A stretch of 52,278 bases of DNA from assembly GCA_028822815.1 (NCBI GenBank), contig JAPKCW010000001.1, forward strand, positions 1-52,278, written 5' to 3'. This stretch comes from Nitrospinaceae bacterium. GTDB taxonomy: Bacteria; Nitrospinota; Nitrospinia; Nitrospinales; VA-1. The notes beneath the pieces were generated by a model that worked only from the letters and a program-made list of their open reading frames with translations, did no database searches and was not told the DNA's origin. Both the position numbers and the translations under genes were made by a program. Positions 1-52,278 of this stretch are shown piece by piece (positions within the stretch are counted from its first letter, which is position 1; each line of letters begins with the position of its first letter).

Positions 1-231
1 GCTAGCACATCGATTTCAGGTGGCCCCTAAAACCTGCGTTTTAAGCTTTAAATGTTGGAAAACCCAAAAACCATTTTATTTATAATCAGTTAGCTGTATT
101 TTGGTTAAATTCCTGGTTTTTGGGCAATATTCATCATAGCTCCTATCGGCTTGACGAGACCCAATCTTTAGAATTTCTCAGATTTTTTAACACTTTAGGT
201 CTTGCTCTTTGATTCTTTGTCGTTTAGCCAG

Positions 232-260
232 TTGAGAAAGCTTTAGCCGTTTGGTATAAT
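232..260 (+). promoter_or_regulatory. candidate sigma-70-type promoter upstream of the TPR lipoprotein gene
   Basis: TTGAGA (232-237), a 17-nt spacer, then TATAAT (255-260) with TGG directly 5' of the -10. There are 43 nt to the ATG at 304. Sequence match only. Confidence 0.4.
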
Positions 261-303
261 TTTCATTAGCTGAATCAAATAACTTTATAAAATATAAAAA
301 CTT

Positions 304-1107
304 ATGAGCTTTTTGATAACAAGAGCCTTGGTACCTAAAAAGTCATGTGCGGCTGTAATTTGTTCGCTTGCATTTGTATTTTTCACAGGTTGTGCTACTA
401 CTGACCTGCTGGACAAGCCGGGTGATCAAAAAGCTCAGGCCCAAAAAACATTCAGGGAAGCCCTCCAGGCAGGTTCGTTGAACCAGCAGGATCAAATGGT
501 GGTCTTGCTAAAAGAAGCTATTGAGCTGGATCCTGTAGACCCGAATTTTCATTTTTTTTTGGGACAGGCTTATTTTTCTAAGAGGAATCTTGAAAGAGCA
601 GAACAAGAATATTTAACAAGCATCAAATTAAACAATGATTTCAAGGAGTCTTATCGGCAGTTAGGTTTGATCTATATGCAACAGGGGCACTGGGAAAAGG
701 CGATCCAATATTTTCGGGAAGACTTGGCGCGACCAGGAACCCGGCGACCCCAACAGGTTTATAATTGGGTCGCGCTGTGCTTCTACAATCTGGGAAAAAA
801 GAATGAAGCGGAAATCGAGTGGAAAAAAGCTCTTGAGATAAAAGATAATGCAGGGATTCGGCTTAACCTGGCTCTGGCTTATATTAATCAGGAGCGTTTT
901 GATCGAGCTACGGAATTTTTGCAGAGGGCTCTATCTCTCAGGCCGCGTTTTTCTCAAGCCCATTTTGAGTTGGCACAACTATATTTGAAGGAAGCAAAAA
1001 AGGACCAGGCTCTGGATCATTTTCAAAAAGTAATTCTTTATTCCCCCAGAGGGGACTTGGCCAAAAAATCCAGGGAATATATACAATTAGTTCGTCCAAA
1101 TAAATAA
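304..1107 (+). CDS. TPR-repeat lipoprotein, PilW/PilF-like (type IV pilus biogenesis/stability family)
   Basis: 267-aa ORF. The signal peptide ends in the lipobox FFTGC. Several 34-aa TPR units follow. It sits directly upstream of a rodZ-like gene, as in the conserved pilW-rodZ neighbourhood. Confidence 0.75.
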
Positions 1108-1112
1108 AAATT

Positions 1113-2066
1113 ATGGTTGAAAATTTTGGTTCTTATTTAAAGCATGAACGTGAATTAAGGGGGGTGCCTCTGGAGGAAATCTCCGGGACCACTAAAATTC
1201 ATATTCGTTTTCTTAAAGCTCTTGAAGAGAACTCTTTTGACCAGCTCCCGGGCGAAGTTTTTATTAAGGGGTATATTCGCTCTTATGCCAACACCATCGG
1301 CTCGGATGTTGAGGAACTGCTCAATATCTATAAAGAATCTGTGGAATTCAACAAGCAGGAAAATTGCCCCCAAGAAACAGCTTCCTTTAATACACAACCC
1401 AAAACCTTCTTGGCATATGGCCTGTTAATTTTGGTGGCCGCCGGCTTCTTGTTTGGCGTGGGAGTCCTGATAAAAAATGGAATAGGAGATTCTTCAGGAA
1501 AATCGGAGGAAAAAAACGTCCCATTGCTTCAAATACAGGCTGGGGCAGCTAATCAGGAACCTTCAGTAAGTTCCAGCTCCGATTTATTTGAAGAACCACC
1601 TGTGGAAGAAAACGTGGATGCTCAGGAGGAAGACTCTGCCGACTTGGGGATTCCAGAACTTTCGATTCAAATCAATCCGTCCGGTAAACCTGCCAGAAAA
1701 GAAGATGTGGATGAGAAAAAAGTCTCACCTCCCCAAGAATCGATTGCACTGACCACACAGACCACAAGTGTTTCACAGCCTGATTTGGAGTCGCAAAATC
1801 CTGCAGACATTGAAAAATCTTTAAAGCTTTCGATTCATGTAAAAGAAATTTCGTGGTTTAATATGACCATCGATGATTTAAGGGAGGAAGATTTTATTCT
1901 CCCAGCGGGAACATCAAAGACCTTCTGGGGTAATGAAGCGATCCGCTTGACGATAGGTAATAAAACAGGAGTTGAATTGGTTTTAAATGGCAAGGCCATT
2001 ACTTTGCCAGAGAGTGAGGACAAAGTAGTCAAAGACTTTATTATTCACTCTAAACTGGTGGATTGA
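1113..2066 (+). CDS. rodZ: RodZ-like protein (N-terminal HTH, one TM segment, acidic/Ser-rich linker, C-terminal DUF4115-like domain)
   Basis: N-terminus reads GSYLKHERELRGVPLEEISGTTKIHIRFLKALEE (XRE-type HTH). A TM helix reads FLAYGLLILVAAGFLFGVGVLI. The C-terminal beta-rich segment reads SWFNMTIDD...LVLNGK. Confidence 0.7.
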   Translation: MVENFGSYLKHERELRGVPLEEISGTTKIHIRFLKALEENSFDQLPGEVFIKGYIRSYANTIGSDVEELLNIYKESVEFNKQENCPQETASFNTQPKTFLAYGLLILVAAGFLFGVGVLIKNGIGDSSGKSEEKNVPLLQIQAGAANQEPSVSSSSDLFEEPPVEENVDAQEEDSADLGIPELSIQINPSGKPARKEDVDEKKVSPPQESIALTTQTTSVSQPDLESQNPADIEKSLKLSIHVKEISWFNMTIDDLREEDFILPAGTSKTFWGNEAIRLTIGNKTGVELVLNGKAITLPESEDKVVKDFIIHSKLVD

Positions 2067-2069
2067 ATC

Positions 2070-3143
2070 GTGGCTAAAATTGATGCCTTCTTCAAACTGA
2101 TGAATGAACAGGGAGCTTCCGACTTACACTTGATTGCCGGATCTCAACCCATACTCAGGGTGCATGGAGATATGGAACGAGTTAAATACAAGGCGCTGGA
2201 AAATGATGAATTGAAGGCCATGTTATATGAAATTGCCCCGGAAAATAAAATCAAGGTTTTTGAAGAAACCGGTGATGTGGATTTCGCCTATGAAATTCCC
2301 AATCTGGCCCGGTATCGGGCGAATTATTTTCAGCAGAAATGGGGTGTGGGAGCGGTGTTCAGGGAAATTCCGAGCACAATTCTGACTGCCGAGCAACTGG
2401 GTCTCCCCAAAGTCATCACCAAACTCTCCATGTTGCATAAGGGAATGGTCCTGGTTACCGGGCCCACGGGAAGTGGTAAATCCACAACACTTGCCGCCAT
2501 GATGGACTACGTCAACAGAAACAAAAAAAGCCATATTATTACCGTTGAAGACCCGGTTGAATTTGTTCATAAAAGCCAAAGCTGTATTGTGAATCACCGT
2601 GAAGTGGGAGTGCATACAAAAGGGTTCAAATCTGCCCTGCGCGGTGCTTTGCGGGAAGACCCGGATATCATACTCGTTGGTGAAATGCGGGATTTGGAAA
2701 CCATTGAGCTGGCTTTGGAAGCCGCTTCCACGGGCCATTTGGTTTTTGGCACCCTTCATACCCAAAGCGCGGCAAAAACCGTTGACCGGATAATCGATGT
2801 GTTCCCGGCGCACCAGCAGCCGCAAATTCGTACCACCCTTTCTGAATCCTTGAAAGGAGTAATAGCTCAGAACCTGTTCAAACGTATCGATAAAAAAGGA
2901 AGAATGGCAGTACTGGAAGTCCTAGTAGTGACCCCGGCAGTTTCCAACCTGATTCGTGAGGGCAAGACCTTTCAAATTCCTTCGGCAATTCAGACAGGGA
3001 AAAAATTTGGCATGCAGTCATTGGACGATGCCATTCTCATAGCTTTGGAAGCGAAAAAAATCAGTCCGGAAGATGCATACGACAAGGCGATTGTTAAAGA
3101 GCGGTTCGTTCAATTCCTAAGTGAACCTCCAGAATTTTTATGA
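2070..3143 (+). CDS. pilT: type IV pilus retraction ATPase PilT
   Basis: GTG start 3 nt after the rodZ stop. Walker A is GPTGSGKST and Walker B is IILVGEMRD. The PilT signature AVSNLIREGK is present. The N-terminus (GASDLHL..G..P..RV.G) is typical of PilT. Confidence 0.93.
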   Translation: MAKIDAFFKLMNEQGASDLHLIAGSQPILRVHGDMERVKYKALENDELKAMLYEIAPENKIKVFEETGDVDFAYEIPNLARYRANYFQQKWGVGAVFREIPSTILTAEQLGLPKVITKLSMLHKGMVLVTGPTGSGKSTTLAAMMDYVNRNKKSHIITVEDPVEFVHKSQSCIVNHREVGVHTKGFKSALRGALREDPDIILVGEMRDLETIELALEAASTGHLVFGTLHTQSAAKTVDRIIDVFPAHQQPQIRTTLSESLKGVIAQNLFKRIDKKGRMAVLEVLVVTPAVSNLIREGKTFQIPSAIQTGKKFGMQSLDDAILIALEAKKISPEDAYDKAIVKERFVQFLSEPPEFL

Positions 3144-3150
3144 GTAAACT

Positions 3151-4323
3151 ATGAGAAAAGCAGAAATCGATCATATTTTAACCACCATGCTGGAAGCGTT
3201 CGGAAATATTTCCGATCTCAATATCACGGTTGGCAAAGCCTGCCAGGTGGAGTCGTCCGGAGAATTGACGGCAGTTCCCATTGACCCTCCCATCGAGATG
3301 CTCACGCCGTTCCAGGCAGAAATATTTGCCCTGAACCTGATCAACTCGGATAGGAGGCTGACGGAAATTTTAATCCAGCAAGGTTCCTGCGACTGTTCCT
3401 ATTTTTTAGTGGGTAAAGCCCGGTTTCGCGTGAATATATTTTCACAGCGCGGAAATTATACTGTCGTATTGAGAAAACTGGAGACACGAATACCATCCAT
3501 TGAAGACTTAAAGCTTCCGGGCCAGTTTGCCAAAGCCGCCGAAGAAAAAAATGGCCTTATCCTGGTTACAGGGGCGAACGGAAGCGGTAAATCGACGACG
3601 CTTGCGGCTTTGTTGAATAAAATGAACGAGGAGAAATCCATTCATATCATCACCCTGGAAGATCCTGTGGAATTTGTGCACCCCCATAAAAAATCTACCT
3701 TTAACCAGCGGGAATTGGGAAGCGATTATGATGCGTTTGCTACCGGGCTCCGGGCGGCCTTGCGCCAGGCACCCAAGGTTATTCTGGTTGGGGAAATGCG
3801 TGACCGGGAAACGGTTGAAATCGGCCTTAGCGCGGCGGAAACCGGCCATCTGGTCCTGAGTACACTGCATACGGTTGATGCCGGGCAAACCATCAACCGC
3901 ATCGTGGGCATGTTTTCCCAGGAAGAAGAGCAACAGATACGCATACGTCTGGCCGACACCATTCGCTGGATTATTTGTCAACGTCTGCTTCCTAAGGTAG
4001 GCGGGGGTCGGGTTGCCTTGCTCGAGATCATGACTTCTAATCTGCGGGTAAAAGACACCATCATTAATGGCGAGACAGAAGATAAAACTTTTTACGAAAT
4101 TATCACCAACGGCGATGCATACGGTATGTGGACCTTCGATCAGCATATACTGAAACTGTATCAGGAAGGTCTCATCACAGAAGAAACCGCCATGGCATAT
4201 GCTTCTCGCAAGGCTGTGGTAGGCCGGGGTATTGATACCCTCAAATCGGCTAAAGGGGAGAAGACTGCAGATATTGATGAGCTAAACATGGATGATGAGT
4301 ATGAGGCTAAGGTTCCAAAATAA
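3151..4323 (+). CDS. pilU: PilT-family ATPase, PilU-like paralogue with extended C-terminus
   Basis: Walker A is GANGSGKST and Walker B is VILVGEMRD. A His-box reads GHLVLSTLHT. It follows pilT directly, and the canonical PilT C-terminal signature is replaced. Confidence 0.8.
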   Translation: MRKAEIDHILTTMLEAFGNISDLNITVGKACQVESSGELTAVPIDPPIEMLTPFQAEIFALNLINSDRRLTEILIQQGSCDCSYFLVGKARFRVNIFSQRGNYTVVLRKLETRIPSIEDLKLPGQFAKAAEEKNGLILVTGANGSGKSTTLAALLNKMNEEKSIHIITLEDPVEFVHPHKKSTFNQRELGSDYDAFATGLRAALRQAPKVILVGEMRDRETVEIGLSAAETGHLVLSTLHTVDAGQTINRIVGMFSQEEEQQIRIRLADTIRWIICQRLLPKVGGGRVALLEIMTSNLRVKDTIINGETEDKTFYEIITNGDAYGMWTFDQHILKLYQEGLITEETAMAYASRKAVVGRGIDTLKSAKGEKTADIDELNMDDEYEAKVPK

Positions 4324-4339
4324 GAAAGGGTAAAGCAAG

Positions 4340-4999
4340 ATGCAAGTTACGTGTAATGCATGCCAGCGGTCGATGAACATTCCGGATGAGAAATTGCCGA
4401 AGGATCAGGCCTTTTCAATCACCTGCCCGGGTTGCAAAAACAAAATCAAGATAGATCAGCACCTGAAAACCAAAGACACACCGCCTAAACAAGAAGAGGC
4501 CTTGGATACGGCGGGCATGGTTGTGAATCAAGAAGAATTTGAAGATGATGAGGAATTGGTTATTTATGATGAAGATGACCAGTTGGCACTGATATTAGAC
4601 GAAAAAAACCAATCTGCCTGGACTAAAGTACTGGAAAGCAGGGGTTATAAAATCCAATACGCAAAATCGCTGGAACACGCGGTTCATAAAATGAAGTTTA
4701 CCCACTTCCATTTTATTGCCCTGCATGAAAACTACGGAAACCAGGACTTGGATAATAACCCCGTTTACAAAACCCTGATCGAAATGCCTATGGTGATTCG
4801 CAGGAACATTTTCGTTGCGTTGATGGGCAAAAATTTTAAGACCCTGAAAAACATGCAGGCCTTCCATAAAAGCGTCAATGTTGTGATCAATGAAAGCGAC
4901 ATAGAAAAGCTGGAAGATGTGTTAAAAAAATCGATTTCCGAAATTGAGATTTTTTACAAGGTATTCAAAGAAACTCTTCACTCTGCGGGGAAAGCATGA
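4340..4999 (+). CDS. MJ0042-type zinc-ribbon protein with acidic linker and degenerate receiver-like C-terminal domain
   Basis: The N-terminus has CNAC...CPGC (MQVTCNACQRSMNIP...ITCPGCKNKIKI). The C-terminal ~130 aa show an alternating beta/alpha pattern (LALILDE...KIQYA...FHFIALHENYG...IFVALMG...VNVVINES). This resembles a CheY-like fold without the phospho-acceptor Asp. Confidence 0.6.
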   Translation: MQVTCNACQRSMNIPDEKLPKDQAFSITCPGCKNKIKIDQHLKTKDTPPKQEEALDTAGMVVNQEEFEDDEELVIYDEDDQLALILDEKNQSAWTKVLESRGYKIQYAKSLEHAVHKMKFTHFHFIALHENYGNQDLDNNPVYKTLIEMPMVIRRNIFVALMGKNFKTLKNMQAFHKSVNVVINESDIEKLEDVLKKSISEIEIFYKVFKETLHSAGKA

Positions 5000-5421
5000 G
5001 CTTGCAAGACACTCCAATTCACCAACACTATGCCGATGGTGATATCATCATCACCGAAGGGATTATGAGTAATAATGCCTACGTGATCCTCAAAGGCAAG
5101 GTTCGCGTTACCAAGAAAATTGATAAAAAAATCGTAGCCGTAGGAACTCTCAAAGAGGGAGAAGTTTTTGGAGAGATGGGTCTGATCTCAGAAACCGTGC
5201 GCAGTGCTAACATAACCGCCATAGGCGATGTGACAGTTGGTGTCATATACAAGGAATTTTTTGATAAATCAATGAATGGACTTCAGGATGGTATGAAACC
5301 CATTATCCTGGCATTGGTGGAACGCTTGCGGATGACGACCCATTTGCTGACACGCATTGGACTAGAGCTTGAAAGCACAAAAAATAAAATTAATTCCTAT
5401 ACTTTAAAACAACAGGATTAG
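4996..5421 (+). CDS. stand-alone cyclic-nucleotide-binding (CAP-effector-type) domain protein
   Basis: 141 aa. The phosphate-binding cassette reads GEVFGEMGLISETVRSANITA (FGE...RSA). Its start overlaps the upstream stop by 4 nt (ATGA). Confidence 0.75.
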   Translation: MSLQDTPIHQHYADGDIIITEGIMSNNAYVILKGKVRVTKKIDKKIVAVGTLKEGEVFGEMGLISETVRSANITAIGDVTVGVIYKEFFDKSMNGLQDGMKPIILALVERLRMTTHLLTRIGLELESTKNKINSYTLKQQD

Positions 5422-5433
5422 TTCAAATCGATT

Positions 5434-6633
5434 ATGCCTACTTTTACTTACAAATCTCGGGTCCGGGGCAAAGTGAAAACCGGAGAAGTGGAAGCGGAAG
5501 ACGAAAAGGCCGCGGTCTCTAAACTGAAATTGCAGAACATCCGCGTTACCACCATTAAGAAAAAAGCCGGTGAAAGTGCTTTATTTGGCCCTAAAGTCCA
5601 TAAAATCACCACCCGCGATGTGGTCATTTTCACCCGTCAGTTTTCGACCATGGTCGATGCTGGGCTTCCTCTGGTCCAGTGCCTGGATATTCTTGGAAAA
5701 CAGTCTGACAATCCAACCTTTGGGGAAACAATTTTAAAGGTTAAGGGAAATATTGAAGTTGGAAATAACCTGTCGGAATCTCTGAAAAAATTTCCAAAGA
5801 TTTGGGACTCGCTTTACTGCAACCTGGTCGAAGCGGGAGAAGTGGGCGGAATCCTGGACATCATTCTCAGGCGTCTGGCAGCGTATATTGAAAAAGCGGA
5901 AGCGTTGAAGAAGAAAGTAAAAGCCGCCATGGTTTATCCGGGAGCGATTATGACGGTAGCTTTTGTCGTCGTAGGGTTTTTAATGGTCTTTGTTATCCCG
6001 TCGTTTGCCGCGGTGTTTGCGGGGGGAGGAAAGGAATTACCGGGTCCCACACAGATCGTTATGAATGTCAGCGACTTCTTCATAAACCAGTGGTACGTTA
6101 TGCTAGGGGGGGCGGTCGCTTTTTTCTTTACCTTTAAAAAAGTTTACGCCACCGAACGGGGAAATATTGAAATAGATCGGATTGCTTTAAAGCTCCCTGT
6201 ATTTGGAATTTTAATTCAAAAGGTTTCGGTGGCAAGGTTTTCGCGGACACTGGGAACTCTGATTTCAAGCGGAGTACCTTTGATAGAAGCGTTGGATATT
6301 TGCGCGCGGACCTCGGGAAATAAAATCGTGGAAATTGCCGTGTTCAAAACCATTCAGGCCATCAAAGAGGGTGAAACCATTGCCGCTCCCCTTTCACGAG
6401 AAGCTGTTTTTCCTCCCATGGTCATTCAAATGATTGATGTTGGCGAGGCCTCGGGCTCATTGGATAAAATGCTGTCCAAAATCGCAGACTTCTATGATGA
6501 AGAAGTTGATACAGCGGTTGATGGTCTAACGGCCCTGATGGAACCCATGCTCATGGTCTTCCTGGGGGTTATAATCGGATTCATTGTGGTTGCCATGTAC
6601 CTACCCATATTTAAAATGGGAGAGGCTATTTAG
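5434..6633 (+). CDS. pilC: type IV pilus inner-membrane platform protein PilC (GspF family)
   Basis: 399 aa with two GspF-type repeats (FTRQFSTMVDAGLPLVQCL / FSRTLGTLISSGVPLIEAL) and three TM segments. Confidence 0.92.
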   Translation: MPTFTYKSRVRGKVKTGEVEAEDEKAAVSKLKLQNIRVTTIKKKAGESALFGPKVHKITTRDVVIFTRQFSTMVDAGLPLVQCLDILGKQSDNPTFGETILKVKGNIEVGNNLSESLKKFPKIWDSLYCNLVEAGEVGGILDIILRRLAAYIEKAEALKKKVKAAMVYPGAIMTVAFVVVGFLMVFVIPSFAAVFAGGGKELPGPTQIVMNVSDFFINQWYVMLGGAVAFFFTFKKVYATERGNIEIDRIALKLPVFGILIQKVSVARFSRTLGTLISSGVPLIEALDICARTSGNKIVEIAVFKTIQAIKEGETIAAPLSREAVFPPMVIQMIDVGEASGSLDKMLSKIADFYDEEVDTAVDGLTALMEPMLMVFLGVIIGFIVVAMYLPIFKMGEAI

Positions 6634-6669
6634 ACGAAGATTGAATTCGTTGGCGAATCCGGCCGAGTT

Positions 6670-8370
6670 ATGAAACGCGAAATCCACAATCAGGATCAGG
6701 AATTAGAGCAACGAGTCAGAAGGATCATGCTCTTGAGGGTCTTCTTTTTGACCGGATTTGTGGGCCTCCTGCTTACCTTCCAAGAACGGCTGGGAATCAC
6801 CGCACCCATAGAGCCCCTCTGCATGGCTATTGGGGCAGGCTTTTTCATGTCCCTTGTTTATGCGGTTCTTTTTCGATTTTTGACCTTGACGGAAAATGCT
6901 TCACTCCAGGTCTCGGGAGATTTGCTGCTGGTAGGAGGCATTCTCTTCACCACAGGGGGTATTGACAGCCCCATTTCCTTCCTTTTCTTATTTGTAATTA
7001 TTGCATCCAGTGTCACGCTACCCAGGACCGCGGCCTATCTGGCCGCATCAGGCGCTATTATCATTTATGGGGTGCTGGTAGACTTGGAATATTTTGGCAT
7101 TATTACTCCGGTTTATTTGTTTCCTGAATCGAAGGTATCTTTTGAAAGCGGTTATGTTTTTTATGTGATTTTTCTAAACATTGTTTCCTATTACACGGTG
7201 GCTTATCTAAGCAGTTTTCTCTCGCATCGACTGCGAATAGTTAAAGAGGAACTGGTTCGTGCAAGCATCCATCTGGAAGAGCAAAGGGCTTTCAACCGCA
7301 ATATTGTACAGAACATGGGGAATGGCTTGATCACCACCAACCCGGGGGGCATGATCACATTGATCAACCCTGCCGCGAGAGCCCTCATAGGTTATTCCAC
7401 TGAAGAGAGTCTGGAGAAATCCGTTGAGCGGTTGATACCTTTGGCCGAATTGAAAAACCTGTTTTCCGAAGATAAAAAACTTATTCTTCCAAAACAGATT
7501 GAAGGTGAATACCAAAGAAAAGACGGAAAGATCATTTTTATCCGGATCAAAATTAGCCATCTTGCCGATCTTGATTTGCCGGGATACATTCTGGTATTTG
7601 AAGATCTCACCGAAGTAAAAGAAATGCAGGAAAAGGTTTCGAGGACAGAGCAGTTAGCGGCGGTGGGAAGGTTTTCGGCAGGCTTGGCCCATGAAATCAG
7701 AAACCCGCTGACTTCATTGAGCGGCTCCATCCAGGTTCTGGCAAGAGGCCTTAAACTTAGAGACTCCTATAAAAAACTGATGCAAATAGTTATTAAGGAA
7801 ACGGATCGCCTTAACGTCATTCTTTCAGATTTTCTCAATTATTCCCAACCTAGAAAGAACAATAATACCATTATAGATTTGACTCAACTTATTCAGGATG
7901 TAATCATCCTGTTAAAAAACAAAGAGGACATTAGCTCTAAAAAACAGATTGTTTTCAAGGGAACGACAGACCATCTGATTCTAAATGGAGACGAGGAACA
8001 AATTAAACAGGTTGTATGGAATTTGTGTATCAATGCCTTGGAAGCGATGTCCCAAGGAACCCTGACCTTGAAACTCAAGGAGGTTTTTTCTTTTCGTAGC
8101 GGAGAATTTCAAGCAAATCACCGCGGCATGGTTCTTGAGGTTCAGGATGAAGGTTGCGGCATTGCCCTCGACCAGATCAATAATATTTATGACCCTTTTT
8201 ATTCCAGCAAGAAAAATGGGGTAGGCTTAGGGTTGGCGACCGTTTACCAAATTGTCAACCGAAACGAGGGGGTCATGGATGTTAAAAGCACCGTTGGCAA
8301 AGGAACTTTATTCACAGTTTTCCTTCCGGATCAGGACAGCTTAAAATCCGTTCCTATGCTTTCTCACTGA
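6670..8370 (+). CDS. pilS: membrane sensor histidine kinase, PilS-like (multi-TM N-terminus, PAS, HisKA, HATPase_c)
   Basis: About six N-terminal TM helices and a PAS-like segment (NIVQNMGNGLITTNPGG). The H-box is GLAHEIRNPL. The N/G boxes are WNLCINALEA, DEGCGI and GVGLGL. It lies downstream of pilC. No pilR follows. Confidence 0.75.
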   Translation: MKREIHNQDQELEQRVRRIMLLRVFFLTGFVGLLLTFQERLGITAPIEPLCMAIGAGFFMSLVYAVLFRFLTLTENASLQVSGDLLLVGGILFTTGGIDSPISFLFLFVIIASSVTLPRTAAYLAASGAIIIYGVLVDLEYFGIITPVYLFPESKVSFESGYVFYVIFLNIVSYYTVAYLSSFLSHRLRIVKEELVRASIHLEEQRAFNRNIVQNMGNGLITTNPGGMITLINPAARALIGYSTEESLEKSVERLIPLAELKNLFSEDKKLILPKQIEGEYQRKDGKIIFIRIKISHLADLDLPGYILVFEDLTEVKEMQEKVSRTEQLAAVGRFSAGLAHEIRNPLTSLSGSIQVLARGLKLRDSYKKLMQIVIKETDRLNVILSDFLNYSQPRKNNNTIIDLTQLIQDVIILLKNKEDISSKKQIVFKGTTDHLILNGDEEQIKQVVWNLCINALEAMSQGTLTLKLKEVFSFRSGEFQANHRGMVLEVQDEGCGIALDQINNIYDPFYSSKKNGVGLGLATVYQIVNRNEGVMDVKSTVGKGTLFTVFLPDQDSLKSVPMLSH

Positions 8371-8398
8371 TATAAAAAAATTAAAAAGGATATCGACA

Positions 8399-8635
8399 AT
8401 GCCAGGAGAGGGACCTATAAAAATAACCGATACCGAGGAAATTGCTGTTTGCACCTGTATGCAGTCCAACCACTGGCCGTTTTGCGATGCCACGCATCAC
8501 ACCACCGGCGGCGATGGGCCGGAAATATTAAAGCTGGATAAAAATAAAACCTATTTATTATGTGGTTGCTTCAGAACGAAAAACAGGCCTTTCTGCGACG
8601 GATCACACGAAAAAATCAAAAAGACTGACCTATAA
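8399..8635 (+). CDS. CDGSH iron-sulfur domain protein (two motifs)
   Basis: CTCMQSNHWPFCDATH (Gly replaced by Ala) and CGCFRTKNRPFCDGSH (canonical C-x-C-x2-T-x3-P-x-C-D-G-S-H). Confidence 0.8.
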   Translation: MPGEGPIKITDTEEIAVCTCMQSNHWPFCDATHHTTGGDGPEILKLDKNKTYLLCGCFRTKNRPFCDGSHEKIKKTDL

Positions 8636-8717
8636 AAGGATATACGGGTCATTGCTAATTCCCGCCCATGCGTGACACCTCTGCATTTTATCAGCCGATT
8701 TGTACAAGTATCATCGA

Positions 8718-9539
8718 ATGAAAAATATTTTTAATACCCTGACGGGTTTGATGATGGTTCTTTTTTTCTCGTCATGCGCCCTGCAAAAAAAAACTTTTGA
8801 AAATATGGCCTTCATTCCCGAAGGATCATTCACCATGGGTTTTAAAATAGAGAATGATAACGAATGGGGAGATATGGATGAAGACCCGGTTCATGAAGTT
8901 ACCCTCAATGCTTACTGGATGGATAAATATGAGGTGACAAGTTTTGACTTCGCCGAGTTTCTCAATTTCCATCAGGCCTCTGCCGGGCGGTTTATAGAAA
9001 TCACCCCAAGCGTTACGGTTGAGCTGGTGGACGGAAAATATAAACCACGGGTTGGATTGGAGAACCTCCCTGTCAACCGGGTCTCCTGGTATGGTGCCGA
9101 TGCCTATTGCCGATGGAAAAGCAAACGCTTGCCCACGGAAGCTGAATGGGAAAAAGCCGCGCGGGGAACCGACCAGAGAATTTTTCCCTGGGGAAACGAA
9201 TTTCCTGACAACAAGCGTGTGACTTTCCGGCGTAAATTTTCTGACCTGGGTTTCAAAGTAATGGAGCCTGTAAATAGCATGAGCCGGGGTGTTTCTCCTT
9301 ACGGCATCCATCATATGGCGGGTAATGTCTGGGAATGGGTTGCCGATTGGTTTGACGGTGGAACCTATGAAGACTCTGAACAAAAAAACCCGCAAGGGCC
9401 TGAAACCGGAATCAGCAAGATTCTAAGGGGGGGCAACTGGTATTACAAGGCCTACTATATGAGAACTACCTACCGCTTTAACGAACGGCCCGATCAGTTT
9501 AATATCTGGCAAGGCTTCCGCTGCGCCCGCCGCCACTAG
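8718..9539 (+). CDS. formylglycine-generating-enzyme (FGE/SUMF1) family lipoprotein
   Basis: FGE-family motifs are present: RVSWYGADAYCRWKSKRLPTEAEWEKAARG, GNVWEWVADW, RGG..Y, and GFRCAR at the C-terminus. I prefer ATG 8718 (MKNIF...FFSSCA lipobox) over the TTG at 8700 in the ORF track. The stop TAG lies inside a repeat. Confidence 0.85.
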   Translation: MKNIFNTLTGLMMVLFFSSCALQKKTFENMAFIPEGSFTMGFKIENDNEWGDMDEDPVHEVTLNAYWMDKYEVTSFDFAEFLNFHQASAGRFIEITPSVTVELVDGKYKPRVGLENLPVNRVSWYGADAYCRWKSKRLPTEAEWEKAARGTDQRIFPWGNEFPDNKRVTFRRKFSDLGFKVMEPVNSMSRGVSPYGIHHMAGNVWEWVADWFDGGTYEDSEQKNPQGPETGISKILRGGNWYYKAYYMRTTYRFNERPDQFNIWQGFRCARRH

Positions 9540-9650
9540 GCGTGGGGCCAACTGGCAATGGCGTTATATGGCAAGCAAAGGTATTGGCGCCTTGAGAAGC
9601 TGGGTGGCTAAATGGACCCCTCTTTTTCAAAGAGGGGCTGGGGTGATTTA
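9533..9650 (-). repeat. family-A REP/MITE-like intergenic repeat, reverse orientation, with distal 34-nt hairpin module
   Basis: It starts with CCACTAGGCGTGGGGCC (9533-9549) and ends with CCCCTCTTTTTCAAAGAGGGGCTGGGGTGATTTA (9617-9650). It is related to the copy at 44451-44569. Confidence 0.8.
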
Positions 9651-9689
9651 GAACCTATCGCGCAATATCCGGGCCAGTGGGCTTCCCGG

Positions 9690-10613
9690 TTAGCGGCGGT
9701 TCTTTTTCTTCAGGGCTTTTTTCAAAATCCAGGCAACATTCAACTTGCGGGCGCAATGTTTGAAAATGGTTTCGGTCAAGGGCCGTAGAGAGCAGTGGTC
9801 GGTCAATATCCCGGCTTCACTGCAGTTGACAACCATTAATGGATTCTCCCGTTGGAAATTTGTGAATGCCCAGTCGAACCACTGTTTGGAAACCGCCATG
9901 GATTTTAATGTTCGTAAACTTTGACCGTTGATGTCTGTTTCCAGGACCAACTGGTCTTTCTGTCTATCCATCATGAGCTTCAAGCCTTTGCCTGCGGCAT
10001 CGCTTCCATGGCTGTGGGATTTCTTTTTGGGATAAGAAAGATCCTGGCCGATGAATATAATCGGATTGCCTCCGGCTTGAAAGGCCAGGTCATAAGTTAC
10101 CGATAAAACTGTTCCGCCTGGTGTCAATATGCCAATGTGGGGAACCATTTTTTGAATTTCAACCAAAGTGGGGATATCCGGTGCGAATTTATTGAAAAAA
10201 AGGACATTGTTTTCCCAAAGCTCAAGAACATGGGGATGCACGATAGAAGGAACCACAAGGGTTATTCCTCCCTGCGGAACATTAACGAGAAATCGGGTGA
10301 TTTCTTCTTGAGGATCCAGGCAAACCACAAAGTCCGGAATGATCCCGTTTTCCATCAATGGATTTAATGCGGCATCACAAGAAATAATGACGGCTTTATT
10401 TTGAGCGCGGTGAAGAAAGCGGATATTTTTATCCAGGGATGGCCCGGCACCTACCACAATGCAAGGCAGATCGCGAAATTTGTTTTTAAGGGCAATGACT
10501 CCAGGGTTTTGTTGTATGGCATTAAGGTTTGCTTGGAAATTCCGTTGCCAAACTTGGTCGAAGCGGAGAAGGGTGGCTGATTTTACTTCGCGAATTTGTT
10601 CGTCACGACTCAT
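9690..10613 (-). CDS. DUF115 / Maf-type (motility accessory factor, MptE-like) protein
   Basis: The motif block CIVVGAGPSLDKNI...VIISCDAALNPLMENGIIPDFVVCLDPQ is typical of DUF115. I prefer ATG 10613 (MSRDEQ) because the TTG at 10649 lies almost against the flgE terminator. Confidence 0.6.
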   Translation of the reverse strand: MSRDEQIREVKSATLLRFDQVWQRNFQANLNAIQQNPGVIALKNKFRDLPCIVVGAGPSLDKNIRFLHRAQNKAVIISCDAALNPLMENGIIPDFVVCLDPQEEITRFLVNVPQGGITLVVPSIVHPHVLELWENNVLFFNKFAPDIPTLVEIQKMVPHIGILTPGGTVLSVTYDLAFQAGGNPIIFIGQDLSYPKKKSHSHGSDAAGKGLKLMMDRQKDQLVLETDINGQSLRTLKSMAVSKQWFDWAFTNFQRENPLMVVNCSEAGILTDHCSLRPLTETIFKHCARKLNVAWILKKALKKKNRR

Positions 10614-10660
10614 GAGCCTAATGTAACAAAGTCTGGGTTCTACAGGCAAGTATGCGTCGC

Positions 10661-10692
10661 AAAAAAAAGACCCGGACTAAAAGTCCGGGTCT
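10661..10692 (-). terminator. rho-independent terminator after flgE
   Basis: On the minus strand: AGACCCGGACT-TTT-AGTCCGGGTCT followed by T8. Confidence 0.7.
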
Positions 10693-10718
10693 TGAAGAGA
10701 TCAAATCAATTGTGAATA

Positions 10719-11966
10719 TTACCGTACCAGATTCACGGACTCCGTAAGCAAGTCATCGATAGTGGTGATGATTCTGGAGCTGGCTTGAAAGGCCTGCTGG
10801 GTTTGAATCATGGTGATGAACTGTTCTGCCAGGTCCACGTTGGAAAGCTCCAGCGACTGGCCGACAATCGCCCCAAACCCACCTGTCCGAGCGAGTCCCA
10901 ATACCCCTTGCCCGGATTCCTCGGACTCTGAAAACAGGTTCGAACCCTGCCGGGTCAACCCGGAAGGAGCGAGAAAGTCCGCTAGGGTAACCTGGTACAG
11001 GTCGTCCGTTTGTCCGTTATTGAACAAACCCGCGATGACACCTTTGTCACTGACTGTCAAGCCAGTAAGGGTCCCTGTAGTAAACCCGTCCTGAACCAGT
11101 GAGTTGTTATTGGATTCTGCGGCGAATCCTGTCAACTTGCCGTTAGTGGCGGTGCCAGCGGCGTTGGCCAGATCCCATGACAGGGTCTGGGTGGCGGCCG
11201 GGGTGCTGGCAGAAGAAAAATCGATAACTATGCTTTGGTCTGCCACAGCGGCTCCTCCGACCAGGCTCAATTGCCCGGAGGTGTCAAAGGTGACGGATCC
11301 GGATGCGCCCGAGGTTACAGTGCCTTCAGAAGTACTGATGGCATAAGTCCATTGATTTGCATTGGCGACTTTGGTGAACTGGGCGCTGAGGGTAACCTGG
11401 TTGCCCACCGAGTTGAAAATGGTGATGGGTGAAGTGAATGTAGTAGCGGCTGTGGCGGAGGCATCGAGATTAGCTCCCAGCGTAAACGTGGTGGTGGCCT
11501 GCGGGGTGGATTGCACTCCGGCAAGGTCAATGTCTGAAACACTAGTGGAAACGGTGTCATTGGTGATCGCCTGGCCCTGTAAAATTTCACCGGTGATGGC
11601 CTGAACCAATCCGTTTTGATTTAATCTGAATTGACCGGCACGAGTAAAAAAGGTCCCGGTGGTATTGGTGGGGCTGACCACAAAGAAACCGGAACCGTCA
11701 AGAGCCAGATCCAAAGCATTTGAGGAAGACTCAAACGAACCTTGGGTGAATTGTTTAATAGTTCCCTGCAATTGCGAGCCGCGGCCCAACTGGCTGGTTG
11801 TAGATCCGTTGGTTAGAATGGTGCTGAAAATATCACTGAATACGGCTTTACTAGATTTAAAGCCTACCGTGTTGACATTGGAAATGTTGTCACCAATGAT
11901 TTCCATGGCCTGAGCATTTGCTGCCAGCCCGGTGACCCCGGTGAATAATGAACTGATTAAAGACAT
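10719..11966 (-). CDS. flgE: flagellar hook protein FlgE
   Basis: N-terminus: SLFTGVTGLAANAQAMEIIGDNISNVNTVGFK. C-terminus: QAFQASSRIITTIDDLLTESVNLVR. The core is Thr/Ser/Gly-rich. Confidence 0.9.
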   Translation of the reverse strand: MSLISSLFTGVTGLAANAQAMEIIGDNISNVNTVGFKSSKAVFSDIFSTILTNGSTTSQLGRGSQLQGTIKQFTQGSFESSSNALDLALDGSGFFVVSPTNTTGTFFTRAGQFRLNQNGLVQAITGEILQGQAITNDTVSTSVSDIDLAGVQSTPQATTTFTLGANLDASATAATTFTSPITIFNSVGNQVTLSAQFTKVANANQWTYAISTSEGTVTSGASGSVTFDTSGQLSLVGGAAVADQSIVIDFSSASTPAATQTLSWDLANAAGTATNGKLTGFAAESNNNSLVQDGFTTGTLTGLTVSDKGVIAGLFNNGQTDDLYQVTLADFLAPSGLTRQGSNLFSESEESGQGVLGLARTGGFGAIVGQSLELSNVDLAEQFITMIQTQQAFQASSRIITTIDDLLTESVNLVR

Positions 11967-11996
11967 GAGTGATCTCCTTTTTCCGTTACGGCTTGA

Positions 11997-12653
11997 TTAA
12001 ATGCTTACTTTTGATATTTCGTTTATAGCGAGTTTTTGCCCATTAACGATGGCATAGGCCTGCCCATCTTCAAAGACGACATCGGTTACCAGACCGGCGG
12101 TGAACGTTTCCGCTGGCACGAAATTGCCAGTAGAATCTGAAGCAGTGATTTTGAAAGTATAGTTACTGCTAGGAAGCAATGCGCCGGAAGCATCCGTGCC
12201 GCTCCACACAAATTCATGTAACCCTGAGTTTTGAGCGCCAAGGTTGACGGTGGAGACTTTGATGCCGGTGCTGTCAAAAATGTCGATGGTCACATCGGTG
12301 GCGTCGCTATTGAGCGAATAGCTCAACGTTTCTGCCTCGCCGGATTTAAAGTCGACCGTATTACCGGGTGCGTCTACGGTTTTACCAATCAGGGCAAGGG
12401 CCGAGGAATTGCTCAAGGCTAGGTCGAAAGCCTGGCTGATTTCCAGGTTATCGTTCACGTTGGTCAACTGCTCAAGACTGCTGAACTGTGCCAGTTGAGA
12501 GGCAAATTCCTGGCCTTCCATGGGGGCAAGTGGGTCTTGGGCCTGCAATTGCGCAACCAGGATTTTAAGGAAATCATCTTTTCCCAGAGTACTGTCTCCA
12601 GACGCGGTGATGCCTTCTGTAGTAGTGGTCGGTGAAATCGGATTGAAAATCAT
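11997..12653 (-). CDS. flgD: flagellar hook assembly (capping) protein FlgD
   Basis: LGKDDFLKILVAQLQAQDPLAPM motif plus a FLgD-Ig-like C-terminal half. It lies between fliK and flgE. Confidence 0.88.
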   Translation of the reverse strand: MIFNPISPTTTTEGITASGDSTLGKDDFLKILVAQLQAQDPLAPMEGQEFASQLAQFSSLEQLTNVNDNLEISQAFDLALSNSSALALIGKTVDAPGNTVDFKSGEAETLSYSLNSDATDVTIDIFDSTGIKVSTVNLGAQNSGLHEFVWSGTDASGALLPSSNYTFKITASDSTGNFVPAETFTAGLVTDVVFEDGQAYAIVNGQKLAINEISKVSI

Positions 12654-12702
12654 AATATTGTTGTCCTGATAAAATAATGATGAGTGATTATTTTATAATC
12701 CA

Positions 12703-14298
12703 CTAAGCAATGACGCTGATAGATTGGTTGTCTCCAAAAAATAAGGAAACCATGCCGGTTTCCGGGTTATCGTCCGTGTCATTGGAAGCCGTCTTCTCAA
12801 ACAACGAGGTATTGTTTTCTTCATCCAAAGATTCTCCTGATGGGTGTTGATGGCCCGATTCCCCGCCAACCGTGACGGTGAAGCTGCCCAACTTTAAACC
12901 CTGTTCGCCCATAGCATCCCGTAATTGATTAAAGTTATTTTCGATGACCTGCTTTACGGCTTGATTTTCTGCCACAATCACAGTTCTTACCGTATCTCCG
13001 GAAGTGATGATTTTCATCCTTACTGTTCCCAGAGATGGCGGATCCAGCTTGATATGGACCTCATTCTGCGCCCCAATGGTGCGAACGGTCATCTTGTTGG
13101 CAATCTGGTTGATAATTTTTGCTTCCGTAGCTCCGCGGGCCAAGAGGTTCTCAGGTAAAATCGGTTTGCTCGACTCCGCTGCTTTTACAGCGGTGTTGGC
13201 GGCGACGGTTGGAGATTGAATTTGTAGGTCGGGACCTGTCTTGGCAGTTTCCAGACCTTTATAGCCTTTGCCATCGGTAAAACTTTCTGTTTGGAGGATG
13301 TTTGCTTGGGCGTTTTTACCGCTCAGCAATTCGCCGAGATTGGAGGTTTTGGCGCCCTTTTCGTTCACCGGTTCCTGTGTGGTGATCCTTGTAGCTTCAT
13401 TTTGTTTTGCAGTTTCGGTGAGCTTGTCCAGTGAGGCGGAACGATCGGTTTTTCCCGTTCCTTTCGCGGTATCCGATCTTTTCGTGGTGTCCTTTAATTT
13501 CGCGGTATCTTTTAATTGGGTTAAGAAATCTGGTCCCTCATCATTTTCAGCCTGGCTATTATAAAGAACAGAATTTTTTATGATCGCTTCATCAGGCCGG
13601 TTGGTTTGGGAATCTAATTTAGCCTGAAGGTTGGCGTTTTTATCGAGTCCTTTTTGGGCGGAAGCATTTTGAAGGGACTGTAAATGATTCAAGAAGTTTT
13701 TTACTTCTGCGTCCGACAATCCGGCCTGCTTCAGCAGGTTAACCGCCTCCCCTTGATTCTGCTGAATTCTCGCTATAAGGTCAGAGGCATTGGTTCCACC
13801 GCCCGAGTCCTTCGGGTTTAAATTTAGAGCCTGGGTCAGCGACTGGAGCAAGGCATCGATATCCGCATCGCCATTCAAGCCGAGCAGACCCAGCAAAGCT
13901 TCAAACTGGGCTTGATTGATATCCAGTTCTTGCAATTGAGTCGCCAGAACTTCGGTATCTTCTATTAATGAATCTTTGGTCACGGTATTTTCAATCGGTG
14001 AATCTTTGGTTACGGTTTCAGGAGCTGATTGGGACTCGTTTTCTTTTGCTGCCGATACTTCCTGATTATTCGAGTTGTCCTCCGTGCGCGTCTTGGCTTT
14101 GGGTTGGGTTTTTTCGGCCTGAGTATTATTCTGGTTTTGTGGAGAATCTTCTTTGGATGGTTTTTGAGCCGTGTCCACCTTGTGTACGGCAGTGTCCATA
14201 AAATCTTTAAAGCCGTTATCATTCGCCTGGTCCTGGGTAGGAGCAGTGGGTTCTACCGGGGCTTTGACGGCGAATAGGGCTAACACGTTAGCGGGCAT
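12703..14298 (-). CDS. fliK: flagellar hook-length control protein FliK
   Basis: Long, low-complexity Gln/Lys/Thr-rich N-terminal part. The C-terminal Flg_hook-type domain reads IKLDPPSLGTVRMKIITSGDTVRTVIVAENQAVKQVIENNFNQLRDAMGEQGLKLGSFTV. It is positioned upstream of flgD. Confidence 0.75.
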   Translation of the reverse strand: MPANVLALFAVKAPVEPTAPTQDQANDNGFKDFMDTAVHKVDTAQKPSKEDSPQNQNNTQAEKTQPKAKTRTEDNSNNQEVSAAKENESQSAPETVTKDSPIENTVTKDSLIEDTEVLATQLQELDINQAQFEALLGLLGLNGDADIDALLQSLTQALNLNPKDSGGGTNASDLIARIQQNQGEAVNLLKQAGLSDAEVKNFLNHLQSLQNASAQKGLDKNANLQAKLDSQTNRPDEAIIKNSVLYNSQAENDEGPDFLTQLKDTAKLKDTTKRSDTAKGTGKTDRSASLDKLTETAKQNEATRITTQEPVNEKGAKTSNLGELLSGKNAQANILQTESFTDGKGYKGLETAKTGPDLQIQSPTVAANTAVKAAESSKPILPENLLARGATEAKIINQIANKMTVRTIGAQNEVHIKLDPPSLGTVRMKIITSGDTVRTVIVAENQAVKQVIENNFNQLRDAMGEQGLKLGSFTVTVGGESGHQHPSGESLDEENNTSLFEKTASNDTDDNPETGMVSLFFGDNQSISVIA

Positions 14299-14346
14299 TT
14301 AAAAGGTCCGATTAATTATAAATAAAGTTCATCCACCTATCTCTTG

Positions 14347-14362
14347 AGCAAAACCGATGCCA
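14347..14362 (-). promoter_or_regulatory. sigma-54 (-24/-12) promoter candidate for fliK-flgD-flgE
   Basis: The minus strand reads TGGCAT-CGGTT-TTGCT, matching TGGCAC-N5-TTGCW with correct spacing. There are 48 nt to the fliK ATG. Confidence 0.55.
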
Positions 14363-14734
14363 AAAACCGATATGAGTTCCCAATGGGTTTATGTATATAG
14401 GTTTACGCGTTTGAAGGCAGGGGGAATCCAGCCCTCATGACCCGGAAAAATCTGCCTCTGGGAGAAAAAAAATCCTGGTTTTTCAGTTGTGGTTTCTAAC
14501 TTTGACCGGGCAAAACCGTTTCTATCTCGACATTTTGCCTAAGTAACAACTTTGTTAAGATTTACAATGGGTAGCTAGATGCACTTTTAAAATGGTCCGT
14601 TTGGGTGTAAAATCAGGTTTTACAATTCGTTAAAACATTATGGTTTCTCAAGAAAAAATATTTCATGGCCATCCGTCAAAAACTTAAATTAGGTGATGTT
14701 CTGGTGAAAGCCGGGGAAAGCAGGAGGAATCCCT

Positions 14735-15001
14735 TTGGGGATTACAGAAAATGCCTCCTATACAGAGGAAAAAGTTCAGCTTTTATCCGGTGATGTGGTT
14801 TTCCTGTATTCTGATGGAGTGGTGGAGCCGATGAATAATCAAAAAGAACATTTCGGCATGGACAGGCTACGATCGATGATTGTTGAATCAAACGGAACGC
14901 CGGAAGGGGTTCTGGAAAAAGTCGAGAATGCCATACAGACTTTTACCCACAATGCACCGCAATTCGATGACATGACCTTCCTGGTGTTCAAGGTTCTTTA
15001 G
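14735..15001 (+). pseudogene. C-terminal remnant of a PP2C/SpoIIE-family phosphatase
   Basis: The ORF encodes only the last ~90 residues of the domain: (GGIP)LGITEN...LLSGDVVFLYSDGVVEP...HFGMDRL...APQFDDMTFLVFKV. Upstream pieces (IFHGHPS, LKLGDVLV) appear in other frames. Further 5' the sequence is stop-rich. Confidence 0.55.
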
Positions 15002-15023
15002 CGGCCGGGATACTTTTCCTAAA

Positions 15024-15098
15024 CCTTCGTGCCCCAAGGGGTAGAACCGACGAAGGCGTAGTATTCTCCCAAAGCTTTAGTGTCCCCGCAGGGGTATG
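15024..15098. repeat. pair of GC-rich mini-hairpins in a convergent gap (related to the module-B hairpin core)
   Basis: CCTTCGTGCCCCAAGGGGTAGAACCGACGAAGG (15024-15056) and CCCCGCAGGGG (15084-15094). The same CCCC-N3/4-GGGG(TA) core appears at about 37098, 46957 and 52180. Confidence 0.5.
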
Positions 15099-15114
15099 AC
15101 TGCAATAGCTTTAT

Positions 15115-16896
15115 TTACGATTTTATATGGTGATAGGAAGATCCGGCACCCTGAGGAATTCTTATATCATCTACCATATCTTTAATTTCATCTGGGGGTG
15201 GGGCAGTGAATCGGCTAACCAGGCTTGCAACAAGGAAATTAAATAACATTCCCAAAGTTCCGATCCCTTCCGGTGAAATTCCAAACCACCAGTTTTCCGC
15301 AGAGTTGGCAGAAGGATTAATGAATTTAAAATAAATGATATAGCTGGCGGTGAACGAGAGTCCGGTTATCATTCCTGCAATGGCACCTTCTTTGTTCATA
15401 CGTTTCGAAAAAATTCCCATCAAAATAACTGGGAAAAATGACGAAGCCGCAAGACCAAAGGCGAATGCCACTACTTGCGCAACGAATCCAGGTGGGTGAA
15501 TGCCAAAGTATCCGGCGATGATGATAGCCAGTGCCGCTGACATTCGGGCAAAAAACAGTTCCTGTTTGTCGGTAATACTCTTCAAAAACATTTTTTTCAA
15601 TAGGTCGTGAGAGATGGATGTAGATATAACAAGTAGCAATCCAGCCGCAGTGGAAAGCGCGGCAGCAAGGGCCCCTGCCGCAACCAAAGCGATTACCCAA
15701 TTCGGCAAGCCGGCGATTTCAGGATTAGCCAAAACCATAATGTCGCGGTCGATATAAAGTTCATTAAGGTTATCGGTAAGCGGGTTTGAAATTTTTCTTT
15801 CTCCTTTGAGACCCCGCTCCTGCAAAAACTGAGGTTTCCCTCTGAAGGCTTTTCCCGCGGAATATTGGATCCTCCCATCCTGATTTTTATCGACCCAGGC
15901 GATGAGGTTGGTGTTTTCCCAGTTCTTAAACCATGATGGAGTTGTCTTGTATTCTGCATTATGGACGGTATTGATAAGGTTGACCCGGGCAAAAGAGGCC
16001 AACGCCGGAGCGGTTGTATATAACAACGCAATAAATACCAGGGCATACCCTGCTGAAATACGAGCATCGCGAACTTTTGGAACTGTAAAAAATCTTACGA
16101 TGACATGGGGGAGTCCCGCGGTGCCAACCATCAGAGCAGCCGTGATAAAAAACACATCGATGGTGGACTTTTTGCCTGCCGTATAAGCTGCAAACCCAAG
16201 CTCGGCAGATAATTGATCGAGCTTATCAAGAAGATAGGTATTGGAACCGTCGACCAGAGTACTGCCAAATCCGAGTTGTGGGATGGGGTGTCCTGTCATC
16301 AACATGGATACGAAGATAGCGGGAACCAGAAAAGCGAAAATCAAAATGCAATACTGTGCCACCTGGGTGTAGGTAATTCCTTTCATGCCGCCAAGCACTG
16401 CATAAAAGAAGACAATGGCCATGCCAATGAAAACACCTGTAGTGATTTCAACTTCCAGAAAACGGGAAAAAACAATACCCACCCCGCGCATTTGACCTGC
16501 CACATAAGTAAACGAAACAAATAAAACACACACGACGGCGACCACCCGGGCGATGTCGGAATAATAACGATCGCCGACAAAATCGGGAACCGTGTATTTG
16601 CCGAACTTGCGCAGATAGGGCGCCAGAAGCAAGGCGAGCAGGACATAACCTCCTGTCCATCCCATCAGATAAACGGCTCCATCACGTCCGATAAAAGATA
16701 TGATGCCTGCCATGGAAATGAATGAAGCGGCAGACATCCAATCGGCCGCCGTTGCCATGCCATTGGCAAGAGGGGGCACTCCTCCTCCGGCGACATAGAA
16801 ATCGTCCGTATTCCCAGCCCGCGCCCATATAGCGATGCCTATATAAAGAGTGAATGTTGCTCCAACAAAAATAAAAGTTAATGTCTGAACGTCCAT
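15115..16896 (-). CDS. sodium:solute symporter (SSS) family transporter, ActP-like large subunit
   Basis: About 13 TM helices. SSS-family blocks are present (GGGVPPLANGMATAADWMSAASFISMAG, GGMKGITYTQVAQY). I chose ATG 16896 (MDVQTL). It is paired with a DUF4212-type small subunit 7 nt upstream. Confidence 0.88.
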   Translation of the reverse strand: MDVQTLTFIFVGATFTLYIGIAIWARAGNTDDFYVAGGGVPPLANGMATAADWMSAASFISMAGIISFIGRDGAVYLMGWTGGYVLLALLLAPYLRKFGKYTVPDFVGDRYYSDIARVVAVVCVLFVSFTYVAGQMRGVGIVFSRFLEVEITTGVFIGMAIVFFYAVLGGMKGITYTQVAQYCILIFAFLVPAIFVSMLMTGHPIPQLGFGSTLVDGSNTYLLDKLDQLSAELGFAAYTAGKKSTIDVFFITAALMVGTAGLPHVIVRFFTVPKVRDARISAGYALVFIALLYTTAPALASFARVNLINTVHNAEYKTTPSWFKNWENTNLIAWVDKNQDGRIQYSAGKAFRGKPQFLQERGLKGERKISNPLTDNLNELYIDRDIMVLANPEIAGLPNWVIALVAAGALAAALSTAAGLLLVISTSISHDLLKKMFLKSITDKQELFFARMSAALAIIIAGYFGIHPPGFVAQVVAFAFGLAASSFFPVILMGIFSKRMNKEGAIAGMITGLSFTASYIIYFKFINPSANSAENWWFGISPEGIGTLGMLFNFLVASLVSRFTAPPPDEIKDMVDDIRIPQGAGSSYHHIKS

Positions 16897-16903
16897 ACAG
16901 GGT

Positions 16904-17224
16904 TTATTTTTGAGATTCTTTATTATCGTGATAAGTGTCGTCTTTGGAAAAGTTGTCCCGGTCCTCATCCACACCATATTTGTGGTCGAGTTTGTTCATC
17001 TTATAGACATAGACAAAAATAAGAATGACGAAACAAAAAATAGAGCCTTGTTGTGCCATCCAGAAACCAAATTTAAATCCGAAGAAACGAAAATTATCCA
17101 AAACATCGACGAACAGGATTGCCATTCCGAAAGAAACCACAAACCATATTGATAAAAGTGAGAGGACAATGCGGATATTTGCTTTCCAGTAAGCTTTTGC
17201 TTGTGGGCTATGAGAATCGCTCAT
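16904..17224 (-). CDS. DUF4212-type putative solute:sodium symporter small subunit
   Basis: Two TM helices. AYWKANIRIV...FGFWMAQQGSIFCFVILIFVY is typical of DUF4212. I chose ATG 17224 (MSDSH) over the longer ORF in the track. Confidence 0.8.
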   Translation of the reverse strand: MSDSHSPQAKAYWKANIRIVLSLLSIWFVVSFGMAILFVDVLDNFRFFGFKFGFWMAQQGSIFCFVILIFVYVYKMNKLDHKYGVDEDRDNFSKDDTYHDNKESQK

Positions 17225-17361
17225 TGATTTTTGTCTAAAAAGGGTTCCAGATACAAGGTCAGAGCCTAGCAAAATGGGTAGGCCTTGCATAACATTCCAA
17301 TTGCACCACACACACTTCGGGTTATAAAGTTAATAATGGTACAAGCTCCCTCGTGAGAGGG

Positions 17362-17448
17362 TGGTGCCGGAGGTCGGAATCGAACCGACACGAGGTTGCC
17401 CTCGCGGGATTTTGAATCCCGTGCGTCTACCAATTTCACCACTCCGGC
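17362..17448 (-). tRNA. tRNA-Leu (anticodon CAA), CCA encoded
   Basis: The reverse complement is GCCGGAGTGGTGAAATTGGTAGACGCACGGGATTCAAAATCCCGCGAGGGCAACCTCGTGTCGGTTCGATTCCGACCTCCGGCACCA. It shows a 7-bp acceptor stem, the anticodon loop TTCAAAA, a long variable arm and a T-loop GGTTCGATTCC. Confidence 0.93.
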
Positions 17449-17866
17449 ACTCTAATTTTCAATAATTTACGGCGGGAAGTTTTTCGCGCTACCTGGCAAT
17501 TCGAATAACTTTTCAGGATTATATCAAAAATGATTTAAAAATGGTCCATTAATATTTTTTTAAACTCACCCTTTTTAACTCCTACCTCCTACTATCTATG
17601 CTTTCACATAATTAGCTTAAAATTTTTGATTCCAAGGGAAATACCGTTAATCAGGATTTCCAATTTATGCGTGCCCGGATAATAGACCCGCGTTGTAATT
17701 TTCCTGAATGCGTGTTTTCGTGTTGCCTTAAGTGTTGCCTGTGGCGCAAGCGTTGTCTTTTTCCACTTGAATACTTTTGCTGTTGTACCTCCATTGGCTT
17801 TTCATAAGTAAAATTTAGTTTTGGAAACTGGATATTTATTGGCGTTGGGGGTCATTAGTTCAGATT

Positions 17867-19633
17867 TTACCCAGGTTTGGATTGTGCCAGAAGTTCGCGG
17901 ATTTTATCAGCCTCGGGCTGGCCGGGATCCAGATTCAGGGAGCGGGTAAAGTAGGCCAGGCCCTGCTTGGGCCTATTGAGGTGATAAAAATTAACAACGC
18001 CCAGATTTTTAAACACTTTGGAAGAACGGGGATTGAGCTCCACAGCACGCTTGAAATAAGAGTCCGCCAGCTTGAAATTTTTTTGCCACAAATAAATTTC
18101 CCCGAGCTTGGCAAAGGGTTCGGGAATTTCAGGCTCGATTCGACTGGCCAGCTGAAAATGCCGGAGTGCATCGGTTACCAAACCCTTTTCCAGGTAAAGA
18201 GCGCCCAAATTGTAATTGGTAGCAAAAACTCCGGGTCCTTTAACAAGCGATTCCTGATAATATTGTATAGCTTTTTCGCTGTTTCCCTCCAGGCTGTGAG
18301 CCCGTGCCAGGTTAATAAGGGGGCGTAGTTTATGCGGTGATTTCTGATGCGTATCCTGCCAGAGTGATAGCTCCGATTGCCACACCGCATTCCGCTTCAT
18401 GGTCATAATTCCCAAGGCGAACACACAAAAAATAAGAGTAATGTTTAGTGGTCGGGTTTCTCCCCATCGACAGGTTACTTCGGCGACACCGCAGGCAAAT
18501 AGGATGAAAATTCCCGCTGACGCGAGATAGGTCCGGTGTTCCGCAGCAAGATCGTGCAGGGTAACAATAGAAGAGGACGGGGAAAGAATGATGAAAAACC
18601 AGCACAGAAAAAAGAAAACAAAACGGGTTTTAAAAACTTTCAGGGAACAAAGCAACAAAAAAGCTATGCAAAACATTGGCAGCAAAAAGTTCCAGGATAG
18701 AAAACTGGTGACAACCGCTATATCGGGGTCGATATTGAGGTTCATAGGAAACAGTAGCATTTTTAAATAATAAAAAACGATCACACTCGGTTGACTGAGC
18801 ATGTACTTGGCCCTGCCGACCATCTCCTCGGGCCGTGATGGGCCTATAAGAAATGTCTCATCGGTAAGGAGCTTATAAAACAAAAAGCCGGCAACTCCGG
18901 CAATGATGCCAGTAATCGCCCACCGCCATTTTTTTAAAAACTGTAAAGCCGGGGAATGATCGGGGCAACTGCAAAGGTAATATAAGATCATTATAGCGGG
19001 CAGGGTTGCGACAATCTGTTTTACGCTGAAACCTACCAGGGCGATCAAAAATATGCTCAAAAAATAGAGGCCATATTGCAGGTGGGAGGTTGAGGATCGT
19101 TCCAATAATTGTTGAAACAGTAAAAACCCGGCAAGGTAAAAGGTCGAGGCGATGACCTCTGAACGGCTCATGATGTAAATTACGGATTCTGTTTGGATCG
19201 GGTGGCAAAGAAAAAAAACGGCTGAAAAAAAAGAAACGCTACGGATTCTTTTACTCCCCCAACCCACCGCTTCCATGCCAAAACGGCGAAGGGATTTTTC
19301 CAATACAAAAAAGAGAAGCAAGGCATTGAGAATGTGAAAAGCGAGGTTGAAAATATGGTACCCGAAGGGCCGAAAGCCATCCAGGTAAGCATTGAGGGCG
19401 AGGGATATTCTTAACAGGCCGCGTGCCAGGAATTCTTTTTTCCAGAATTCAAAGCTCAGCAGGGTTTCCGGATTTTTTAAGTTAGCGTTGTTGACAATGT
19501 AGGCAACGCTGTCAAATTGAAAGGGATTATTAAGATGATTGGAGAAAAATAAAACTCCAAGCAAAGAGATGAGCAGGCAGTAGCCCAGTTGGCTAAGTAG
19601 AGCCTGGGAGAATTTTGAATTTTCGGTTCTCAT
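17867..19633 (-). CDS. TMTC-like multi-pass membrane (GT-C/DUF1736-type) protein with C-terminal TPR domain, paralogue 3
   Basis: 588 aa. The first-loop motif is FQFDS. SRSEVIASTFYLAGF and AAEHRTYLAS are present. About 10 TM helices are followed by TPR repeats. Its start overlaps the upstream stop (ATGA). Confidence 0.75.
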   Translation of the reverse strand: MRTENSKFSQALLSQLGYCLLISLLGVLFFSNHLNNPFQFDSVAYIVNNANLKNPETLLSFEFWKKEFLARGLLRISLALNAYLDGFRPFGYHIFNLAFHILNALLLFFVLEKSLRRFGMEAVGWGSKRIRSVSFFSAVFFLCHPIQTESVIYIMSRSEVIASTFYLAGFLLFQQLLERSSTSHLQYGLYFLSIFLIALVGFSVKQIVATLPAIMILYYLCSCPDHSPALQFLKKWRWAITGIIAGVAGFLFYKLLTDETFLIGPSRPEEMVGRAKYMLSQPSVIVFYYLKMLLFPMNLNIDPDIAVVTSFLSWNFLLPMFCIAFLLLCSLKVFKTRFVFFFLCWFFIILSPSSSIVTLHDLAAEHRTYLASAGIFILFACGVAEVTCRWGETRPLNITLIFCVFALGIMTMKRNAVWQSELSLWQDTHQKSPHKLRPLINLARAHSLEGNSEKAIQYYQESLVKGPGVFATNYNLGALYLEKGLVTDALRHFQLASRIEPEIPEPFAKLGEIYLWQKNFKLADSYFKRAVELNPRSSKVFKNLGVVNFYHLNRPKQGLAYFTRSLNLDPGQPEADKIRELLAQSKPG

Positions 19634-21558
19634 GACGGCCCTTTCTGCATCTGGGCATGGTCAAGCAATTTTCGGGCGGTTGCGTTTCCAGGTTGCAGTT
19701 TGAGAACCTGCTCCAAGTAGGGAATGGCGTCCGCATAACGATTGTTTTTCAGGTGCAGGGCGGCCAGGTTTTGGTGGATGTCCGGAAGATCCTGTTGAAT
19801 GTCCAAGGCTTTTTTAAATGCAATTTCAGCTCTTTCATAGGCTTTTAAATTCCAGAAAATGATACCAATGTTATTTTGCGCCTGTGGATGCCTAGGTTTA
19901 ATAGCCAGCGTCTGGCGATATTCCTGAAGTGCTTCATCAAAAGATCCTACCTGTCGAAACGCGTTTCCTAAATCAAAGTGATAATCGGCTTTATGTGACC
20001 GCATGCTGACTGCTTTTTGCAAAAACGGAATGGCTTCTCCATAGGCCTTCTGCTTACTCTGGGCAAGGCCCGTAAAATAATAGGTGTCCGGTTTGTTAGA
20101 ACCCAGGGCAATAGCATGACCAAATTCTTCAATGGCTTGTTCCCAGTGTTTTTGCCGGAAATGGATATGGCCCAAGTTTGCATAGGCATCCGACTGGGTA
20201 GGGTTTAACTGCAGGGTAATGGCCAGTTCTGCTTTTGCTTCTTCGAGCATTTTGGTGTCCATATATGCGGTGGCTAGGTTGTTATGAACCAATGACTTGT
20301 TCGGCGATTTTTCTGCCGTGTCTTTCCACAGCGTGACCTCAGATCGGTAATCAAGCGAGCGGTTCACCGTGAGTAAAAAAGTAAGAGATAAAAATGCCAA
20401 CAAAAGGCCAGTTGCCAAAGCTTGAGCCCGACAAGCACTCAGAAACATCCAGCCCAGCGCAAGGCTGAATCCCAACCCGGGCAAATAGGTGCGGTGCTCC
20501 GTGGCAATTTGTTTGAGCGGAATAAAACTGGATGAGGGAAACAATGTGATGAAAAACCAGAGGACGGCAAATATTAAAATAGGAGATTTTTGCCGGGGAA
20601 CTATTATTGCTCCGACTGCTAAAATTCCAATAGCACAAATTAACTGCACGTCGATGAATCCGGATGGCAGGCGTATATCCGGCTCAAAGTTGAGATTAAA
20701 AGGCAGGAACAGCTTAAGCAGGTAATAGTGAACCACTACCTTGATTTGACTGAGAAAATATAAAAAACGGCTTGTCTCCCCGGAGACCGGATCGGCGTTT
20801 AAAGAAAAAATATTGCCCTGCTCTATATATCGATAACAAAGATAAAACAAAAGGGGCAGGAGAATGGCTCCGATTTTTGTCCTTAAAGATTTCCTCTCAT
20901 CGGGTGGAGTGATGAGCCAGATATAGATGATTGCCATTAAGGGAAAGGTGACGACAATTTCCTTGGTTCCAGCTGCGAGAAAAAGAAAACCTGAAATTCC
21001 CGCAATGAAAAGCAATTTGCCTGCCCAAGCCAGGTTTTCTTTGCGGGGGCGGACAAGCCTGCAAAAAATATAAAAGGCAAGCAGATAAAAAAATGTCGCC
21101 AAGCCTGATGAACGGCTTGAAATATAGGTAACCGTTTCCACCGTGAGAGGATTGAGTAAATGAATGGAAGCGCAAATTAGGGGCAACTGCTTGAGTTGAT
21201 TTGCGGCCGGCTCTAAGCGTAATAGTTCGCTGACCAGAAAATACCAGACCACTCCGGTCAGGATATGGATAAGAACATTGGTAAGGTGATACCCGAATAC
21301 ATCCAGCCCACCTATTTCCCGATTCACTGCAAATGTCAGCAAAAGAACGGAACGGTTAAAAATATTGCCGATGCCAACGTTATTTTGAAAATCATTCAAA
21401 TGTTGAATATAAGGATTCTCAACAATGGCATGGGCATCATCGTAAAGAAAAGGCGAATGAAAAGTGGCCCAGAAAGCCAGAAGGCCCATACAGGTGAGAA
21501 TTGTAACGGACTTTAGTTGATACCCGAAGGAACCAATGTCTGTGGTTTTGGAATTCAT
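19630..21558 (-). CDS. TMTC-like multi-pass membrane (GT-C/DUF1736-type) protein with C-terminal TPR domain, paralogue 2
   Basis: 642 aa. The first-loop motif is FLYDDAH. SRSSGLATFFYLLAF and ATEHRTYLPG are present, followed by TPR repeats. ATGA overlaps on both sides. Confidence 0.75.
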   Translation of the reverse strand: MNSKTTDIGSFGYQLKSVTILTCMGLLAFWATFHSPFLYDDAHAIVENPYIQHLNDFQNNVGIGNIFNRSVLLLTFAVNREIGGLDVFGYHLTNVLIHILTGVVWYFLVSELLRLEPAANQLKQLPLICASIHLLNPLTVETVTYISSRSSGLATFFYLLAFYIFCRLVRPRKENLAWAGKLLFIAGISGFLFLAAGTKEIVVTFPLMAIIYIWLITPPDERKSLRTKIGAILLPLLFYLCYRYIEQGNIFSLNADPVSGETSRFLYFLSQIKVVVHYYLLKLFLPFNLNFEPDIRLPSGFIDVQLICAIGILAVGAIIVPRQKSPILIFAVLWFFITLFPSSSFIPLKQIATEHRTYLPGLGFSLALGWMFLSACRAQALATGLLLAFLSLTFLLTVNRSLDYRSEVTLWKDTAEKSPNKSLVHNNLATAYMDTKMLEEAKAELAITLQLNPTQSDAYANLGHIHFRQKHWEQAIEEFGHAIALGSNKPDTYYFTGLAQSKQKAYGEAIPFLQKAVSMRSHKADYHFDLGNAFRQVGSFDEALQEYRQTLAIKPRHPQAQNNIGIIFWNLKAYERAEIAFKKALDIQQDLPDIHQNLAALHLKNNRYADAIPYLEQVLKLQPGNATARKLLDHAQMQKGPS

Positions 21559-23882
21559 GGAGTCGCGTTTTGCGGGCCGGTTAAATTTACCATCATTTTA
21601 TTTATTGCTTCATTTTGAGCCGGACTCAGGTCCATTTTTAAAGCCGTCTGCAAAAGTTCCCGGGCTTTTTTCATCTGACCAAGGTTAGCAAGAGTTTCTG
21701 CCAGAGAGATTTGTGCATTAAAATTATTGGGTTGGAGTGAAAGAGATTTTTCAAGAAAATCCTGTGCATTTTCCCAGTCTGCTTGCCGGTTAAAATTGAA
21801 ACCAATCTGAGCGTAGGCAGAAGGTCTGGGCCCGGTAACTTCAAGGAAGCTTTTAAATTGTTGTGTGGATGTGTCCCATTTTTCCTGCTTTTGATAAACC
21901 TTAGCAAGGTTGAACAGCGCGGGTTCATACCGGCTGTTCAGCTTTAAGCAATGTTTGAAGGCACTTACTGCCAATTCAAATTTGTCAGTCACCATATAAG
22001 CAGTGCCCAGGTTGAAATAAGCGGGCAATAAAGACGGATCTATTTTGAGGGCTGCTTCCCATTCCGTTACTGCGTTTTCAATTTTTCCGGTTTTTCCATA
22101 AAGTTCCCCCAAGTTCAACCGGGCCAAGGCAAAACCGGGGTCGGAATTTGACAAGTTGATTGCCAGTTTCAACGAGGCTATGGCTTGGTCGTACAACCCT
22201 TTTCGGTTATAAACCGAACTCAATCCTATTCTGGATGAAAAATGACCCGGCCTCAATGCCAGAGTTTTCAAGTATTCTTTTTCCGCGTCATCCAGTCGCC
22301 CTTGATCCAGATAAACGCTGGCCAGATTATAATGAGGTTCCACCAGCTCGGCCAGAAGTCCGATAGATTCTGAGGGGGAAAATTTATTGACGGATTTCTG
22401 GCCAGTTATTTTTTCGCGTCGCTTCAAAAATTCTTCAGCACTTTTTATATTGTACTGGGTGTCAATAAAATGGGAAATATTGGCAACGCTTTTTTCCAGG
22501 TGATGAGTCGCGAGGGCAAGATCACCCTTTTCAAAATAGGCTTTGCCAAGATTGTTATGGGATCTTGTTGACTTGGGATTCTTCTGGACGGAGTCTTTCC
22601 ACAAACTAATTTCGCTGATCCAGTCATTATTCCGGGTTGCTGTTCCCAGTGCAAACATGGGTAAAAGCACAAGCAACATTAAACAGCGCCAAGTGCGGGC
22701 GCCCCATCCCACAATCATGCACAGTCCTAATGTCATGGGAAGGTAAGTACGATGTTCCACAGCCAGATCGTTTAGAGGAATGATGCTGGAAGTGGGGGCG
22801 AGCGTAATGAAAAACCAGATGAAGCCAACGGCAACCCAAATATTCCTGCCTCGTGCCACGGTGAAAAAGATGCCGATAATAACCAGTCCCGCTAAAAATA
22901 TGAGCGGGTCGGATGCAGGGGTGCTGAACGGCAGGCCGCTGTCCACGTTCAGGTTGAAGGGAAACAGGAATAGCTTGAGATAATAAAAGACGATTACTTT
23001 TATCTGCACTAAAAAGTAAGGCATTCGTCCATAAAGTTCCAGCCCCTGGTCCTTGGCAATATAAAGCCAGGAATTGGCAACGATGTAGGCTCCCGCAAAA
23101 AAAACACCCAGGAAAAGACCCCATTTGAGCTGGAAAATTTTTTCAGCGAATTGCGGTTTCTGTGTTGAAACTATAAAGCCCAGATACCAAATTCCCATCA
23201 GAACAGGCAAGGTCGCACCAATGAGTTTTGAGGCAATGCTCATATATGCGCTTATCAGGATTGCTATGAAAAGCACCCATCTAAGGTTAAATTTAGGAAT
23301 TTTGTTTTTACGCGAAAACAGGCCGGTGAACAGGTAAAGCGCCAGTAAGTAAAAAAAGGTTACTAGTAATGAAGAACGGGAGGATATGTAAGATACCGAG
23401 TCGGTGTTCAAAGGGTGCAATGCAAAAAGCAAAGCTGTTGCCAAAGGAAACCCGCTAGCCGCGGCCGGGCCACGCCCGGTGGAAACAGGCTCCACGCCTT
23501 CGGCGGTCGCATTAGAGTTTTTACCAAGTTGTCTCTGGCGGCTCGCCGTCAGGTATTGGGTCCGCGAGATAAGAAAAAAAATCAATAGTGTGACACCAAT
23601 ATGAACGGTGAGATTAAATAAATGGAAGCCAAAAACCCGATTTTTTCCAAGCGTGTTATTTAATGCGTAGGTCCAGAGAACAACGGGACGGTTTTCAAAT
23701 GAGGAGAAACGAACCTGGCGATCGAATGCGTCCAGGTCTTCCACCCAATGACTTTGGATGAGTGGCAAATCATCAAACTGAAACGCGCCTTTCAGGGAAT
23801 TAAAATATACCGCGGTATTTGCCAGGATTAAAAGAAGCACACATCCTATAATTTTTTTAATTTCTGGCGGGGTGAGTATCAT
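21555..23882 (-). CDS. TMTC-like multi-pass membrane (GT-C/DUF1736-type) protein with long C-terminal TPR domain, paralogue 1
   Basis: 775 aa. The first-loop motif is FQFDDLP. SRSSLLVTFFYLLAL and AVEHRTYLPM are present. The TPR domain spans about 330 aa. Confidence 0.75.
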   Translation of the reverse strand: MILTPPEIKKIIGCVLLLILANTAVYFNSLKGAFQFDDLPLIQSHWVEDLDAFDRQVRFSSFENRPVVLWTYALNNTLGKNRVFGFHLFNLTVHIGVTLLIFFLISRTQYLTASRQRQLGKNSNATAEGVEPVSTGRGPAAASGFPLATALLFALHPLNTDSVSYISSRSSLLVTFFYLLALYLFTGLFSRKNKIPKFNLRWVLFIAILISAYMSIASKLIGATLPVLMGIWYLGFIVSTQKPQFAEKIFQLKWGLFLGVFFAGAYIVANSWLYIAKDQGLELYGRMPYFLVQIKVIVFYYLKLFLFPFNLNVDSGLPFSTPASDPLIFLAGLVIIGIFFTVARGRNIWVAVGFIWFFITLAPTSSIIPLNDLAVEHRTYLPMTLGLCMIVGWGARTWRCLMLLVLLPMFALGTATRNNDWISEISLWKDSVQKNPKSTRSHNNLGKAYFEKGDLALATHHLEKSVANISHFIDTQYNIKSAEEFLKRREKITGQKSVNKFSPSESIGLLAELVEPHYNLASVYLDQGRLDDAEKEYLKTLALRPGHFSSRIGLSSVYNRKGLYDQAIASLKLAINLSNSDPGFALARLNLGELYGKTGKIENAVTEWEAALKIDPSLLPAYFNLGTAYMVTDKFELAVSAFKHCLKLNSRYEPALFNLAKVYQKQEKWDTSTQQFKSFLEVTGPRPSAYAQIGFNFNRQADWENAQDFLEKSLSLQPNNFNAQISLAETLANLGQMKKARELLQTALKMDLSPAQNEAINKMMVNLTGPQNATP

Positions 23883-24153
23883 CGGGTTCTGAAGAATTAA
23901 TGAATCGCAGGGTGAATGACAACAGTGGCTTGAACACCTTATGGGATGAAATATTCAGGCTCTAAATATGTCCTTAATTAATTATCGTTTGATTTCGCTT
24001 CCATATTAAGAGGAATTTTGTCCTAAACCCCTAAATATTAGCACTTTTCAAAATCCCCTCAAAGGTGTAAAGTAAAATCATACATAATTCTAATCACTGA
24101 ACAATAAAGTGCAACTTATTTAAATCACTTATTGATAAATAACAGGGTTTTCC

Positions 24154-25644
24154 ATGAAACGGATTGGCAAAGAAACTAATATTCAAACGTTGCGTAAAAT
24201 ATCCAACCTTTTTCAAACGACTTCTTTAGAGGTGGATGAATTATTGGCCATGGTAATGGACGCGGCTAAAGATATTGTGGGGGTAAAAAACGGCTCGTTA
24301 TTGCTGGTTCAGGATGAAAAGACCTATAAACTACAGTTTTACCAAGCCTCCGGAAAAAATATGGGCCAATTAAAAGATATTGATTTACCGCCCGGTGTGG
24401 GAATTTCCGGTCATGTCGCGAAAACCGGGGAATCGGTTATCTCCAACGATGTGGCCAAAGATCCCCGGTGGTACCACGGAGTCAGTGAACAAATGCGGAT
24501 TCCTGTTCAGTCCATGGCCAGTTTTCCATTAAATGTTGATAAAAAAGTGATCGGTGTCGTCCAGTTTCTGGATAAAGTGGATGGAACTGTCTTCGATGAA
24601 AAAAATGTTGAGGTATTGGAACATTTTGCCAATTTGATGGCAAAATTTTTTCAAGTCTCAAAAAGTAGAAAGTTGCTGGGTGAGGAGTTTGGCAGGCTTA
24701 AAGAACAATACTTGCACCGTTACACGATAGTGGGCGAGAGCAAAGCCATCCAAAAGTGCATTGCTATGGCTGAAAAGGTGGCCGATTCCAAGGCCTCTGT
24801 CCTGTTAACCGGTGAAAGTGGAACGGGGAAGGAATTGTTTGCTCATCTGGTTCATGATCGCAGTCAAAGGCAAAACAAGCCTTTTGTTTCGGTCAGTTGC
24901 GGGGCCTTGCCGGCATCCATTCTGGAACGCGAACTCTTTGGGAACGAAAAAGGTGCCTTCACCGGCGCGGACACGCAAAAAATAGGTCTGTTTGAAGCCG
25001 CTCACACGGGTACGCTTTTCCTGGATGAAATAGGCGAAATGCCTTTAGATATGCAGGTAAAACTGCTGCGGGTTATTCAGGAAGAATCGTTCATCCGCTT
25101 AGGGGGTACCGAAACCATTAAGGTTGATGTCCGGTTGATTACGGCGACCAACCTCGATTTGGATAAAGAAGTCCGGGAAGGAAATTTCCGCCAGGACCTG
25201 TTTTACCGAATCAATGTAATAAAAATAACCCTGCCTCCCCTGCGTGACAAACTGGAAGATATCTCCGATTTACTAACCTATTTCATCAAGAAGCACAGCC
25301 CGGAAAACCAGCCCATTAAAAATCCGGGCAAAGGGCTGGTCTCCCACCTTATGAGTTATTCCTGGCCGGGCAACATCCGGGAACTGGAAAACTCTGTGGA
25401 GCGGGCCATTGTTTTAACAGACGAGGATGAACTGCTTCCTGAAGCGTTTCCTTTTGAAGCATCCCAGGCTCCCATTGAACTCAATGTGGGGTCCACCCTC
25501 AAGCAAGCCAGCGATTTGTTTCGCAGAACTTTTATTTCCAACACCCTTAAATCCACCAGCGGTAACCGGACTAAAGCCGCAAGGATTCTGGACGTTCAAC
25601 GTTCCTACCTCTCCCGGCTGATCAAGGAATTGGAAATTAAATAA
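24154..25644 (+). CDS. sigma-54-dependent transcriptional activator (GAF - AAA+ - Fis-type HTH)
   Basis: N-terminal GAF-like domain. Walker A is GESGTGKE. The GAFTGA loop (EKGAFTGA) is present, as are FLDEIGEM and the C-terminal HTH GNRTKAARILDVQRSYLSRLIKEL. Confidence 0.9.
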   Translation: MKRIGKETNIQTLRKISNLFQTTSLEVDELLAMVMDAAKDIVGVKNGSLLLVQDEKTYKLQFYQASGKNMGQLKDIDLPPGVGISGHVAKTGESVISNDVAKDPRWYHGVSEQMRIPVQSMASFPLNVDKKVIGVVQFLDKVDGTVFDEKNVEVLEHFANLMAKFFQVSKSRKLLGEEFGRLKEQYLHRYTIVGESKAIQKCIAMAEKVADSKASVLLTGESGTGKELFAHLVHDRSQRQNKPFVSVSCGALPASILERELFGNEKGAFTGADTQKIGLFEAAHTGTLFLDEIGEMPLDMQVKLLRVIQEESFIRLGGTETIKVDVRLITATNLDLDKEVREGNFRQDLFYRINVIKITLPPLRDKLEDISDLLTYFIKKHSPENQPIKNPGKGLVSHLMSYSWPGNIRELENSVERAIVLTDEDELLPEAFPFEASQAPIELNVGSTLKQASDLFRRTFISNTLKSTSGNRTKAARILDVQRSYLSRLIKELEIK

Positions 25645-25686
25645 AGAGAAACACTCCCTTCGATAAATCGGAAAATCTGCTAAACT

Positions 25687-25793
25687 CCACTAGCCGTGGA
25701 GGCAACTGGGCAAAGGCTCCTCAAGCCGCCAAAGCTCTTTGCTGGCCAAATAAAGTTATTGCTATCTGGCCCTACGCCAAGTAGGCCTAGTGG
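25687..25793 (+). repeat. family-A REP/MITE-like repeat, complete unit with both inverted ends
   Basis: Left end CCACTAGCCGTGGAGGC (25687-25703) and right end GGCCCTACGCCAAGTAGGCCTAGTGG (25768-25793). It ends 10 nt before the folD ATG. Confidence 0.75.
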
Positions 25794-25803
25794 AAGGAAA
25801 ATC

Positions 25804-26646
25804 ATGGTTCTTATTGATGGGAAAAAAGTATCCGCGGAAATCCGCAATCGCCTGACTAAAGAGACTGCGGAACTTAAAAGCAAAACAGGCCGTATGCCGG
25901 GTCTGGCTACAGTTCTGGTCGGAGAGGATCCTGCCTCGGCGGTTTATGTGCGCAACAAAAATAAAATATGCCATGAAGTCGGATTTCAATCCTTTGAACA
26001 AAACCTGCCAGCGGAAACTACCGAGGCGCAATTAATGGATCTCATCGATGAACTGAACGGAAATGATGCGGTACACGGTATTCTTGTTCAATTGCCGCTT
26101 CCGGATCATATCGATTCGCAAAAGGTTTTATTGTCCATTGACCCGGAAAAGGATGTGGACGGATTTCATCCCATCAATGTTGGTAAGCTGGCAATTGGCA
26201 ATGCCCTGCTCACCCCGTGCACACCAACAGGAATCATTGCCCTGCTGGATTATTATAATATTGAAATTGCCGGCAAACACGCGGTAGTTTTAGGCCGAAG
26301 TAATATTGTAGGAAAACCGGTGGCACATTTATTATTACAACGTCATGCCACGGTGACCATTTGCCATTCCAAAACGGTCAACCTGGAACAAGTGACCCGT
26401 CAAGCGGATATATTGATCGCGGCGGTAGGGCGGCCCCGTTTTGTGAATTCAGCAATGGTAAAAGAAGGCGCGGTGGTGATTGATGTGGGAATCAACCGCG
26501 TTGACGGGAAACTGACCGGCGATGTTGATTTTACCCCGGTCGCTGAAAAAGCAGGATTCATCACTCCCGTTCCGGGTGGCGTAGGGCCCATGACCATCGC
26601 CCTGCTCATGGAAAATACGTTAAAAGCTTTTAAAGTCACGTTTTAA
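25804..26646 (+). CDS. folD: bifunctional methylenetetrahydrofolate dehydrogenase/cyclohydrolase FolD
   Basis: Family motifs are present: MVLIDGKKVS...PGLATVLVGEDPAS.VYV..K, HGILVQLPLP, GFHP.N.G, TP.G, VVLGRSNIVGKP, PGGVGPMT. Confidence 0.93.
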   Translation: MVLIDGKKVSAEIRNRLTKETAELKSKTGRMPGLATVLVGEDPASAVYVRNKNKICHEVGFQSFEQNLPAETTEAQLMDLIDELNGNDAVHGILVQLPLPDHIDSQKVLLSIDPEKDVDGFHPINVGKLAIGNALLTPCTPTGIIALLDYYNIEIAGKHAVVLGRSNIVGKPVAHLLLQRHATVTICHSKTVNLEQVTRQADILIAAVGRPRFVNSAMVKEGAVVIDVGINRVDGKLTGDVDFTPVAEKAGFITPVPGGVGPMTIALLMENTLKAFKVTF

Positions 26647-26683
26647 AAATTTTTCCTTTAGAAATTTATGGCAGAATAATTTT

Positions 26684-28108
26684 ATGATCCGCAAAAAGCA
26701 AGGTCGCCTTAATAAACCTAAAAGTTCGCTCACACCTGAAGAGTCGACTTCGAGTCATCTTGCAGCGGCAAGTGCACAACCGCAGGTATACAGTGTCAGC
26801 GGATTGACCCGGGACATCCGCGCCATTATGGAAGCGGCATTTGACTCGGTTTGGGTGGAGGGAGAAATTTCTAACTTCAGGACCGTAGCTTCCGGCCACA
26901 GTTATTTTGTTTTAAAAGATGGCAAAGCACAGATCCGTTGTGTTCTTTTCAAAGGCTACCGGGCCGGTATCAAATTCCAGCCCGAGGATGGCGACCAGGT
27001 TTTGCTGTTTGGTCGGATCACCGTCTACGATGCCCGCGGCGAATACCAGATCATTACCGAGTCCCTGGAGCCAAGAGGACTGGGTGCCCTGCAAAAAGCT
27101 TTCGAGCAGTTAAAGGCAAAGCTGGAAAAGGAAGGCTTGTTTGATGATGCAGCAAAAAAACCGCTACCCGCTTTTCCCTGGAAAATAGGAGTGGTCACCT
27201 CTTCGACTGGCGCCGCTGTCCGCGATATCCTTAATGTCATTCGCAGGAGAAACCCCAAGGTTTCTGTTCTACTACGTCCGGCGAAAGTGCAGGGAGAAGG
27301 TTCTGCAAAGGATATTGCCCAAGGCATTCGCGACTTGAACACCGTGAAGGACGTGGATGTCATCATCATCGGGCGAGGAGGAGGATCGTTGGAAGACTTA
27401 TGGGCATTTAATGAAGAAGAAGTGGCGCGGGCGATTTTTGCATCTCGCATTCCAATAGTTTCTGCCGTGGGGCATGAAATAGATTTTACCATTGCCGATT
27501 TTGTCGCCGACCTCAGAGCCCCCACTCCTTCAGCCGCCGCGGAATTGACCGTGCCTGTCTTGAATGAAATTCTTAAAGATATCCGATCCTTGACAGGGGA
27601 ACTGGTAGAGACATTATGCCAACAGGTGGAGGATTACAGGGACCTTTTAAATCGGTTGATGGATCGCCGGTTTTTTCACCAACCTAAGGAAATATTCAGT
27701 CCTCATGTTCAACGTCTTGATGATTTATATGCCCGGCTGCTTCGAGGTCTTGAGCAACGCCTGGTATCGCATCAACAAAGATTGCAGGACAAAATACACC
27801 GATTATTTCAAGCCTCACCGGAAAAACATATTCAACATATGAAAGAAAACCGGGCGATGCTGGAAAAAAGAATGTTGCATATCATCCAGTCCCAGCTCCG
27901 TTTCAATAAGGAGCGCTTTGAAGGAATATTAAAAAACATGAACGCAATCAACCCGCTAGCTATTTTAGAAAGGGGATATAGTATTTGTTCGAAAAATGAA
28001 AAATCTTTGAAAAATACTGAAGGGGTCAGTCCGGGAGACAGGGTCCAGGTAAGGCTTTTCCGCGGAGGCCTGGATTGCACAGTAAAAAAAATAATAGAGG
28101 AAAGCTAA
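26684..28108 (+). CDS. xseA: exodeoxyribonuclease VII large subunit
   Basis: N-terminal OB fold (VWVEGEISNF...SGHSYFVLKD) followed by the catalytic domain (IGVVTSSTGAAVRDI, IIGRGGGSLEDLWAFNEE, VSAVGHEIDFTIADFVAD). Confidence 0.92.
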   Translation: MIRKKQGRLNKPKSSLTPEESTSSHLAAASAQPQVYSVSGLTRDIRAIMEAAFDSVWVEGEISNFRTVASGHSYFVLKDGKAQIRCVLFKGYRAGIKFQPEDGDQVLLFGRITVYDARGEYQIITESLEPRGLGALQKAFEQLKAKLEKEGLFDDAAKKPLPAFPWKIGVVTSSTGAAVRDILNVIRRRNPKVSVLLRPAKVQGEGSAKDIAQGIRDLNTVKDVDVIIIGRGGGSLEDLWAFNEEEVARAIFASRIPIVSAVGHEIDFTIADFVADLRAPTPSAAAELTVPVLNEILKDIRSLTGELVETLCQQVEDYRDLLNRLMDRRFFHQPKEIFSPHVQRLDDLYARLLRGLEQRLVSHQQRLQDKIHRLFQASPEKHIQHMKENRAMLEKRMLHIIQSQLRFNKERFEGILKNMNAINPLAILERGYSICSKNEKSLKNTEGVSPGDRVQVRLFRGGLDCTVKKIIEES

Positions 28109-28119
28109 GACGAATTTTA

Positions 28120-28475
28120 TTACAGGTCTTTTATAGATACAATTCCAACGATTTTATTGTCCCGGGTAACCGCCAGATGGCGAATGGATTTTTCACGCAA
28201 CAATTTTCTGGCAGAATCAAGGGTCTCGCTGGCATCAATCGATATCAATGGCTGCGACATCACCTCAGCAACCTGGGTTGATTCGGCGTCAAGGTTTTTT
28301 ATAAGAATTCGGACCATCAAATCGGTTTTGGTAATGATTCCGATAAAGTTTTCGTTGCTGGTTACAAGAAGCGACCCGATTCCATTGGCATAAATTTTTT
28401 CGGCGGTTTTTTCACGTTTTCATCTTGCTCTATGCTTAAAACAGGACTTATCATGCAATTGCCAACGGTTTTCAT
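28120..28475 (-). CDS. stand-alone CBS-pair (Bateman) domain protein, frameshifted as sequenced
   Basis: The 5' part (ATG 28475: MKTVGNCMISPVLSIEQDENVKK) and the 3' ORF (TAEKIYANGIGSLLV...IVGIVSIKDL) are in different frames. They join inside the T6 run 28407-28412 (A6 on the coding strand). One extra A restores a ~118-aa two-CBS protein. Confidence 0.7.
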
Positions 28476-28576
28476 AGCCACACCAAAACAATTTTTAGAA
28501 AAAAACAGGATAAGGACTAATATAATTTTAACAACGGTTTATTGTCAAGATAAACTCGTTTTCAAAGAGGCCGATT

Positions 28577-28822
28577 ATGGGTGAAATAAAATTTGAAAAG
28601 GCCATTCAAAGACTCGAAAAAATAGTCGATGACCTGGAAAAAGGAGAGCTGGATATTGATAAATCCTTGGAGATTTTTGAAGAAGGAATAAAAATGTCGC
28701 GTGTTTGTTCCAAGAAATTGAATGAAGCCGAAGCAAAAATAGAAAAGCTCACCCAAAACCAGAAAGGCGAACTGGTGACCGACTTGTTTCCGGTTGAGGA
28801 TGAAGATGACGCAAAAGATTGA
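28577..28822 (+). CDS. xseB: exodeoxyribonuclease VII small subunit
   Basis: 81 aa. FEKAIQRLEKIVDDLEKGELDIDKSLEIFEEGIKMSRVCSKKL is the XseB signature. AAGAGG lies 6 nt upstream of the ATG. Confidence 0.9.
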   Translation: MGEIKFEKAIQRLEKIVDDLEKGELDIDKSLEIFEEGIKMSRVCSKKLNEAEAKIEKLTQNQKGELVTDLFPVEDEDDAKD

Positions 28823-29602
28823 AAAAATCCGCCTGGACCAGTTGCTGGTAAAAAAAAACTCGTCTCCACCCGGGAAAAAGCCAGAAGCATTATTCTCTCG
28901 GGAAAAGTAAGAGTGCAGGATACCGTTGCCGATAAACCCGGTCGACTGGTTCCTGTAGATTGTCTTCCCGTTATTATTGGTGCGCCCCAACCCTTTGCCA
29001 GCAGGGGCGGATTGAAGCTGGACCACGCCTTAAAACAATTCCATGTTTTGCCTTTAGGAAAAACTGCTATAGATGTGGGAGCTTCGACCGGTGGTTTTAC
29101 GGATTGTCTTTTACAAAACGGCGCTGAAAAAGTGTACGCGGTGGATGTCGGCTACGGGCAGTTGGACTGGAAACTCCGGAGCGACTCGCGGGTCATTTGC
29201 CTGGACCGGAAAAACGCCCGAACATTATGCAAAGAGGATGTTGGGGAAATGCTGGACCTGGCCGTGGTCGATGTATCGTTCATCTCGCTTAAGCTTGTCA
29301 TACCCCCTTTACTGGAAATCCTCAAGCCGGAGGGGGAATTGGTTACCCTGATCAAACCCCAGTTTGAAGTTGGAAAAGAGGAGGTGGAAAACCGTGGCAT
29401 TATTAAAGACCCGGCTAAACATATTCGGGTACTGCTTGAGTTGAACCGTTTTATTGCAGAAAAAGGCTGGGCAGTAAAAGCTGTGACCGAATCTCCCATC
29501 ACCGGTCAAAAAGGTAATCGGGAATTCCTGGCTCACTGTGTTCATGGCCGATTTGCAGATCCAATAGATGAAGAAACCCTCCGCCAACTAGTCCTGGCCT
29601 GA
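28806..29602 (+). CDS. tlyA: TlyA-family rRNA 2'-O-methyltransferase (S4 + FtsJ-like domains), frameshifted as sequenced
   Basis: The S4 N-terminus (MTQKIEKIRLDQLLVKK, ATG 28806 behind GAGGA) is out of frame with the rest (KLVSTREKARSIILSGKVRVQD...DVGASTGGFTDCLLQNGAEKVYAVDVGYGQL). The break is in the A9 run 28850-28858. Confidence 0.8.
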
Positions 29603-29721
29603 TTGCGCCTACCGGTGAGCCCATTCCCGTGGGAGGGAATATAGCAATCACTTTTTCTGGCGAGCAAAGAGTCGTCTCGGCTCAAAAAGCTATTGCTCAT
29701 TACCACCGGGCGTTGCCCGGG

Positions 29722-30084
29722 TTACAACTCGTCTTTATAGACGATAAAACAATCTGCCGGGTAGACCAAATGTGTGTCTCCCCACTGGCTGGAAGACCCG
29801 GTGTCCCATTGTGTTTCGTCTTCGAGGGGTTTCATGCGTACCCCACCTGATCCGCCATAAATGAGCAGGGCAACTCCATCTCCGGATTCTTCCACTTTGC
29901 AGGCATAAGCGGGGCACGATGTATTGGAGTCCGCGTCCCAACCCGTGATCTGAACCGGTTGTTCCTCACCGTTTACCGGGTATTTGATGCAATACAATTC
30001 CCGGGGCAGACTGATATCCCGAAAAATCATATTGAAGCTCCGGTCAGTATTGGTATTGGAATCGACTTCGACAAACACGAGCAT
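29722..30084 (-). CDS. hypothetical 120-aa protein (no recognisable family)
   Basis: This is the only sizeable ORF in a 620-nt gap. The composition is protein-like (acidic, beta-rich, 4 Cys). GGAGA lies just upstream; a GTG two codons in has better spacing. No motif recognised. Confidence 0.4.
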   Translation of the reverse strand: MLVFVEVDSNTNTDRSFNMIFRDISLPRELYCIKYPVNGEEQPVQITGWDADSNTSCPAYACKVEESGDGVALLIYGGSGGVRMKPLEDETQWDTGSSSQWGDTHLVYPADCFIVYKDEL

Positions 30085-30168
30085 TCTCCATGCAAGTATT
30101 GAAAGAGATTATCTTACCTCCATTCAGCAGGCAGGAACAAGAAAATCTGGACGGAGGGAAAAAGGTAT

Positions 30169-30196
30169 AAAAAAACCGAGTGTGGAGCACACTCGG
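30169..30196 (-). terminator. rho-independent terminator after the HD-GYP gene
   Basis: The minus strand reads CCGAGTGTG-CTC-CACACTCGG followed by T7. It lies 27 nt past the stop codon. Confidence 0.65.
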
Positions 30197-30222
30197 TGGT
30201 TGAAAAACAGGGACAGTACCAG

Positions 30223-31263
30223 TCAGGCGCTGGCTGCTACCTGGTTGCCGGATGACTGCGAAGAACCGGCTGATTTGGACGCAGAAACTTTTGCCGCAGC
30301 AGCATCCGCAAGGGTTTTGATGAAGTTGACCAAAATTCGCATGTCAAACTGCCCTTCCATATTGTTTTTCATTTCACTCAGGGCGGCAAAAGGAGTCATG
30401 CCCGGTCGATTTTTACGGGGAGCGGTTAAAGCCCCAAAAACATCCATGATGTTACAAATTCTTGCGTACAGGGAAATCTTGTCTCCCTTTAATTCGAACG
30501 GGTAGCCGGTGCCGTCAAACTTTTCATGATGTTCCGCCACCATTCTTAAAATGTTTTCGCTATAACATTTCATATCGTTGAGCGCCTTGCGGCCGGCTGA
30601 CGGATGTTTGCGAATGAATTGGAACTCGTCCGGCTCCAGTTTCCCTTCTTTCATTATAATTTCATAGGGAACGGACTTTTTGCCAATATCGAATAACATG
30701 CCCCCCAGACCGATCTCGCGCACGGCATCCGGTTGCATTTTCAAATTAGTCGCCAAGGCCATGCAATACATACTGGTGTTGATGCAATGGATATAGGAAT
30801 GGTAATCCTTTTTAGTGACATGGAAAACATCTATAAACTCAAGGTTTCCACGATCCATGCATTCTTGAATTATTTTAACCAGACCTTCCAGGGTACGTAA
30901 AATGCGCGAGGAACCGATGTTCTCAAAATATTCCTTGATCACCTGTTCGCTCAAAAGGTAGGCATCTTTTAAAACCTTTTTCGGCGGTTCGTTTTCCAGA
31001 GCTTTTTGCAGTTGCCCCATTTTAAAATCTTTATAGTATTTGATGAGGTCGGTTTCATGGATGAAAAACTCCATGCAATCATCGCCCTCCATCATTTTTT
31101 TGATCTTTTCGTGGTTCTCCGGCGTGTAGTGCACAAATTTCTGGAACAGCGGTTGATCGTTCTCATCGTATTCCGCGAGATAAGAAATTTCAAAACCCTG
31201 ATCGCAGCTTTTATTTAGAAAACCACTATTTATTTCACGATAAAAATGAGCGATACTTTCCAT
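30223..31263 (-). CDS. HD-GYP domain protein (putative c-di-GMP phosphodiesterase) with uncharacterised N-terminal domain
   Basis: HD motifs are present: H..NTSMYCMALA, GGMLFDIGK, HP..G and HHEKFDGTGYP. I chose ATG 31263 (MESIAHFY) rather than the TTG at 31314. Confidence 0.85.
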   Translation of the reverse strand: MESIAHFYREINSGFLNKSCDQGFEISYLAEYDENDQPLFQKFVHYTPENHEKIKKMMEGDDCMEFFIHETDLIKYYKDFKMGQLQKALENEPPKKVLKDAYLLSEQVIKEYFENIGSSRILRTLEGLVKIIQECMDRGNLEFIDVFHVTKKDYHSYIHCINTSMYCMALATNLKMQPDAVREIGLGGMLFDIGKKSVPYEIIMKEGKLEPDEFQFIRKHPSAGRKALNDMKCYSENILRMVAEHHEKFDGTGYPFELKGDKISLYARICNIMDVFGALTAPRKNRPGMTPFAALSEMKNNMEGQFDMRILVNFIKTLADAAAAKVSASKSAGSSQSSGNQVAASA

Positions 31264-31623
31264 AATCGCTTGTTTCTCCCCGAAAATAGCAACTGGTATA
31301 AACAGAAAGCTCAAAAAAATCTAAGCTTTTACCGACAGGTTCATGGTGTTCGAATTTGTGATTAATGATAAAATAGTTCATAACAGCCTAAAAATCAATT
31401 ACTTAACTTAAAAAAATAAATTTTCCCCACAGGCCCGATTTTAAACAACTCCCCAATTTGGGGGGGGATAAAATAGATTCCCCAAAACCCAAGAGTAATT
31501 GTAATTGTTTAAATTAAAATGTTTTTGTTGAATCTATTTTGGTGCGGGTAAAAATTTCCCCTTCTGCTTTCCATTTATGGGATATTGCGGTCGAATTTAA
31601 GGGCGTCTCCAAAAATTGTTTTT

Positions 31624-31747
31624 GGCCACCGGCGAACCGTCGGAGGCAACTGGCAGAAACTCTTTCAGACGAGATGAGTTGTTGCTAACCAGACAGGGCT
31701 ATTGCTCATTGGCCCCACGCCTAGTGGTTGCCATAGAGAAAATTACC
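31624..31747 (+). repeat. family-A REP/MITE-like repeat, forward orientation
   Basis: ...CCGTCGGAGGCAACTGG...GGCCCCACGCCTAGTGG (31711-31727) plus the tail GTTGCCATAGAGAAAATTACC, which is shared with the copy at 37210-37246. Confidence 0.8.
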
Positions 31748-31807
31748 AAATAACACAGAGATCCTTTGAATTTATCTTTAAGGATTGATCAGCCGGGAGT
31801 CTGAAAA

Positions 31808-32557
31808 ATGTATAAGTTGGTCCTTTTAAGACATGGCCAGAGCCAATGGAATTTGGAAAACCGGTTTACCGGTTGGACCGATGTTGACCTGACTGAACAG
31901 GGAAAACAGGAAGCCGAGACGGCTGGAAAACTTTTTCTGGAAGAAGGCTATACCTTCGATTTGGCCTACACCTCTGTCCTCAAGCGGGCAATTCGAACTT
32001 TGTGGATTGTGCTGGATAAAATGGATTTAATGTGGATTCCAGTCACCCGGTCCTGGAAGCTGAACGAACGCCACTATGGTGCTCTGCAAGGATTGAACAA
32101 AGCGGAAACGGCTAAGAAACACGGCGCAGAGCAGGTGAAAATCTGGCGCAGAAGTTATGCCACTCCCCCTCCCCCGCTTTCTGAAGATGACGAAAGGTTG
32201 CCTGCAAAAGATGCCCGCTATGCTGGCATACCAAAAAACCAATTGCCTGCCGCAGAAGCTTTAAAGCATACGGTCGACCGATTTTTACCCTACTGGTTTG
32301 ATCAGATTGTGCCTTCCATCAAAGCCGGAAAAAAAGTTTTGATTTGCGCGCATGGCAACAGCTTAAGAGCTCTGGTCATGCACCTGGACAACATCAGCGA
32401 AGACGATATTCTGGAATTGAATATTCCTACCGGCATTCCGTTGGTCTATGAATTAGACGCGGACTTGAAACCCATCAAACATTATTATCTGGGCGACCCC
32501 GAAGCCGCCAAAAAAGCCGCCGAAGCCGTCGCCAACCAATCCACTAGCCGCCACTAG
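31808..32557 (+). CDS. gpmA: 2,3-bisphosphoglycerate-dependent phosphoglycerate mutase
   Basis: Family motifs: [58 protein letters not shown] lies upstream of the ATG. Confidence 0.93.
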
Positions 32558-32567
32558 GCGTGAGGCC
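32541..32567. repeat. family-A repeat end, tandem CCACTAG copies in the gpmA/recN overlap
   Basis: CCACTAGCCG-CCACTAGGCGTGAGGCC. It supplies the stop codons of both convergent genes. Confidence 0.75.
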
Positions 32568-34259
32568 GGGGCGGAGCATTTCGCGGGCGTGTTCGAGGGA
32601 AGCATCGGTGATGGTTTCACCGCTGGACATGCGGGCCAGTTCTTCAACGCGTTCTTCATATTCCAGCAGGTGAATGCTGGACCGGGTGCGTTTCCCTTTC
32701 ACCTCTTTTTCAATGCGGAAATGGGAAGAAGCCAACCCGGCTATCTGCGGGGAATGGGTGATACAAAAAACTTGTTTGCTCGTGGCGACTTTTTTCAATT
32801 TGAGTCCTACTTTTTCCGCCACCCTGCCGCCGATACCGGAATCTACTTCATCGAAAATCATCACCGGAATGGTGTCCTGATCGTTCAAAATAGATTTTAA
32901 AGCCAGCATCACCCGGGATACTTCACCGCCTGAAGCGATTTTAACCAGAGGCCGCATTTCCTCGCCTGGGTTGGGGGAAAATATAAACTCCAGCGTGCCC
33001 AATCCGGTTGGCGTGGCCTTCATTTTTTCTTTGCGGAATAGAATAAATCCACCGTCGTCAGACGGGTAATCAAAACGTACACCAAACCGGACGCTACCCA
33101 TACTCAGTTCTTTCAGTTCCTTTTCGACACTGCCAGTAAATTTTTTTGCCGCGGACTCCCTTTCTTCAGCCAGACGGATGGCGAGTTTAGACAGCACCCC
33201 TTCTTTTTGCTTCAGCTCTTCTTCCAGGGCTTTCCTGTTTTCTTCATTGGAGGCCAACTGCTGCAATTCTTCTGCGATCAGTTCCCGGCGTTTTAAAATT
33301 TCGGGGATATCGTTACCATATTTTCGTTTCAGTCCGTTTATCTCGGCGAGCCGGTCTTCAATTTCTTCCAGCCGATTAGGATTGAACTCCAAAGACCGGT
33401 CATAACTGCGCAAAGAGTCCACCACCTCTTCCAGTTCATAGTAGGCGGAGCGGGACCGCTCAACCATTTCTGCCAGACCGGGGTCGATCTCAAGCACAGA
33501 TTCCAGTTCTTTCAAAACCTGCCCCAGGTTTTCTAATATGGAACCCTGGTCATCAGTTAACAGGGATTGGCTTTGTTGCAGGCCTGCGCGTATTTTTCCG
33601 GCGTGTTTCAGTTTATTGCTCTCTGCCTTGATTTCTTCTTCCTCTTCTTCTGAAAGTCCGGCCGTATCAATTTCGGAGAGTTGAAAGTTCAGGAACTCCT
33701 CTTTTTGTAACCGTTCTTGTTCATCCATTTTCATGGATTGCAGTTTTTTTGTTTGGGCCTGGTAGTCCGAGAAATTTTGGGCAAACTCATCCCGAAGATC
33801 TCTGGATTTGCCGTACAGGTCTAAAAGATCGATATGGGTTTCAGGATGAAGAAGGGCCTGGTGATCGTGTTGTCCGTGCAGGTCCACCAAGCGGTCGCCG
33901 ATTTTTGCCAGGGTGGAAACCGTGACGGAGCTGTCATTGAGCAGGCATCGATTTTTTCCGGAATTGGAAATCTGGCGTTTGACAAGAAGTTCGCATTCTT
34001 CCATTTCGATGCCGGATTCCCGAATCAAGTCGAGAGTAAGGGGATCGGTAACTTCAAACACCCCTTCCACAAAAGCGGTGGTTTCTCCAGAACGAATGGA
34101 GTCGGTATCTGCTCTGCCTCCAAGCAGGAGATTCAGCGCGTCGATGATGATGGATTTACCCGCGCCGGTTTCACCCGTCAGCACATTCAAGCCTTTTTCA
34201 AAATTCACCGATAGATTTTCTATGATGGCGAAATTGCGGATTCTAATTTCTTTAATCAT
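32544..34259 (-). CDS. recN: DNA repair protein RecN
   Basis: N-terminal Walker A ([19 protein letters not shown]), a long coiled-coil middle, and C-terminal SGGE..R and [12 protein letters not shown] motifs. Confidence 0.93.
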
Positions 34260-35001
34260 GGGTCAGTTTTTTCATCAACTCCTGGCCTTGGGTCCTGAAA
34301 TTTAAAAGGTCCTCATCATCCGCAACATTATCGGTCAGACGCCGTAAAGTGAGAAGCGATTTCCGGGCCAAGGCGAAATTATTTTGTGTGTAATAAGCTT
34401 GGGCCAGTCCAAGATGGTTTTCAACATAATCAGGGCTTTGACGAACCGCTTCCTCAAAATGGTAAACCGATTTGTCATCACTGCCACCGAGAAAAAAGGG
34501 TAACTCCAGATACAAATTTCCCAGCGCACGATGTGGGCCCCCGTCCTCAATAGCCGGGTCGAGTTCCAGTGCTTTTTTCATATCCTCTTCAAAAGGCCCG
34601 ATGATGCCCAGGCTGGCCCAGATGCCATTCATTTCTCCTTGTTTTCCCCGGCATAGGGCGCGGAAAAAGTAACTGATGGCAGAGTCGGGTTTCAATTCCA
34701 GGGCTTGGCTACTGTGTCTTATGCATTGGTCGTAATGATGGTTTTTTGTGTCTTCGGCCCTTTTCGCAATGGAGTAATGGGAGCGAGCCAGTCGCCATTG
34801 CCATTCTGGGTTGCCCGGTTCTTTTTTCAGGATTTTTTGGATTTTATTCGCGATTTGTTCAAACTCTTTGAGGGTTCTGGCTTGCTGGTATTGTTTATCT
34901 ATCTCGTTTTGCCCGGCAGAGACGATATTCCCGGTTGCAATCATGGAAAAAACCGCCAGCAGGAAAACCCGGATTTTTTTTCGTGATGAAATTTTTGTCA
35001 T
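34252..35001 (-). CDS. secreted TPR-like helical-repeat protein (possibly TatT-like)
   Basis: ATG 35001 gives a signal peptide (MTKISSRKKIRVFLLAVFSMIATGNIVSA), then an all-alpha repeat region (LELKPDSAISYFFRALC..., GGPHRALGNLYLELP). The family call is tentative. Confidence 0.6.
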   Translation of the reverse strand: MTKISSRKKIRVFLLAVFSMIATGNIVSAGQNEIDKQYQQARTLKEFEQIANKIQKILKKEPGNPEWQWRLARSHYSIAKRAEDTKNHHYDQCIRHSSQALELKPDSAISYFFRALCRGKQGEMNGIWASLGIIGPFEEDMKKALELDPAIEDGGPHRALGNLYLELPFFLGGSDDKSVYHFEEAVRQSPDYVENHLGLAQAYYTQNNFALARKSLLTLRRLTDNVADDEDLLNFRTQGQELMKKLTHD

Positions 35002-35116
35002 GGCCAAAAGAAATTTTTCGAGGTACCTCGGAGATACTCTTAGTTTGTCCCGCCGGTTTGCGTTATAATTCGTGGAGAACCTCCACCAGCAATACGCCAT
35101 ATCGAATGTATCATAT

Positions 35117-35713
35117 ATGAATAAAATCCTTTCTTTAATGGTTCTAACTGTTGTTTTTGCGGTTCCCGGTTTGCTCTGGGCGGAATCCAATGACCCTCAA
35201 GCCGCAGTGCAAGAGCTTTTAGGAGAAATTCGCCAGATTAAGAAGAATCTTTCTGGCCAGGAAAAGGCCGATAATCAGAAACATGCCCATTCCGCTTTGG
35301 TTTGGCTGAATGTTGCCGAGATCAGCAAAAAAGCTTTGGGAAAACATTGGGCCAAGCGCAGTGACTCCGAACAGAAAAGGTTTCAGGCTTTGCTCGGTGA
35401 GTTGTTCCTGCATGTGGCGTTTCCCAGTTCCGCGAAATTTTTTGCTGAACTGGATCTGATGTATGGGAAAACCACAGAGGAAAAACAACGGACGGTGGTT
35501 CCTTTGACAGTGGTGCATGAAAAAGAAGGAGAAGTCGATATTAATTTCCGTCTTACCCGGACTGCGGGTAACTGGCAGGTGGTGGATGTCATTCTGGATG
35601 GTGTCAGCATGAGGAACAATTTGCGCAGTAAGTTTTATAAAGTGATAACCAAAAAAGGTTTTGATGAACTCATGCGCAAAATGGAGAATAAGTTGAAAGC
35701 TTCAAAGAGCTAA
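35117..35713 (+). CDS. MlaC/Ttg2D-family periplasmic lipid-binding protein
   Basis: Signal peptide MNKILSLMVLTVVFAVPGLLWA. Family blocks are present (ISKKALGKHWAKRSDSEQKRFQALLGELF, VDINFRLTRTAGNWQVVDVILDGVSMRNNLRSKF). Confidence 0.75.
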   Translation: MNKILSLMVLTVVFAVPGLLWAESNDPQAAVQELLGEIRQIKKNLSGQEKADNQKHAHSALVWLNVAEISKKALGKHWAKRSDSEQKRFQALLGELFLHVAFPSSAKFFAELDLMYGKTTEEKQRTVVPLTVVHEKEGEVDINFRLTRTAGNWQVVDVILDGVSMRNNLRSKFYKVITKKGFDELMRKMENKLKASKS

Positions 35714-35733
35714 CCCGTATATTGCATGATAAA

Positions 35734-37086
35734 ATGGAACAAAAAATGAAAAAAGTTGGCATGGTTAGTTTGGGGTGTCCGAAAAACACGGTGGACTCCG
35801 AAAGGGTGTTGGGCGATCTGGTTTCTTCCGGATTCAGCCTCACTACGAATGAAGAAGACGCAGAGGTGATTATTGTCAACACCTGCGGTTTTATAGAGTC
35901 TGCCAAAAAAGAATCGATCGATACGATTCTGGAAATGGCCCGGCACAAGGCAGGGGGAAAATGCAAACAGTTGATCGTCACCGGTTGCCTGGCCGAACGT
36001 TATAGCCAGGAACTGCTTGATGAAATCCCTGAAATCGACCACCTGCTGGGGGTGGGCCAGTATCCTCAACTGAAAAACATTATCGCGGATGTCGACCCGT
36101 TATCAAAAAATCATGTCGCCACACCCGCCGAATATTACGAGTCTTATACAGACCGGCTATTAACAACGGCTTTTTATACCGCGTATTTAAAAATTTCCGA
36201 AGGTTGCTCCAACCGTTGTGCATTTTGCATCATTCCAAAAATGCGGGGCCCGATGCGCAGTCGGTCACCGGAATCCATTCTTGCTGAAACCGAGCATTTA
36301 GCCCGCAAGGGAGTCAAAGAGTTCAACCTGATTTCTCAGGACACCACCATGTACGGTTTTGATCTGGGAATGAAAGATGGACTGGTTCGCCTGCTTCGGG
36401 AAATGGCCAAGGTCGAAGGGTTGGAGTGGATACGACTTTTATATTGTTACCCGACCTTTTTGAACTCGGAGATGATTGAGTTTATCGGGTCCGAACCCAA
36501 AGTCTGCAGCTACATTGATGTGCCTCTGCAACACACGCATGACGAGATGCTTAAAAGTATGAAGCGGCAGGAAACCGAACTCGGGGTCAGGAAAATGCTC
36601 GAGGAGGTTCGGCTGAAAATTCCAAGTGTAGCATTGAGAACCACATTTATTACCGGGTTTCCGGGAGAGACCGAAACGCATTTCCGACACATGGTCCGGT
36701 TCCTTTGTGAAATGGAATTTGACCATGTTGGAATTTTTACTTATTCGGATGAGGAGGGTACCACCGCTTACGATTACCCAGGCCGGGTGCCGCAGGAAGT
36801 CAAAGAAGAAAGAAAAAATATCCTGATGGAATTTCAACAGGAAATTGTTCTTCGAAAAAACCGGGAGCGCCTGGGCAAGGTGGAATCGGTTTTAGTGGAA
36901 GGTTTTGACCCGCAGGAAAACTATTTGATGACCGGAAGGCTCGCCTCCCAGGCCCCGGATATTGACGGGCAGGTCCTGCTTGAAAAATGTGAAGCTGAGC
37001 CCGGACAGATCATTTCCGTAAAAATTAAAGCGGTGGCGGATTATGACCTGATCGCGGAGCCGGTGCAAACGGCTATTTCTCCATGA
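35734..37086 (+). CDS. rimO: ribosomal protein S12 methylthiotransferase RimO
   Basis: N-terminal MTTase domain (KKVGMVSLGCPKNTVDSE, VNTCGFI), a radical-SAM CSNRCAFC motif and a C-terminal TRAM domain. The start is ambiguous (ATG 35734 or 35746). Confidence 0.9.
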   Translation: MEQKMKKVGMVSLGCPKNTVDSERVLGDLVSSGFSLTTNEEDAEVIIVNTCGFIESAKKESIDTILEMARHKAGGKCKQLIVTGCLAERYSQELLDEIPEIDHLLGVGQYPQLKNIIADVDPLSKNHVATPAEYYESYTDRLLTTAFYTAYLKISEGCSNRCAFCIIPKMRGPMRSRSPESILAETEHLARKGVKEFNLISQDTTMYGFDLGMKDGLVRLLREMAKVEGLEWIRLLYCYPTFLNSEMIEFIGSEPKVCSYIDVPLQHTHDEMLKSMKRQETELGVRKMLEEVRLKIPSVALRTTFITGFPGETETHFRHMVRFLCEMEFDHVGIFTYSDEEGTTAYDYPGRVPQEVKEERKNILMEFQQEIVLRKNRERLGKVESVLVEGFDPQENYLMTGRLASQAPDIDGQVLLEKCEAEPGQIISVKIKAVADYDLIAEPVQTAISP

Positions 37087-37094
37087 GCACCTTA

Positions 37095-37246
37095 GTACCC
37101 CTCCGGGGCATGAAAGTTAATGAAGAGGTCATCACGCAGGGGAGGCAACTAGCAAGGACTTGTTTGAGCCGAGAACATCGTTGCTAGCCAGATAAAGTCA
37201 TTGCCAGTCGGCTCCACGCCTAGTGGTTGCCGTAAAGAAAATTATC
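37095..37246 (+). repeat. composite repeat: module B + family-A unit filling the whole rimO-pfk spacer
   Basis: In order: GTACCCCTCCGGGGCATGAAAGTTAATGAAGAGG (37095-37128), ATCACGCAGG, then ...GGAGGCAACTAGC...GGCTCCACGCCTAGTGG (37210-26), then the tail TTGCCGTAAAGAAAATTATC. Confidence 0.8.
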
Positions 37247-37264
37247 GAATATATGGAGATGCCC

Positions 37265-38375
37265 ATGAGCCTTAAGCGTGTTGGAATTCTGACTGGGGGG
37301 GGATTGCTCCGGCCTCAATGCGGTGATCCGGGCGGTCACCCGGTCGGCGATTATCAGCTACGGGGCAGAAGTCATAGGTGTTGAGGAGGGGTTCGAGGGC
37401 CTGATCTTTAACCGGCACAGAAAACTCACTGTGGCTGGAACCCGGGACATACTGCCTTTGGGAGGAACCGTTCTTGGTACCACCAATAAAGGCGACCCTT
37501 TTGAATACCGTCAGTTCAGCAAGGACGGCCAGCTGACGACTCAGGATTATTCTCAACAATCGGTCGAAAATTTCAAACGTCTTGACCTGGACTGCCTGTT
37601 TGTGGTGGGTGGGGATGGGACTCTGCAACTGGGTTACAAGTTTTTTGAAAGAGGCTTGCCAGTGATCGGCATCCCCAAAACAATCGATAACGATCTGGTG
37701 GGCACGGACTATACCTTCGGTTACCAGACCGCTGTGCAGGTGGCTTGTGATGCGCTGGACCGACTGCAAACGACTGGAGAGAGCCACCATCGGGTCATGA
37801 TTCTAGAGGTTATGGGTCGGGACACAGGTTGGATCGCCCTGGAAGCCGGAATTTCCGGGGGAGCCCATGTCATCCTTATTCCGGAAATCCCTTATGATCT
37901 GGAAGAAGTGCTGGAAAAAATCCACTTGCGGCAAGAGGGTGGAAGCCCTTTCAGCATCATGGTGGTCGCAGAGGGTGCCAAAGAGATGGGTAAGGAAGCG
38001 ATCACCAGTGAAGCGGCATCTACCCGTTTGCAGGGAGTGGCTCAATTGGGCGGGGTAGGTAATTTTATAGCGAAACAATTGAGCGACCGAATCGATCTTG
38101 AAGTGCGTTGCACGGTTCTGGGGCATACTCAACGAGGTGGCACCCCCTTGTCATTCGACCGGGTTCTCGGTACCCGGCTGGGAATCCAGGCGGTGAAAGC
38201 TGCCGCAGAAGGGAAATTTGGCCATATGGTGGCGTTGCAAGCCCGCGATATTGTTTTGGTTCCACTTAAAAGCCTGGCGGGAATCGTTCGCCAGGTTCCA
38301 TCCGATTCGCAATTGATCCATACAGCCGAATCCATCGGCATCAGCTTGGGCCGCCGTACGCTGGCAGACTCCTAG
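37265..38375 (+). CDS. pfk: 6-phosphofructokinase (PfkA/Pfp family), frameshifted as sequenced
   Basis: MSLKRVGILTGG (ATG 37265, with GGAG 6 nt upstream) is out of frame with the main ORF. That ORF reads DCSGLNAVIRAV...GGDGTL...IPKTIDNDL...MGRDTGWIAL. The break is in the G8 run 37295-37302, inside the conserved TGGGD motif. Confidence 0.85.
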
Positions 38376-38552
38376 TGGTGGTTGTCACATCGCGTTGAAT
38401 ATGTTAATCTGAGCCACAACTTAGTTTCCCTTTATCGGGAACTTCCCAAAAAAATTACGCACGTTTCCGGATCAAGCCAAGGGTGGCCTACGGGTTCTTG
38501 GTGCGAGATGATGGAGGCGAAGGTACAACCCATTAACTTTTAAGGAGTTTGC

Positions 38553-39479
38553 ATGTCTGAAATCACAATGAAACAACTACTGGAGTCCGGGGTCCATTTC
38601 GGGCATCAGACCAATCGCTGGGACCCCAAGATGAAACCCTATATTTATGGGGCGCGAAGCGGGATATATATTATTGACCTGCAGAAAACACTGGTTCGTT
38701 TTCAGGAAGCTGAAAAAGTTGTCCGGGACATGGCTCGGGCAGGTAAGAAGATCCTTTTTGTGGCGACCAAAAAACAGGCGCAAGAGTTGATTGCCGAAGA
38801 AGCCACTCGTTGCGGAATGTACTACATCAACCAAAGATGGTTGGGTGGAACATTGACAAACTTTACCACCATTCGCAAAAGCATTGCCCGGTTGCACGAG
38901 TTGGAGAAGATGGATGAAGAAAATCAGTTTGATCTCTTACATAAAAAAGAAGCTTTGAGAATGAGAAGAGAAATTGACAAGCTGAATAAATTTTTCAGGG
39001 GTATCAAAAACATGAAGGATTTGCCGGATGCCCTGTTCATCGTTGATACCCGTAAAGAAAAAATAGCGCTGGCTGAGGGTAAAAAACTGGGGATTAAAAT
39101 TATAGCCATGGTCGATACCAACTCCAATCCGGATGACGTGGATTATCCCATCCCGGCAAATGATGACGCGATGCGTTCCATCAAACTGTTTGCCAGCCGG
39201 CTTGCGGATATTTGCCTGGAAGGGCAGGAAATGAACAGGATCATCCAAGAAAAAGAAAACGCTAAAAAAGAAGAAGCCAAAAAAGCCGAAGCTAAAAAAG
39301 CTGAAGCTAAAAAAGAAGAAGCCAAAAAAGCCGAAGCTAAAAAAGCCGAAGCTAAAAAAGCCGAAGCTAAAAAAGCCGAAGCTAAAAAAGCCGAGGCCAA
39401 AGAAAGCACAAAGGAAAAACCCGCACCGGCTGATTTGCCGGAATCAACACCGGTCGCCAGTGACAACGGGAAAAGCTAA
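38553..39479 (+). CDS. rpsB: 30S ribosomal protein S2 with repetitive Lys/Ala/Glu C-terminal extension
   Basis: [22 protein letters not shown]...[10 protein letters not shown] are canonical S2 motifs. The last ~80 aa are AKK(A/E)E repeats plus a Pro/Ser tail. Confidence 0.95.
39261..39404 (+). repeat. in-frame 15-nt tandem repeat (about 9.5 units of GCYAAAAAAGMMGAA) inside rpsB
   Basis: Nine consecutive pentapeptides [10 protein letters not shown], read directly from the sequence. Confidence 0.9.
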
Positions 39480-39644
39480 GACCCAATGCCTGCCTGAACC
39501 ACTATCCTTGGGTTCCTATTAAGTTAAGAAACAAGCGATCCCTTTATAGGGAAGAAGGCATATCCCATAGAGGGCCGAATCCGGGGGTTGGAAGAACCGG
39601 TGGCGATGAATTCAATTTTAACAAACAATGATTAAGGAAATAGA

Positions 39645-40232
39645 ATGGAAATAACTGCTGCGATGGTTAAAGAATTACGCTCCCAGTCGGGCGCGGGAAT
39701 CATGGAGTGTAAATCGGCCCTGAAAGAAACCGAAGGTAATGTGGAAGATGCGATCATATTTCTTAGAAAAAAAGGACTGGCAAAGGCAGATAAAAAGTCT
39801 GACCGCCAGACCACTGAAGGAAAAATTGGCACCTACATTCATCAGGGTAGCAAAATCGGGGTGTTGTTGGCACTCCACTGCGAAACGGATTTTGTGGCCA
39901 ATACCCCTGATTTTCAGGACCTGGCCAAGGATATTGCCATGCATATTGCTGCCTCTAAACCGCGCTTTGCCACCCGCGAAGAGGTGACCGAAAAGATTCT
40001 GGCAACAGAACGGGAGATCTATTCCCATCAGGCCAGGGAATCAGGAAAACCGGACAACATCATTGAAAAGATCGTGACGGGAAAAATGGAAAAATTCTAC
40101 GAAGAAAACTGCGTGCTTGAGCAAGCCTTCGTTAAGGATACCAGTATTACCATTGGCAATTTGATCAAACAGAAAATTGCCCTGTTGGGTGAAAATATCA
40201 ACCTTGGTAAATTTGCAAGATTTGAAATTTAA
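39645..40232 (+). CDS. tsf: translation elongation factor Ts (short form)
   Basis: [24 protein letters not shown]...GNVEDAI.FLRKKG and HCETDFVA motifs. Confidence 0.93.
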
Positions 40233-40951
40233 TGGACAAACCGATTTATAAAAGGGTTTTGTTGAAGCTTGGCGGAGAAAGTCTGGCCGCTGGAGAAGGC
40301 GAATTTGGTCTGGATGAGGGAGCCCTGACAAATATTTCGGAAGAAATCCGTGACGCCAAAGAACTGGGAGTGGAAATTGCTATTGTTATCGGGGGAGGCA
40401 ATATTCTAAGAGGAGCATCCTTGAGCTCCATAGGAATCGAACGCACCACAGGCGACTATATGGGGATGCTCGCTACAGTGATCAATGGCTTGGCGTTGCA
40501 ACATGCCTTGGAGCGCGTTGGAATTGCCACCCGTGTGCAATCGGCGATCGAAATTCAGGCGGTGTCGGAAGCCTATGTGCGCCGCCGTGCGATTCGTCAT
40601 CTTGAAAAAGGGCGTGTTGTTATATTCGCAGGCGGGACGGGCAACCCCTATTTTACCACCGACACCGCAGCATCTCTAAGAGCCATGGAAATTGGCGCGG
40701 AAGTGATTTTTAAAGCCACAAAGGTCGATGGAATTTATACCGCCGACCCCATGGTCGATGAGTCGGCAACGAAATTTCAGGAATTGTCTTATCTGGATGT
40801 GCTGAATAAGGGTTTGAAGGTTATGGATTCGACCTCGATATCCCTTTGCATGGATAACAAACTACCGCTGGTTATTTTTAATGTTCGTAATAAACATAGT
40901 ATTAAACGGGTTCTGATGGGTGAAAAACTTGGCACCACAGTGGGGGTCTGA
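40232..40951 (+). CDS. pyrH: UMP kinase
   Basis: [35 protein letters not shown] and [16 protein letters not shown] motifs. Confidence 0.95.
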
Positions 40952-40953
40952 AA

Positions 40954-41511
40954 ATGATTGCTGATTTAATCCAGGACGCGGAAAAGAAAATGGGGATCTC
41001 GATCGACCACCTGCATCATGAGTTAGGGAAGTTGCGGACAGGTCAGGCTTCGGTAGCCCTGTTGGATGATCTCAAGGTCGATTATTATGGAACCCCGACC
41101 CCTTTAAAGCAGGTGGCGACTTTAGGCGCTCCAGACAGCCAAACCCTGACGATCCAGCCTTGGGAAGCATCGATTTTGAAGGAAATCGAAAAAGCCATCC
41201 AGGCTTCAGATCTGGGCCTGACTCCCAACAACGATGGCAAGGCGATCCGGCTCACCATTCCACCGTTGACCAGTGAGCGACGGCAACAATTGGTTAAACT
41301 GGTAAAAAAATATGCTGAGGAATGCAAGGTGGCCATTCGGAATGTGCGCAAGCATGTTAACGATAAAATGAAAAAATCAGAAAAAAACCATGAAGTGTCT
41401 GAGGACGAAAGCCACAAAGGGATTGATGATATCCAGAAAACAACTGATAAGTTTGTCGCCGAAGTCGATAAAATTTCCCATGCTAAAGAAAAAGATGTGA
41501 TGGATGTGTGA
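40954..41511 (+). CDS. frr: ribosome recycling factor
   Basis: LRTGQASVALLD...V.YYG..TPL.Q.A, IRL.IPPLT.ERR..L.K motifs; 185 aa. Confidence 0.95.
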   Translation: MIADLIQDAEKKMGISIDHLHHELGKLRTGQASVALLDDLKVDYYGTPTPLKQVATLGAPDSQTLTIQPWEASILKEIEKAIQASDLGLTPNNDGKAIRLTIPPLTSERRQQLVKLVKKYAEECKVAIRNVRKHVNDKMKKSEKNHEVSEDESHKGIDDIQKTTDKFVAEVDKISHAKEKDVMDV

Positions 41512-41604
41512 AGCAATTTTTTGTAATATCTTGGTAGTATGTTTGTCAAAGAGCCTATCTTCTTCTCACCGGCGGGTTTAGCCGATTAATCAGGAGCCGC
41601 CTTC

Positions 41605-42360
41605 TTGCTCAATACAGCGTTACAGGAAAAAATAGACCCCAGTCGTCTGCCCCGGCATGTCGCCATTATTATGGATGGCAATGGACGCTGGGCGCAAAAT
41701 CATTCTCTCCCTCGGGTTGAGGGCCATTGGGCAGGGGTTAAGGTAGTGGACCGCATTGTCACTCTGAGCCGAAAACTCAAACTGGAAGCCCTAACCCTTT
41801 ATTCGTTTTCAGATGAGAACTGGAACCGACCTTCTGCAGAAATCAACACGCTCATGAAAATTCTGAGCTTTTATTTGAAAAAGGAACTGAAGCGAATGAA
41901 AGAAGAGAATATACGCTTCAATACCATTGGGCATATTGAGGACTTGCCCGAGGCAATTCGAAAACTGACCCATGATTCCATGGAAGATACCCGCGGCAAC
42001 ACTGGCATGGTTCTTACCCTGGCTCTGAGTTACGGAGGCAGGCAGGAAATCATAGATGCGGTAAAAAAAATTGCCGAACAGGTGCGTTCGGGGCAGCTCA
42101 GACCAGAAGAAATTGACTTGCCACTGTTTGAATCGTTCCTTTCCACCTACCCGCTTCCCGATCCGGACCTGATTATCCGTACCAGCGGAGAAAGAAGGAT
42201 CAGCAATTTTCTTTTGTACCAGAGCGCTTATACTGAATTATTTTACAGCAATGTGTTGTGGCCGGACTTTTCGGATGAGGATTTCCTGAACGCCATCATC
42301 GACTTCCAGGGCAGAGAGCGGCGCTTTGGAATGACGCAAGAGCAAATTGTAAAAGCCTGA
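41605..42360 (+). CDS. uppS: di-trans,poly-cis-undecaprenyl-diphosphate synthase
   Basis: PRHVAIIMDGNGRWA, LTLYSFSDENW.RP, IRTSGERRISNFLLYQSAYTELFY motifs. TTG start. Confidence 0.93.
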   Translation: MLNTALQEKIDPSRLPRHVAIIMDGNGRWAQNHSLPRVEGHWAGVKVVDRIVTLSRKLKLEALTLYSFSDENWNRPSAEINTLMKILSFYLKKELKRMKEENIRFNTIGHIEDLPEAIRKLTHDSMEDTRGNTGMVLTLALSYGGRQEIIDAVKKIAEQVRSGQLRPEEIDLPLFESFLSTYPLPDPDLIIRTSGERRISNFLLYQSAYTELFYSNVLWPDFSDEDFLNAIIDFQGRERRFGMTQEQIVKA

Positions 42361-42446
42361 CCTCAAACCTAGACCGTTCCTATTTTGAAACCCATACCCA
42401 TTGTCCTAAACATTCCGCTTCATCCAAACCTGACAGGAGCAGGCTC

Positions 42447-43241
42447 TTGAAACGCGTTAGCAGTGGAGCCATTGCCATTCCGCTTGTATTGGGAGTTGTG
42501 TTGTATGGTTCTCCCCTTTTGTTCTTTTTTCTTGTTGCGGTGATTGTTTTGATTGCAAGTCACGAATACTTTTCCATGATTTCAAAAATGGGTGTGGAGG
42601 GTTTTCCCATCGAGGGGGGGCTATTGAGTTTCCTGCTCCTATGGGGTTTTTACCTGGGGACAAAATTTCTACTTATTTTTGCAGTCCTGCTGCCTTTAGT
42701 TTTGTTTACCACCTGGTTCTTCAGGGAAAAAAATGTGGAAGTGGCTTTGGACCATATTGCTTATACGCTGATGGGAATCTTTTACATCGCGGGATTGGGC
42801 GGGTACTTTCTGTTGATACATAGTCTGGAAGGGGGAAGCCAAATGATCGTGTTCCTCCTGCTACTGATTTGGGCCGGTGACGCGGCGGCTTATTATGGAG
42901 GCCGGAACCTGGGAAAACATAAGCTGCTGCCTGTGATCAGCCCCAATAAAACGGTGGAAGGGGCTATCGCCAATGTACTGGGAACTCTTCTAGCTGCAGG
43001 TGTCTCCAAATTATGGTTTTTTGGGGAAATTTCGCTAATGCATTGTTTGATTGTGGCCTTTATATGCGGTATCATCGGACAGTTTGGAGATTTTTTGGAA
43101 TCTCTGATAAAAAGAAATTGTCGGGTGAAAGATTCCGGCTCATTGATTCCAGGTCACGGTGGTGTTCTGGATCGTATTGATAGCCTGTTGTTTGCTGGCC
43201 CGGCATTCTATTGTTATCACCAATGGTTCTTGGGGACATAA
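42447..43241 (+). CDS. cdsA: phosphatidate cytidylyltransferase
   Basis: Multi-TM protein. SPNKTVEGAI and FGDF.ES..KR...VKDSG.LIPGHGGVLDRIDSLLF form the CdsA signature. TTG start as in the ORF track. Confidence 0.9.
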   Translation: MKRVSSGAIAIPLVLGVVLYGSPLLFFFLVAVIVLIASHEYFSMISKMGVEGFPIEGGLLSFLLLWGFYLGTKFLLIFAVLLPLVLFTTWFFREKNVEVALDHIAYTLMGIFYIAGLGGYFLLIHSLEGGSQMIVFLLLLIWAGDAAAYYGGRNLGKHKLLPVISPNKTVEGAIANVLGTLLAAGVSKLWFFGEISLMHCLIVAFICGIIGQFGDFLESLIKRNCRVKDSGSLIPGHGGVLDRIDSLLFAGPAFYCYHQWFLGT

Positions 43242-43299
43242 TTAAGAGGCTCTCTAGAGAGGCTCTCTTAAACCTCCTCTTCGTTGTCAGGGCATCCGC

Positions 43300-44457
43300 A
43301 TGAAAAAAATATCCCTTTTGGGCTCAACGGGTTCTATCGGTGTCAACACTCTGGATGTTATAGAGCGTTATCCGGAAAGTTTTCAGGTTTGCGCCCTGTC
43401 TGCCGGAAGCAATGTAGACTTGTTTGCCCGCCAGATTCGAAAATTCAAACCCGCGCTGGCGGCCCTGTTTGACTCGACGAAAATAGATGCGTTGAAAGAG
43501 CTTGTTGGCGATTTGGATGTGGAAATCGTTTCTGGTCAGGAAGGCACGGTTTCTGCCGCTTCTTTTTCTGAAGCCGACCTGGTTGTTTCCGGAGTGGTTG
43601 GAAGTGCCGGATTGCTCCCTGCCCTTTCGGCCCTCAAAGCTGGTAAAAACCTTGCACTCGCCAATAAGGAAACGCTTGTCATAGCAGGGGAACTGGTTCT
43701 TAAAGAAGCGGAACGTACTCATACCCGCATCATCCCTATTGACAGCGAACACAGCGCAATTTTCCAGGTATTAAACGGGGAAAAACCTGAGCGTATCAAG
43801 AAAATTATCCTGACTGCGTCCGGCGGACCTTTCAGAACTTTTACCCTCAAGCAGATGGAGAACGTGACGGTAAAAGAAGCACTCAATCACCCCAACTGGA
43901 GCATGGGAGCTAAAATCACCATCGACTCTTCCACCATGATGAACAAGGGCCTTGAGTATATAGAGGCTAAATGGTTGTTCGGGGTGGATACGAAGGTCGA
44001 GATCATCGTTCACGCGCAGAGTATCATTCATTCGATGATCGAGTTTGTCGACACTTCCATCATCGCGCAGTTGGGGATTCCGGATATGCGGGTTCCCATT
44101 GCTTACGCGCTGACTTATCCGGACCGGTTTGAAAGTGAACTGCCTTCTTTAGACCTGGCCTCTATGGGAAATCTGACTTTTGAGGCCCCGGACTTTGAAA
44201 GATTTCCCTGCCTGAAATTGGCCATGGATGCTATGGAAATGGGCCAGACTATGCCGGCGGTACTCAATGCCGCTAATGAAATTGCGGTGCAGGCGTTCCT
44301 CGATGAACTGATCCCCTATAAAGATATCGCAGAGATCATTCGCATGGTTATGCAAAATCACAGCCCGGTTTCCCTGCATGAATTGCAAAATGTTCTGGAT
44401 GCCGACCACTGGGCCCGTGAAGAAGCCACTAAACTCATTACCGTCACCCACCACTAG
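43300..44457 (+). CDS. dxr: 1-deoxy-D-xylulose-5-phosphate reductoisomerase
   Basis: KKISLLGSTGSIG.NTLDVI, LANKE.LV, PIDSEHSAIFQ, LTASGGPFR, HPNWSMG.KITIDS.TMMNKGLE motifs. The stop TAG lies inside a repeat end. Confidence 0.95.
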   Translation: MKKISLLGSTGSIGVNTLDVIERYPESFQVCALSAGSNVDLFARQIRKFKPALAALFDSTKIDALKELVGDLDVEIVSGQEGTVSAASFSEADLVVSGVVGSAGLLPALSALKAGKNLALANKETLVIAGELVLKEAERTHTRIIPIDSEHSAIFQVLNGEKPERIKKIILTASGGPFRTFTLKQMENVTVKEALNHPNWSMGAKITIDSSTMMNKGLEYIEAKWLFGVDTKVEIIVHAQSIIHSMIEFVDTSIIAQLGIPDMRVPIAYALTYPDRFESELPSLDLASMGNLTFEAPDFERFPCLKLAMDAMEMGQTMPAVLNAANEIAVQAFLDELIPYKDIAEIIRMVMQNHSPVSLHELQNVLDADHWAREEATKLITVTHH

Positions 44458-44569
44458 CCCGGGCCAAGCGGCCGGCGGCGATTAGCAATGACTTAAACTG
44501 GTAAACATAAAGTTCTCTCGGCCTAAGGAGCTTTTCTCCCTCTTTTTAAAGAGGGGCTGGGGTGATTTA
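44451..44569 (-). repeat. family-A REP/MITE-like repeat, reverse orientation, with distal 33-nt hairpin module
   Basis: It starts with CCACTAGCCCGGGCC at the dxr stop and ends with TCCCTCTTTTTAAAGAGGGGCTGGGGTGATTTA (44537-44569). That end is near-identical to 9617-9650. Confidence 0.75.
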
Positions 44570-44602
44570 CATTATGGGGTTGTTTAATATTTTTCTCTCG
44601 CA

Positions 44603-45094
44603 ATGAATTTACCTGATATTCGTATTGGCAATGGTTACGATGTGCACCGTCTGGTTGAGGGCAGAAAACTCATCCTGGGTGGAGTCGATGTTCCGCATTC
44701 GATGGGACTGGACGGGCACTCTGATGCCGATGTTCTGGTGCATGCTTTATGCGATGCCCTGCTTGGCGCATTGGGCGCTGGAGATATCGGTAAGTATTTC
44801 CCGGACACCGATCCGAAGTGGAAGGGCGTCTCCAGCCTGCACCTGCTCAAAGAAGTCGTGCGCATGTGCAAAGGTTTTAAACTTGCTAATGCCGACTCGG
44901 TGATCGTTGCACAACAACCCAAGCTGGCCCCCTATATTTCGCAAATGAAAAAGAATATTGCTTTGGCGATGGATGTCGAACCAGACCGGATTAATATCAA
45001 GGCCACCACAACAGAAAAGCTCGGTTTTGCCGGGCGGGAAGAAGGCATCTCTGCGTATGCGGTGGCCTTATTGGTAAAAAATGACAGACCCTGA
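44603..45094 (+). CDS. ispF: 2-C-methyl-D-erythritol 2,4-cyclodiphosphate synthase
   Basis: [31 protein letters not shown] and DIG..FPD motifs. Confidence 0.93.
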
Positions 45095-46334
45095 TCAACG
45101 CATCGTAATCACAGGGATAGGCTTGACTTCCCCCAATGGCAACAACCTGCAGGAGTTTCGTCAAAACCTGTTAAACGGGGTTTCGGGAGTGCAACACTTC
45201 GAGACCCGGTATATGGGAAAGGTCCTCGCGGGGGTCTGTGATTTTGATGAACTGAAATACCAGAAAAAAAAGGAACGCCGCCGTGGCACCCGGGCCGGGT
45301 CCGTTGCCATCTACTGCTCGCGCGAAGCTTTTGCCAATGCCGAAATTGACTTGGAAGCGATTGACCGCTCCAGGGTAGGCGTCTATCTGGGGGTGACCGA
45401 GCATGGCAATGTCGAGACCGAGAACGAGGTCTACAACATCAGCCAGTATGATTATGATGTTAAGTTCTGGTCGCACCATCATAATCCTCGTACGGTTTCC
45501 AACAACCCTGCGGGAGAAGTGACCTTGAACATGAAAATCACCGGGCCGCATTACACCATCGGCGCGGCCTGCGCGGCAGGAAATCTGGGAGTTATCCAAG
45601 GTCTGCAGATGTTGCGGCTGGGTGAGGTCGATCTCGCTTTGGCGGGAGGGGTGTCCGAGAGTATTCATACCTTCGGTATATTTGCCAGCTTTAAAAGCGA
45701 AGGCGCCCTGGCCACGCATGAAGACCCCGCTAAAGCCAGCCGGCCCTTTGATAAAAACCGTAACGGAATTGTTTGCTCAGAAGGAGGGTGCGTCTATACC
45801 CTGGAACGGCTTACTGACGCTAAAAAGCGCGGGGCGAAAATTTACGGAGAGATCGTGGGGTATTCCATGAACTCTGATGCGATTGATTTTATTCTGCCCG
45901 ACCCGGGCAGGCAGGCCCAGTGCATACGTCTGGCGCTGGAGAGGGCCGGACTCGAGCCGGGCGACATCGATATCCTCAACGCGCACGCAACGGCAACGCA
46001 AATGGGAGACATCCAGGAAGCCAAGGCCCTGCGCGAAGTGTTCGGCGATAACTGCAAAGTGCGGATCAATAATACAAAAAGTTTCATCGGTCATACCATG
46101 GGTGCGGCAGGCACGCTGGAACTTTCCGGCAACCTGCCAGCATTCGATGACCTCATAGTCCACCCCACTATCAACCTGGACGATCTCGATCCGGAATGCG
46201 CCTTGAATAACCTCGTGGCTAACAAACCGGAAAAAATTCCCTCCGTAGATTACATCATGAACAATTCCTTCGGCATGTTCGGCATTAACTCTGTCCTGAT
46301 AGTCCGCAGTCCCTCTGCTGGGAACTTGCAATAG
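45081..46334 (+). CDS. beta-ketoacyl-ACP synthase (FabF/FabB-like elongating KAS)
   Basis: Active-site contexts are TIGAACAAG (Cys), NAHATAT (His) and IGHTMGAAG (His). The start overlaps the ispF stop by 14 nt. Confidence 0.88.
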
Positions 46335-46385
46335 CTTTTTACTGCGCCCAATTGGTCTTTAAGCTTTATGGACCATGGCAATTTG

Positions 46386-46499
46386 CCAGCGGAGGCTCTC
46401 CGCCCACTCCTGTGGGGGAAATCAGCAAGCACTTCTCAAGCCGACGGGGCCTCCTGATCGCCAGAGAAAGTTTTTGCCCGCTGGCCCCACGCCTAGTGG
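46386..46499 (+). repeat. family-A REP/MITE-like repeat, forward orientation, between KAS and ACP
   Basis: CCAGCGGAGGC...GGCCCCACGCCTAGTGG (46483-46499). It ends 68 nt before the ACP ATG. Confidence 0.75.
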
Positions 46500-46567
46500 A
46501 AAATTAGGGTTGAAATCTGCCCTATCTTCTACTAAAATCAGGGTTAAAGTGGATTTCGGAGACAAGT

Positions 46568-46831
46568 ATGACGATTGAAGATATACGACAGGTTATTCTT
46601 AATATCCTTGCCGATATTGCCCCGGATGAGGATATCAGTTCCATTGACGACAACACAAAACTGAGGGACCAGATTGATCTGGATTCCATGGATTTTCTCG
46701 ATATCGTCATGGAGCTTCGCAAGCGGTTTAACATCGAAGTGCCGGAAAAGGATTACGAGCATCTGGCAACGCTGGCCGGTTGTGTTTCTTATCTCACCCC
46801 ATTATTAAAAGACCGACAGTTGGCCAGTTAG
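46568..46831 (+). CDS. acyl carrier protein (non-housekeeping type)
   Basis: 87 aa. The phosphopantetheine site context is QIDLDSMDFLDIVMELRKRF. Confidence 0.85.
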   Translation: MTIEDIRQVILNILADIAPDEDISSIDDNTKLRDQIDLDSMDFLDIVMELRKRFNIEVPEKDYEHLATLAGCVSYLTPLLKDRQLAS

Positions 46832-46937
46832 GTTTTATACCCCCTCCCTTTTTTGACCCCAAAACAGATTCAGTTAAGTCGATATACCTTTTGCTCGCAA
46901 GGTAGAGTTATTGCTTACTGGGTCCAGCGAGTTATAT

Positions 46938-46985
46938 CTTCTTCATTAAATTTCATGCCCCGCATGGGGTATCACGCTGGCGCAG
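46938..46985 (-). repeat. module-B repeat, inverted copy, followed by ATCACGCTGGCGCAG
   Basis: CTTCTTCATTAAATTTCATGCCCCGCATGGGGT is the reverse complement of the module at 37095-37128 and 52177-52211. Confidence 0.65.
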
Positions 46986-47003
46986 TGGTGGTATAATTTG
47001 GCT

Positions 47004-48386
47004 ATGCGTTACGACACTATTATTATCGGCGCGGGTTTATCGGGTTTGGCCGCGGGCATTCGGTTGGCCATGTTCGATAAAAAGGTCTGCATTGTTGAAA
47101 AACATAGCGTGATTGGCGGTTTGAATTCCTTTTATGTAAGGAAAAACCGCGTATTTGATGTCGGACTCCACGCCATGACCAATTTCACTCCTAAAGGAGT
47201 CCGGTCATCGCCGCTCGGCAAGCTACTGAAACAATTGCGTTTCAGCCATGACGATTTTCGCCTGTGCCAGCAGGATATGTCGGAAATACATTTTCCTGAG
47301 AATTCCCTGCGTTTTACCAACGATTTTGAGTTTATGCGGCAGGAGGTGGCCGAACAGTTTCCCGATCAGATTGACGGATTCAACAAGTTGGTGGAAAAGA
47401 TCCTTTCTTTCGATGAGTTGAACCTTGACGATGCTGACCGTCTTTTGTCTCGGCCGGTTTTGGAGTCTTATATCAGCGATCCGGTGTTGATCGACATGCT
47501 GTTTTGCCCCTTGATGTATTATGGCAATGCGCGTGAGGGGGACATGGATTTTTATCAATTTGTCATCATGTTCAAGAGCATTTTTGTAGAAGGATTTTCC
47601 AAGCCCCAAGGTGGAATGCCTTACATCCTCAATCTCCTGGCTGATAAGTTCAAGCATCTTGGCGGTGAATTGAAGATGGGAAACGGGGTTAAAACCATCA
47701 ATGCAAAGCAGGGAACGGTCGATTCGGTGACGCTTGCAAATGAGGAAGAATTAGCAACTGCAGCGGTACTTTCTTCCATGGGCTATGTGGAAACGCTTAA
47801 CTGTTGCCAGCCTAAGCTTGCCGAGGCAGGTGTATGCGAGACGGGCCAGGTTTCGTTTATGGAATCCCTTTTTGTGGTGGACCGGGAGCCACGTGACCTG
47901 GGTTATGATAAGAGCATTGTCTTTTTTTCCATCCATCCACGCTTCGATTATAAAGTACCGGGCGATTTGATCGATATTTCCAGCGGTGTGTTGTGTTGCA
48001 GCAATAATTTTCAATACCCACAACCGCTTGAGGAAGGGCTGATTCGCCTGACCAATCTTGCCCATTTCGGAAAATGGGACAGCCTGCCGAGAAAGGACTA
48101 TATCGCCGCCAAGAAGGAATGCCGGACCCAGGCTTTGGAGGCTTTATTTACATTTTTTCCCGATTTTCGCGATAATGTGGTATTTTTAGACTCGTTTACG
48201 CCTAAGACCATTAAAAAATATACAGGCCACATTAATGGGGCTGTTTATGGGTCTCCGCAGAAAATTAAAAATGGAAAAACCCCTGTTAAAAACCTGTATA
48301 TTTGCGGGACAGATCAGGGGTTTTTAGGTATTATTGGGGCCACATTAAGCGGAATATCCATGGCCAACCTGCATATTTTACAATGA
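47004..48386 (+). CDS. FAD-dependent oxidoreductase of the phytoene-desaturase/CrtI (COG1233-like) family, paralogue 1
   Basis: The N-terminal dinucleotide fold reads YDTIIIGAGLSGLAAGIRLA...VCIVEKHSVIGG. The length (~460 aa) and the C-terminal GAVYG...NLYICG block fit the family. Confidence 0.78.
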   Translation: MRYDTIIIGAGLSGLAAGIRLAMFDKKVCIVEKHSVIGGLNSFYVRKNRVFDVGLHAMTNFTPKGVRSSPLGKLLKQLRFSHDDFRLCQQDMSEIHFPENSLRFTNDFEFMRQEVAEQFPDQIDGFNKLVEKILSFDELNLDDADRLLSRPVLESYISDPVLIDMLFCPLMYYGNAREGDMDFYQFVIMFKSIFVEGFSKPQGGMPYILNLLADKFKHLGGELKMGNGVKTINAKQGTVDSVTLANEEELATAAVLSSMGYVETLNCCQPKLAEAGVCETGQVSFMESLFVVDREPRDLGYDKSIVFFSIHPRFDYKVPGDLIDISSGVLCCSNNFQYPQPLEEGLIRLTNLAHFGKWDSLPRKDYIAAKKECRTQALEALFTFFPDFRDNVVFLDSFTPKTIKKYTGHINGAVYGSPQKIKNGKTPVKNLYICGTDQGFLGIIGATLSGISMANLHILQ

Positions 48387-48420
48387 CAGGCCCATCAAAA
48401 AATTCATCGTTTGAGAATCA

Positions 48421-49869
48421 ATGAGTAAACCATCGAAAGACTGGTTAAAGGGTGTTTTGTCTGCCTACGATACGGTTGTGATTGGCAGCGGTCTGGCGGG
48501 AATGACGTCTGCCAATCTTCTGGCTAAAATGGGGCACAAGGTTTTGCTGGCAGAGCATCATTACAATATGGGGGGCCTGGCCACCTGGTTCAAACGCAAG
48601 GGCGGGCATATCATGGATATCTCCCTGCACGGGTTCCCCTGCGGGATGATCAAAACCTTGCGAAAATACTGGAGCCAGGACATTTCCAAACGGGTCATCC
48701 AGCTTAAAAATGTTCGTTTCGACAATCCACAGTTTTCCCTCAATACCACTTTCGACAAAATAGACTTCACACATATCTTACGCGAGCGTTTCGGCATCCT
48801 TAAAGAAGTGATCGATGAGTTTTTTATGACCGCCCGAAGCATGAATTTTTATGACGAAGTGGTCATGACTACCCGCGACCTTTTTGAGAAATTTTTTCCG
48901 GGCCGCACCGATGTCTGGCGGTTTCTCATGGAACCGATCACCTATGCCAATGGTTCCACCTTGGATGATCCGGCACTGACTTACGGTATTGTTTTTTCCA
49001 ACTTCATGGACAAGGGAGTTTTTACCTATCAGGGTGGTACCGATCACCTGATTAAGGAAATGAAGAAGGAGCTTTTGCGAAACGGTGTGGACATTCGCAC
49101 TCACTGTTTGGTCGAAAAAATTTATGTGGAAGATAAAACGGTGCAGGGGGTTCGCATCAACGGGCAGGATATTGTGTGCAAGTCCGTCCTTTCCAATTCG
49201 AATTTATTGACTACCATCGAACAACTGACAGGCGAGGAACATTTTTCTCCCGAATTTATCAAAGAGGTCAAAAAAGTTCGGCTCAATAATTCCAGTTGCC
49301 AGGTTTATATGGGAATCAAAAAAGGGGAAACCGTGCCGCATGTAGGCGACCTGCTGTTCTCGTCCGTGGCGGACGAATACTGCACGGATAAAATATTGAG
49401 CAAAGACGTTACCAGCCGCACCTTTTCGTTTTATTACCCGGAGATCCGCCCGGGAACCAATCGTTATTCCATCGTTTCTTCGACCAACGCCCGGTATCAG
49501 GACTGGGCTAACCTGAGCGAATCTCAATATAAGAAAGACAAGCATGACTTGGAGCAAAGCACTCTCGATGCGCTGGAAAAATATGTTCCTGGCATTCGCA
49601 AAAAAGTGGATCATGTGGAAGCGTCAACACCAAAAACTTTCAAGCGCTATACCCTGCACCCTTCGGGTACTTCGTTTGGAACCAAGTTTGAGGGACTTAA
49701 AATAAGCCGAGACCTTCCTAATCAGATTAATGGGTTGTTCCATGCTGGGTCGGTGGGAATTATTATGTCGGGCTGGCTGGGAGCGGCGAACTATGGAGTC
49801 ATTGTCGCCAACGAAACGGATAAATTCCTCCGGCAGTTGAGCCCGAGCCTGGTGACCGCATCAGCCTGA
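48421..49869 (+). CDS. FAD-dependent oxidoreductase of the phytoene-desaturase/CrtI (COG1233-like) family, paralogue 2
   Basis: N-terminus reads [20 protein letters not shown]...[24 protein letters not shown] is present, as is a C-terminal GLFHAGS block. Confidence 0.78.
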
Positions 49870-49910
49870 AGTCAAATGGCCTCTTTTCGCTTTCCTGAAA
49901 CTCAATAACT

Positions 49911-50654
49911 ATGAAATTCGATTTTACCGGGCAAACGGCTCTGGTCACAGGTGGTACGCGTGGCATAGGCCGGGCCATCTCAGAGGCGTTCCTCAAAGCC
50001 GGAGCAAAAGTCATCGCTACTTATCTGGGTAATGATGGGGAAGCGGAGAACTTTAAACACGCCAATGCCGACCACGCAGACTTTCTCGACATTCATAAGT
50101 TCGATGTTTCCGATTATGTAGCGGTTGAAAAGTTTTATAAAGAAATCGAAACGAAATACGAAAACTTCCAGATCCTTGTTGTCAGTTCAGGCATTCGTTC
50201 CGATTCCATTGTTGGCATGATGAAGGCAGAGGACTGGAACCGGGTCATCAACACCAACCTGACAGGAACTTTCAATTTGTGCAAGCTGGCAGTACAGTCC
50301 ATGATGCGCCAGAGATATGGAAGGATCATCACTTTAACCTCTCCCATTGGCAAGTTCGGGTTTGCGGGCCAAGCCAATTACGCCGCGTCAAAAGCGGGTC
50401 AGGTGGCATTCACACGATCCCTCTCCAAGGAAGTAGCGAGCCGTAAGATAACCGTTAATTGTGTTTCGCCAGGTTTCATCGATACCGATTTCATTGGCGA
50501 TCTGCCGGAAGAACAGAAAAAATTCTATAAAGACCAGATTCCCCTGAAACGCTTTGGAACCCCGGAGGATGTAACCTGCCCGGTGCTGTTTCTTGCGTCA
50601 AAAGAATCTTCTTACATCACAGGTTCGGTGTTAGAGGTAACCGGGGGACTATAG
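49911..50654 (+). CDS. fabG: 3-oxoacyl-ACP reductase (FabG-like SDR)
   Basis: ALVTGGTRGIGRAI (TGxxxGIG) and the catalytic NYAASKAG (YxxxK). 247 aa. Confidence 0.85.
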   Translation: MKFDFTGQTALVTGGTRGIGRAISEAFLKAGAKVIATYLGNDGEAENFKHANADHADFLDIHKFDVSDYVAVEKFYKEIETKYENFQILVVSSGIRSDSIVGMMKAEDWNRVINTNLTGTFNLCKLAVQSMMRQRYGRIITLTSPIGKFGFAGQANYAASKAGQVAFTRSLSKEVASRKITVNCVSPGFIDTDFIGDLPEEQKKFYKDQIPLKRFGTPEDVTCPVLFLASKESSYITGSVLEVTGGL

Positions 50655-50655
50655 G

Positions 50656-51081
50656 ATGTCACAGGACTTTCTTCAATACATTCCCCATCGTCCGCCTTTT
50701 CTGTTTATCGACCGGGTGCTTGAAGAAAGCGACGATACTATCAAGGCGGAAAAAAAGATCGATCCGAAAGAACCGTTTTTTGAGGGGCATTTTCCTGGAA
50801 GACCGATCATGCCGGGAGTGTTGATCTTTGAATCCATTTTTCAGGCCGGCGCAATCATGATGGGGAAACGTATGGCCAACGAAGGCAAGATCCCGGTTCT
50901 CACCCGTGTCAATAACATTAAACTCAAGCATGCTGTTCATCCGGGAGATACGATGCAGATTGAGGTGAAGCTCAAAGATTTGGTCAGTACCGCCGCATAC
51001 ATGACGGGCAAGGCCACCGTCAACGGTAAAACTGCAGTCACCCTGGAGTTCTCCGCCATGCTGGTTGAGGAGACAAAATAG
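50656..51081 (+). CDS. 3-hydroxyacyl-ACP dehydratase (FabZ-like hot-dog fold)
   Basis: IPHRPPFLFIDRV and FFEGHFPGRPIMPGVLIFESIFQAG. 141 aa. The start is 1 nt after the fabG stop. Confidence 0.85.
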   Translation: MSQDFLQYIPHRPPFLFIDRVLEESDDTIKAEKKIDPKEPFFEGHFPGRPIMPGVLIFESIFQAGAIMMGKRMANEGKIPVLTRVNNIKLKHAVHPGDTMQIEVKLKDLVSTAAYMTGKATVNGKTAVTLEFSAMLVEETK

Positions 51082-51120
51082 CGGAGAATGAGCACGTTAT
51101 ACTTTTCATTAGCCTTTGTG

Positions 51121-51298
51121 CCTCGAAGGAGATCTTTGCATGATCTGGTATTTTCATTACATACGCTCTTCAGCATAACAAATCAAATCTCACAAGATCG
51201 TCATCGCGAGCCGCAAAGCGGCGTGGCGATCCAGAGTTTTTCTGGATTGCTTCACTTTGTTCGCAATGACGATTTATGCAAAGGTCTCCTCTCGAAGG
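51121..51298. mobile_element. MITE-like non-autonomous element: imperfect ~21-23-nt terminal inverted repeats around an internal ~73-nt palindrome
   Basis: The left TIR is CCTCGAAGGAGATCTTTGCAT (51121-41). The right TIR is ATGCAAAGGTCTCCTCTCGAAGG (51276-98). The internal palindrome CGTCATCGCGAGCC...GTTCGCAATGACG spans 51199-51271. There is no coding capacity. Confidence 0.55.
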
Positions 51299-51326
51299 GG
51301 TAACGGCTTTATAAGGTGAACAAAAA

Positions 51327-52133
51327 ATGAGTTTTCTCGATCTTGAAAACAAAAGCTTCTTAGTGACCGGAGTAGCAAACAGGAAAAGTGTTGCCTGGCA
51401 TATTGCGAAAGTGCTGGAAGAAGAGGGTGCGAAGGTTATATATAGTGTCCGCTCCGAAGATCGTAAAAAGTCACTGGAAAAGCTTCTAGCAGGTAGGCCG
51501 GTCTTCGTCTGTGATGTGGAGAAACAGGAAGATATTGAACGTTTAAAGATCCAGGTGGCGCAACACAGTAAGGTCCTGCACGGACTCGTCCACTCCATAG
51601 CTTTTGCAAATTATTCTCAGGGCTTGAAACCCTTTCATGAAACGCCGAAAAAGGATTTTCTTCAGTCCGTCGATATCAGTTGTTATTCCCTGATCAGTCT
51701 CGCCAACGTTTTTAAGGACTTCTTCGATCAACAGGCCTCTGTTGTTACAGTATCGATCTCCACTACACGGATGGCGGCGGAAAATTACGGATACATGGCT
51801 CCGGCGAAGGCAGCGCTCGATTCCACTCTCTGTTTCCTGGCAAAATCGTTCAGCGCATTTTCACAAGTCCGGTTCAACTCCATCAATCCAGGCCTGCTCA
51901 AGACATCGGCCTCGGCGGGCATACCCGGCTATATCGATTCCTACCTGCATGCCGAAAAGGCAACATTGAGGAAAAAAGGTCTGACCACTCAGGAGGCGGC
52001 CAATGCAGCGGTATTTTTGTTGAGCAAACGCGCAAGTGGCATCAATGCCCAGGGTTTGGTTCTTGATGCCGGAATGTCCATCAACTATTTTGATCAGGAA
52101 TTGACCACTAGGCGTGGGGCCAACGAACAATAG
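51327..52133 (+). CDS. fabI: enoyl-ACP reductase (FabI-like SDR) with repeat-encoded C-terminal tail
   Basis: [22 protein letters not shown] (FabI-type N-terminus), the YMAPAKAAL catalytic Y-x6-K, and [10 protein letters not shown]. The last ~9 codons are read from the repeat at 52105. Confidence 0.85.
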
Positions 52134-52229
52134 CTTTGTTTGGCTGGCAACGATGCTCTCGGTTTGAAGAGTTCTTGTACCCTTCCAAGGGCATGAAGGC
52201 AAATGAAAAGGACATCACGCTGGCGGCGG
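52105..52229 (-). repeat. family-A REP/MITE-like repeat (reverse) followed by module B
   Basis: CCACTAGGCGTGGGGCC (52105-21). The interior is alignable to the reverse complement of 37160-37226. Then come GTACCCTTCCAAGGGCATGAAGGCAAATGAAAAGG (52177-211) and ATCACGCTGGCGGCGG. Confidence 0.75.
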
Positions 52230-52278
52230 TTCGCCGGTTAGAATTGTTTGAGGAAGCGCAGGTCGTTTTCGAAGAACA

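Follow-up and report, generated by a model that had tools for sequence, protein, structure and literature searches.

The recurrent 17-nucleotide motif in the window (the whole stretch of 52,278 nucleotides from a Nitrospinaceae bacterium that was analysed here) marks a family of REP/BIME-like repeats, of a CTAG-tagged and RAYT-less variant. The repeat is confined to gene boundaries; there, the end that carries CTAG coincides with the upstream stop codon, or directly adjoins it, and often provides that stop itself. The reading that we consider probable is that the motif is the commonest terminal-hairpin allele of genus-specific (Nitrospina-type), mosaic palindromic units, which are moved in trans by a hairpin-reading enzyme and kept at stop codons.

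Abundance and anatomy of the unit

The window contains eight matches to the core 17-mer (with at most 3 mismatches), where 0.06 would be expected; none of 100 shuffles reached this number. All the core sites listed in the preliminary description are present, including those with tandem CCACTAG copies (32541-32567) and with a degenerate sequence (44451-44465) as well as the fragment CCTAGTGG (38371-38378), and the two ends that it had joined (25687-25703 and 25768-25793) do belong to a single complete 107-nt unit (25687-25793). Further members, absent from that description, are the core-less unit at 29603-29722, the modules at 9611-9650, 44538-44571 and 46857-46983, and the MITE arms at 31601-31628, 31728-31764 and 37227-37264 (Table 1).

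Table 1. Members of the repeat family in the window.
Feature	Positions	Strand	Remarks
Canonical-core unit	9533-9610	-	Core 9533-9549 at outer end; TAG 9537-9539 stops ORF 8700-9539
Accessory hairpin module CCCCTCTTTTTCAAAGAGGGG+CTGGGGTGATTTA	9611-9650	.	Also at 44538-44571 and at other genomic sites
Complete 107-nt unit, both termini CCACTAGCCG...GGCCTAGTGG	25687-25793	+	10 nt short of folD ATG 25804
Family unit without core, other terminal hairpins CCCATTCCCGTGGG, CCGGGCGTTGCCCGG	29603-29722	-	Fills interval between tlyA stop (29600-29602) and convergent stop at 29722
IS5-derived MITE with nested core unit	31601-31764	+	Arms 31601-31628 (GGGCGTCTCCAAAAA...) and 31728-31764
Core unit nested centrally in MITE	31629-31727	+	Hairpin CCGGCGAACCGTCGG; core 31711-31727
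Solo core, CCACTAG end doubled	32541-32567	-	Stops for two convergent genes: gpmA TAG 32555-32557; minus-strand CTA 32544-32546
Composite insertion, 176 nt, rimO/pfk spacer	37089-37264	+	Palindromic module 37096-37137; core unit 37138-37226 (core 37210-37226); MITE right arm 37227-37264, with GGAG 6 nt ahead of pfk ATG 37265
Unit remnant CCTAGTGG	38371-38378	+	TAG is the pfk stop; relative G022 has a full-length unit (~190 nt) at the same site
Degenerate-core unit (CCACTAGCCCGGGCC) and accessory module	44451-44571	-	dxr terminated by the unit's TAG, 44455-44457
Unit with two outer hairpins GCGGAGGCTCTCCGC, CCCACTCCTGTGGG	46383-46499	+	Core 46483-46499; 100% identity with orthologous site in closest relative
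Half body and inverted palindromic module (GTGATACCCC...GGGGCATGAA...)	46857-46983	.	Insertion relative to closest relative
Canonical-core unit at FabI 3' end	52105-52238	-	Followed by palindromic module and CCGGCG-type hairpin

The very high copy number that had been extrapolated from the window turned out to be a moderate one: the whole genome (2.25 Mb) contains 178 cores (0.08 per kb) and 270 terminal 10-mers, and the repeat islands together make up about 1.4% of it. The core is nonetheless the commonest 11-mer of the genome. The tetranucleotide CTAG is the rarest palindromic one (1665 observed versus 8708 expected). No Rfam family matched the units (the sole match in the window was one tRNA-Leu), and our literature search found no paper connecting Nitrospina with REP or MITE repeats.

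The 17-mer is the terminal hairpin, in its commonest allele, of a palindromic non-coding unit of about 107 nt, CCACTAGGCG...CGCCTAGTGG; these ends, together with GCAAT/ATTGC arms, have the form of the terminal inverted repeats of a MITE. Complete units (n = 14) have a modal length of 107-109 nt and always show the same order of ends (L..R in 14, R..L in none), tail-to-tail arrangements never being found. A perfect hairpin of at least 5 bp was present at 52 of 97 arm anchors versus 19 of 485 shuffles, and the terminal hairpins comprise 30 distinct stems in which pairing is kept by compensatory changes, the loop (T)AGC being fixed; the hairpin stability of whole units was weakly higher than that of shuffled sequences (z from 0.4 to -3.4). 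As in BIMEs, the units are mosaics, built from at least three body types, in either orientation, and more than six hairpin types. Both the modular REP/BIME/MITE-like character proposed from the window (mosaic modules, hairpins, inverted ends) and the alignment of interiors between copies (repeat families D2, D3 and D5) are in agreement with these data.

The termini are conserved far more than the interiors: at two diverged orthologous sites, the core retains 94-100% identity and the interior 67-80%. Within the genome, no pair of interiors exceeds 88% identity. The interiors share long exact words (median 20 nt), but this does not exceed the expectation for copies that are 73% alike and is therefore no proof of recent module shuffling. 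Since termini are not enriched at contig ends (22 versus 17.7 expected), a collapse of near-identical copies is unlikely.

Placement at gene boundaries and stop codons

When gene calls were made with a longest-ORF heuristic set up for this analysis, 133 of 154 cores (86%) were intergenic, though only 12% of the genome is non-coding, and only two lay deep within ORFs; the strong intergenic bias noticed in the window thus extends to the genome. The position of the units depends on their orientation, which itself shows no bias (41 versus 37). In divergent spacers we observed an excess of + over - orientation (17 to 3); since contigs are oriented arbitrarily, this cannot have a biological cause, and we left it as chance or artefact.

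Genome-wide, the end of the unit falls on the upstream stop codon, with offsets peaking at +4 (21 cases) and -3 (14 cases). In 21 genes the element's own TAG serves as the stop, a donation that adds one His codon to the gene, and in 14 further genes the stop directly abuts the element. The same offset peak was found for the other hairpin ends, the variants CTAA/CTAG standing ahead of these other hairpins; of 35 abutting stops, 23 are preceded by C (versus 30% genome-wide), giving CTAA/CTAG. The preliminary description had reverse copies beginning exactly at the stop codon: this holds for three of the five in the window, whose stops (9537, 32555 and 44455) are made by the TAG of the element, and genome-wide as a sharp peak, but not at 25687, where the upstream stop is 42 nt distant, nor at 52105, where the FabI frame runs 28 nt into the unit. 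For forward copies, the distance from their end to the following start codon is 10 (folD), 80 (gpmA), 38 (pfk, true ATG 37265) and 68 nt (ACP), within the range of 10-80 nt originally given.

Turnover among relatives and the mode of mobilisation

The family is present in 21 of 22 genomes of the genus (Nitrospinaceae) and in none of 18 outside it, as anticipated for a lineage-specific repeat, and the core count within the genus ranges from 0 to 247. Comparison with relatives revealed 50 indel events, and at sites with a flank identity of 91% or more only one of eight cores is shared. The orthologous spacers rimO-pfk (empty in 14 of 16 genomes), pfk-rpsB, dxr-ispF and KAS-ACP are empty in relatives or occupied by different units, which implies that units have been gained, lost or replaced between species and bears out the proposed rewriting of gene 3' ends and operon spacers. 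The family had also been called recently active. Its fast turnover between species agrees with this, but a recent burst is without support, given complete units that lack target duplications and interiors at most 88% alike; as no two interiors reach 90% identity, copy-and-paste within the genome is not directly shown.

In the reading that we favor, the units would be non-autonomous and would be copied or exchanged in trans by a hairpin-reading enzyme, rather than by classical DDE cut-and-paste; this enzyme is probably encoded outside the studied genome, and old insertion alleles may have spread between strains via homologous recombination. Copies would persist at stop codons because, in a compact genome, an element with its own TAG should be harmless only there, and the rare CTAG may additionally be a preferred joint. 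In the mRNA, by analogy with REPs, the hairpins would protect 3' ends in either orientation.

Among the clean insertion events, the joint lies at most 3 nt from the stop of the empty allele in seven of about nine, and at one and the same dxr stop three lineages hold different units in differing orientations. With these observations in its favor, it is possible, albeit rather unlikely, that placement reflects more than survivorship, and that a RAYT-independent, duplication-free machinery joins hairpin units at stop codons or at the rare CTAG, their own TAG representing a "safe-site" strategy.

According to another model, the units would be classical REPs/REPINs mobilised by a RAYT (Y1 HUH transposase) that has been lost, or is unassembled, in most genomes. 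The tetranucleotide tag, the hairpin with covarying stem, the inverted doublets, the lack of target duplication and the donation of a TAG stop fit this anatomy (PMC3733652), and a RAYT-like Y1_Tnp protein of 326 aa is encoded in 7 of 23 genomes of the genus. However, this protein reaches 55 bits versus the 80-bit cut-off for NF047646 and has a DnaA-like C-terminus, its loci have no flanking cores, it has an orthologue outside the family (G027), and mean core counts are nearly equal with (57) and without (54) the gene. The Y1 transposase (PF01797) is absent from the studied genome (G000) and from the complete, single-contig relatives G005, G006 (87 cores) and G013 (54 cores), and the tag is CTAG rather than GTAG. 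The RAYT mobilisation initially invoked therefore finds no support, and we regard this model as improbable. A search of the studied genome for RAYT, IS4/IS5 and IS630 genes was negative, and IS630 (DDE_3), found in just 2 of 23 genomes, was rejected as the driver.

Some core units are passengers within an IS5-derived MITE, an assignment that concerns only the outer arms (31601-31628, 31728-31764 and 37227-37264). The parent element, IS5-B, was found in relatives (G018:C369 and G011:C24); its end, ...TTTTTAGAGGTGCCC, is the MITE arm, and at 291 bits its transposase clears the NF033581 cut-off of 140. The basic MITE (100 nt) occurs at C327:886-987. Five copies of the outer MITE gave no consistent target duplication; duplications of 6-8 nt accompany only two composite insertions, ATGAGC at both flanks of the rimO-pfk composite and GGAAGA at another (L040/C194), and hint that some composites arose through DDE events. 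Both IS5-A (TIR GAGACCTTTGCATAAG) and IS5-B were rejected as parents of the core units, owing to mismatching ends.

One might still suppose that the core units are ordinary MITEs of an unsampled DDE element (e.g., of the IS5/IS1182 type) targeting the TA of CTAG/YTAR, CCACTAG...CTAGTGG being inverted repeat plus target. Their TIR-like ends, the occurrence, both in the genus and in the window, of two IS5-family elements that have MITE derivatives, the C before abutting stops and the great rarity of CTAG speak in its favor. Nevertheless, CCACTAGGCG ends were found at none of 17 transposase loci examined from the genus, the genome has a single copy of the unsplit target CCACTAGTGG, and duplications outside CCAC...GTGG are lacking at all 14 complete units, whose flanks are unshared, as well as at the clean insertion events L104, L105, L107 and L026; this origin seems quite improbable to us. 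Immobile, host-selected sites (for protein binding, as mRNA 3' hairpins or as the DNA-uptake signal once suggested), alike through selection or gene conversion, would agree with the better conservation of the core and the lack of near-identical copies, but are very hard to reconcile with presence/absence and replacement at orthologous sites of close relatives, a core that sits within 107-nt units, copy numbers that vary so widely in one genus, and a core density far below those of known uptake signals.

Comparison with known systems and implications

The closest counterparts of the Nitrospina-type units, which we place among mosaic REP/BIME-like repeats, are the GTAG REP/REPIN-RAYT systems (PMC3733652; Bertels and Rainey 2011, PMC3116915), with which they share short extragenic palindromes, a terminal tetranucleotide tag, hairpins with variable stems, inverted doublets, the lack of target duplication and a location at gene 3' ends, together with the supply of a TAG stop, already described for the termini of GTAG REPs (Di Nocera et al. 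2013, PMC3733652). They differ in the tag, (CCA)CTAG/CTAR instead of GTAG, in the length of about 107 nt with a long mosaic interior, and in having no cognate RAYT/REPtron in the studied genome or its closed relatives. The CGTC-tagged REPs likewise form an abundant palindromic family with no dedicated transposase identified, but their tag and sequence are different and they are often intragenic, e.g., in Rickettsia (PMC3733652). E. coli BIMEs, in which REP types are mixed with other motifs, are also modular hairpin mosaics of alternating orientation restricted to spacers; their sequences are unrelated, whereas true IS5-derived MITE arms, and units directly on stop codons, are found here. Finally, IS-derived MITEs such as the Correia elements of Neisseria are TIR-bounded units of 100-150 nt that alter gene ends and expression signals at gene boundaries. 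The outer MITE at 31601-31764, with its IS5-family parent, is of this kind; the core units differ in that they lack target duplications and that no parent element was found at the 17 transposase loci.

Nitrite oxidation in the sea is carried out mainly by Nitrospina-type bacteria, which are mostly known from metagenome bins. The repeat family matters for the reading of their genomes: it alters the last codons and the stop codons in about 1% of genes, it uncouples translation within operons (e.g., rimO-pfk), and thereby confuses annotation, and it supplies strain-level markers. A well-conserved REP-like family without a RAYT, nested in IS5 MITEs, is moreover a test case for the spread of repeats and for their placement at stop codons.

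Distribution and anatomy of the repeat

The core GGCCCCACGCCTAGTGG or its complement matches the window at eight places with up to three mismatches, where 0.06 would be expected and none of 100 shuffles reaches eight; the weaker sites listed in the preliminary description (44451, 38371 and the tandem pair at 32541) are indeed present. The whole assembly of the window's genome, G000 (2.25 Mb, 369 contigs, 47% G+C), contains 178 matches at the same threshold, 61 of them perfect; its commonest 11-mers are words from the core, and repeat islands of all module types together cover about 1.4% of it. Among 185,579 species genomes, exact matches fall nearly all in MAGs that carry the label Nitrospina, Nitrospinaceae or Nitrospinota. 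The core is carried by 21 of 22 same-genus relatives (2 to 247 copies at up to one mismatch), many species preferring the variant ...GCCGAGTGG; it is absent from all 18 genomes that represent other genera in the family or order. A contig labelled Candidatus Neomarinimicrobiota (PAWC01000016, locus L021) also carries it; being 87–93% identical to contigs C50 and C151 of G000, this is probably a Nitrospina contig in the wrong bin. Rfam holds no family matching the units, and a literature search returned no report of REP or MITE repeats in Nitrospina.

The truly invariant part of the unit is its terminal 10-mer, CCACTAGGCG / CGCCTAGTGG, found in 270 copies at up to one mismatch in G000. In the 14 units with both ends the modal length is 107–109 nt, the order is always CCACTAG...CTAGTGG and never the reverse, and no direct repeat is common to the two flanks. 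Each end is followed inwards by an arm (GGCA..T.GCAAT / ATTGC.A..TGCC); the body is asymmetric (...GAGCCGAGA..TTTGCTCGCCAGAAAAAG...) and can point either way with respect to the core, to which further module types are joined in a mosaic. The canonical core forms a hairpin (CCAC-TAGGC-GTGG), whose equivalent place may be taken by other hairpins. In 52/97 cases the arm anchor has a perfect hairpin of 5 bp or more just outside it, against 19/485 shuffled controls, with 30 different stems and a constant loop, (T)AGC or AAC. Compensatory change thus maintains the pairing. For whole units the gain in folding over shuffles is modest (z +0.4 to −3.4), and thus a conserved long hairpin is not claimed.

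Table. Repeat modules, IS5-related elements and neighbouring gene features (window positions unless a contig is named)
Feature	Position	Length	Sequence	Remark
Body module			GTATTGCGCTTGAG...GCAATGCAGTGC	
Palindromic module		~55 nt	GCGTGATACCCC..GGGGCATGAAGG..ATATCACGC	
Alternative hairpins			CCGGCG-AGC-CGCCGG; CCCTC-TAGC-GAGGG; CCCCT-TAGC-AGGGG; GCGGAG-AGC-CTCCGC; CCAGCG-TGA-CGCTGG; others	At core's equivalent place
IS5-A MITE	51121-51298	178 nt	GAGATCTTTGCAT...ATGCAAAGGTCTC	Ends match IS5-A TIR (G013, L138)
IS5-B MITE, basic form	C327:886-987			
IS5-B MITE, full	31601-31764			Core unit nested centrally
IS5-B MITE right arms	31728-31764; 37227-37264			"Tails" after window cores
MITE arm before pfk	37250-37264		TATGGAGATGCCC	Other copies AATAGAGATrCCC
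pfk start	37265		ATG	True start
pfk G8 run	37289-37304		ACTGGGGGGGGATTGC	Frame broken; orthologues ACTGGAGGGGGAGATTGC, window two bases fewer
S2 C-terminal extension	39235-39429		15-nt tandem repeat	(A/E)EAKK array
KAS gene; its end	45081-46334; 46300-46334			
TMTC-like ORF (first), minus strand; fragments	21555-23882; 23452-23503		GGCTCCACGCC, CCGGGCCACGCCCGGTGG, CTAG	In-frame, repeat-like

Units at stop codons and operon junctions

With genes called by a longest-ORF heuristic (88% coding in G000), 133 of 154 cores fall between genes, 19 at ORF margins and two deeper in ORFs; spacers contain 1.08 cores per kb when convergent, 0.68 when tandem and 0.35 when divergent. The cores show no bias of orientation with respect to transcription (41 to 37), but their position depends on it: reverse cores lie a median of 0 nt from the upstream stop and forward cores about 105 nt, one unit length, so that the unit begins at the stop codon in both orientations. 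The next start lies at widely varying distances.

Near 85 cores an ORF of 100 codons or more comes to its end, and the offsets of these stops form sharp peaks. In 21 cases the TAG within CCACTAG serves as the stop, and the protein therefore ends ...X-His; in 14 the stop directly abuts CCAC, and in 26 more it lies up to 9 nt upstream (offsets −4 to −9 and −2). Long ORFs running into a unit end stop on the element's TAG in 22 of 35 cases, where about a third would be expected. The other hairpin ends likewise show a stop peak at −3, with CTAA or CTAG usually preceding. A C precedes the abutting stop in 23/35 cases, against 30% over all genes, and CTAG is the rarest palindromic tetranucleotide in G000 (1665 versus 8708 expected). 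In the window, element sequence provides the ends of dxr, ORF 8700-9539, gpmA, pfk and the convergent gene at 32544, and the FabI frame extends 28 nt into a unit. The last ~8 residues of KAS match neither FabF models nor the orthologue in the relative G022 (L130/L131), whose terminal ...VKRYH* falls on a CCACTAG end; the window's own tail has apparently been replaced. The fragments in the TMTC-like gene coincide with a ~17-24-aa loop insertion lacking in two paralogues, and may represent an intragenic repeat insertion.

The rimO-pfk-rpsB synteny is kept across the 16 pfk-bearing genomes of the genus compared (15 relatives and G000), and 14 of these show an overlap of the rimO stop with the pfk start (..CCCATGAGCC..). 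Exactly at this point the window carries a 176-nt composite insertion with ATGAGC at both sides, which breaks the coupling; the relative G008 has a different, 300-nt insertion with only the right arm in common. The MITE arm supplies a GGAG 6 nt before the pfk ATG, created by an A-to-G change in the arm, and we infer that it functions as the pfk ribosome-binding site. The broken pfk frame reflects either an error of assembly or a genuine frameshift. At pfk-rpsB, G022 has a ~190-nt unit, of which the window retains only CCTAGTGG and the same right flank; pfk ends with TGA in the closed relative G005 and on element sequence in G000 and G022. The dxr stop carries a different unit in each of G005, G022 and the window, that of G005 being oppositely oriented. 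The match of the S2 extension to the NCBIfam "sunset domain variant" model stays under the curated cut-off.

Candidate mobilising elements

The RAYT mobilisation initially proposed is not supported. Y1_Tnp (PF01797) has no match in G000, nor in G005, G006 and G013, whose genomes are closed. A Y1 protein of 325-333 aa, present in 7/23 genus genomes and one genome of another family, scores 55 bits against the 80-bit cut-off for REP-associated tyrosine transposases and has a DnaA-like C-terminus; no cores flank its gene, and mean core counts are 57 with it and 54 without. IS630-type DDE_3 occurs in 2/23 genus genomes and DDE_Tnp_1 in 12/23, G000 not among the latter; none of the 17 loci examined yielded an IS with CCACTAGGCG ends.

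Two IS5-family elements were characterised. IS5-A has seven copies in G013 (TIR GAGACCTTTGCATAAG, 8-nt duplication TCTCATGA), and the site of its MITE in the window is empty in G022. The copy at L138 (G013:C1 around 2289463) lies within a hairpin module, CCCCTCTCATGAGGGG, with the duplication TCTCATGA; the rimO-pfk nest is also at a CATGAG site, and IS5-A may prefer (T)CATGA. IS5-B (G018:C369, G011:C24; end ...TTTTTAGAGGTGCCC; 291 bits for NF033581) is the parent of a ~100-nt MITE. Core units are nested in this MITE, and 14 termini in G000 have its flank ..GCAA; hence some of the units spread as passengers.

The behaviour of the repeat is of a known kind, as the features stated by Di Nocera et al. 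(PMC3733652) indicate; CGTC REPs have no dedicated transposase (Di Nocera et al., PMC3733652). The Nitrospina repeat departs from this kind in having CTAG as its tag and a 107-nt mosaic unit, in lacking a RAYT and in its nesting in IS5 MITEs.

Gain, loss and age of the units

Comparison of 107 relatives' loci with G000 revealed 50 insertions or deletions of 40 nt or more at orthologous positions, including clean empty sites whose joint lies 0-3 nt from a stop codon (relative/G000: L104/C267, L105/C136, L107/C241, L003/C332, L040/C194, L026/C229). Where flanks are at least 91% identical, only one of eight G000 cores is common to both genomes. Several observations argue against a recent burst: the 90-nt interiors share a median of 73% and at most 88% identity with their nearest neighbour, contig ends in G000 are not enriched for termini, and the interiors are not hypermutable, since the shared unit at 46393-46499 has 100% identity to its orthologue in the closest relative. 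Two diverged orthologous sites retain 94-100% identity in the core, against 67-80% in the interior. We infer that the alleles are old and diverged and undergo exchange or replacement, while constraint acts on the termini.

Follow-up and report, generated by a model that had tools for sequence, protein, structure and literature searches.

A run of seven genes, in which components typical of type-II fatty acid synthesis (FAS-II) surround two flavoproteins, raises the question of which lipid it makes and whether it belongs to primary metabolism. The run lies in the window, a 52,278-nucleotide stretch of DNA from a marine relative of Nitrospina, in the neighborhood of the housekeeping genes tsf, pyrH, frr, uppS, cdsA, dxr, and ispF (Table 1). 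All seven co-directional genes are present in the list of open reading frames (ORFs), and every motif quoted in the original prediction is found in the translations (e.g., YMAPAKAAL). With moderate confidence, the cassette is read here as a type-II “secondary lipid” synthase with discrete components, which would build a (poly)unsaturated acyl-ACP without O2 and supply it to the Ole enzymes for olefin formation wherever ole genes accompany it.

Table 1. Features of the cassette (45081–52133) and its junction with ispF, in window coordinates.
Feature	Position	Strand	Length	Description
ispF stop/KAS start overlap	45081–45094	+	14 nt	Read from the sequence; ispF at 44603–45094
KAS	45081–46334	+	417 aa	FabF-type condensing enzyme, distinct subfamily
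ACP	46568–46831	+	87 aa	Dedicated acyl carrier protein, PP-binding
FL1	47004 (ATG)–48386; alternative TTG start at 46998	+		CrtI/CrtD-like flavoprotein, amine-oxidase fold
FL2	48421–49869	+	482 aa	CrtI/CrtD-fold flavoprotein, signature gene of the cassette
KR	49911–50654	+	247 aa	FabG-like 3-ketoacyl-ACP reductase
DH	50656–51081	+	141 aa	FabZ-like 3-hydroxyacyl-ACP dehydratase, FabA-like hotdog domain
ER	51327–52133	+	268 aa	FabI-like enoyl-ACP reductase, last gene of the cassette

Pfam and NCBIfam assign the products to the families ketoacyl-synt N/C (KAS), PP-binding (ACP), Amino_oxidase plus NAD_binding_8 (FL1 and FL2), adh_short_C2/KR (KR), FabA/FabZ hotdog (DH), and adh_short_C2 (ER). Together with the fold of FL2, these assignments support the earlier proposal of a dedicated ACP-tethered elongation set centered on two CrtI-fold flavoproteins. 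Among the window ORFs scanned with Pfam (150 aa or longer), no fabH, fabD, plsX, thioesterase, or acyltransferase gene was found, as the original prediction had stated. In N. gracilis, ER is followed by a rubrerythrin gene and then by genes on the opposite strand; the cluster therefore ends at ER. For FL1, the gene caller chose the ATG start on the identical contig L001, which yields a protein of 460 aa.

A plain housekeeping FAS-II of Nitrospinota, into which two unrelated flavoprotein genes were inserted, would account for the intact KAS, ACP, KR, DH, and ER and for their core-gene neighborhood. DH clears one FabZ equivalog cut-off (NF000582, 133 bits versus 113) and KR passes the FabG subfamily model NF009466, but DH falls below TIGR01750 (126 versus 155 bits) and KR below 3oxo_ACP_reduc TIGR01830 (279 versus 298 bits). 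The remaining components lie far under their housekeeping cut-offs: KAS scores 329 bits against fabF TIGR03150 (cut-off 494), ACP 35.5 bits against acyl_carrier TIGR00517 (cut-off 70; PP-binding, 39 bits), and ER at best 170 bits against a FabI equivalog (cut-off 362). The best PDB sequence matches of KAS are FabF proteins (~229 bits) and ER reaches up to ~131 bits against FabI structures, from which identities of ~30–40% to canonical FabF and FabI are estimated. KAS keeps its Cys/His/His triad, DH contains the motifs HFPG..PxMPGV and E-x-x-x-Q, and ER contains Y-x6-K. The gate loop of KAS reads GMFG where FabF has GFGG, with a family consensus of GM[FLI]G; other loops are altered as well, and the changes are kept in all orthologs. 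Orthologs of ACP from all phyla share the motif [DE][LM]DSMDFLD..ELRKR, the AcpP counterpart of which is DSLDTVELVMALEEEF, and their helix II is basic instead of acidic. The FAS-like parts each make up a separate orthologous group under most housekeeping cut-offs and are not typical housekeeping copies, in line with the dedicated set of the original prediction. A Nitrospina contig with a 92%-identical cassette KAS additionally encodes a second, more canonical FabF (fabF, 461 bits; PRK07314, 450 bits, passing the cut-off of 387). Further points against a housekeeping role are the lack of fabH, fabD, and plsX among the scanned window ORFs, the splitting of the cassette in some Nitrospinota, and the conservation of the whole set, flavoproteins included, as a unit at 50–73% identity in unrelated phyla. 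A housekeeping synthase is thus very unlikely.

The cassette had been described as private; in fact, its orthologs are widespread across phyla. Relatives of FL2 account for at least 592 matching stretches in species-representative genomes, and orthologs of KAS, FL2, and ER that are 60–73% identical (KAS, 67–73% across phyla) occur in several hundred species representatives from at least five named phyla. In Nitrospinota, 15 genome loci show the same gene order, as do 31 loci from metagenomes and many from other phyla, a recurrence far beyond chance. The order is fixed across Nitrospinota. The full arrangement KAS-ACP-FL1-FL2-KR-DH-ER is present in Nitrospinota, Chloroflexota/Dehalococcoidia, Nitrospirales, and metagenome-assembled genomes (MAGs) labeled Deltaproteobacteria, and a version without KR in Phycisphaerae and Planctomycetia. 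Smithella, Bacteriovorax, and Halobacteriovorax also carry the cassette, and KR is kept in Nitrospinota, Chloroflexota, Smithella, and Bacteriovorax. Smithella is a strictly anaerobic syntroph, and the presence of the cassette in this host fits an O2-independent chemistry. The cassette is probably a self-contained and laterally widespread unit that provides a hitherto uncharacterized, oxygen-independent route to unsaturated chains.

FL1 and FL2 are distant paralogs (23% identity, E 3e-24), and FL1 invariably adjoins ACP and FL2 in the syntenic loci. The AlphaFold model of FL2 (pLDDT 91.6) matches the γ-carotene desaturase 4REP best among PDB entries (TM 0.73), followed by CrtI (4DGK) and PDS (5MOG), which bears out the predicted CrtI fold for this protein. 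Membership in the bona fide carotenoid enzymes was considered for both flavoproteins and rejected, in line with the prediction: FL1 reaches 80 bits against CrtD (cut-off 550), 77 against carot_isom (587), and 57 against crtI_fam (238), FL2 reaches 95 bits against carot_isom, 94 against CrtD, and 78 against crtI_fam, all below cut-off, and neither crtB nor crtE is found nearby. CrtI-family enzymes normally need a pre-existing double bond beside the site of attack, and it would be unusual for one of them to desaturate a saturated acyl chain directly. Two separate proteins, P0122 (625 aa) and P0275 (644 aa), are fusions of FL2 with a C-terminal FabZ-like domain, and the cassette of P0275 has no separate DH gene. 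The fusions therefore tie FL2 to the dehydratase step.

The overlap of KAS with ispF had been taken as a tie to the MEP pathway. The overlap itself is real (KAS ATG at 45081, ispF stop codon at 45092–45094), whereas the tie is a juxtaposition specific to Nitrospinaceae, where the adjacency is common; a 5-kb insert breaks it in N. gracilis. Some Nitrospinota have a split cassette, the rest of which has been relocated while ispF and KAS have stayed together. That persistence, the 14-nucleotide overlap, and the CrtI/CrtD fold of FL2 could be read as signs of an isoprenoid- or carotenoid-related role, with ispF as the link to the MEP pathway. Such a role is hardly credible, as no other phylum has ispF next to the cassette, the partner genes all encode acyl-ACP enzymes, no crtB, crtE, or hpn gene lies nearby, and the crtI_fam scores stay well under the cut-off. 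The earlier comparison with the PD-like/fab clusters of anammox bacteria is apt, and the PD-like homologs encoded there show no phytoene desaturation, having failed a lycopene assay (PMC4790861).

The strongest functional clue goes beyond the original prediction and comes from three features of relatives that are new here: the FL2::dehydratase fusions, an Sfp-type PPTase, and a linkage to ole genes. At least four named phyla contribute to the 13 loci at which the cassette adjoins oleA or oleABCD. In the Smithella locus L085, the order is KAS-ACP-FL1-[oleA-oleB-oleC-oleD]-FL2-KR-DH-ER; its KASIII passes PRK09258 (397 bits; cut-off 285) and scores just 111 bits against fabH (cut-off 292), OleC reaches 483 bits and OleD 388 bits, OleD being the top match by a wide margin, and the OleB candidate is haloalkane-dehalogenase-like. 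A Nitrospirales locus (L026) reads oleABCD-KAS-ACP-FL1..FL2-KR-DH-ER, two Phycisphaerae loci (L045, L057) read oleC-oleD-KAS-ACP-FL1-FL2, and six loci of Chloroflexota begin with oleA-KAS-ACP. In L062, oleD is placed upstream of KAS and oleA downstream of ER, where oleA is also found in L081, and L084 reads FL2::DH-ER-oleA-oleB. Some of the cassette-linked KASIII proteins are named acyl-CoA:acyl-CoA alkyltransferase by JGI. The Sfp-type PPTase gene stands 3′ of ER at 14 loci, a placement that parallels pfaE in pfa-ole tandems (PMC4882568).

Accessory genes otherwise differ between lineages: SRPBCC, stand-alone Condensation-domain, and DUF362 proteins are encoded at several loci of Chloroflexota and of MAGs labeled Deltaproteobacteria, and an AsmA-like gene in Smithella. 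This variety would suit a type-II PKS-like cassette for another specialized lipid (a conjugated polyenoic chain, a furan-type or isomerized fatty acid, or an esterified or amide-linked lipid) that is offloaded by acyltransferases encoded elsewhere, with Ole irrelevant in most hosts. The desaturase/isomerase fold of the flavoproteins and the matches of DH to ApeI/ApeP-like hotdog models (ApeP weakly in one scan) point in the same direction. The core, however, has no chain-length factor, adenylating starter enzyme, thioesterase, or methyltransferase, the ER speaks against a fully conjugated polyene, and of all the accessories only the ole genes and the PPTase recur in several phyla. A PKS-like cassette is accordingly quite unlikely.

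In Nitrospinota, the flanks of 15 genome and 80 metagenome loci contain no ole, PPTase, or FabD gene, and no Nitrospinota protein is among the best 120 matches of an OleA-profile search; an olefin fate thus lacks support in the window organism. The lack of ole genes at these ~95 loci favors an O2-independent pathway for ordinary monounsaturated fatty acids of the membrane, which would replace FabA/FabB or FabX. DH would form trans-2-enoyl-ACP, FL1/FL2 would convert it to the cis-3 isomer, the special KAS would elongate it, and 16:1 and similar chains would enter phospholipids, the ole linkage being secondary. The fusions suit an isomerase that works on the DH product, and the top NCBIfam match of FL2 is a carotenoid isomerase model. 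The housekeeping neighborhood and the occurrence in the anaerobe Smithella agree with this route, as do the richness of N. gracilis in 16:1 cis-9 and the life of Nitrospina in oxygen-minimum zones. This route leaves unexplained why, in several other phyla, the cassette is repeatedly linked to oleA/oleABCD and to a dedicated Sfp-type PPTase, and why a single isomerization should require two different flavoproteins along with a dedicated ACP and the complete KR/DH/ER set; moreover, ordinary desaturases can be expected in many hosts, aerobic Planctomycetes among them. The monounsaturate route is considered unlikely. A point against the preferred reading is that the ER would suit a saturated or monounsaturated chain just as well.

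In the preferred reading of a secondary lipid synthase, the growing chain would be borne by the dedicated ACP, and malonyl loading and priming would presumably be borrowed from primary FAS. The specialized FabF-like KAS, the KR, the FabZ-like DH, and the FabI-like ER would run the elongation cycle, their substrates presumably being ACP-bound intermediates. FL1 and FL2 may keep or install C=C bonds on these intermediates without O2, most likely by isomerizing or dehydrogenating the enoyl-ACP made by DH so that ER is bypassed in chosen cycles, a proposed role that equals that of the FabA-type domains in Pfa PUFA synthases. Whether by desaturation or isomerization, the outcome would be a (poly)unsaturated, possibly conjugated, acyl chain. 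In Nitrospinota, it could pass to unlinked Ole enzymes or to membrane lipids. In the ole-linked phyla, OleA would join two chains head-to-head, and OleBCD would turn the product into a long-chain, C31:8/C31:9-type polyolefin. The cassette idea was prefigured by Rattray et al. (2009) and is still unproven. In Shewanella, C31:9 is derived from Pfa-made 16:4 via OleABCD (PMC4882568, PMC6463001). Desulfotalea psychrophila has no pfa genes, carries PD-like genes in FASII clusters, and makes C31:8/C31:9 hydrocarbons, which had been found earlier in members of Planctomycetes (PMC2649909); its genes DP2405 and DP2406 are candidate orthologs of cassette genes.

The seven co-directional genes that the original prediction read as a dedicated acyl cassette lie exactly where it placed them in the ORF list (table). 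They encode a ketoacyl synthase-type enzyme (KAS), a carrier protein (ACP), two CrtI/CrtD-like flavoproteins (FL1 and FL2), a FabG-like reductase (KR), a FabZ-like dehydratase (DH) and a FabI-like enoyl reductase (ER). All quoted peptide motifs are found in the translations, the expected families are assigned by Pfam and NCBIfam, and KAS and ispF share 14 nt where the former starts and the latter stops, as had been stated. Likewise, a Pfam scan of window ORFs from 150 aa upward found no fabH, fabD, plsX, thioesterase or acyltransferase. The genes tsf, pyrH, frr, uppS, cdsA, dxr and ispF lie upstream of the cassette, canonical fab genes were sought in the remaining window ORFs and none was found, and the window ends 145 nt past the ER stop. 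The spacers of the cassette contain no Rfam RNA family, and a promoter and terminator scan gave background level only.

Positions of cassette genes and minor features in the window, with tblastn identity of cassette proteins to counterparts in loci outside the phylum
Feature	Position	Strand	Source	Identity to window protein
KAS	45081-46334	+	ORF list	67-73%
ACP	46568-46831	+	ORF list	54-64%
FL1	47004-48386 (alternative TTG start 46998)	+	ORF list	47-56%
FL2	48421-49869	+	ORF list	61-67%
KR	49911-50654	+	ORF list	
DH	50656-51081	+	ORF list	
ER	51327-52133	+	ORF list	60-69%
67-aa ORF (rejected)	46375-46578			
DH-ER spacer	51082-51326			
71-aa ORF (rejected)	51088-51303			
Hairpin in DH-ER spacer	51225-51251			
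Repeat, first copy	9533-9558	-		
Repeat, second copy	31702-31727	+		
Repeat, third copy	37201-37226	+		
Repeat, fourth copy	46474-46499	+		
Repeat, fifth copy	52105-52130	-		

The KAS reaches 329 bits on the fabF model against a cut-off of 494, the ACP 35.5 bits on acyl_carrier (cut-off 70), the KR 279 bits on FabG TIGR01830 (cut-off 298) and the ER at best 170 bits on FabI (cut-off 362). The only equivalog or subfamily cut-offs passed are those of FabZ NF000582 (133 against 113) and of the FabG subfamily NF009466, and by curated equivalog scores for FabF, AcpP, FabG, FabZ and FabI the set falls outside housekeeping FAS-II. In comparisons with PDB sequences, alignment to FabF gives ~229 bits for the KAS and alignment to FabI ~131 bits for the ER, and both are clearly diverged from the solved FabF and FabI proteins. 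The ACP does not have the acidic helix II of the AcpP type, DSLD(T)VELV..EEEF, and instead carries DLDSMDFLDIVMELRKRF, which is kept in all orthologues. The common motif of these orthologues is [DE][LM]DSMDFLD..ELRKR[FY], where AcpP has DSLDTVELVMALEEEF (E. coli sequences served as references for the ACP and KAS comparisons). Since the DSMDFLD..ELRKR motif replaces the AcpP sequence, the recognition helix is basic rather than acidic. The KAS keeps the Cys/His/His triad and differs from FabF in three features that are invariant in the family: GM[FLI]G stands in place of the gate loop GFGG, two residues are missing from the second gate loop, and G[VI]TEHGN takes the place of GSGIGG.

The reading of these genes as plain housekeeping FAS is disfavoured by the scores below cut-off and the family-specific features of ACP and KAS, and also by the conservation of the unit across phyla, by split cassettes and by a second FabF. 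The latter is encoded on the Nitrospina-like contig L098 (13687-15006, minus strand), whose cassette KAS is 92% identical to that of the window. It is nearer to canonical FabF (fabF 461 bits; PRK07314 450 against a cut-off of 387) and lies 3.2 kb downstream of the cassette KAS, beside a DUF1318 gene and outside any fab operon. Because L098 carries this second enzyme, the cassette KAS is not the sole elongating condensing enzyme in close relatives.

Both FL1 and FL2 have Amino_oxidase and NAD_binding_8 domains; as paralogues they are distant (23% identity, E 3e-24). Their best-scoring models are CRTISO, CrtD and crtI_fam, with 57 bits for FL1 and 78 bits for FL2 on crtI_fam TIGR02734 against a cut-off of 238, and 77-95 bits on CrtD and carot_isom against cut-offs of about 550-587. 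A profile search of PDB sequences with the flavoprotein returned matches only to 4REP and CrtI, at ~1e-10. The AlphaFold model of FL2 from a 146-sequence alignment has a pLDDT of 91.6; an earlier model from a Nitrospinota-only alignment (n=28, pLDDT 59) was discarded. In Foldseek, the best structural match of the FL2 model is the gamma-carotene desaturase 4REP (TM 0.73), and its other best neighbours are the oxidoreductase 3KA7, NicA2, CrtI 4DGK (TM 0.58-0.68 for 4DGK) and plant PDS 5MOG (TM 0.69), so that the model takes on the three-domain FAD amine-oxidase-like fold. The fatty-acid isomerase of P. acnes is absent among the 50 best structural matches. FL2 shares this fold and the GxGxxG motif with CrtI, CrtD, CRTISO and plant PDS, whereas the identity to them in structural alignments is 14-17% and the genomic partners of FL2 are acyl-ACP enzymes. 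The phytoene-desaturase type originally assigned to the flavoproteins thus stands for the fold, as modelled for FL2, and fails for family membership, given the low crtI_fam scores. Neither crtB/crtE nor any other crt gene accompanies the flavoproteins, either in the window or at related loci. A carotenoid function is rejected on the strength of the scores, the gene context and a published lycopene assay, in which the PD-like homologues of anammox bacteria formed no lycopene (PMC4790861).

Within Nitrospinota, the cassette is highly conserved. The best 120 relatives of FL2 are 68-96% identical to it, and those named by organism all come from Nitrospinota (Nitrospina, Nitromaritima, Nitrohelix) except for one "hydrothermal vent metagenome". 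In N. gracilis 3/211 the seven genes come in the same order, with a 5-kb insert between ispF and KAS. In this genome the ER is followed by rubrerythrin and then by opposite-strand genes, which sets the end of the cassette at the ER. The complete order occurs in 31 of 80 metagenomic Nitrospinota-like loci. A split cassette is seen in six metagenome loci with at least 7 kb downstream of KAS: five (L098, L106, L112, L115, L166) have ispF and KAS together without ACP-FL1-FL2-KR-DH-ER within 7-10 kb downstream, and in L152 KAS alone was detected, without an ispF match or the downstream genes. As such ispF-KAS loci occur, the cassette can split with KAS staying beside ispF. In L005, L007 and L008, unrelated genes precede the block from ACP to ER, and in L004 and L103 an insert of 1.8-2.3 kb separates KAS from ACP. 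In one N. gracilis assembly (L002, GCA_000341545.2; 6879-8174), gene calling splits KAS into pieces of 290 and 76 aa and gives a shortened KR of 224 aa, while the other (L003, GCA_021845485.1; 6930-8174) has an intact KAS of 414 aa and a KR of 247 aa; the older record L002 probably contains frameshift or sequencing errors.

The adjacency to ispF, from which a tie to the MEP pathway had been drawn, is lineage-specific and confined to Nitrospinaceae, and a functional MEP coupling is rejected for this reason. With no accompanying crt genes either, a carotenoid or MEP role for the cassette as a whole is dismissed.

Beyond Nitrospinota, the conservation of gene order that had been set as a check is seen in several other phyla. 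The FL2 family is compact (188 clusters at 50% clustering, E<=1e-30), and its members are encoded by at least 592 stretches when one genome per species is counted. A tblastn comparison of the seven window proteins with the 80 best loci found the full order also in Chloroflexota/Dehalococcoidia, in one Nitrospirales MAG and in MAGs labelled Deltaproteobacteria. Phycisphaerae and some Planctomycetia have KAS-ACP-FL1-FL2-DH-ER without the KR. Planctomycetaceae and Pirellulaceae have dispersed versions, such as KAS-ACP-FL1 divergent from FL2 in Allorhodopirellula and Neorhodopirellula and KAS-ACP-FL1-FL2-DH in Gimesia. Halobacteriovorax, Bacteriovorax, Oligoflexia, Rubinisphaera and Smithella, the last a strictly anaerobic syntroph, were added by an additional search. 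By estimate, the identities across phyla (table) are much tighter than the roughly 30-40% identity to canonical FabF/FabI. In two Dehalococcoidia MAGs (L019, L040), the front of the cluster is duplicated in tandem (oleA-KAS-ACP-oleA-KAS-FL1-...), so that each has KAS twice, at 67-73% identity to that of the window; a third (L024) has two KAS copies with one oleA match only, and the ACP comes after the second KAS.

In these relatives, the cassette is physically joined to further lipid genes. FL2 is fused to a C-terminal FabZ-like domain in two separate proteins, P0122 (625 aa) and P0275 (644 aa), and the cassette holding P0275 has no separate DH gene. Downstream of the ER, 14 loci carry a phosphopantetheinyl transferase (PPTase) of the Sfp type and two a FabD-like transacylase. 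The KASIII found next to the cassette passes PRK09258 (397-448 bits, cut-off 285) and reaches 100-120 bits on fabH against 292; on these scores it is not FabH-like, and some members are named acyl-CoA:acyl-CoA alkyltransferase, that is OleA, by JGI. In Smithella (L085), the order is KAS-ACP-FL1-[KASIII, hydrolase, ligase, SDR]-FL2-KR-DH-ER. The hydrolase is haloalkane-dehalogenase-like, the ligase olefin beta-lactone synthetase-like and the SDR 2-alkyl-3-oxoalkanoate reductase-like, which by homology makes the insert an oleABCD set for head-to-head olefin formation within the cassette. A tblastn survey with the four Smithella ole proteins found oleABCD directly upstream of KAS in the Nitrospirales locus L026, and a part of the set in other loci: oleC-oleD lies upstream in two Phycisphaerae (L045, L057) and oleA upstream in six Chloroflexota loci, oleA is found downstream in L081 and oleA-oleB in L084, and in L062 oleD precedes the cassette and oleA follows it. 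In total, 13 loci in at least four named phyla and in four different arrangements have an ole-linked cassette, L026 and L085 with all four genes. An OleA profile search had only Chloroflexota-type proteins among its best 120 matches. None of the ole genes was found in the window or across about 95 Nitrospinota loci, 80 of which are metagenomic; the flanks of these loci contain no PPTase or fabD gene either.

Some accessory genes vary between lineages. Three conserved genes downstream of ER/PPTase in L017, L027 and L051 encode a polyketide-cyclase/START-like protein (SRPBCC), a Condensation-domain protein that stands alone (458 aa) and a 438-aa DUF362 protein; in these lineages they may form a branch of the pathway for offloading or acyl transfer. 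The Smithella cassette is flanked by accessory genes at 39-1971 and 13576-15018 of L085. Just upstream of KAS, these encode a ferredoxin-like protein (Fer4) and an Fe-S oxidoreductase with FAD_binding_6/NAD_binding_1/DHODB domains, which could be the electron partner of the flavoproteins, and an AsmA/YhdP-like gene follows the ER. L084 encodes a 620-aa protein between FL1 and the FL2::DH fusion (7915-9774) that has no Pfam or NCBIfam match and no tblastn match in any other compared locus. The SRPBCC/Condensation-domain/DUF362 genes of some MAGs and the AsmA-like gene of Smithella speak for another specialised lipid as a possible, though less likely, product.

The cassette is real, conserved and biochemically uncharacterised, and belongs to a cluster type that was first noticed in 2009. 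Rattray et al. 2009 (PMC2649909) described phytoene-dehydrogenase-like genes in FASII clusters of Kuenenia, Desulfotalea, Geobacter and Pelobacter; those of Desulfotalea psychrophila are DP1860, DP2405 and DP2406, of which the latter two are consecutive locus tags. Desulfotalea was found to contain C31:8/C31:9 hydrocarbons although it lacks pfa genes; a novel anaerobic PUFA/PUHC pathway was proposed, and it was remarked that such hydrocarbons had previously been identified in Planctomycetes members (PMC2649909). By gene content alone, the cassette is a cluster of this type, with amine-oxidase/CrtI-like (pfam01593) genes among FASII genes and its own ACP and KAS. The 2009 clusters differ in having radical-SAM enzymes, a phenylacetyl-CoA ligase and a membrane protein, with FabI elsewhere in the genome, and the link to ole was not drawn. 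In the literature searched, no paper joins OleA-D with phytoene, nor hentriacontanonaene with Planctomycetes.

Anammox "cluster I" (kuste3603-3608), proposed for ladderane synthesis, comprises amxACP, amxFabZ, amxFabF2/amxFabFmut, a PDH-like protein and a B12 radical-SAM enzyme. It resembles the cassette in its dedicated ACP with partner-specific enzymes, its divergent FabZ and FabF and its CrtI-like flavoprotein, which makes no lycopene. It has been described as exclusive to ladderane producers, and work from 2023 and 2026 reports that amxFabZ is specific for amxACP, with experimental evidence tying the cluster to its product still absent (PMC10139942; 2026 preprint). Cluster I has one PDH-like gene, a KS/CLF-like FabF pair and a B12 radical-SAM gene and lacks KR and ER, whereas the cassette has two flavoproteins, one KAS with an intact triad, KR and ER; the extra components that define cluster I are missing from the window. 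The two flavoproteins in place of one, together with the absence of a B12 radical-SAM gene and of a KS/CLF pair, rule out that the cassette is a ladderane cluster. Aryl-polyene and type-II highly reducing PKS clusters are defined by a KS/CLF pair, two ACPs, an adenylating starter enzyme, a thioesterase and LolA/MMPL export genes without an ER. The cassette does not belong to them with its single KAS, single ACP and an ER, and none of the aryl-polyene accessory families was found with it; the DH has ApeI/ApeP-like hotdog matches, also in the N. gracilis orthologue (ApeP-like weak there).

A functional parallel is the 31:9 polyolefin route of Shewanella, Photobacterium and Geobacter bemidjiensis, in which a Pfa synthase is combined with OleABCD. 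C31:9 of Shewanella derives from Pfa-made 16:4 via OleABCD (PMC4882568, PMC6463001), and Geobacter bemidjiensis has a tandem arrangement of pfa, ole and pfaE (PMC4882568). Like the cassette in its proposed role, Pfa makes a secondary lipid without O2 and has an ACP and a PPTase of its own, an ER and dehydratase-based placement of double bonds, and the pfa-oleABCD tandem is paralleled by cassette, PPTase and ole in L026, L085 and other loci. Unlike the cassette with its discrete enzymes and FabZ-like DH, Pfa is a multidomain type-I megasynthase whose double bonds come from FabA-like DH domains. All cassette proteins are single-domain, without the PfaA-D architecture (KS-MAT-ACPn-KR, KS-CLF-DH2, ER), and the PfaA model gives 89 bits against 1010; the resemblance is functional only, without sequence membership. 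By analogy, the two CrtI-fold flavoproteins would replace the isomerising domains of Pfa. The recurring oleA/oleABCD and PPTase genes mirror pfa-pfaE-ole, which argues that the acyl product may be an OleA substrate, at least in those phyla.

Three bacterial routes to unsaturated acyl chains are established: O2-dependent desaturases, isomerisation of the FabA/FabM/FabX type, and Pfa megasynthases. FabA is a hotdog protein and FabX a FabK-like flavoenzyme with FMN/[4Fe-4S]. FabA/FabB, FabM, FabN and FabX divert enoyl-ACP from the ER by isomerisation or dehydrogenation, followed by KAS elongation, as is proposed for the cassette; they differ from it in belonging to other protein families, using the housekeeping ACP and having no ole linkage. 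Overall, what the original prediction saw is confirmed and its interpretation is partly borne out. The best reading of the cassette is that of a discrete synthase for a "secondary lipid" that brings its own carrier protein. Fold, fusion and context let us infer how it might work as a whole. Because FL2::DH gene fusions tie the flavoproteins to the DH, the enoyl-ACP intermediate is their most plausible site of action, where they would either isomerise in a CRTISO-like manner or dehydrogenate. The double bond would then outlast elongation in the fashion of Pfa synthases, while the ER could allow full reduction in some cycles. The two flavoproteins may provide two regiochemistries or form one heterodimer. 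In the ole-linked phyla, OleA would convert the acyl product toward a long-chain (poly)olefin.

Nitrospina is the main marine nitrite oxidiser and is dominant in oxygen-minimum zones. The Nitrospina from which the window comes may have unlinked ole genes or none at all, and neither the genome paper nor text searches gave usable FAS or lipid data for the genus. If ole is lacking, the leading alternative is that the cassette supplies unsaturated membrane acyl chains independently of O2, which is attractive for an organism of oxygen-minimum zones. The secondary lipid synthase can be extended further, with more doubt than confidence: FL1 and FL2, acting with the FabZ-like DH on the dedicated ACP, may constitute an uncharacterised flavin-dependent, O2-independent double-bond machinery, and with KAS, KR and ER a discrete type-II polyunsaturated-acyl route. 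The same tentative proposal would make this route the missing C31:8/C31:9 polyolefin precursor pathway of pfa-less bacteria (Planctomycetes, Desulfotalea, Smithella), an evolutionary cousin of the PD-like anammox ladderane step and, in Nitrospina, the source of unusual unsaturated lipids. CrtI-like flavoproteins in fab clusters were flagged in 2009 and have resisted characterisation since. Added here are the compact, highly conserved seven-gene form of Nitrospinota, the breadth across phyla with several hundred species representatives, the physical attachment of ole and PPTase in several phyla, and the occasional fusion of the signature flavoprotein FL2 to a dehydratase; these turn a vague association into a testable pathway. 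If true, it would explain polyunsaturated hydrocarbons in bacteria without pfa genes, offer a compact gene set for anaerobic PUFA or olefin production, inform the ladderane problem and add a new lipid trait to Nitrospina.

The spacers of the window cassette have some features of their own. The DH-ER spacer measures 245 nt versus 0-60 nt in the close relatives L009, L004 and L006, and contains a hairpin followed by a T-rich tail as well as a probably spurious 71-aa ORF; among the compared loci, the segment with this ORF matched only L001, a contig identical to the window. The first two-thirds of the KAS-ACP spacer, with most of a 67-aa ORF, likewise matched no compared locus besides L001. Both ORFs were rejected as genes, since the intact N. 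gracilis locus L003 has no called counterpart and the ORF maps of other related loci show none. A dispersed repeat of ~26 nt, TTGCCnGnTGGCCCCACGCCTAGTGG, is present in five copies in the window, some of which match over longer flanks, and looks like a REP/MITE-like element. The fourth copy lies inside the KAS-ACP spacer, and the fifth, in reverse orientation, codes for the final nine codons of the ER (TTRRGANEQ). The genes elsewhere in the window, those at 17867-23882 (minus strand) and 304-1107 (plus strand) included, are ordinary and have no relation to the cassette: they comprise genes for three large TPR-repeat proteins in a row (588, 642 and 775 aa), type IV pilus/T2SS-like ATPase genes, the flagellar hook genes flgE, flgD and fliK and one tRNA-Leu(CAA) (17362-17448).
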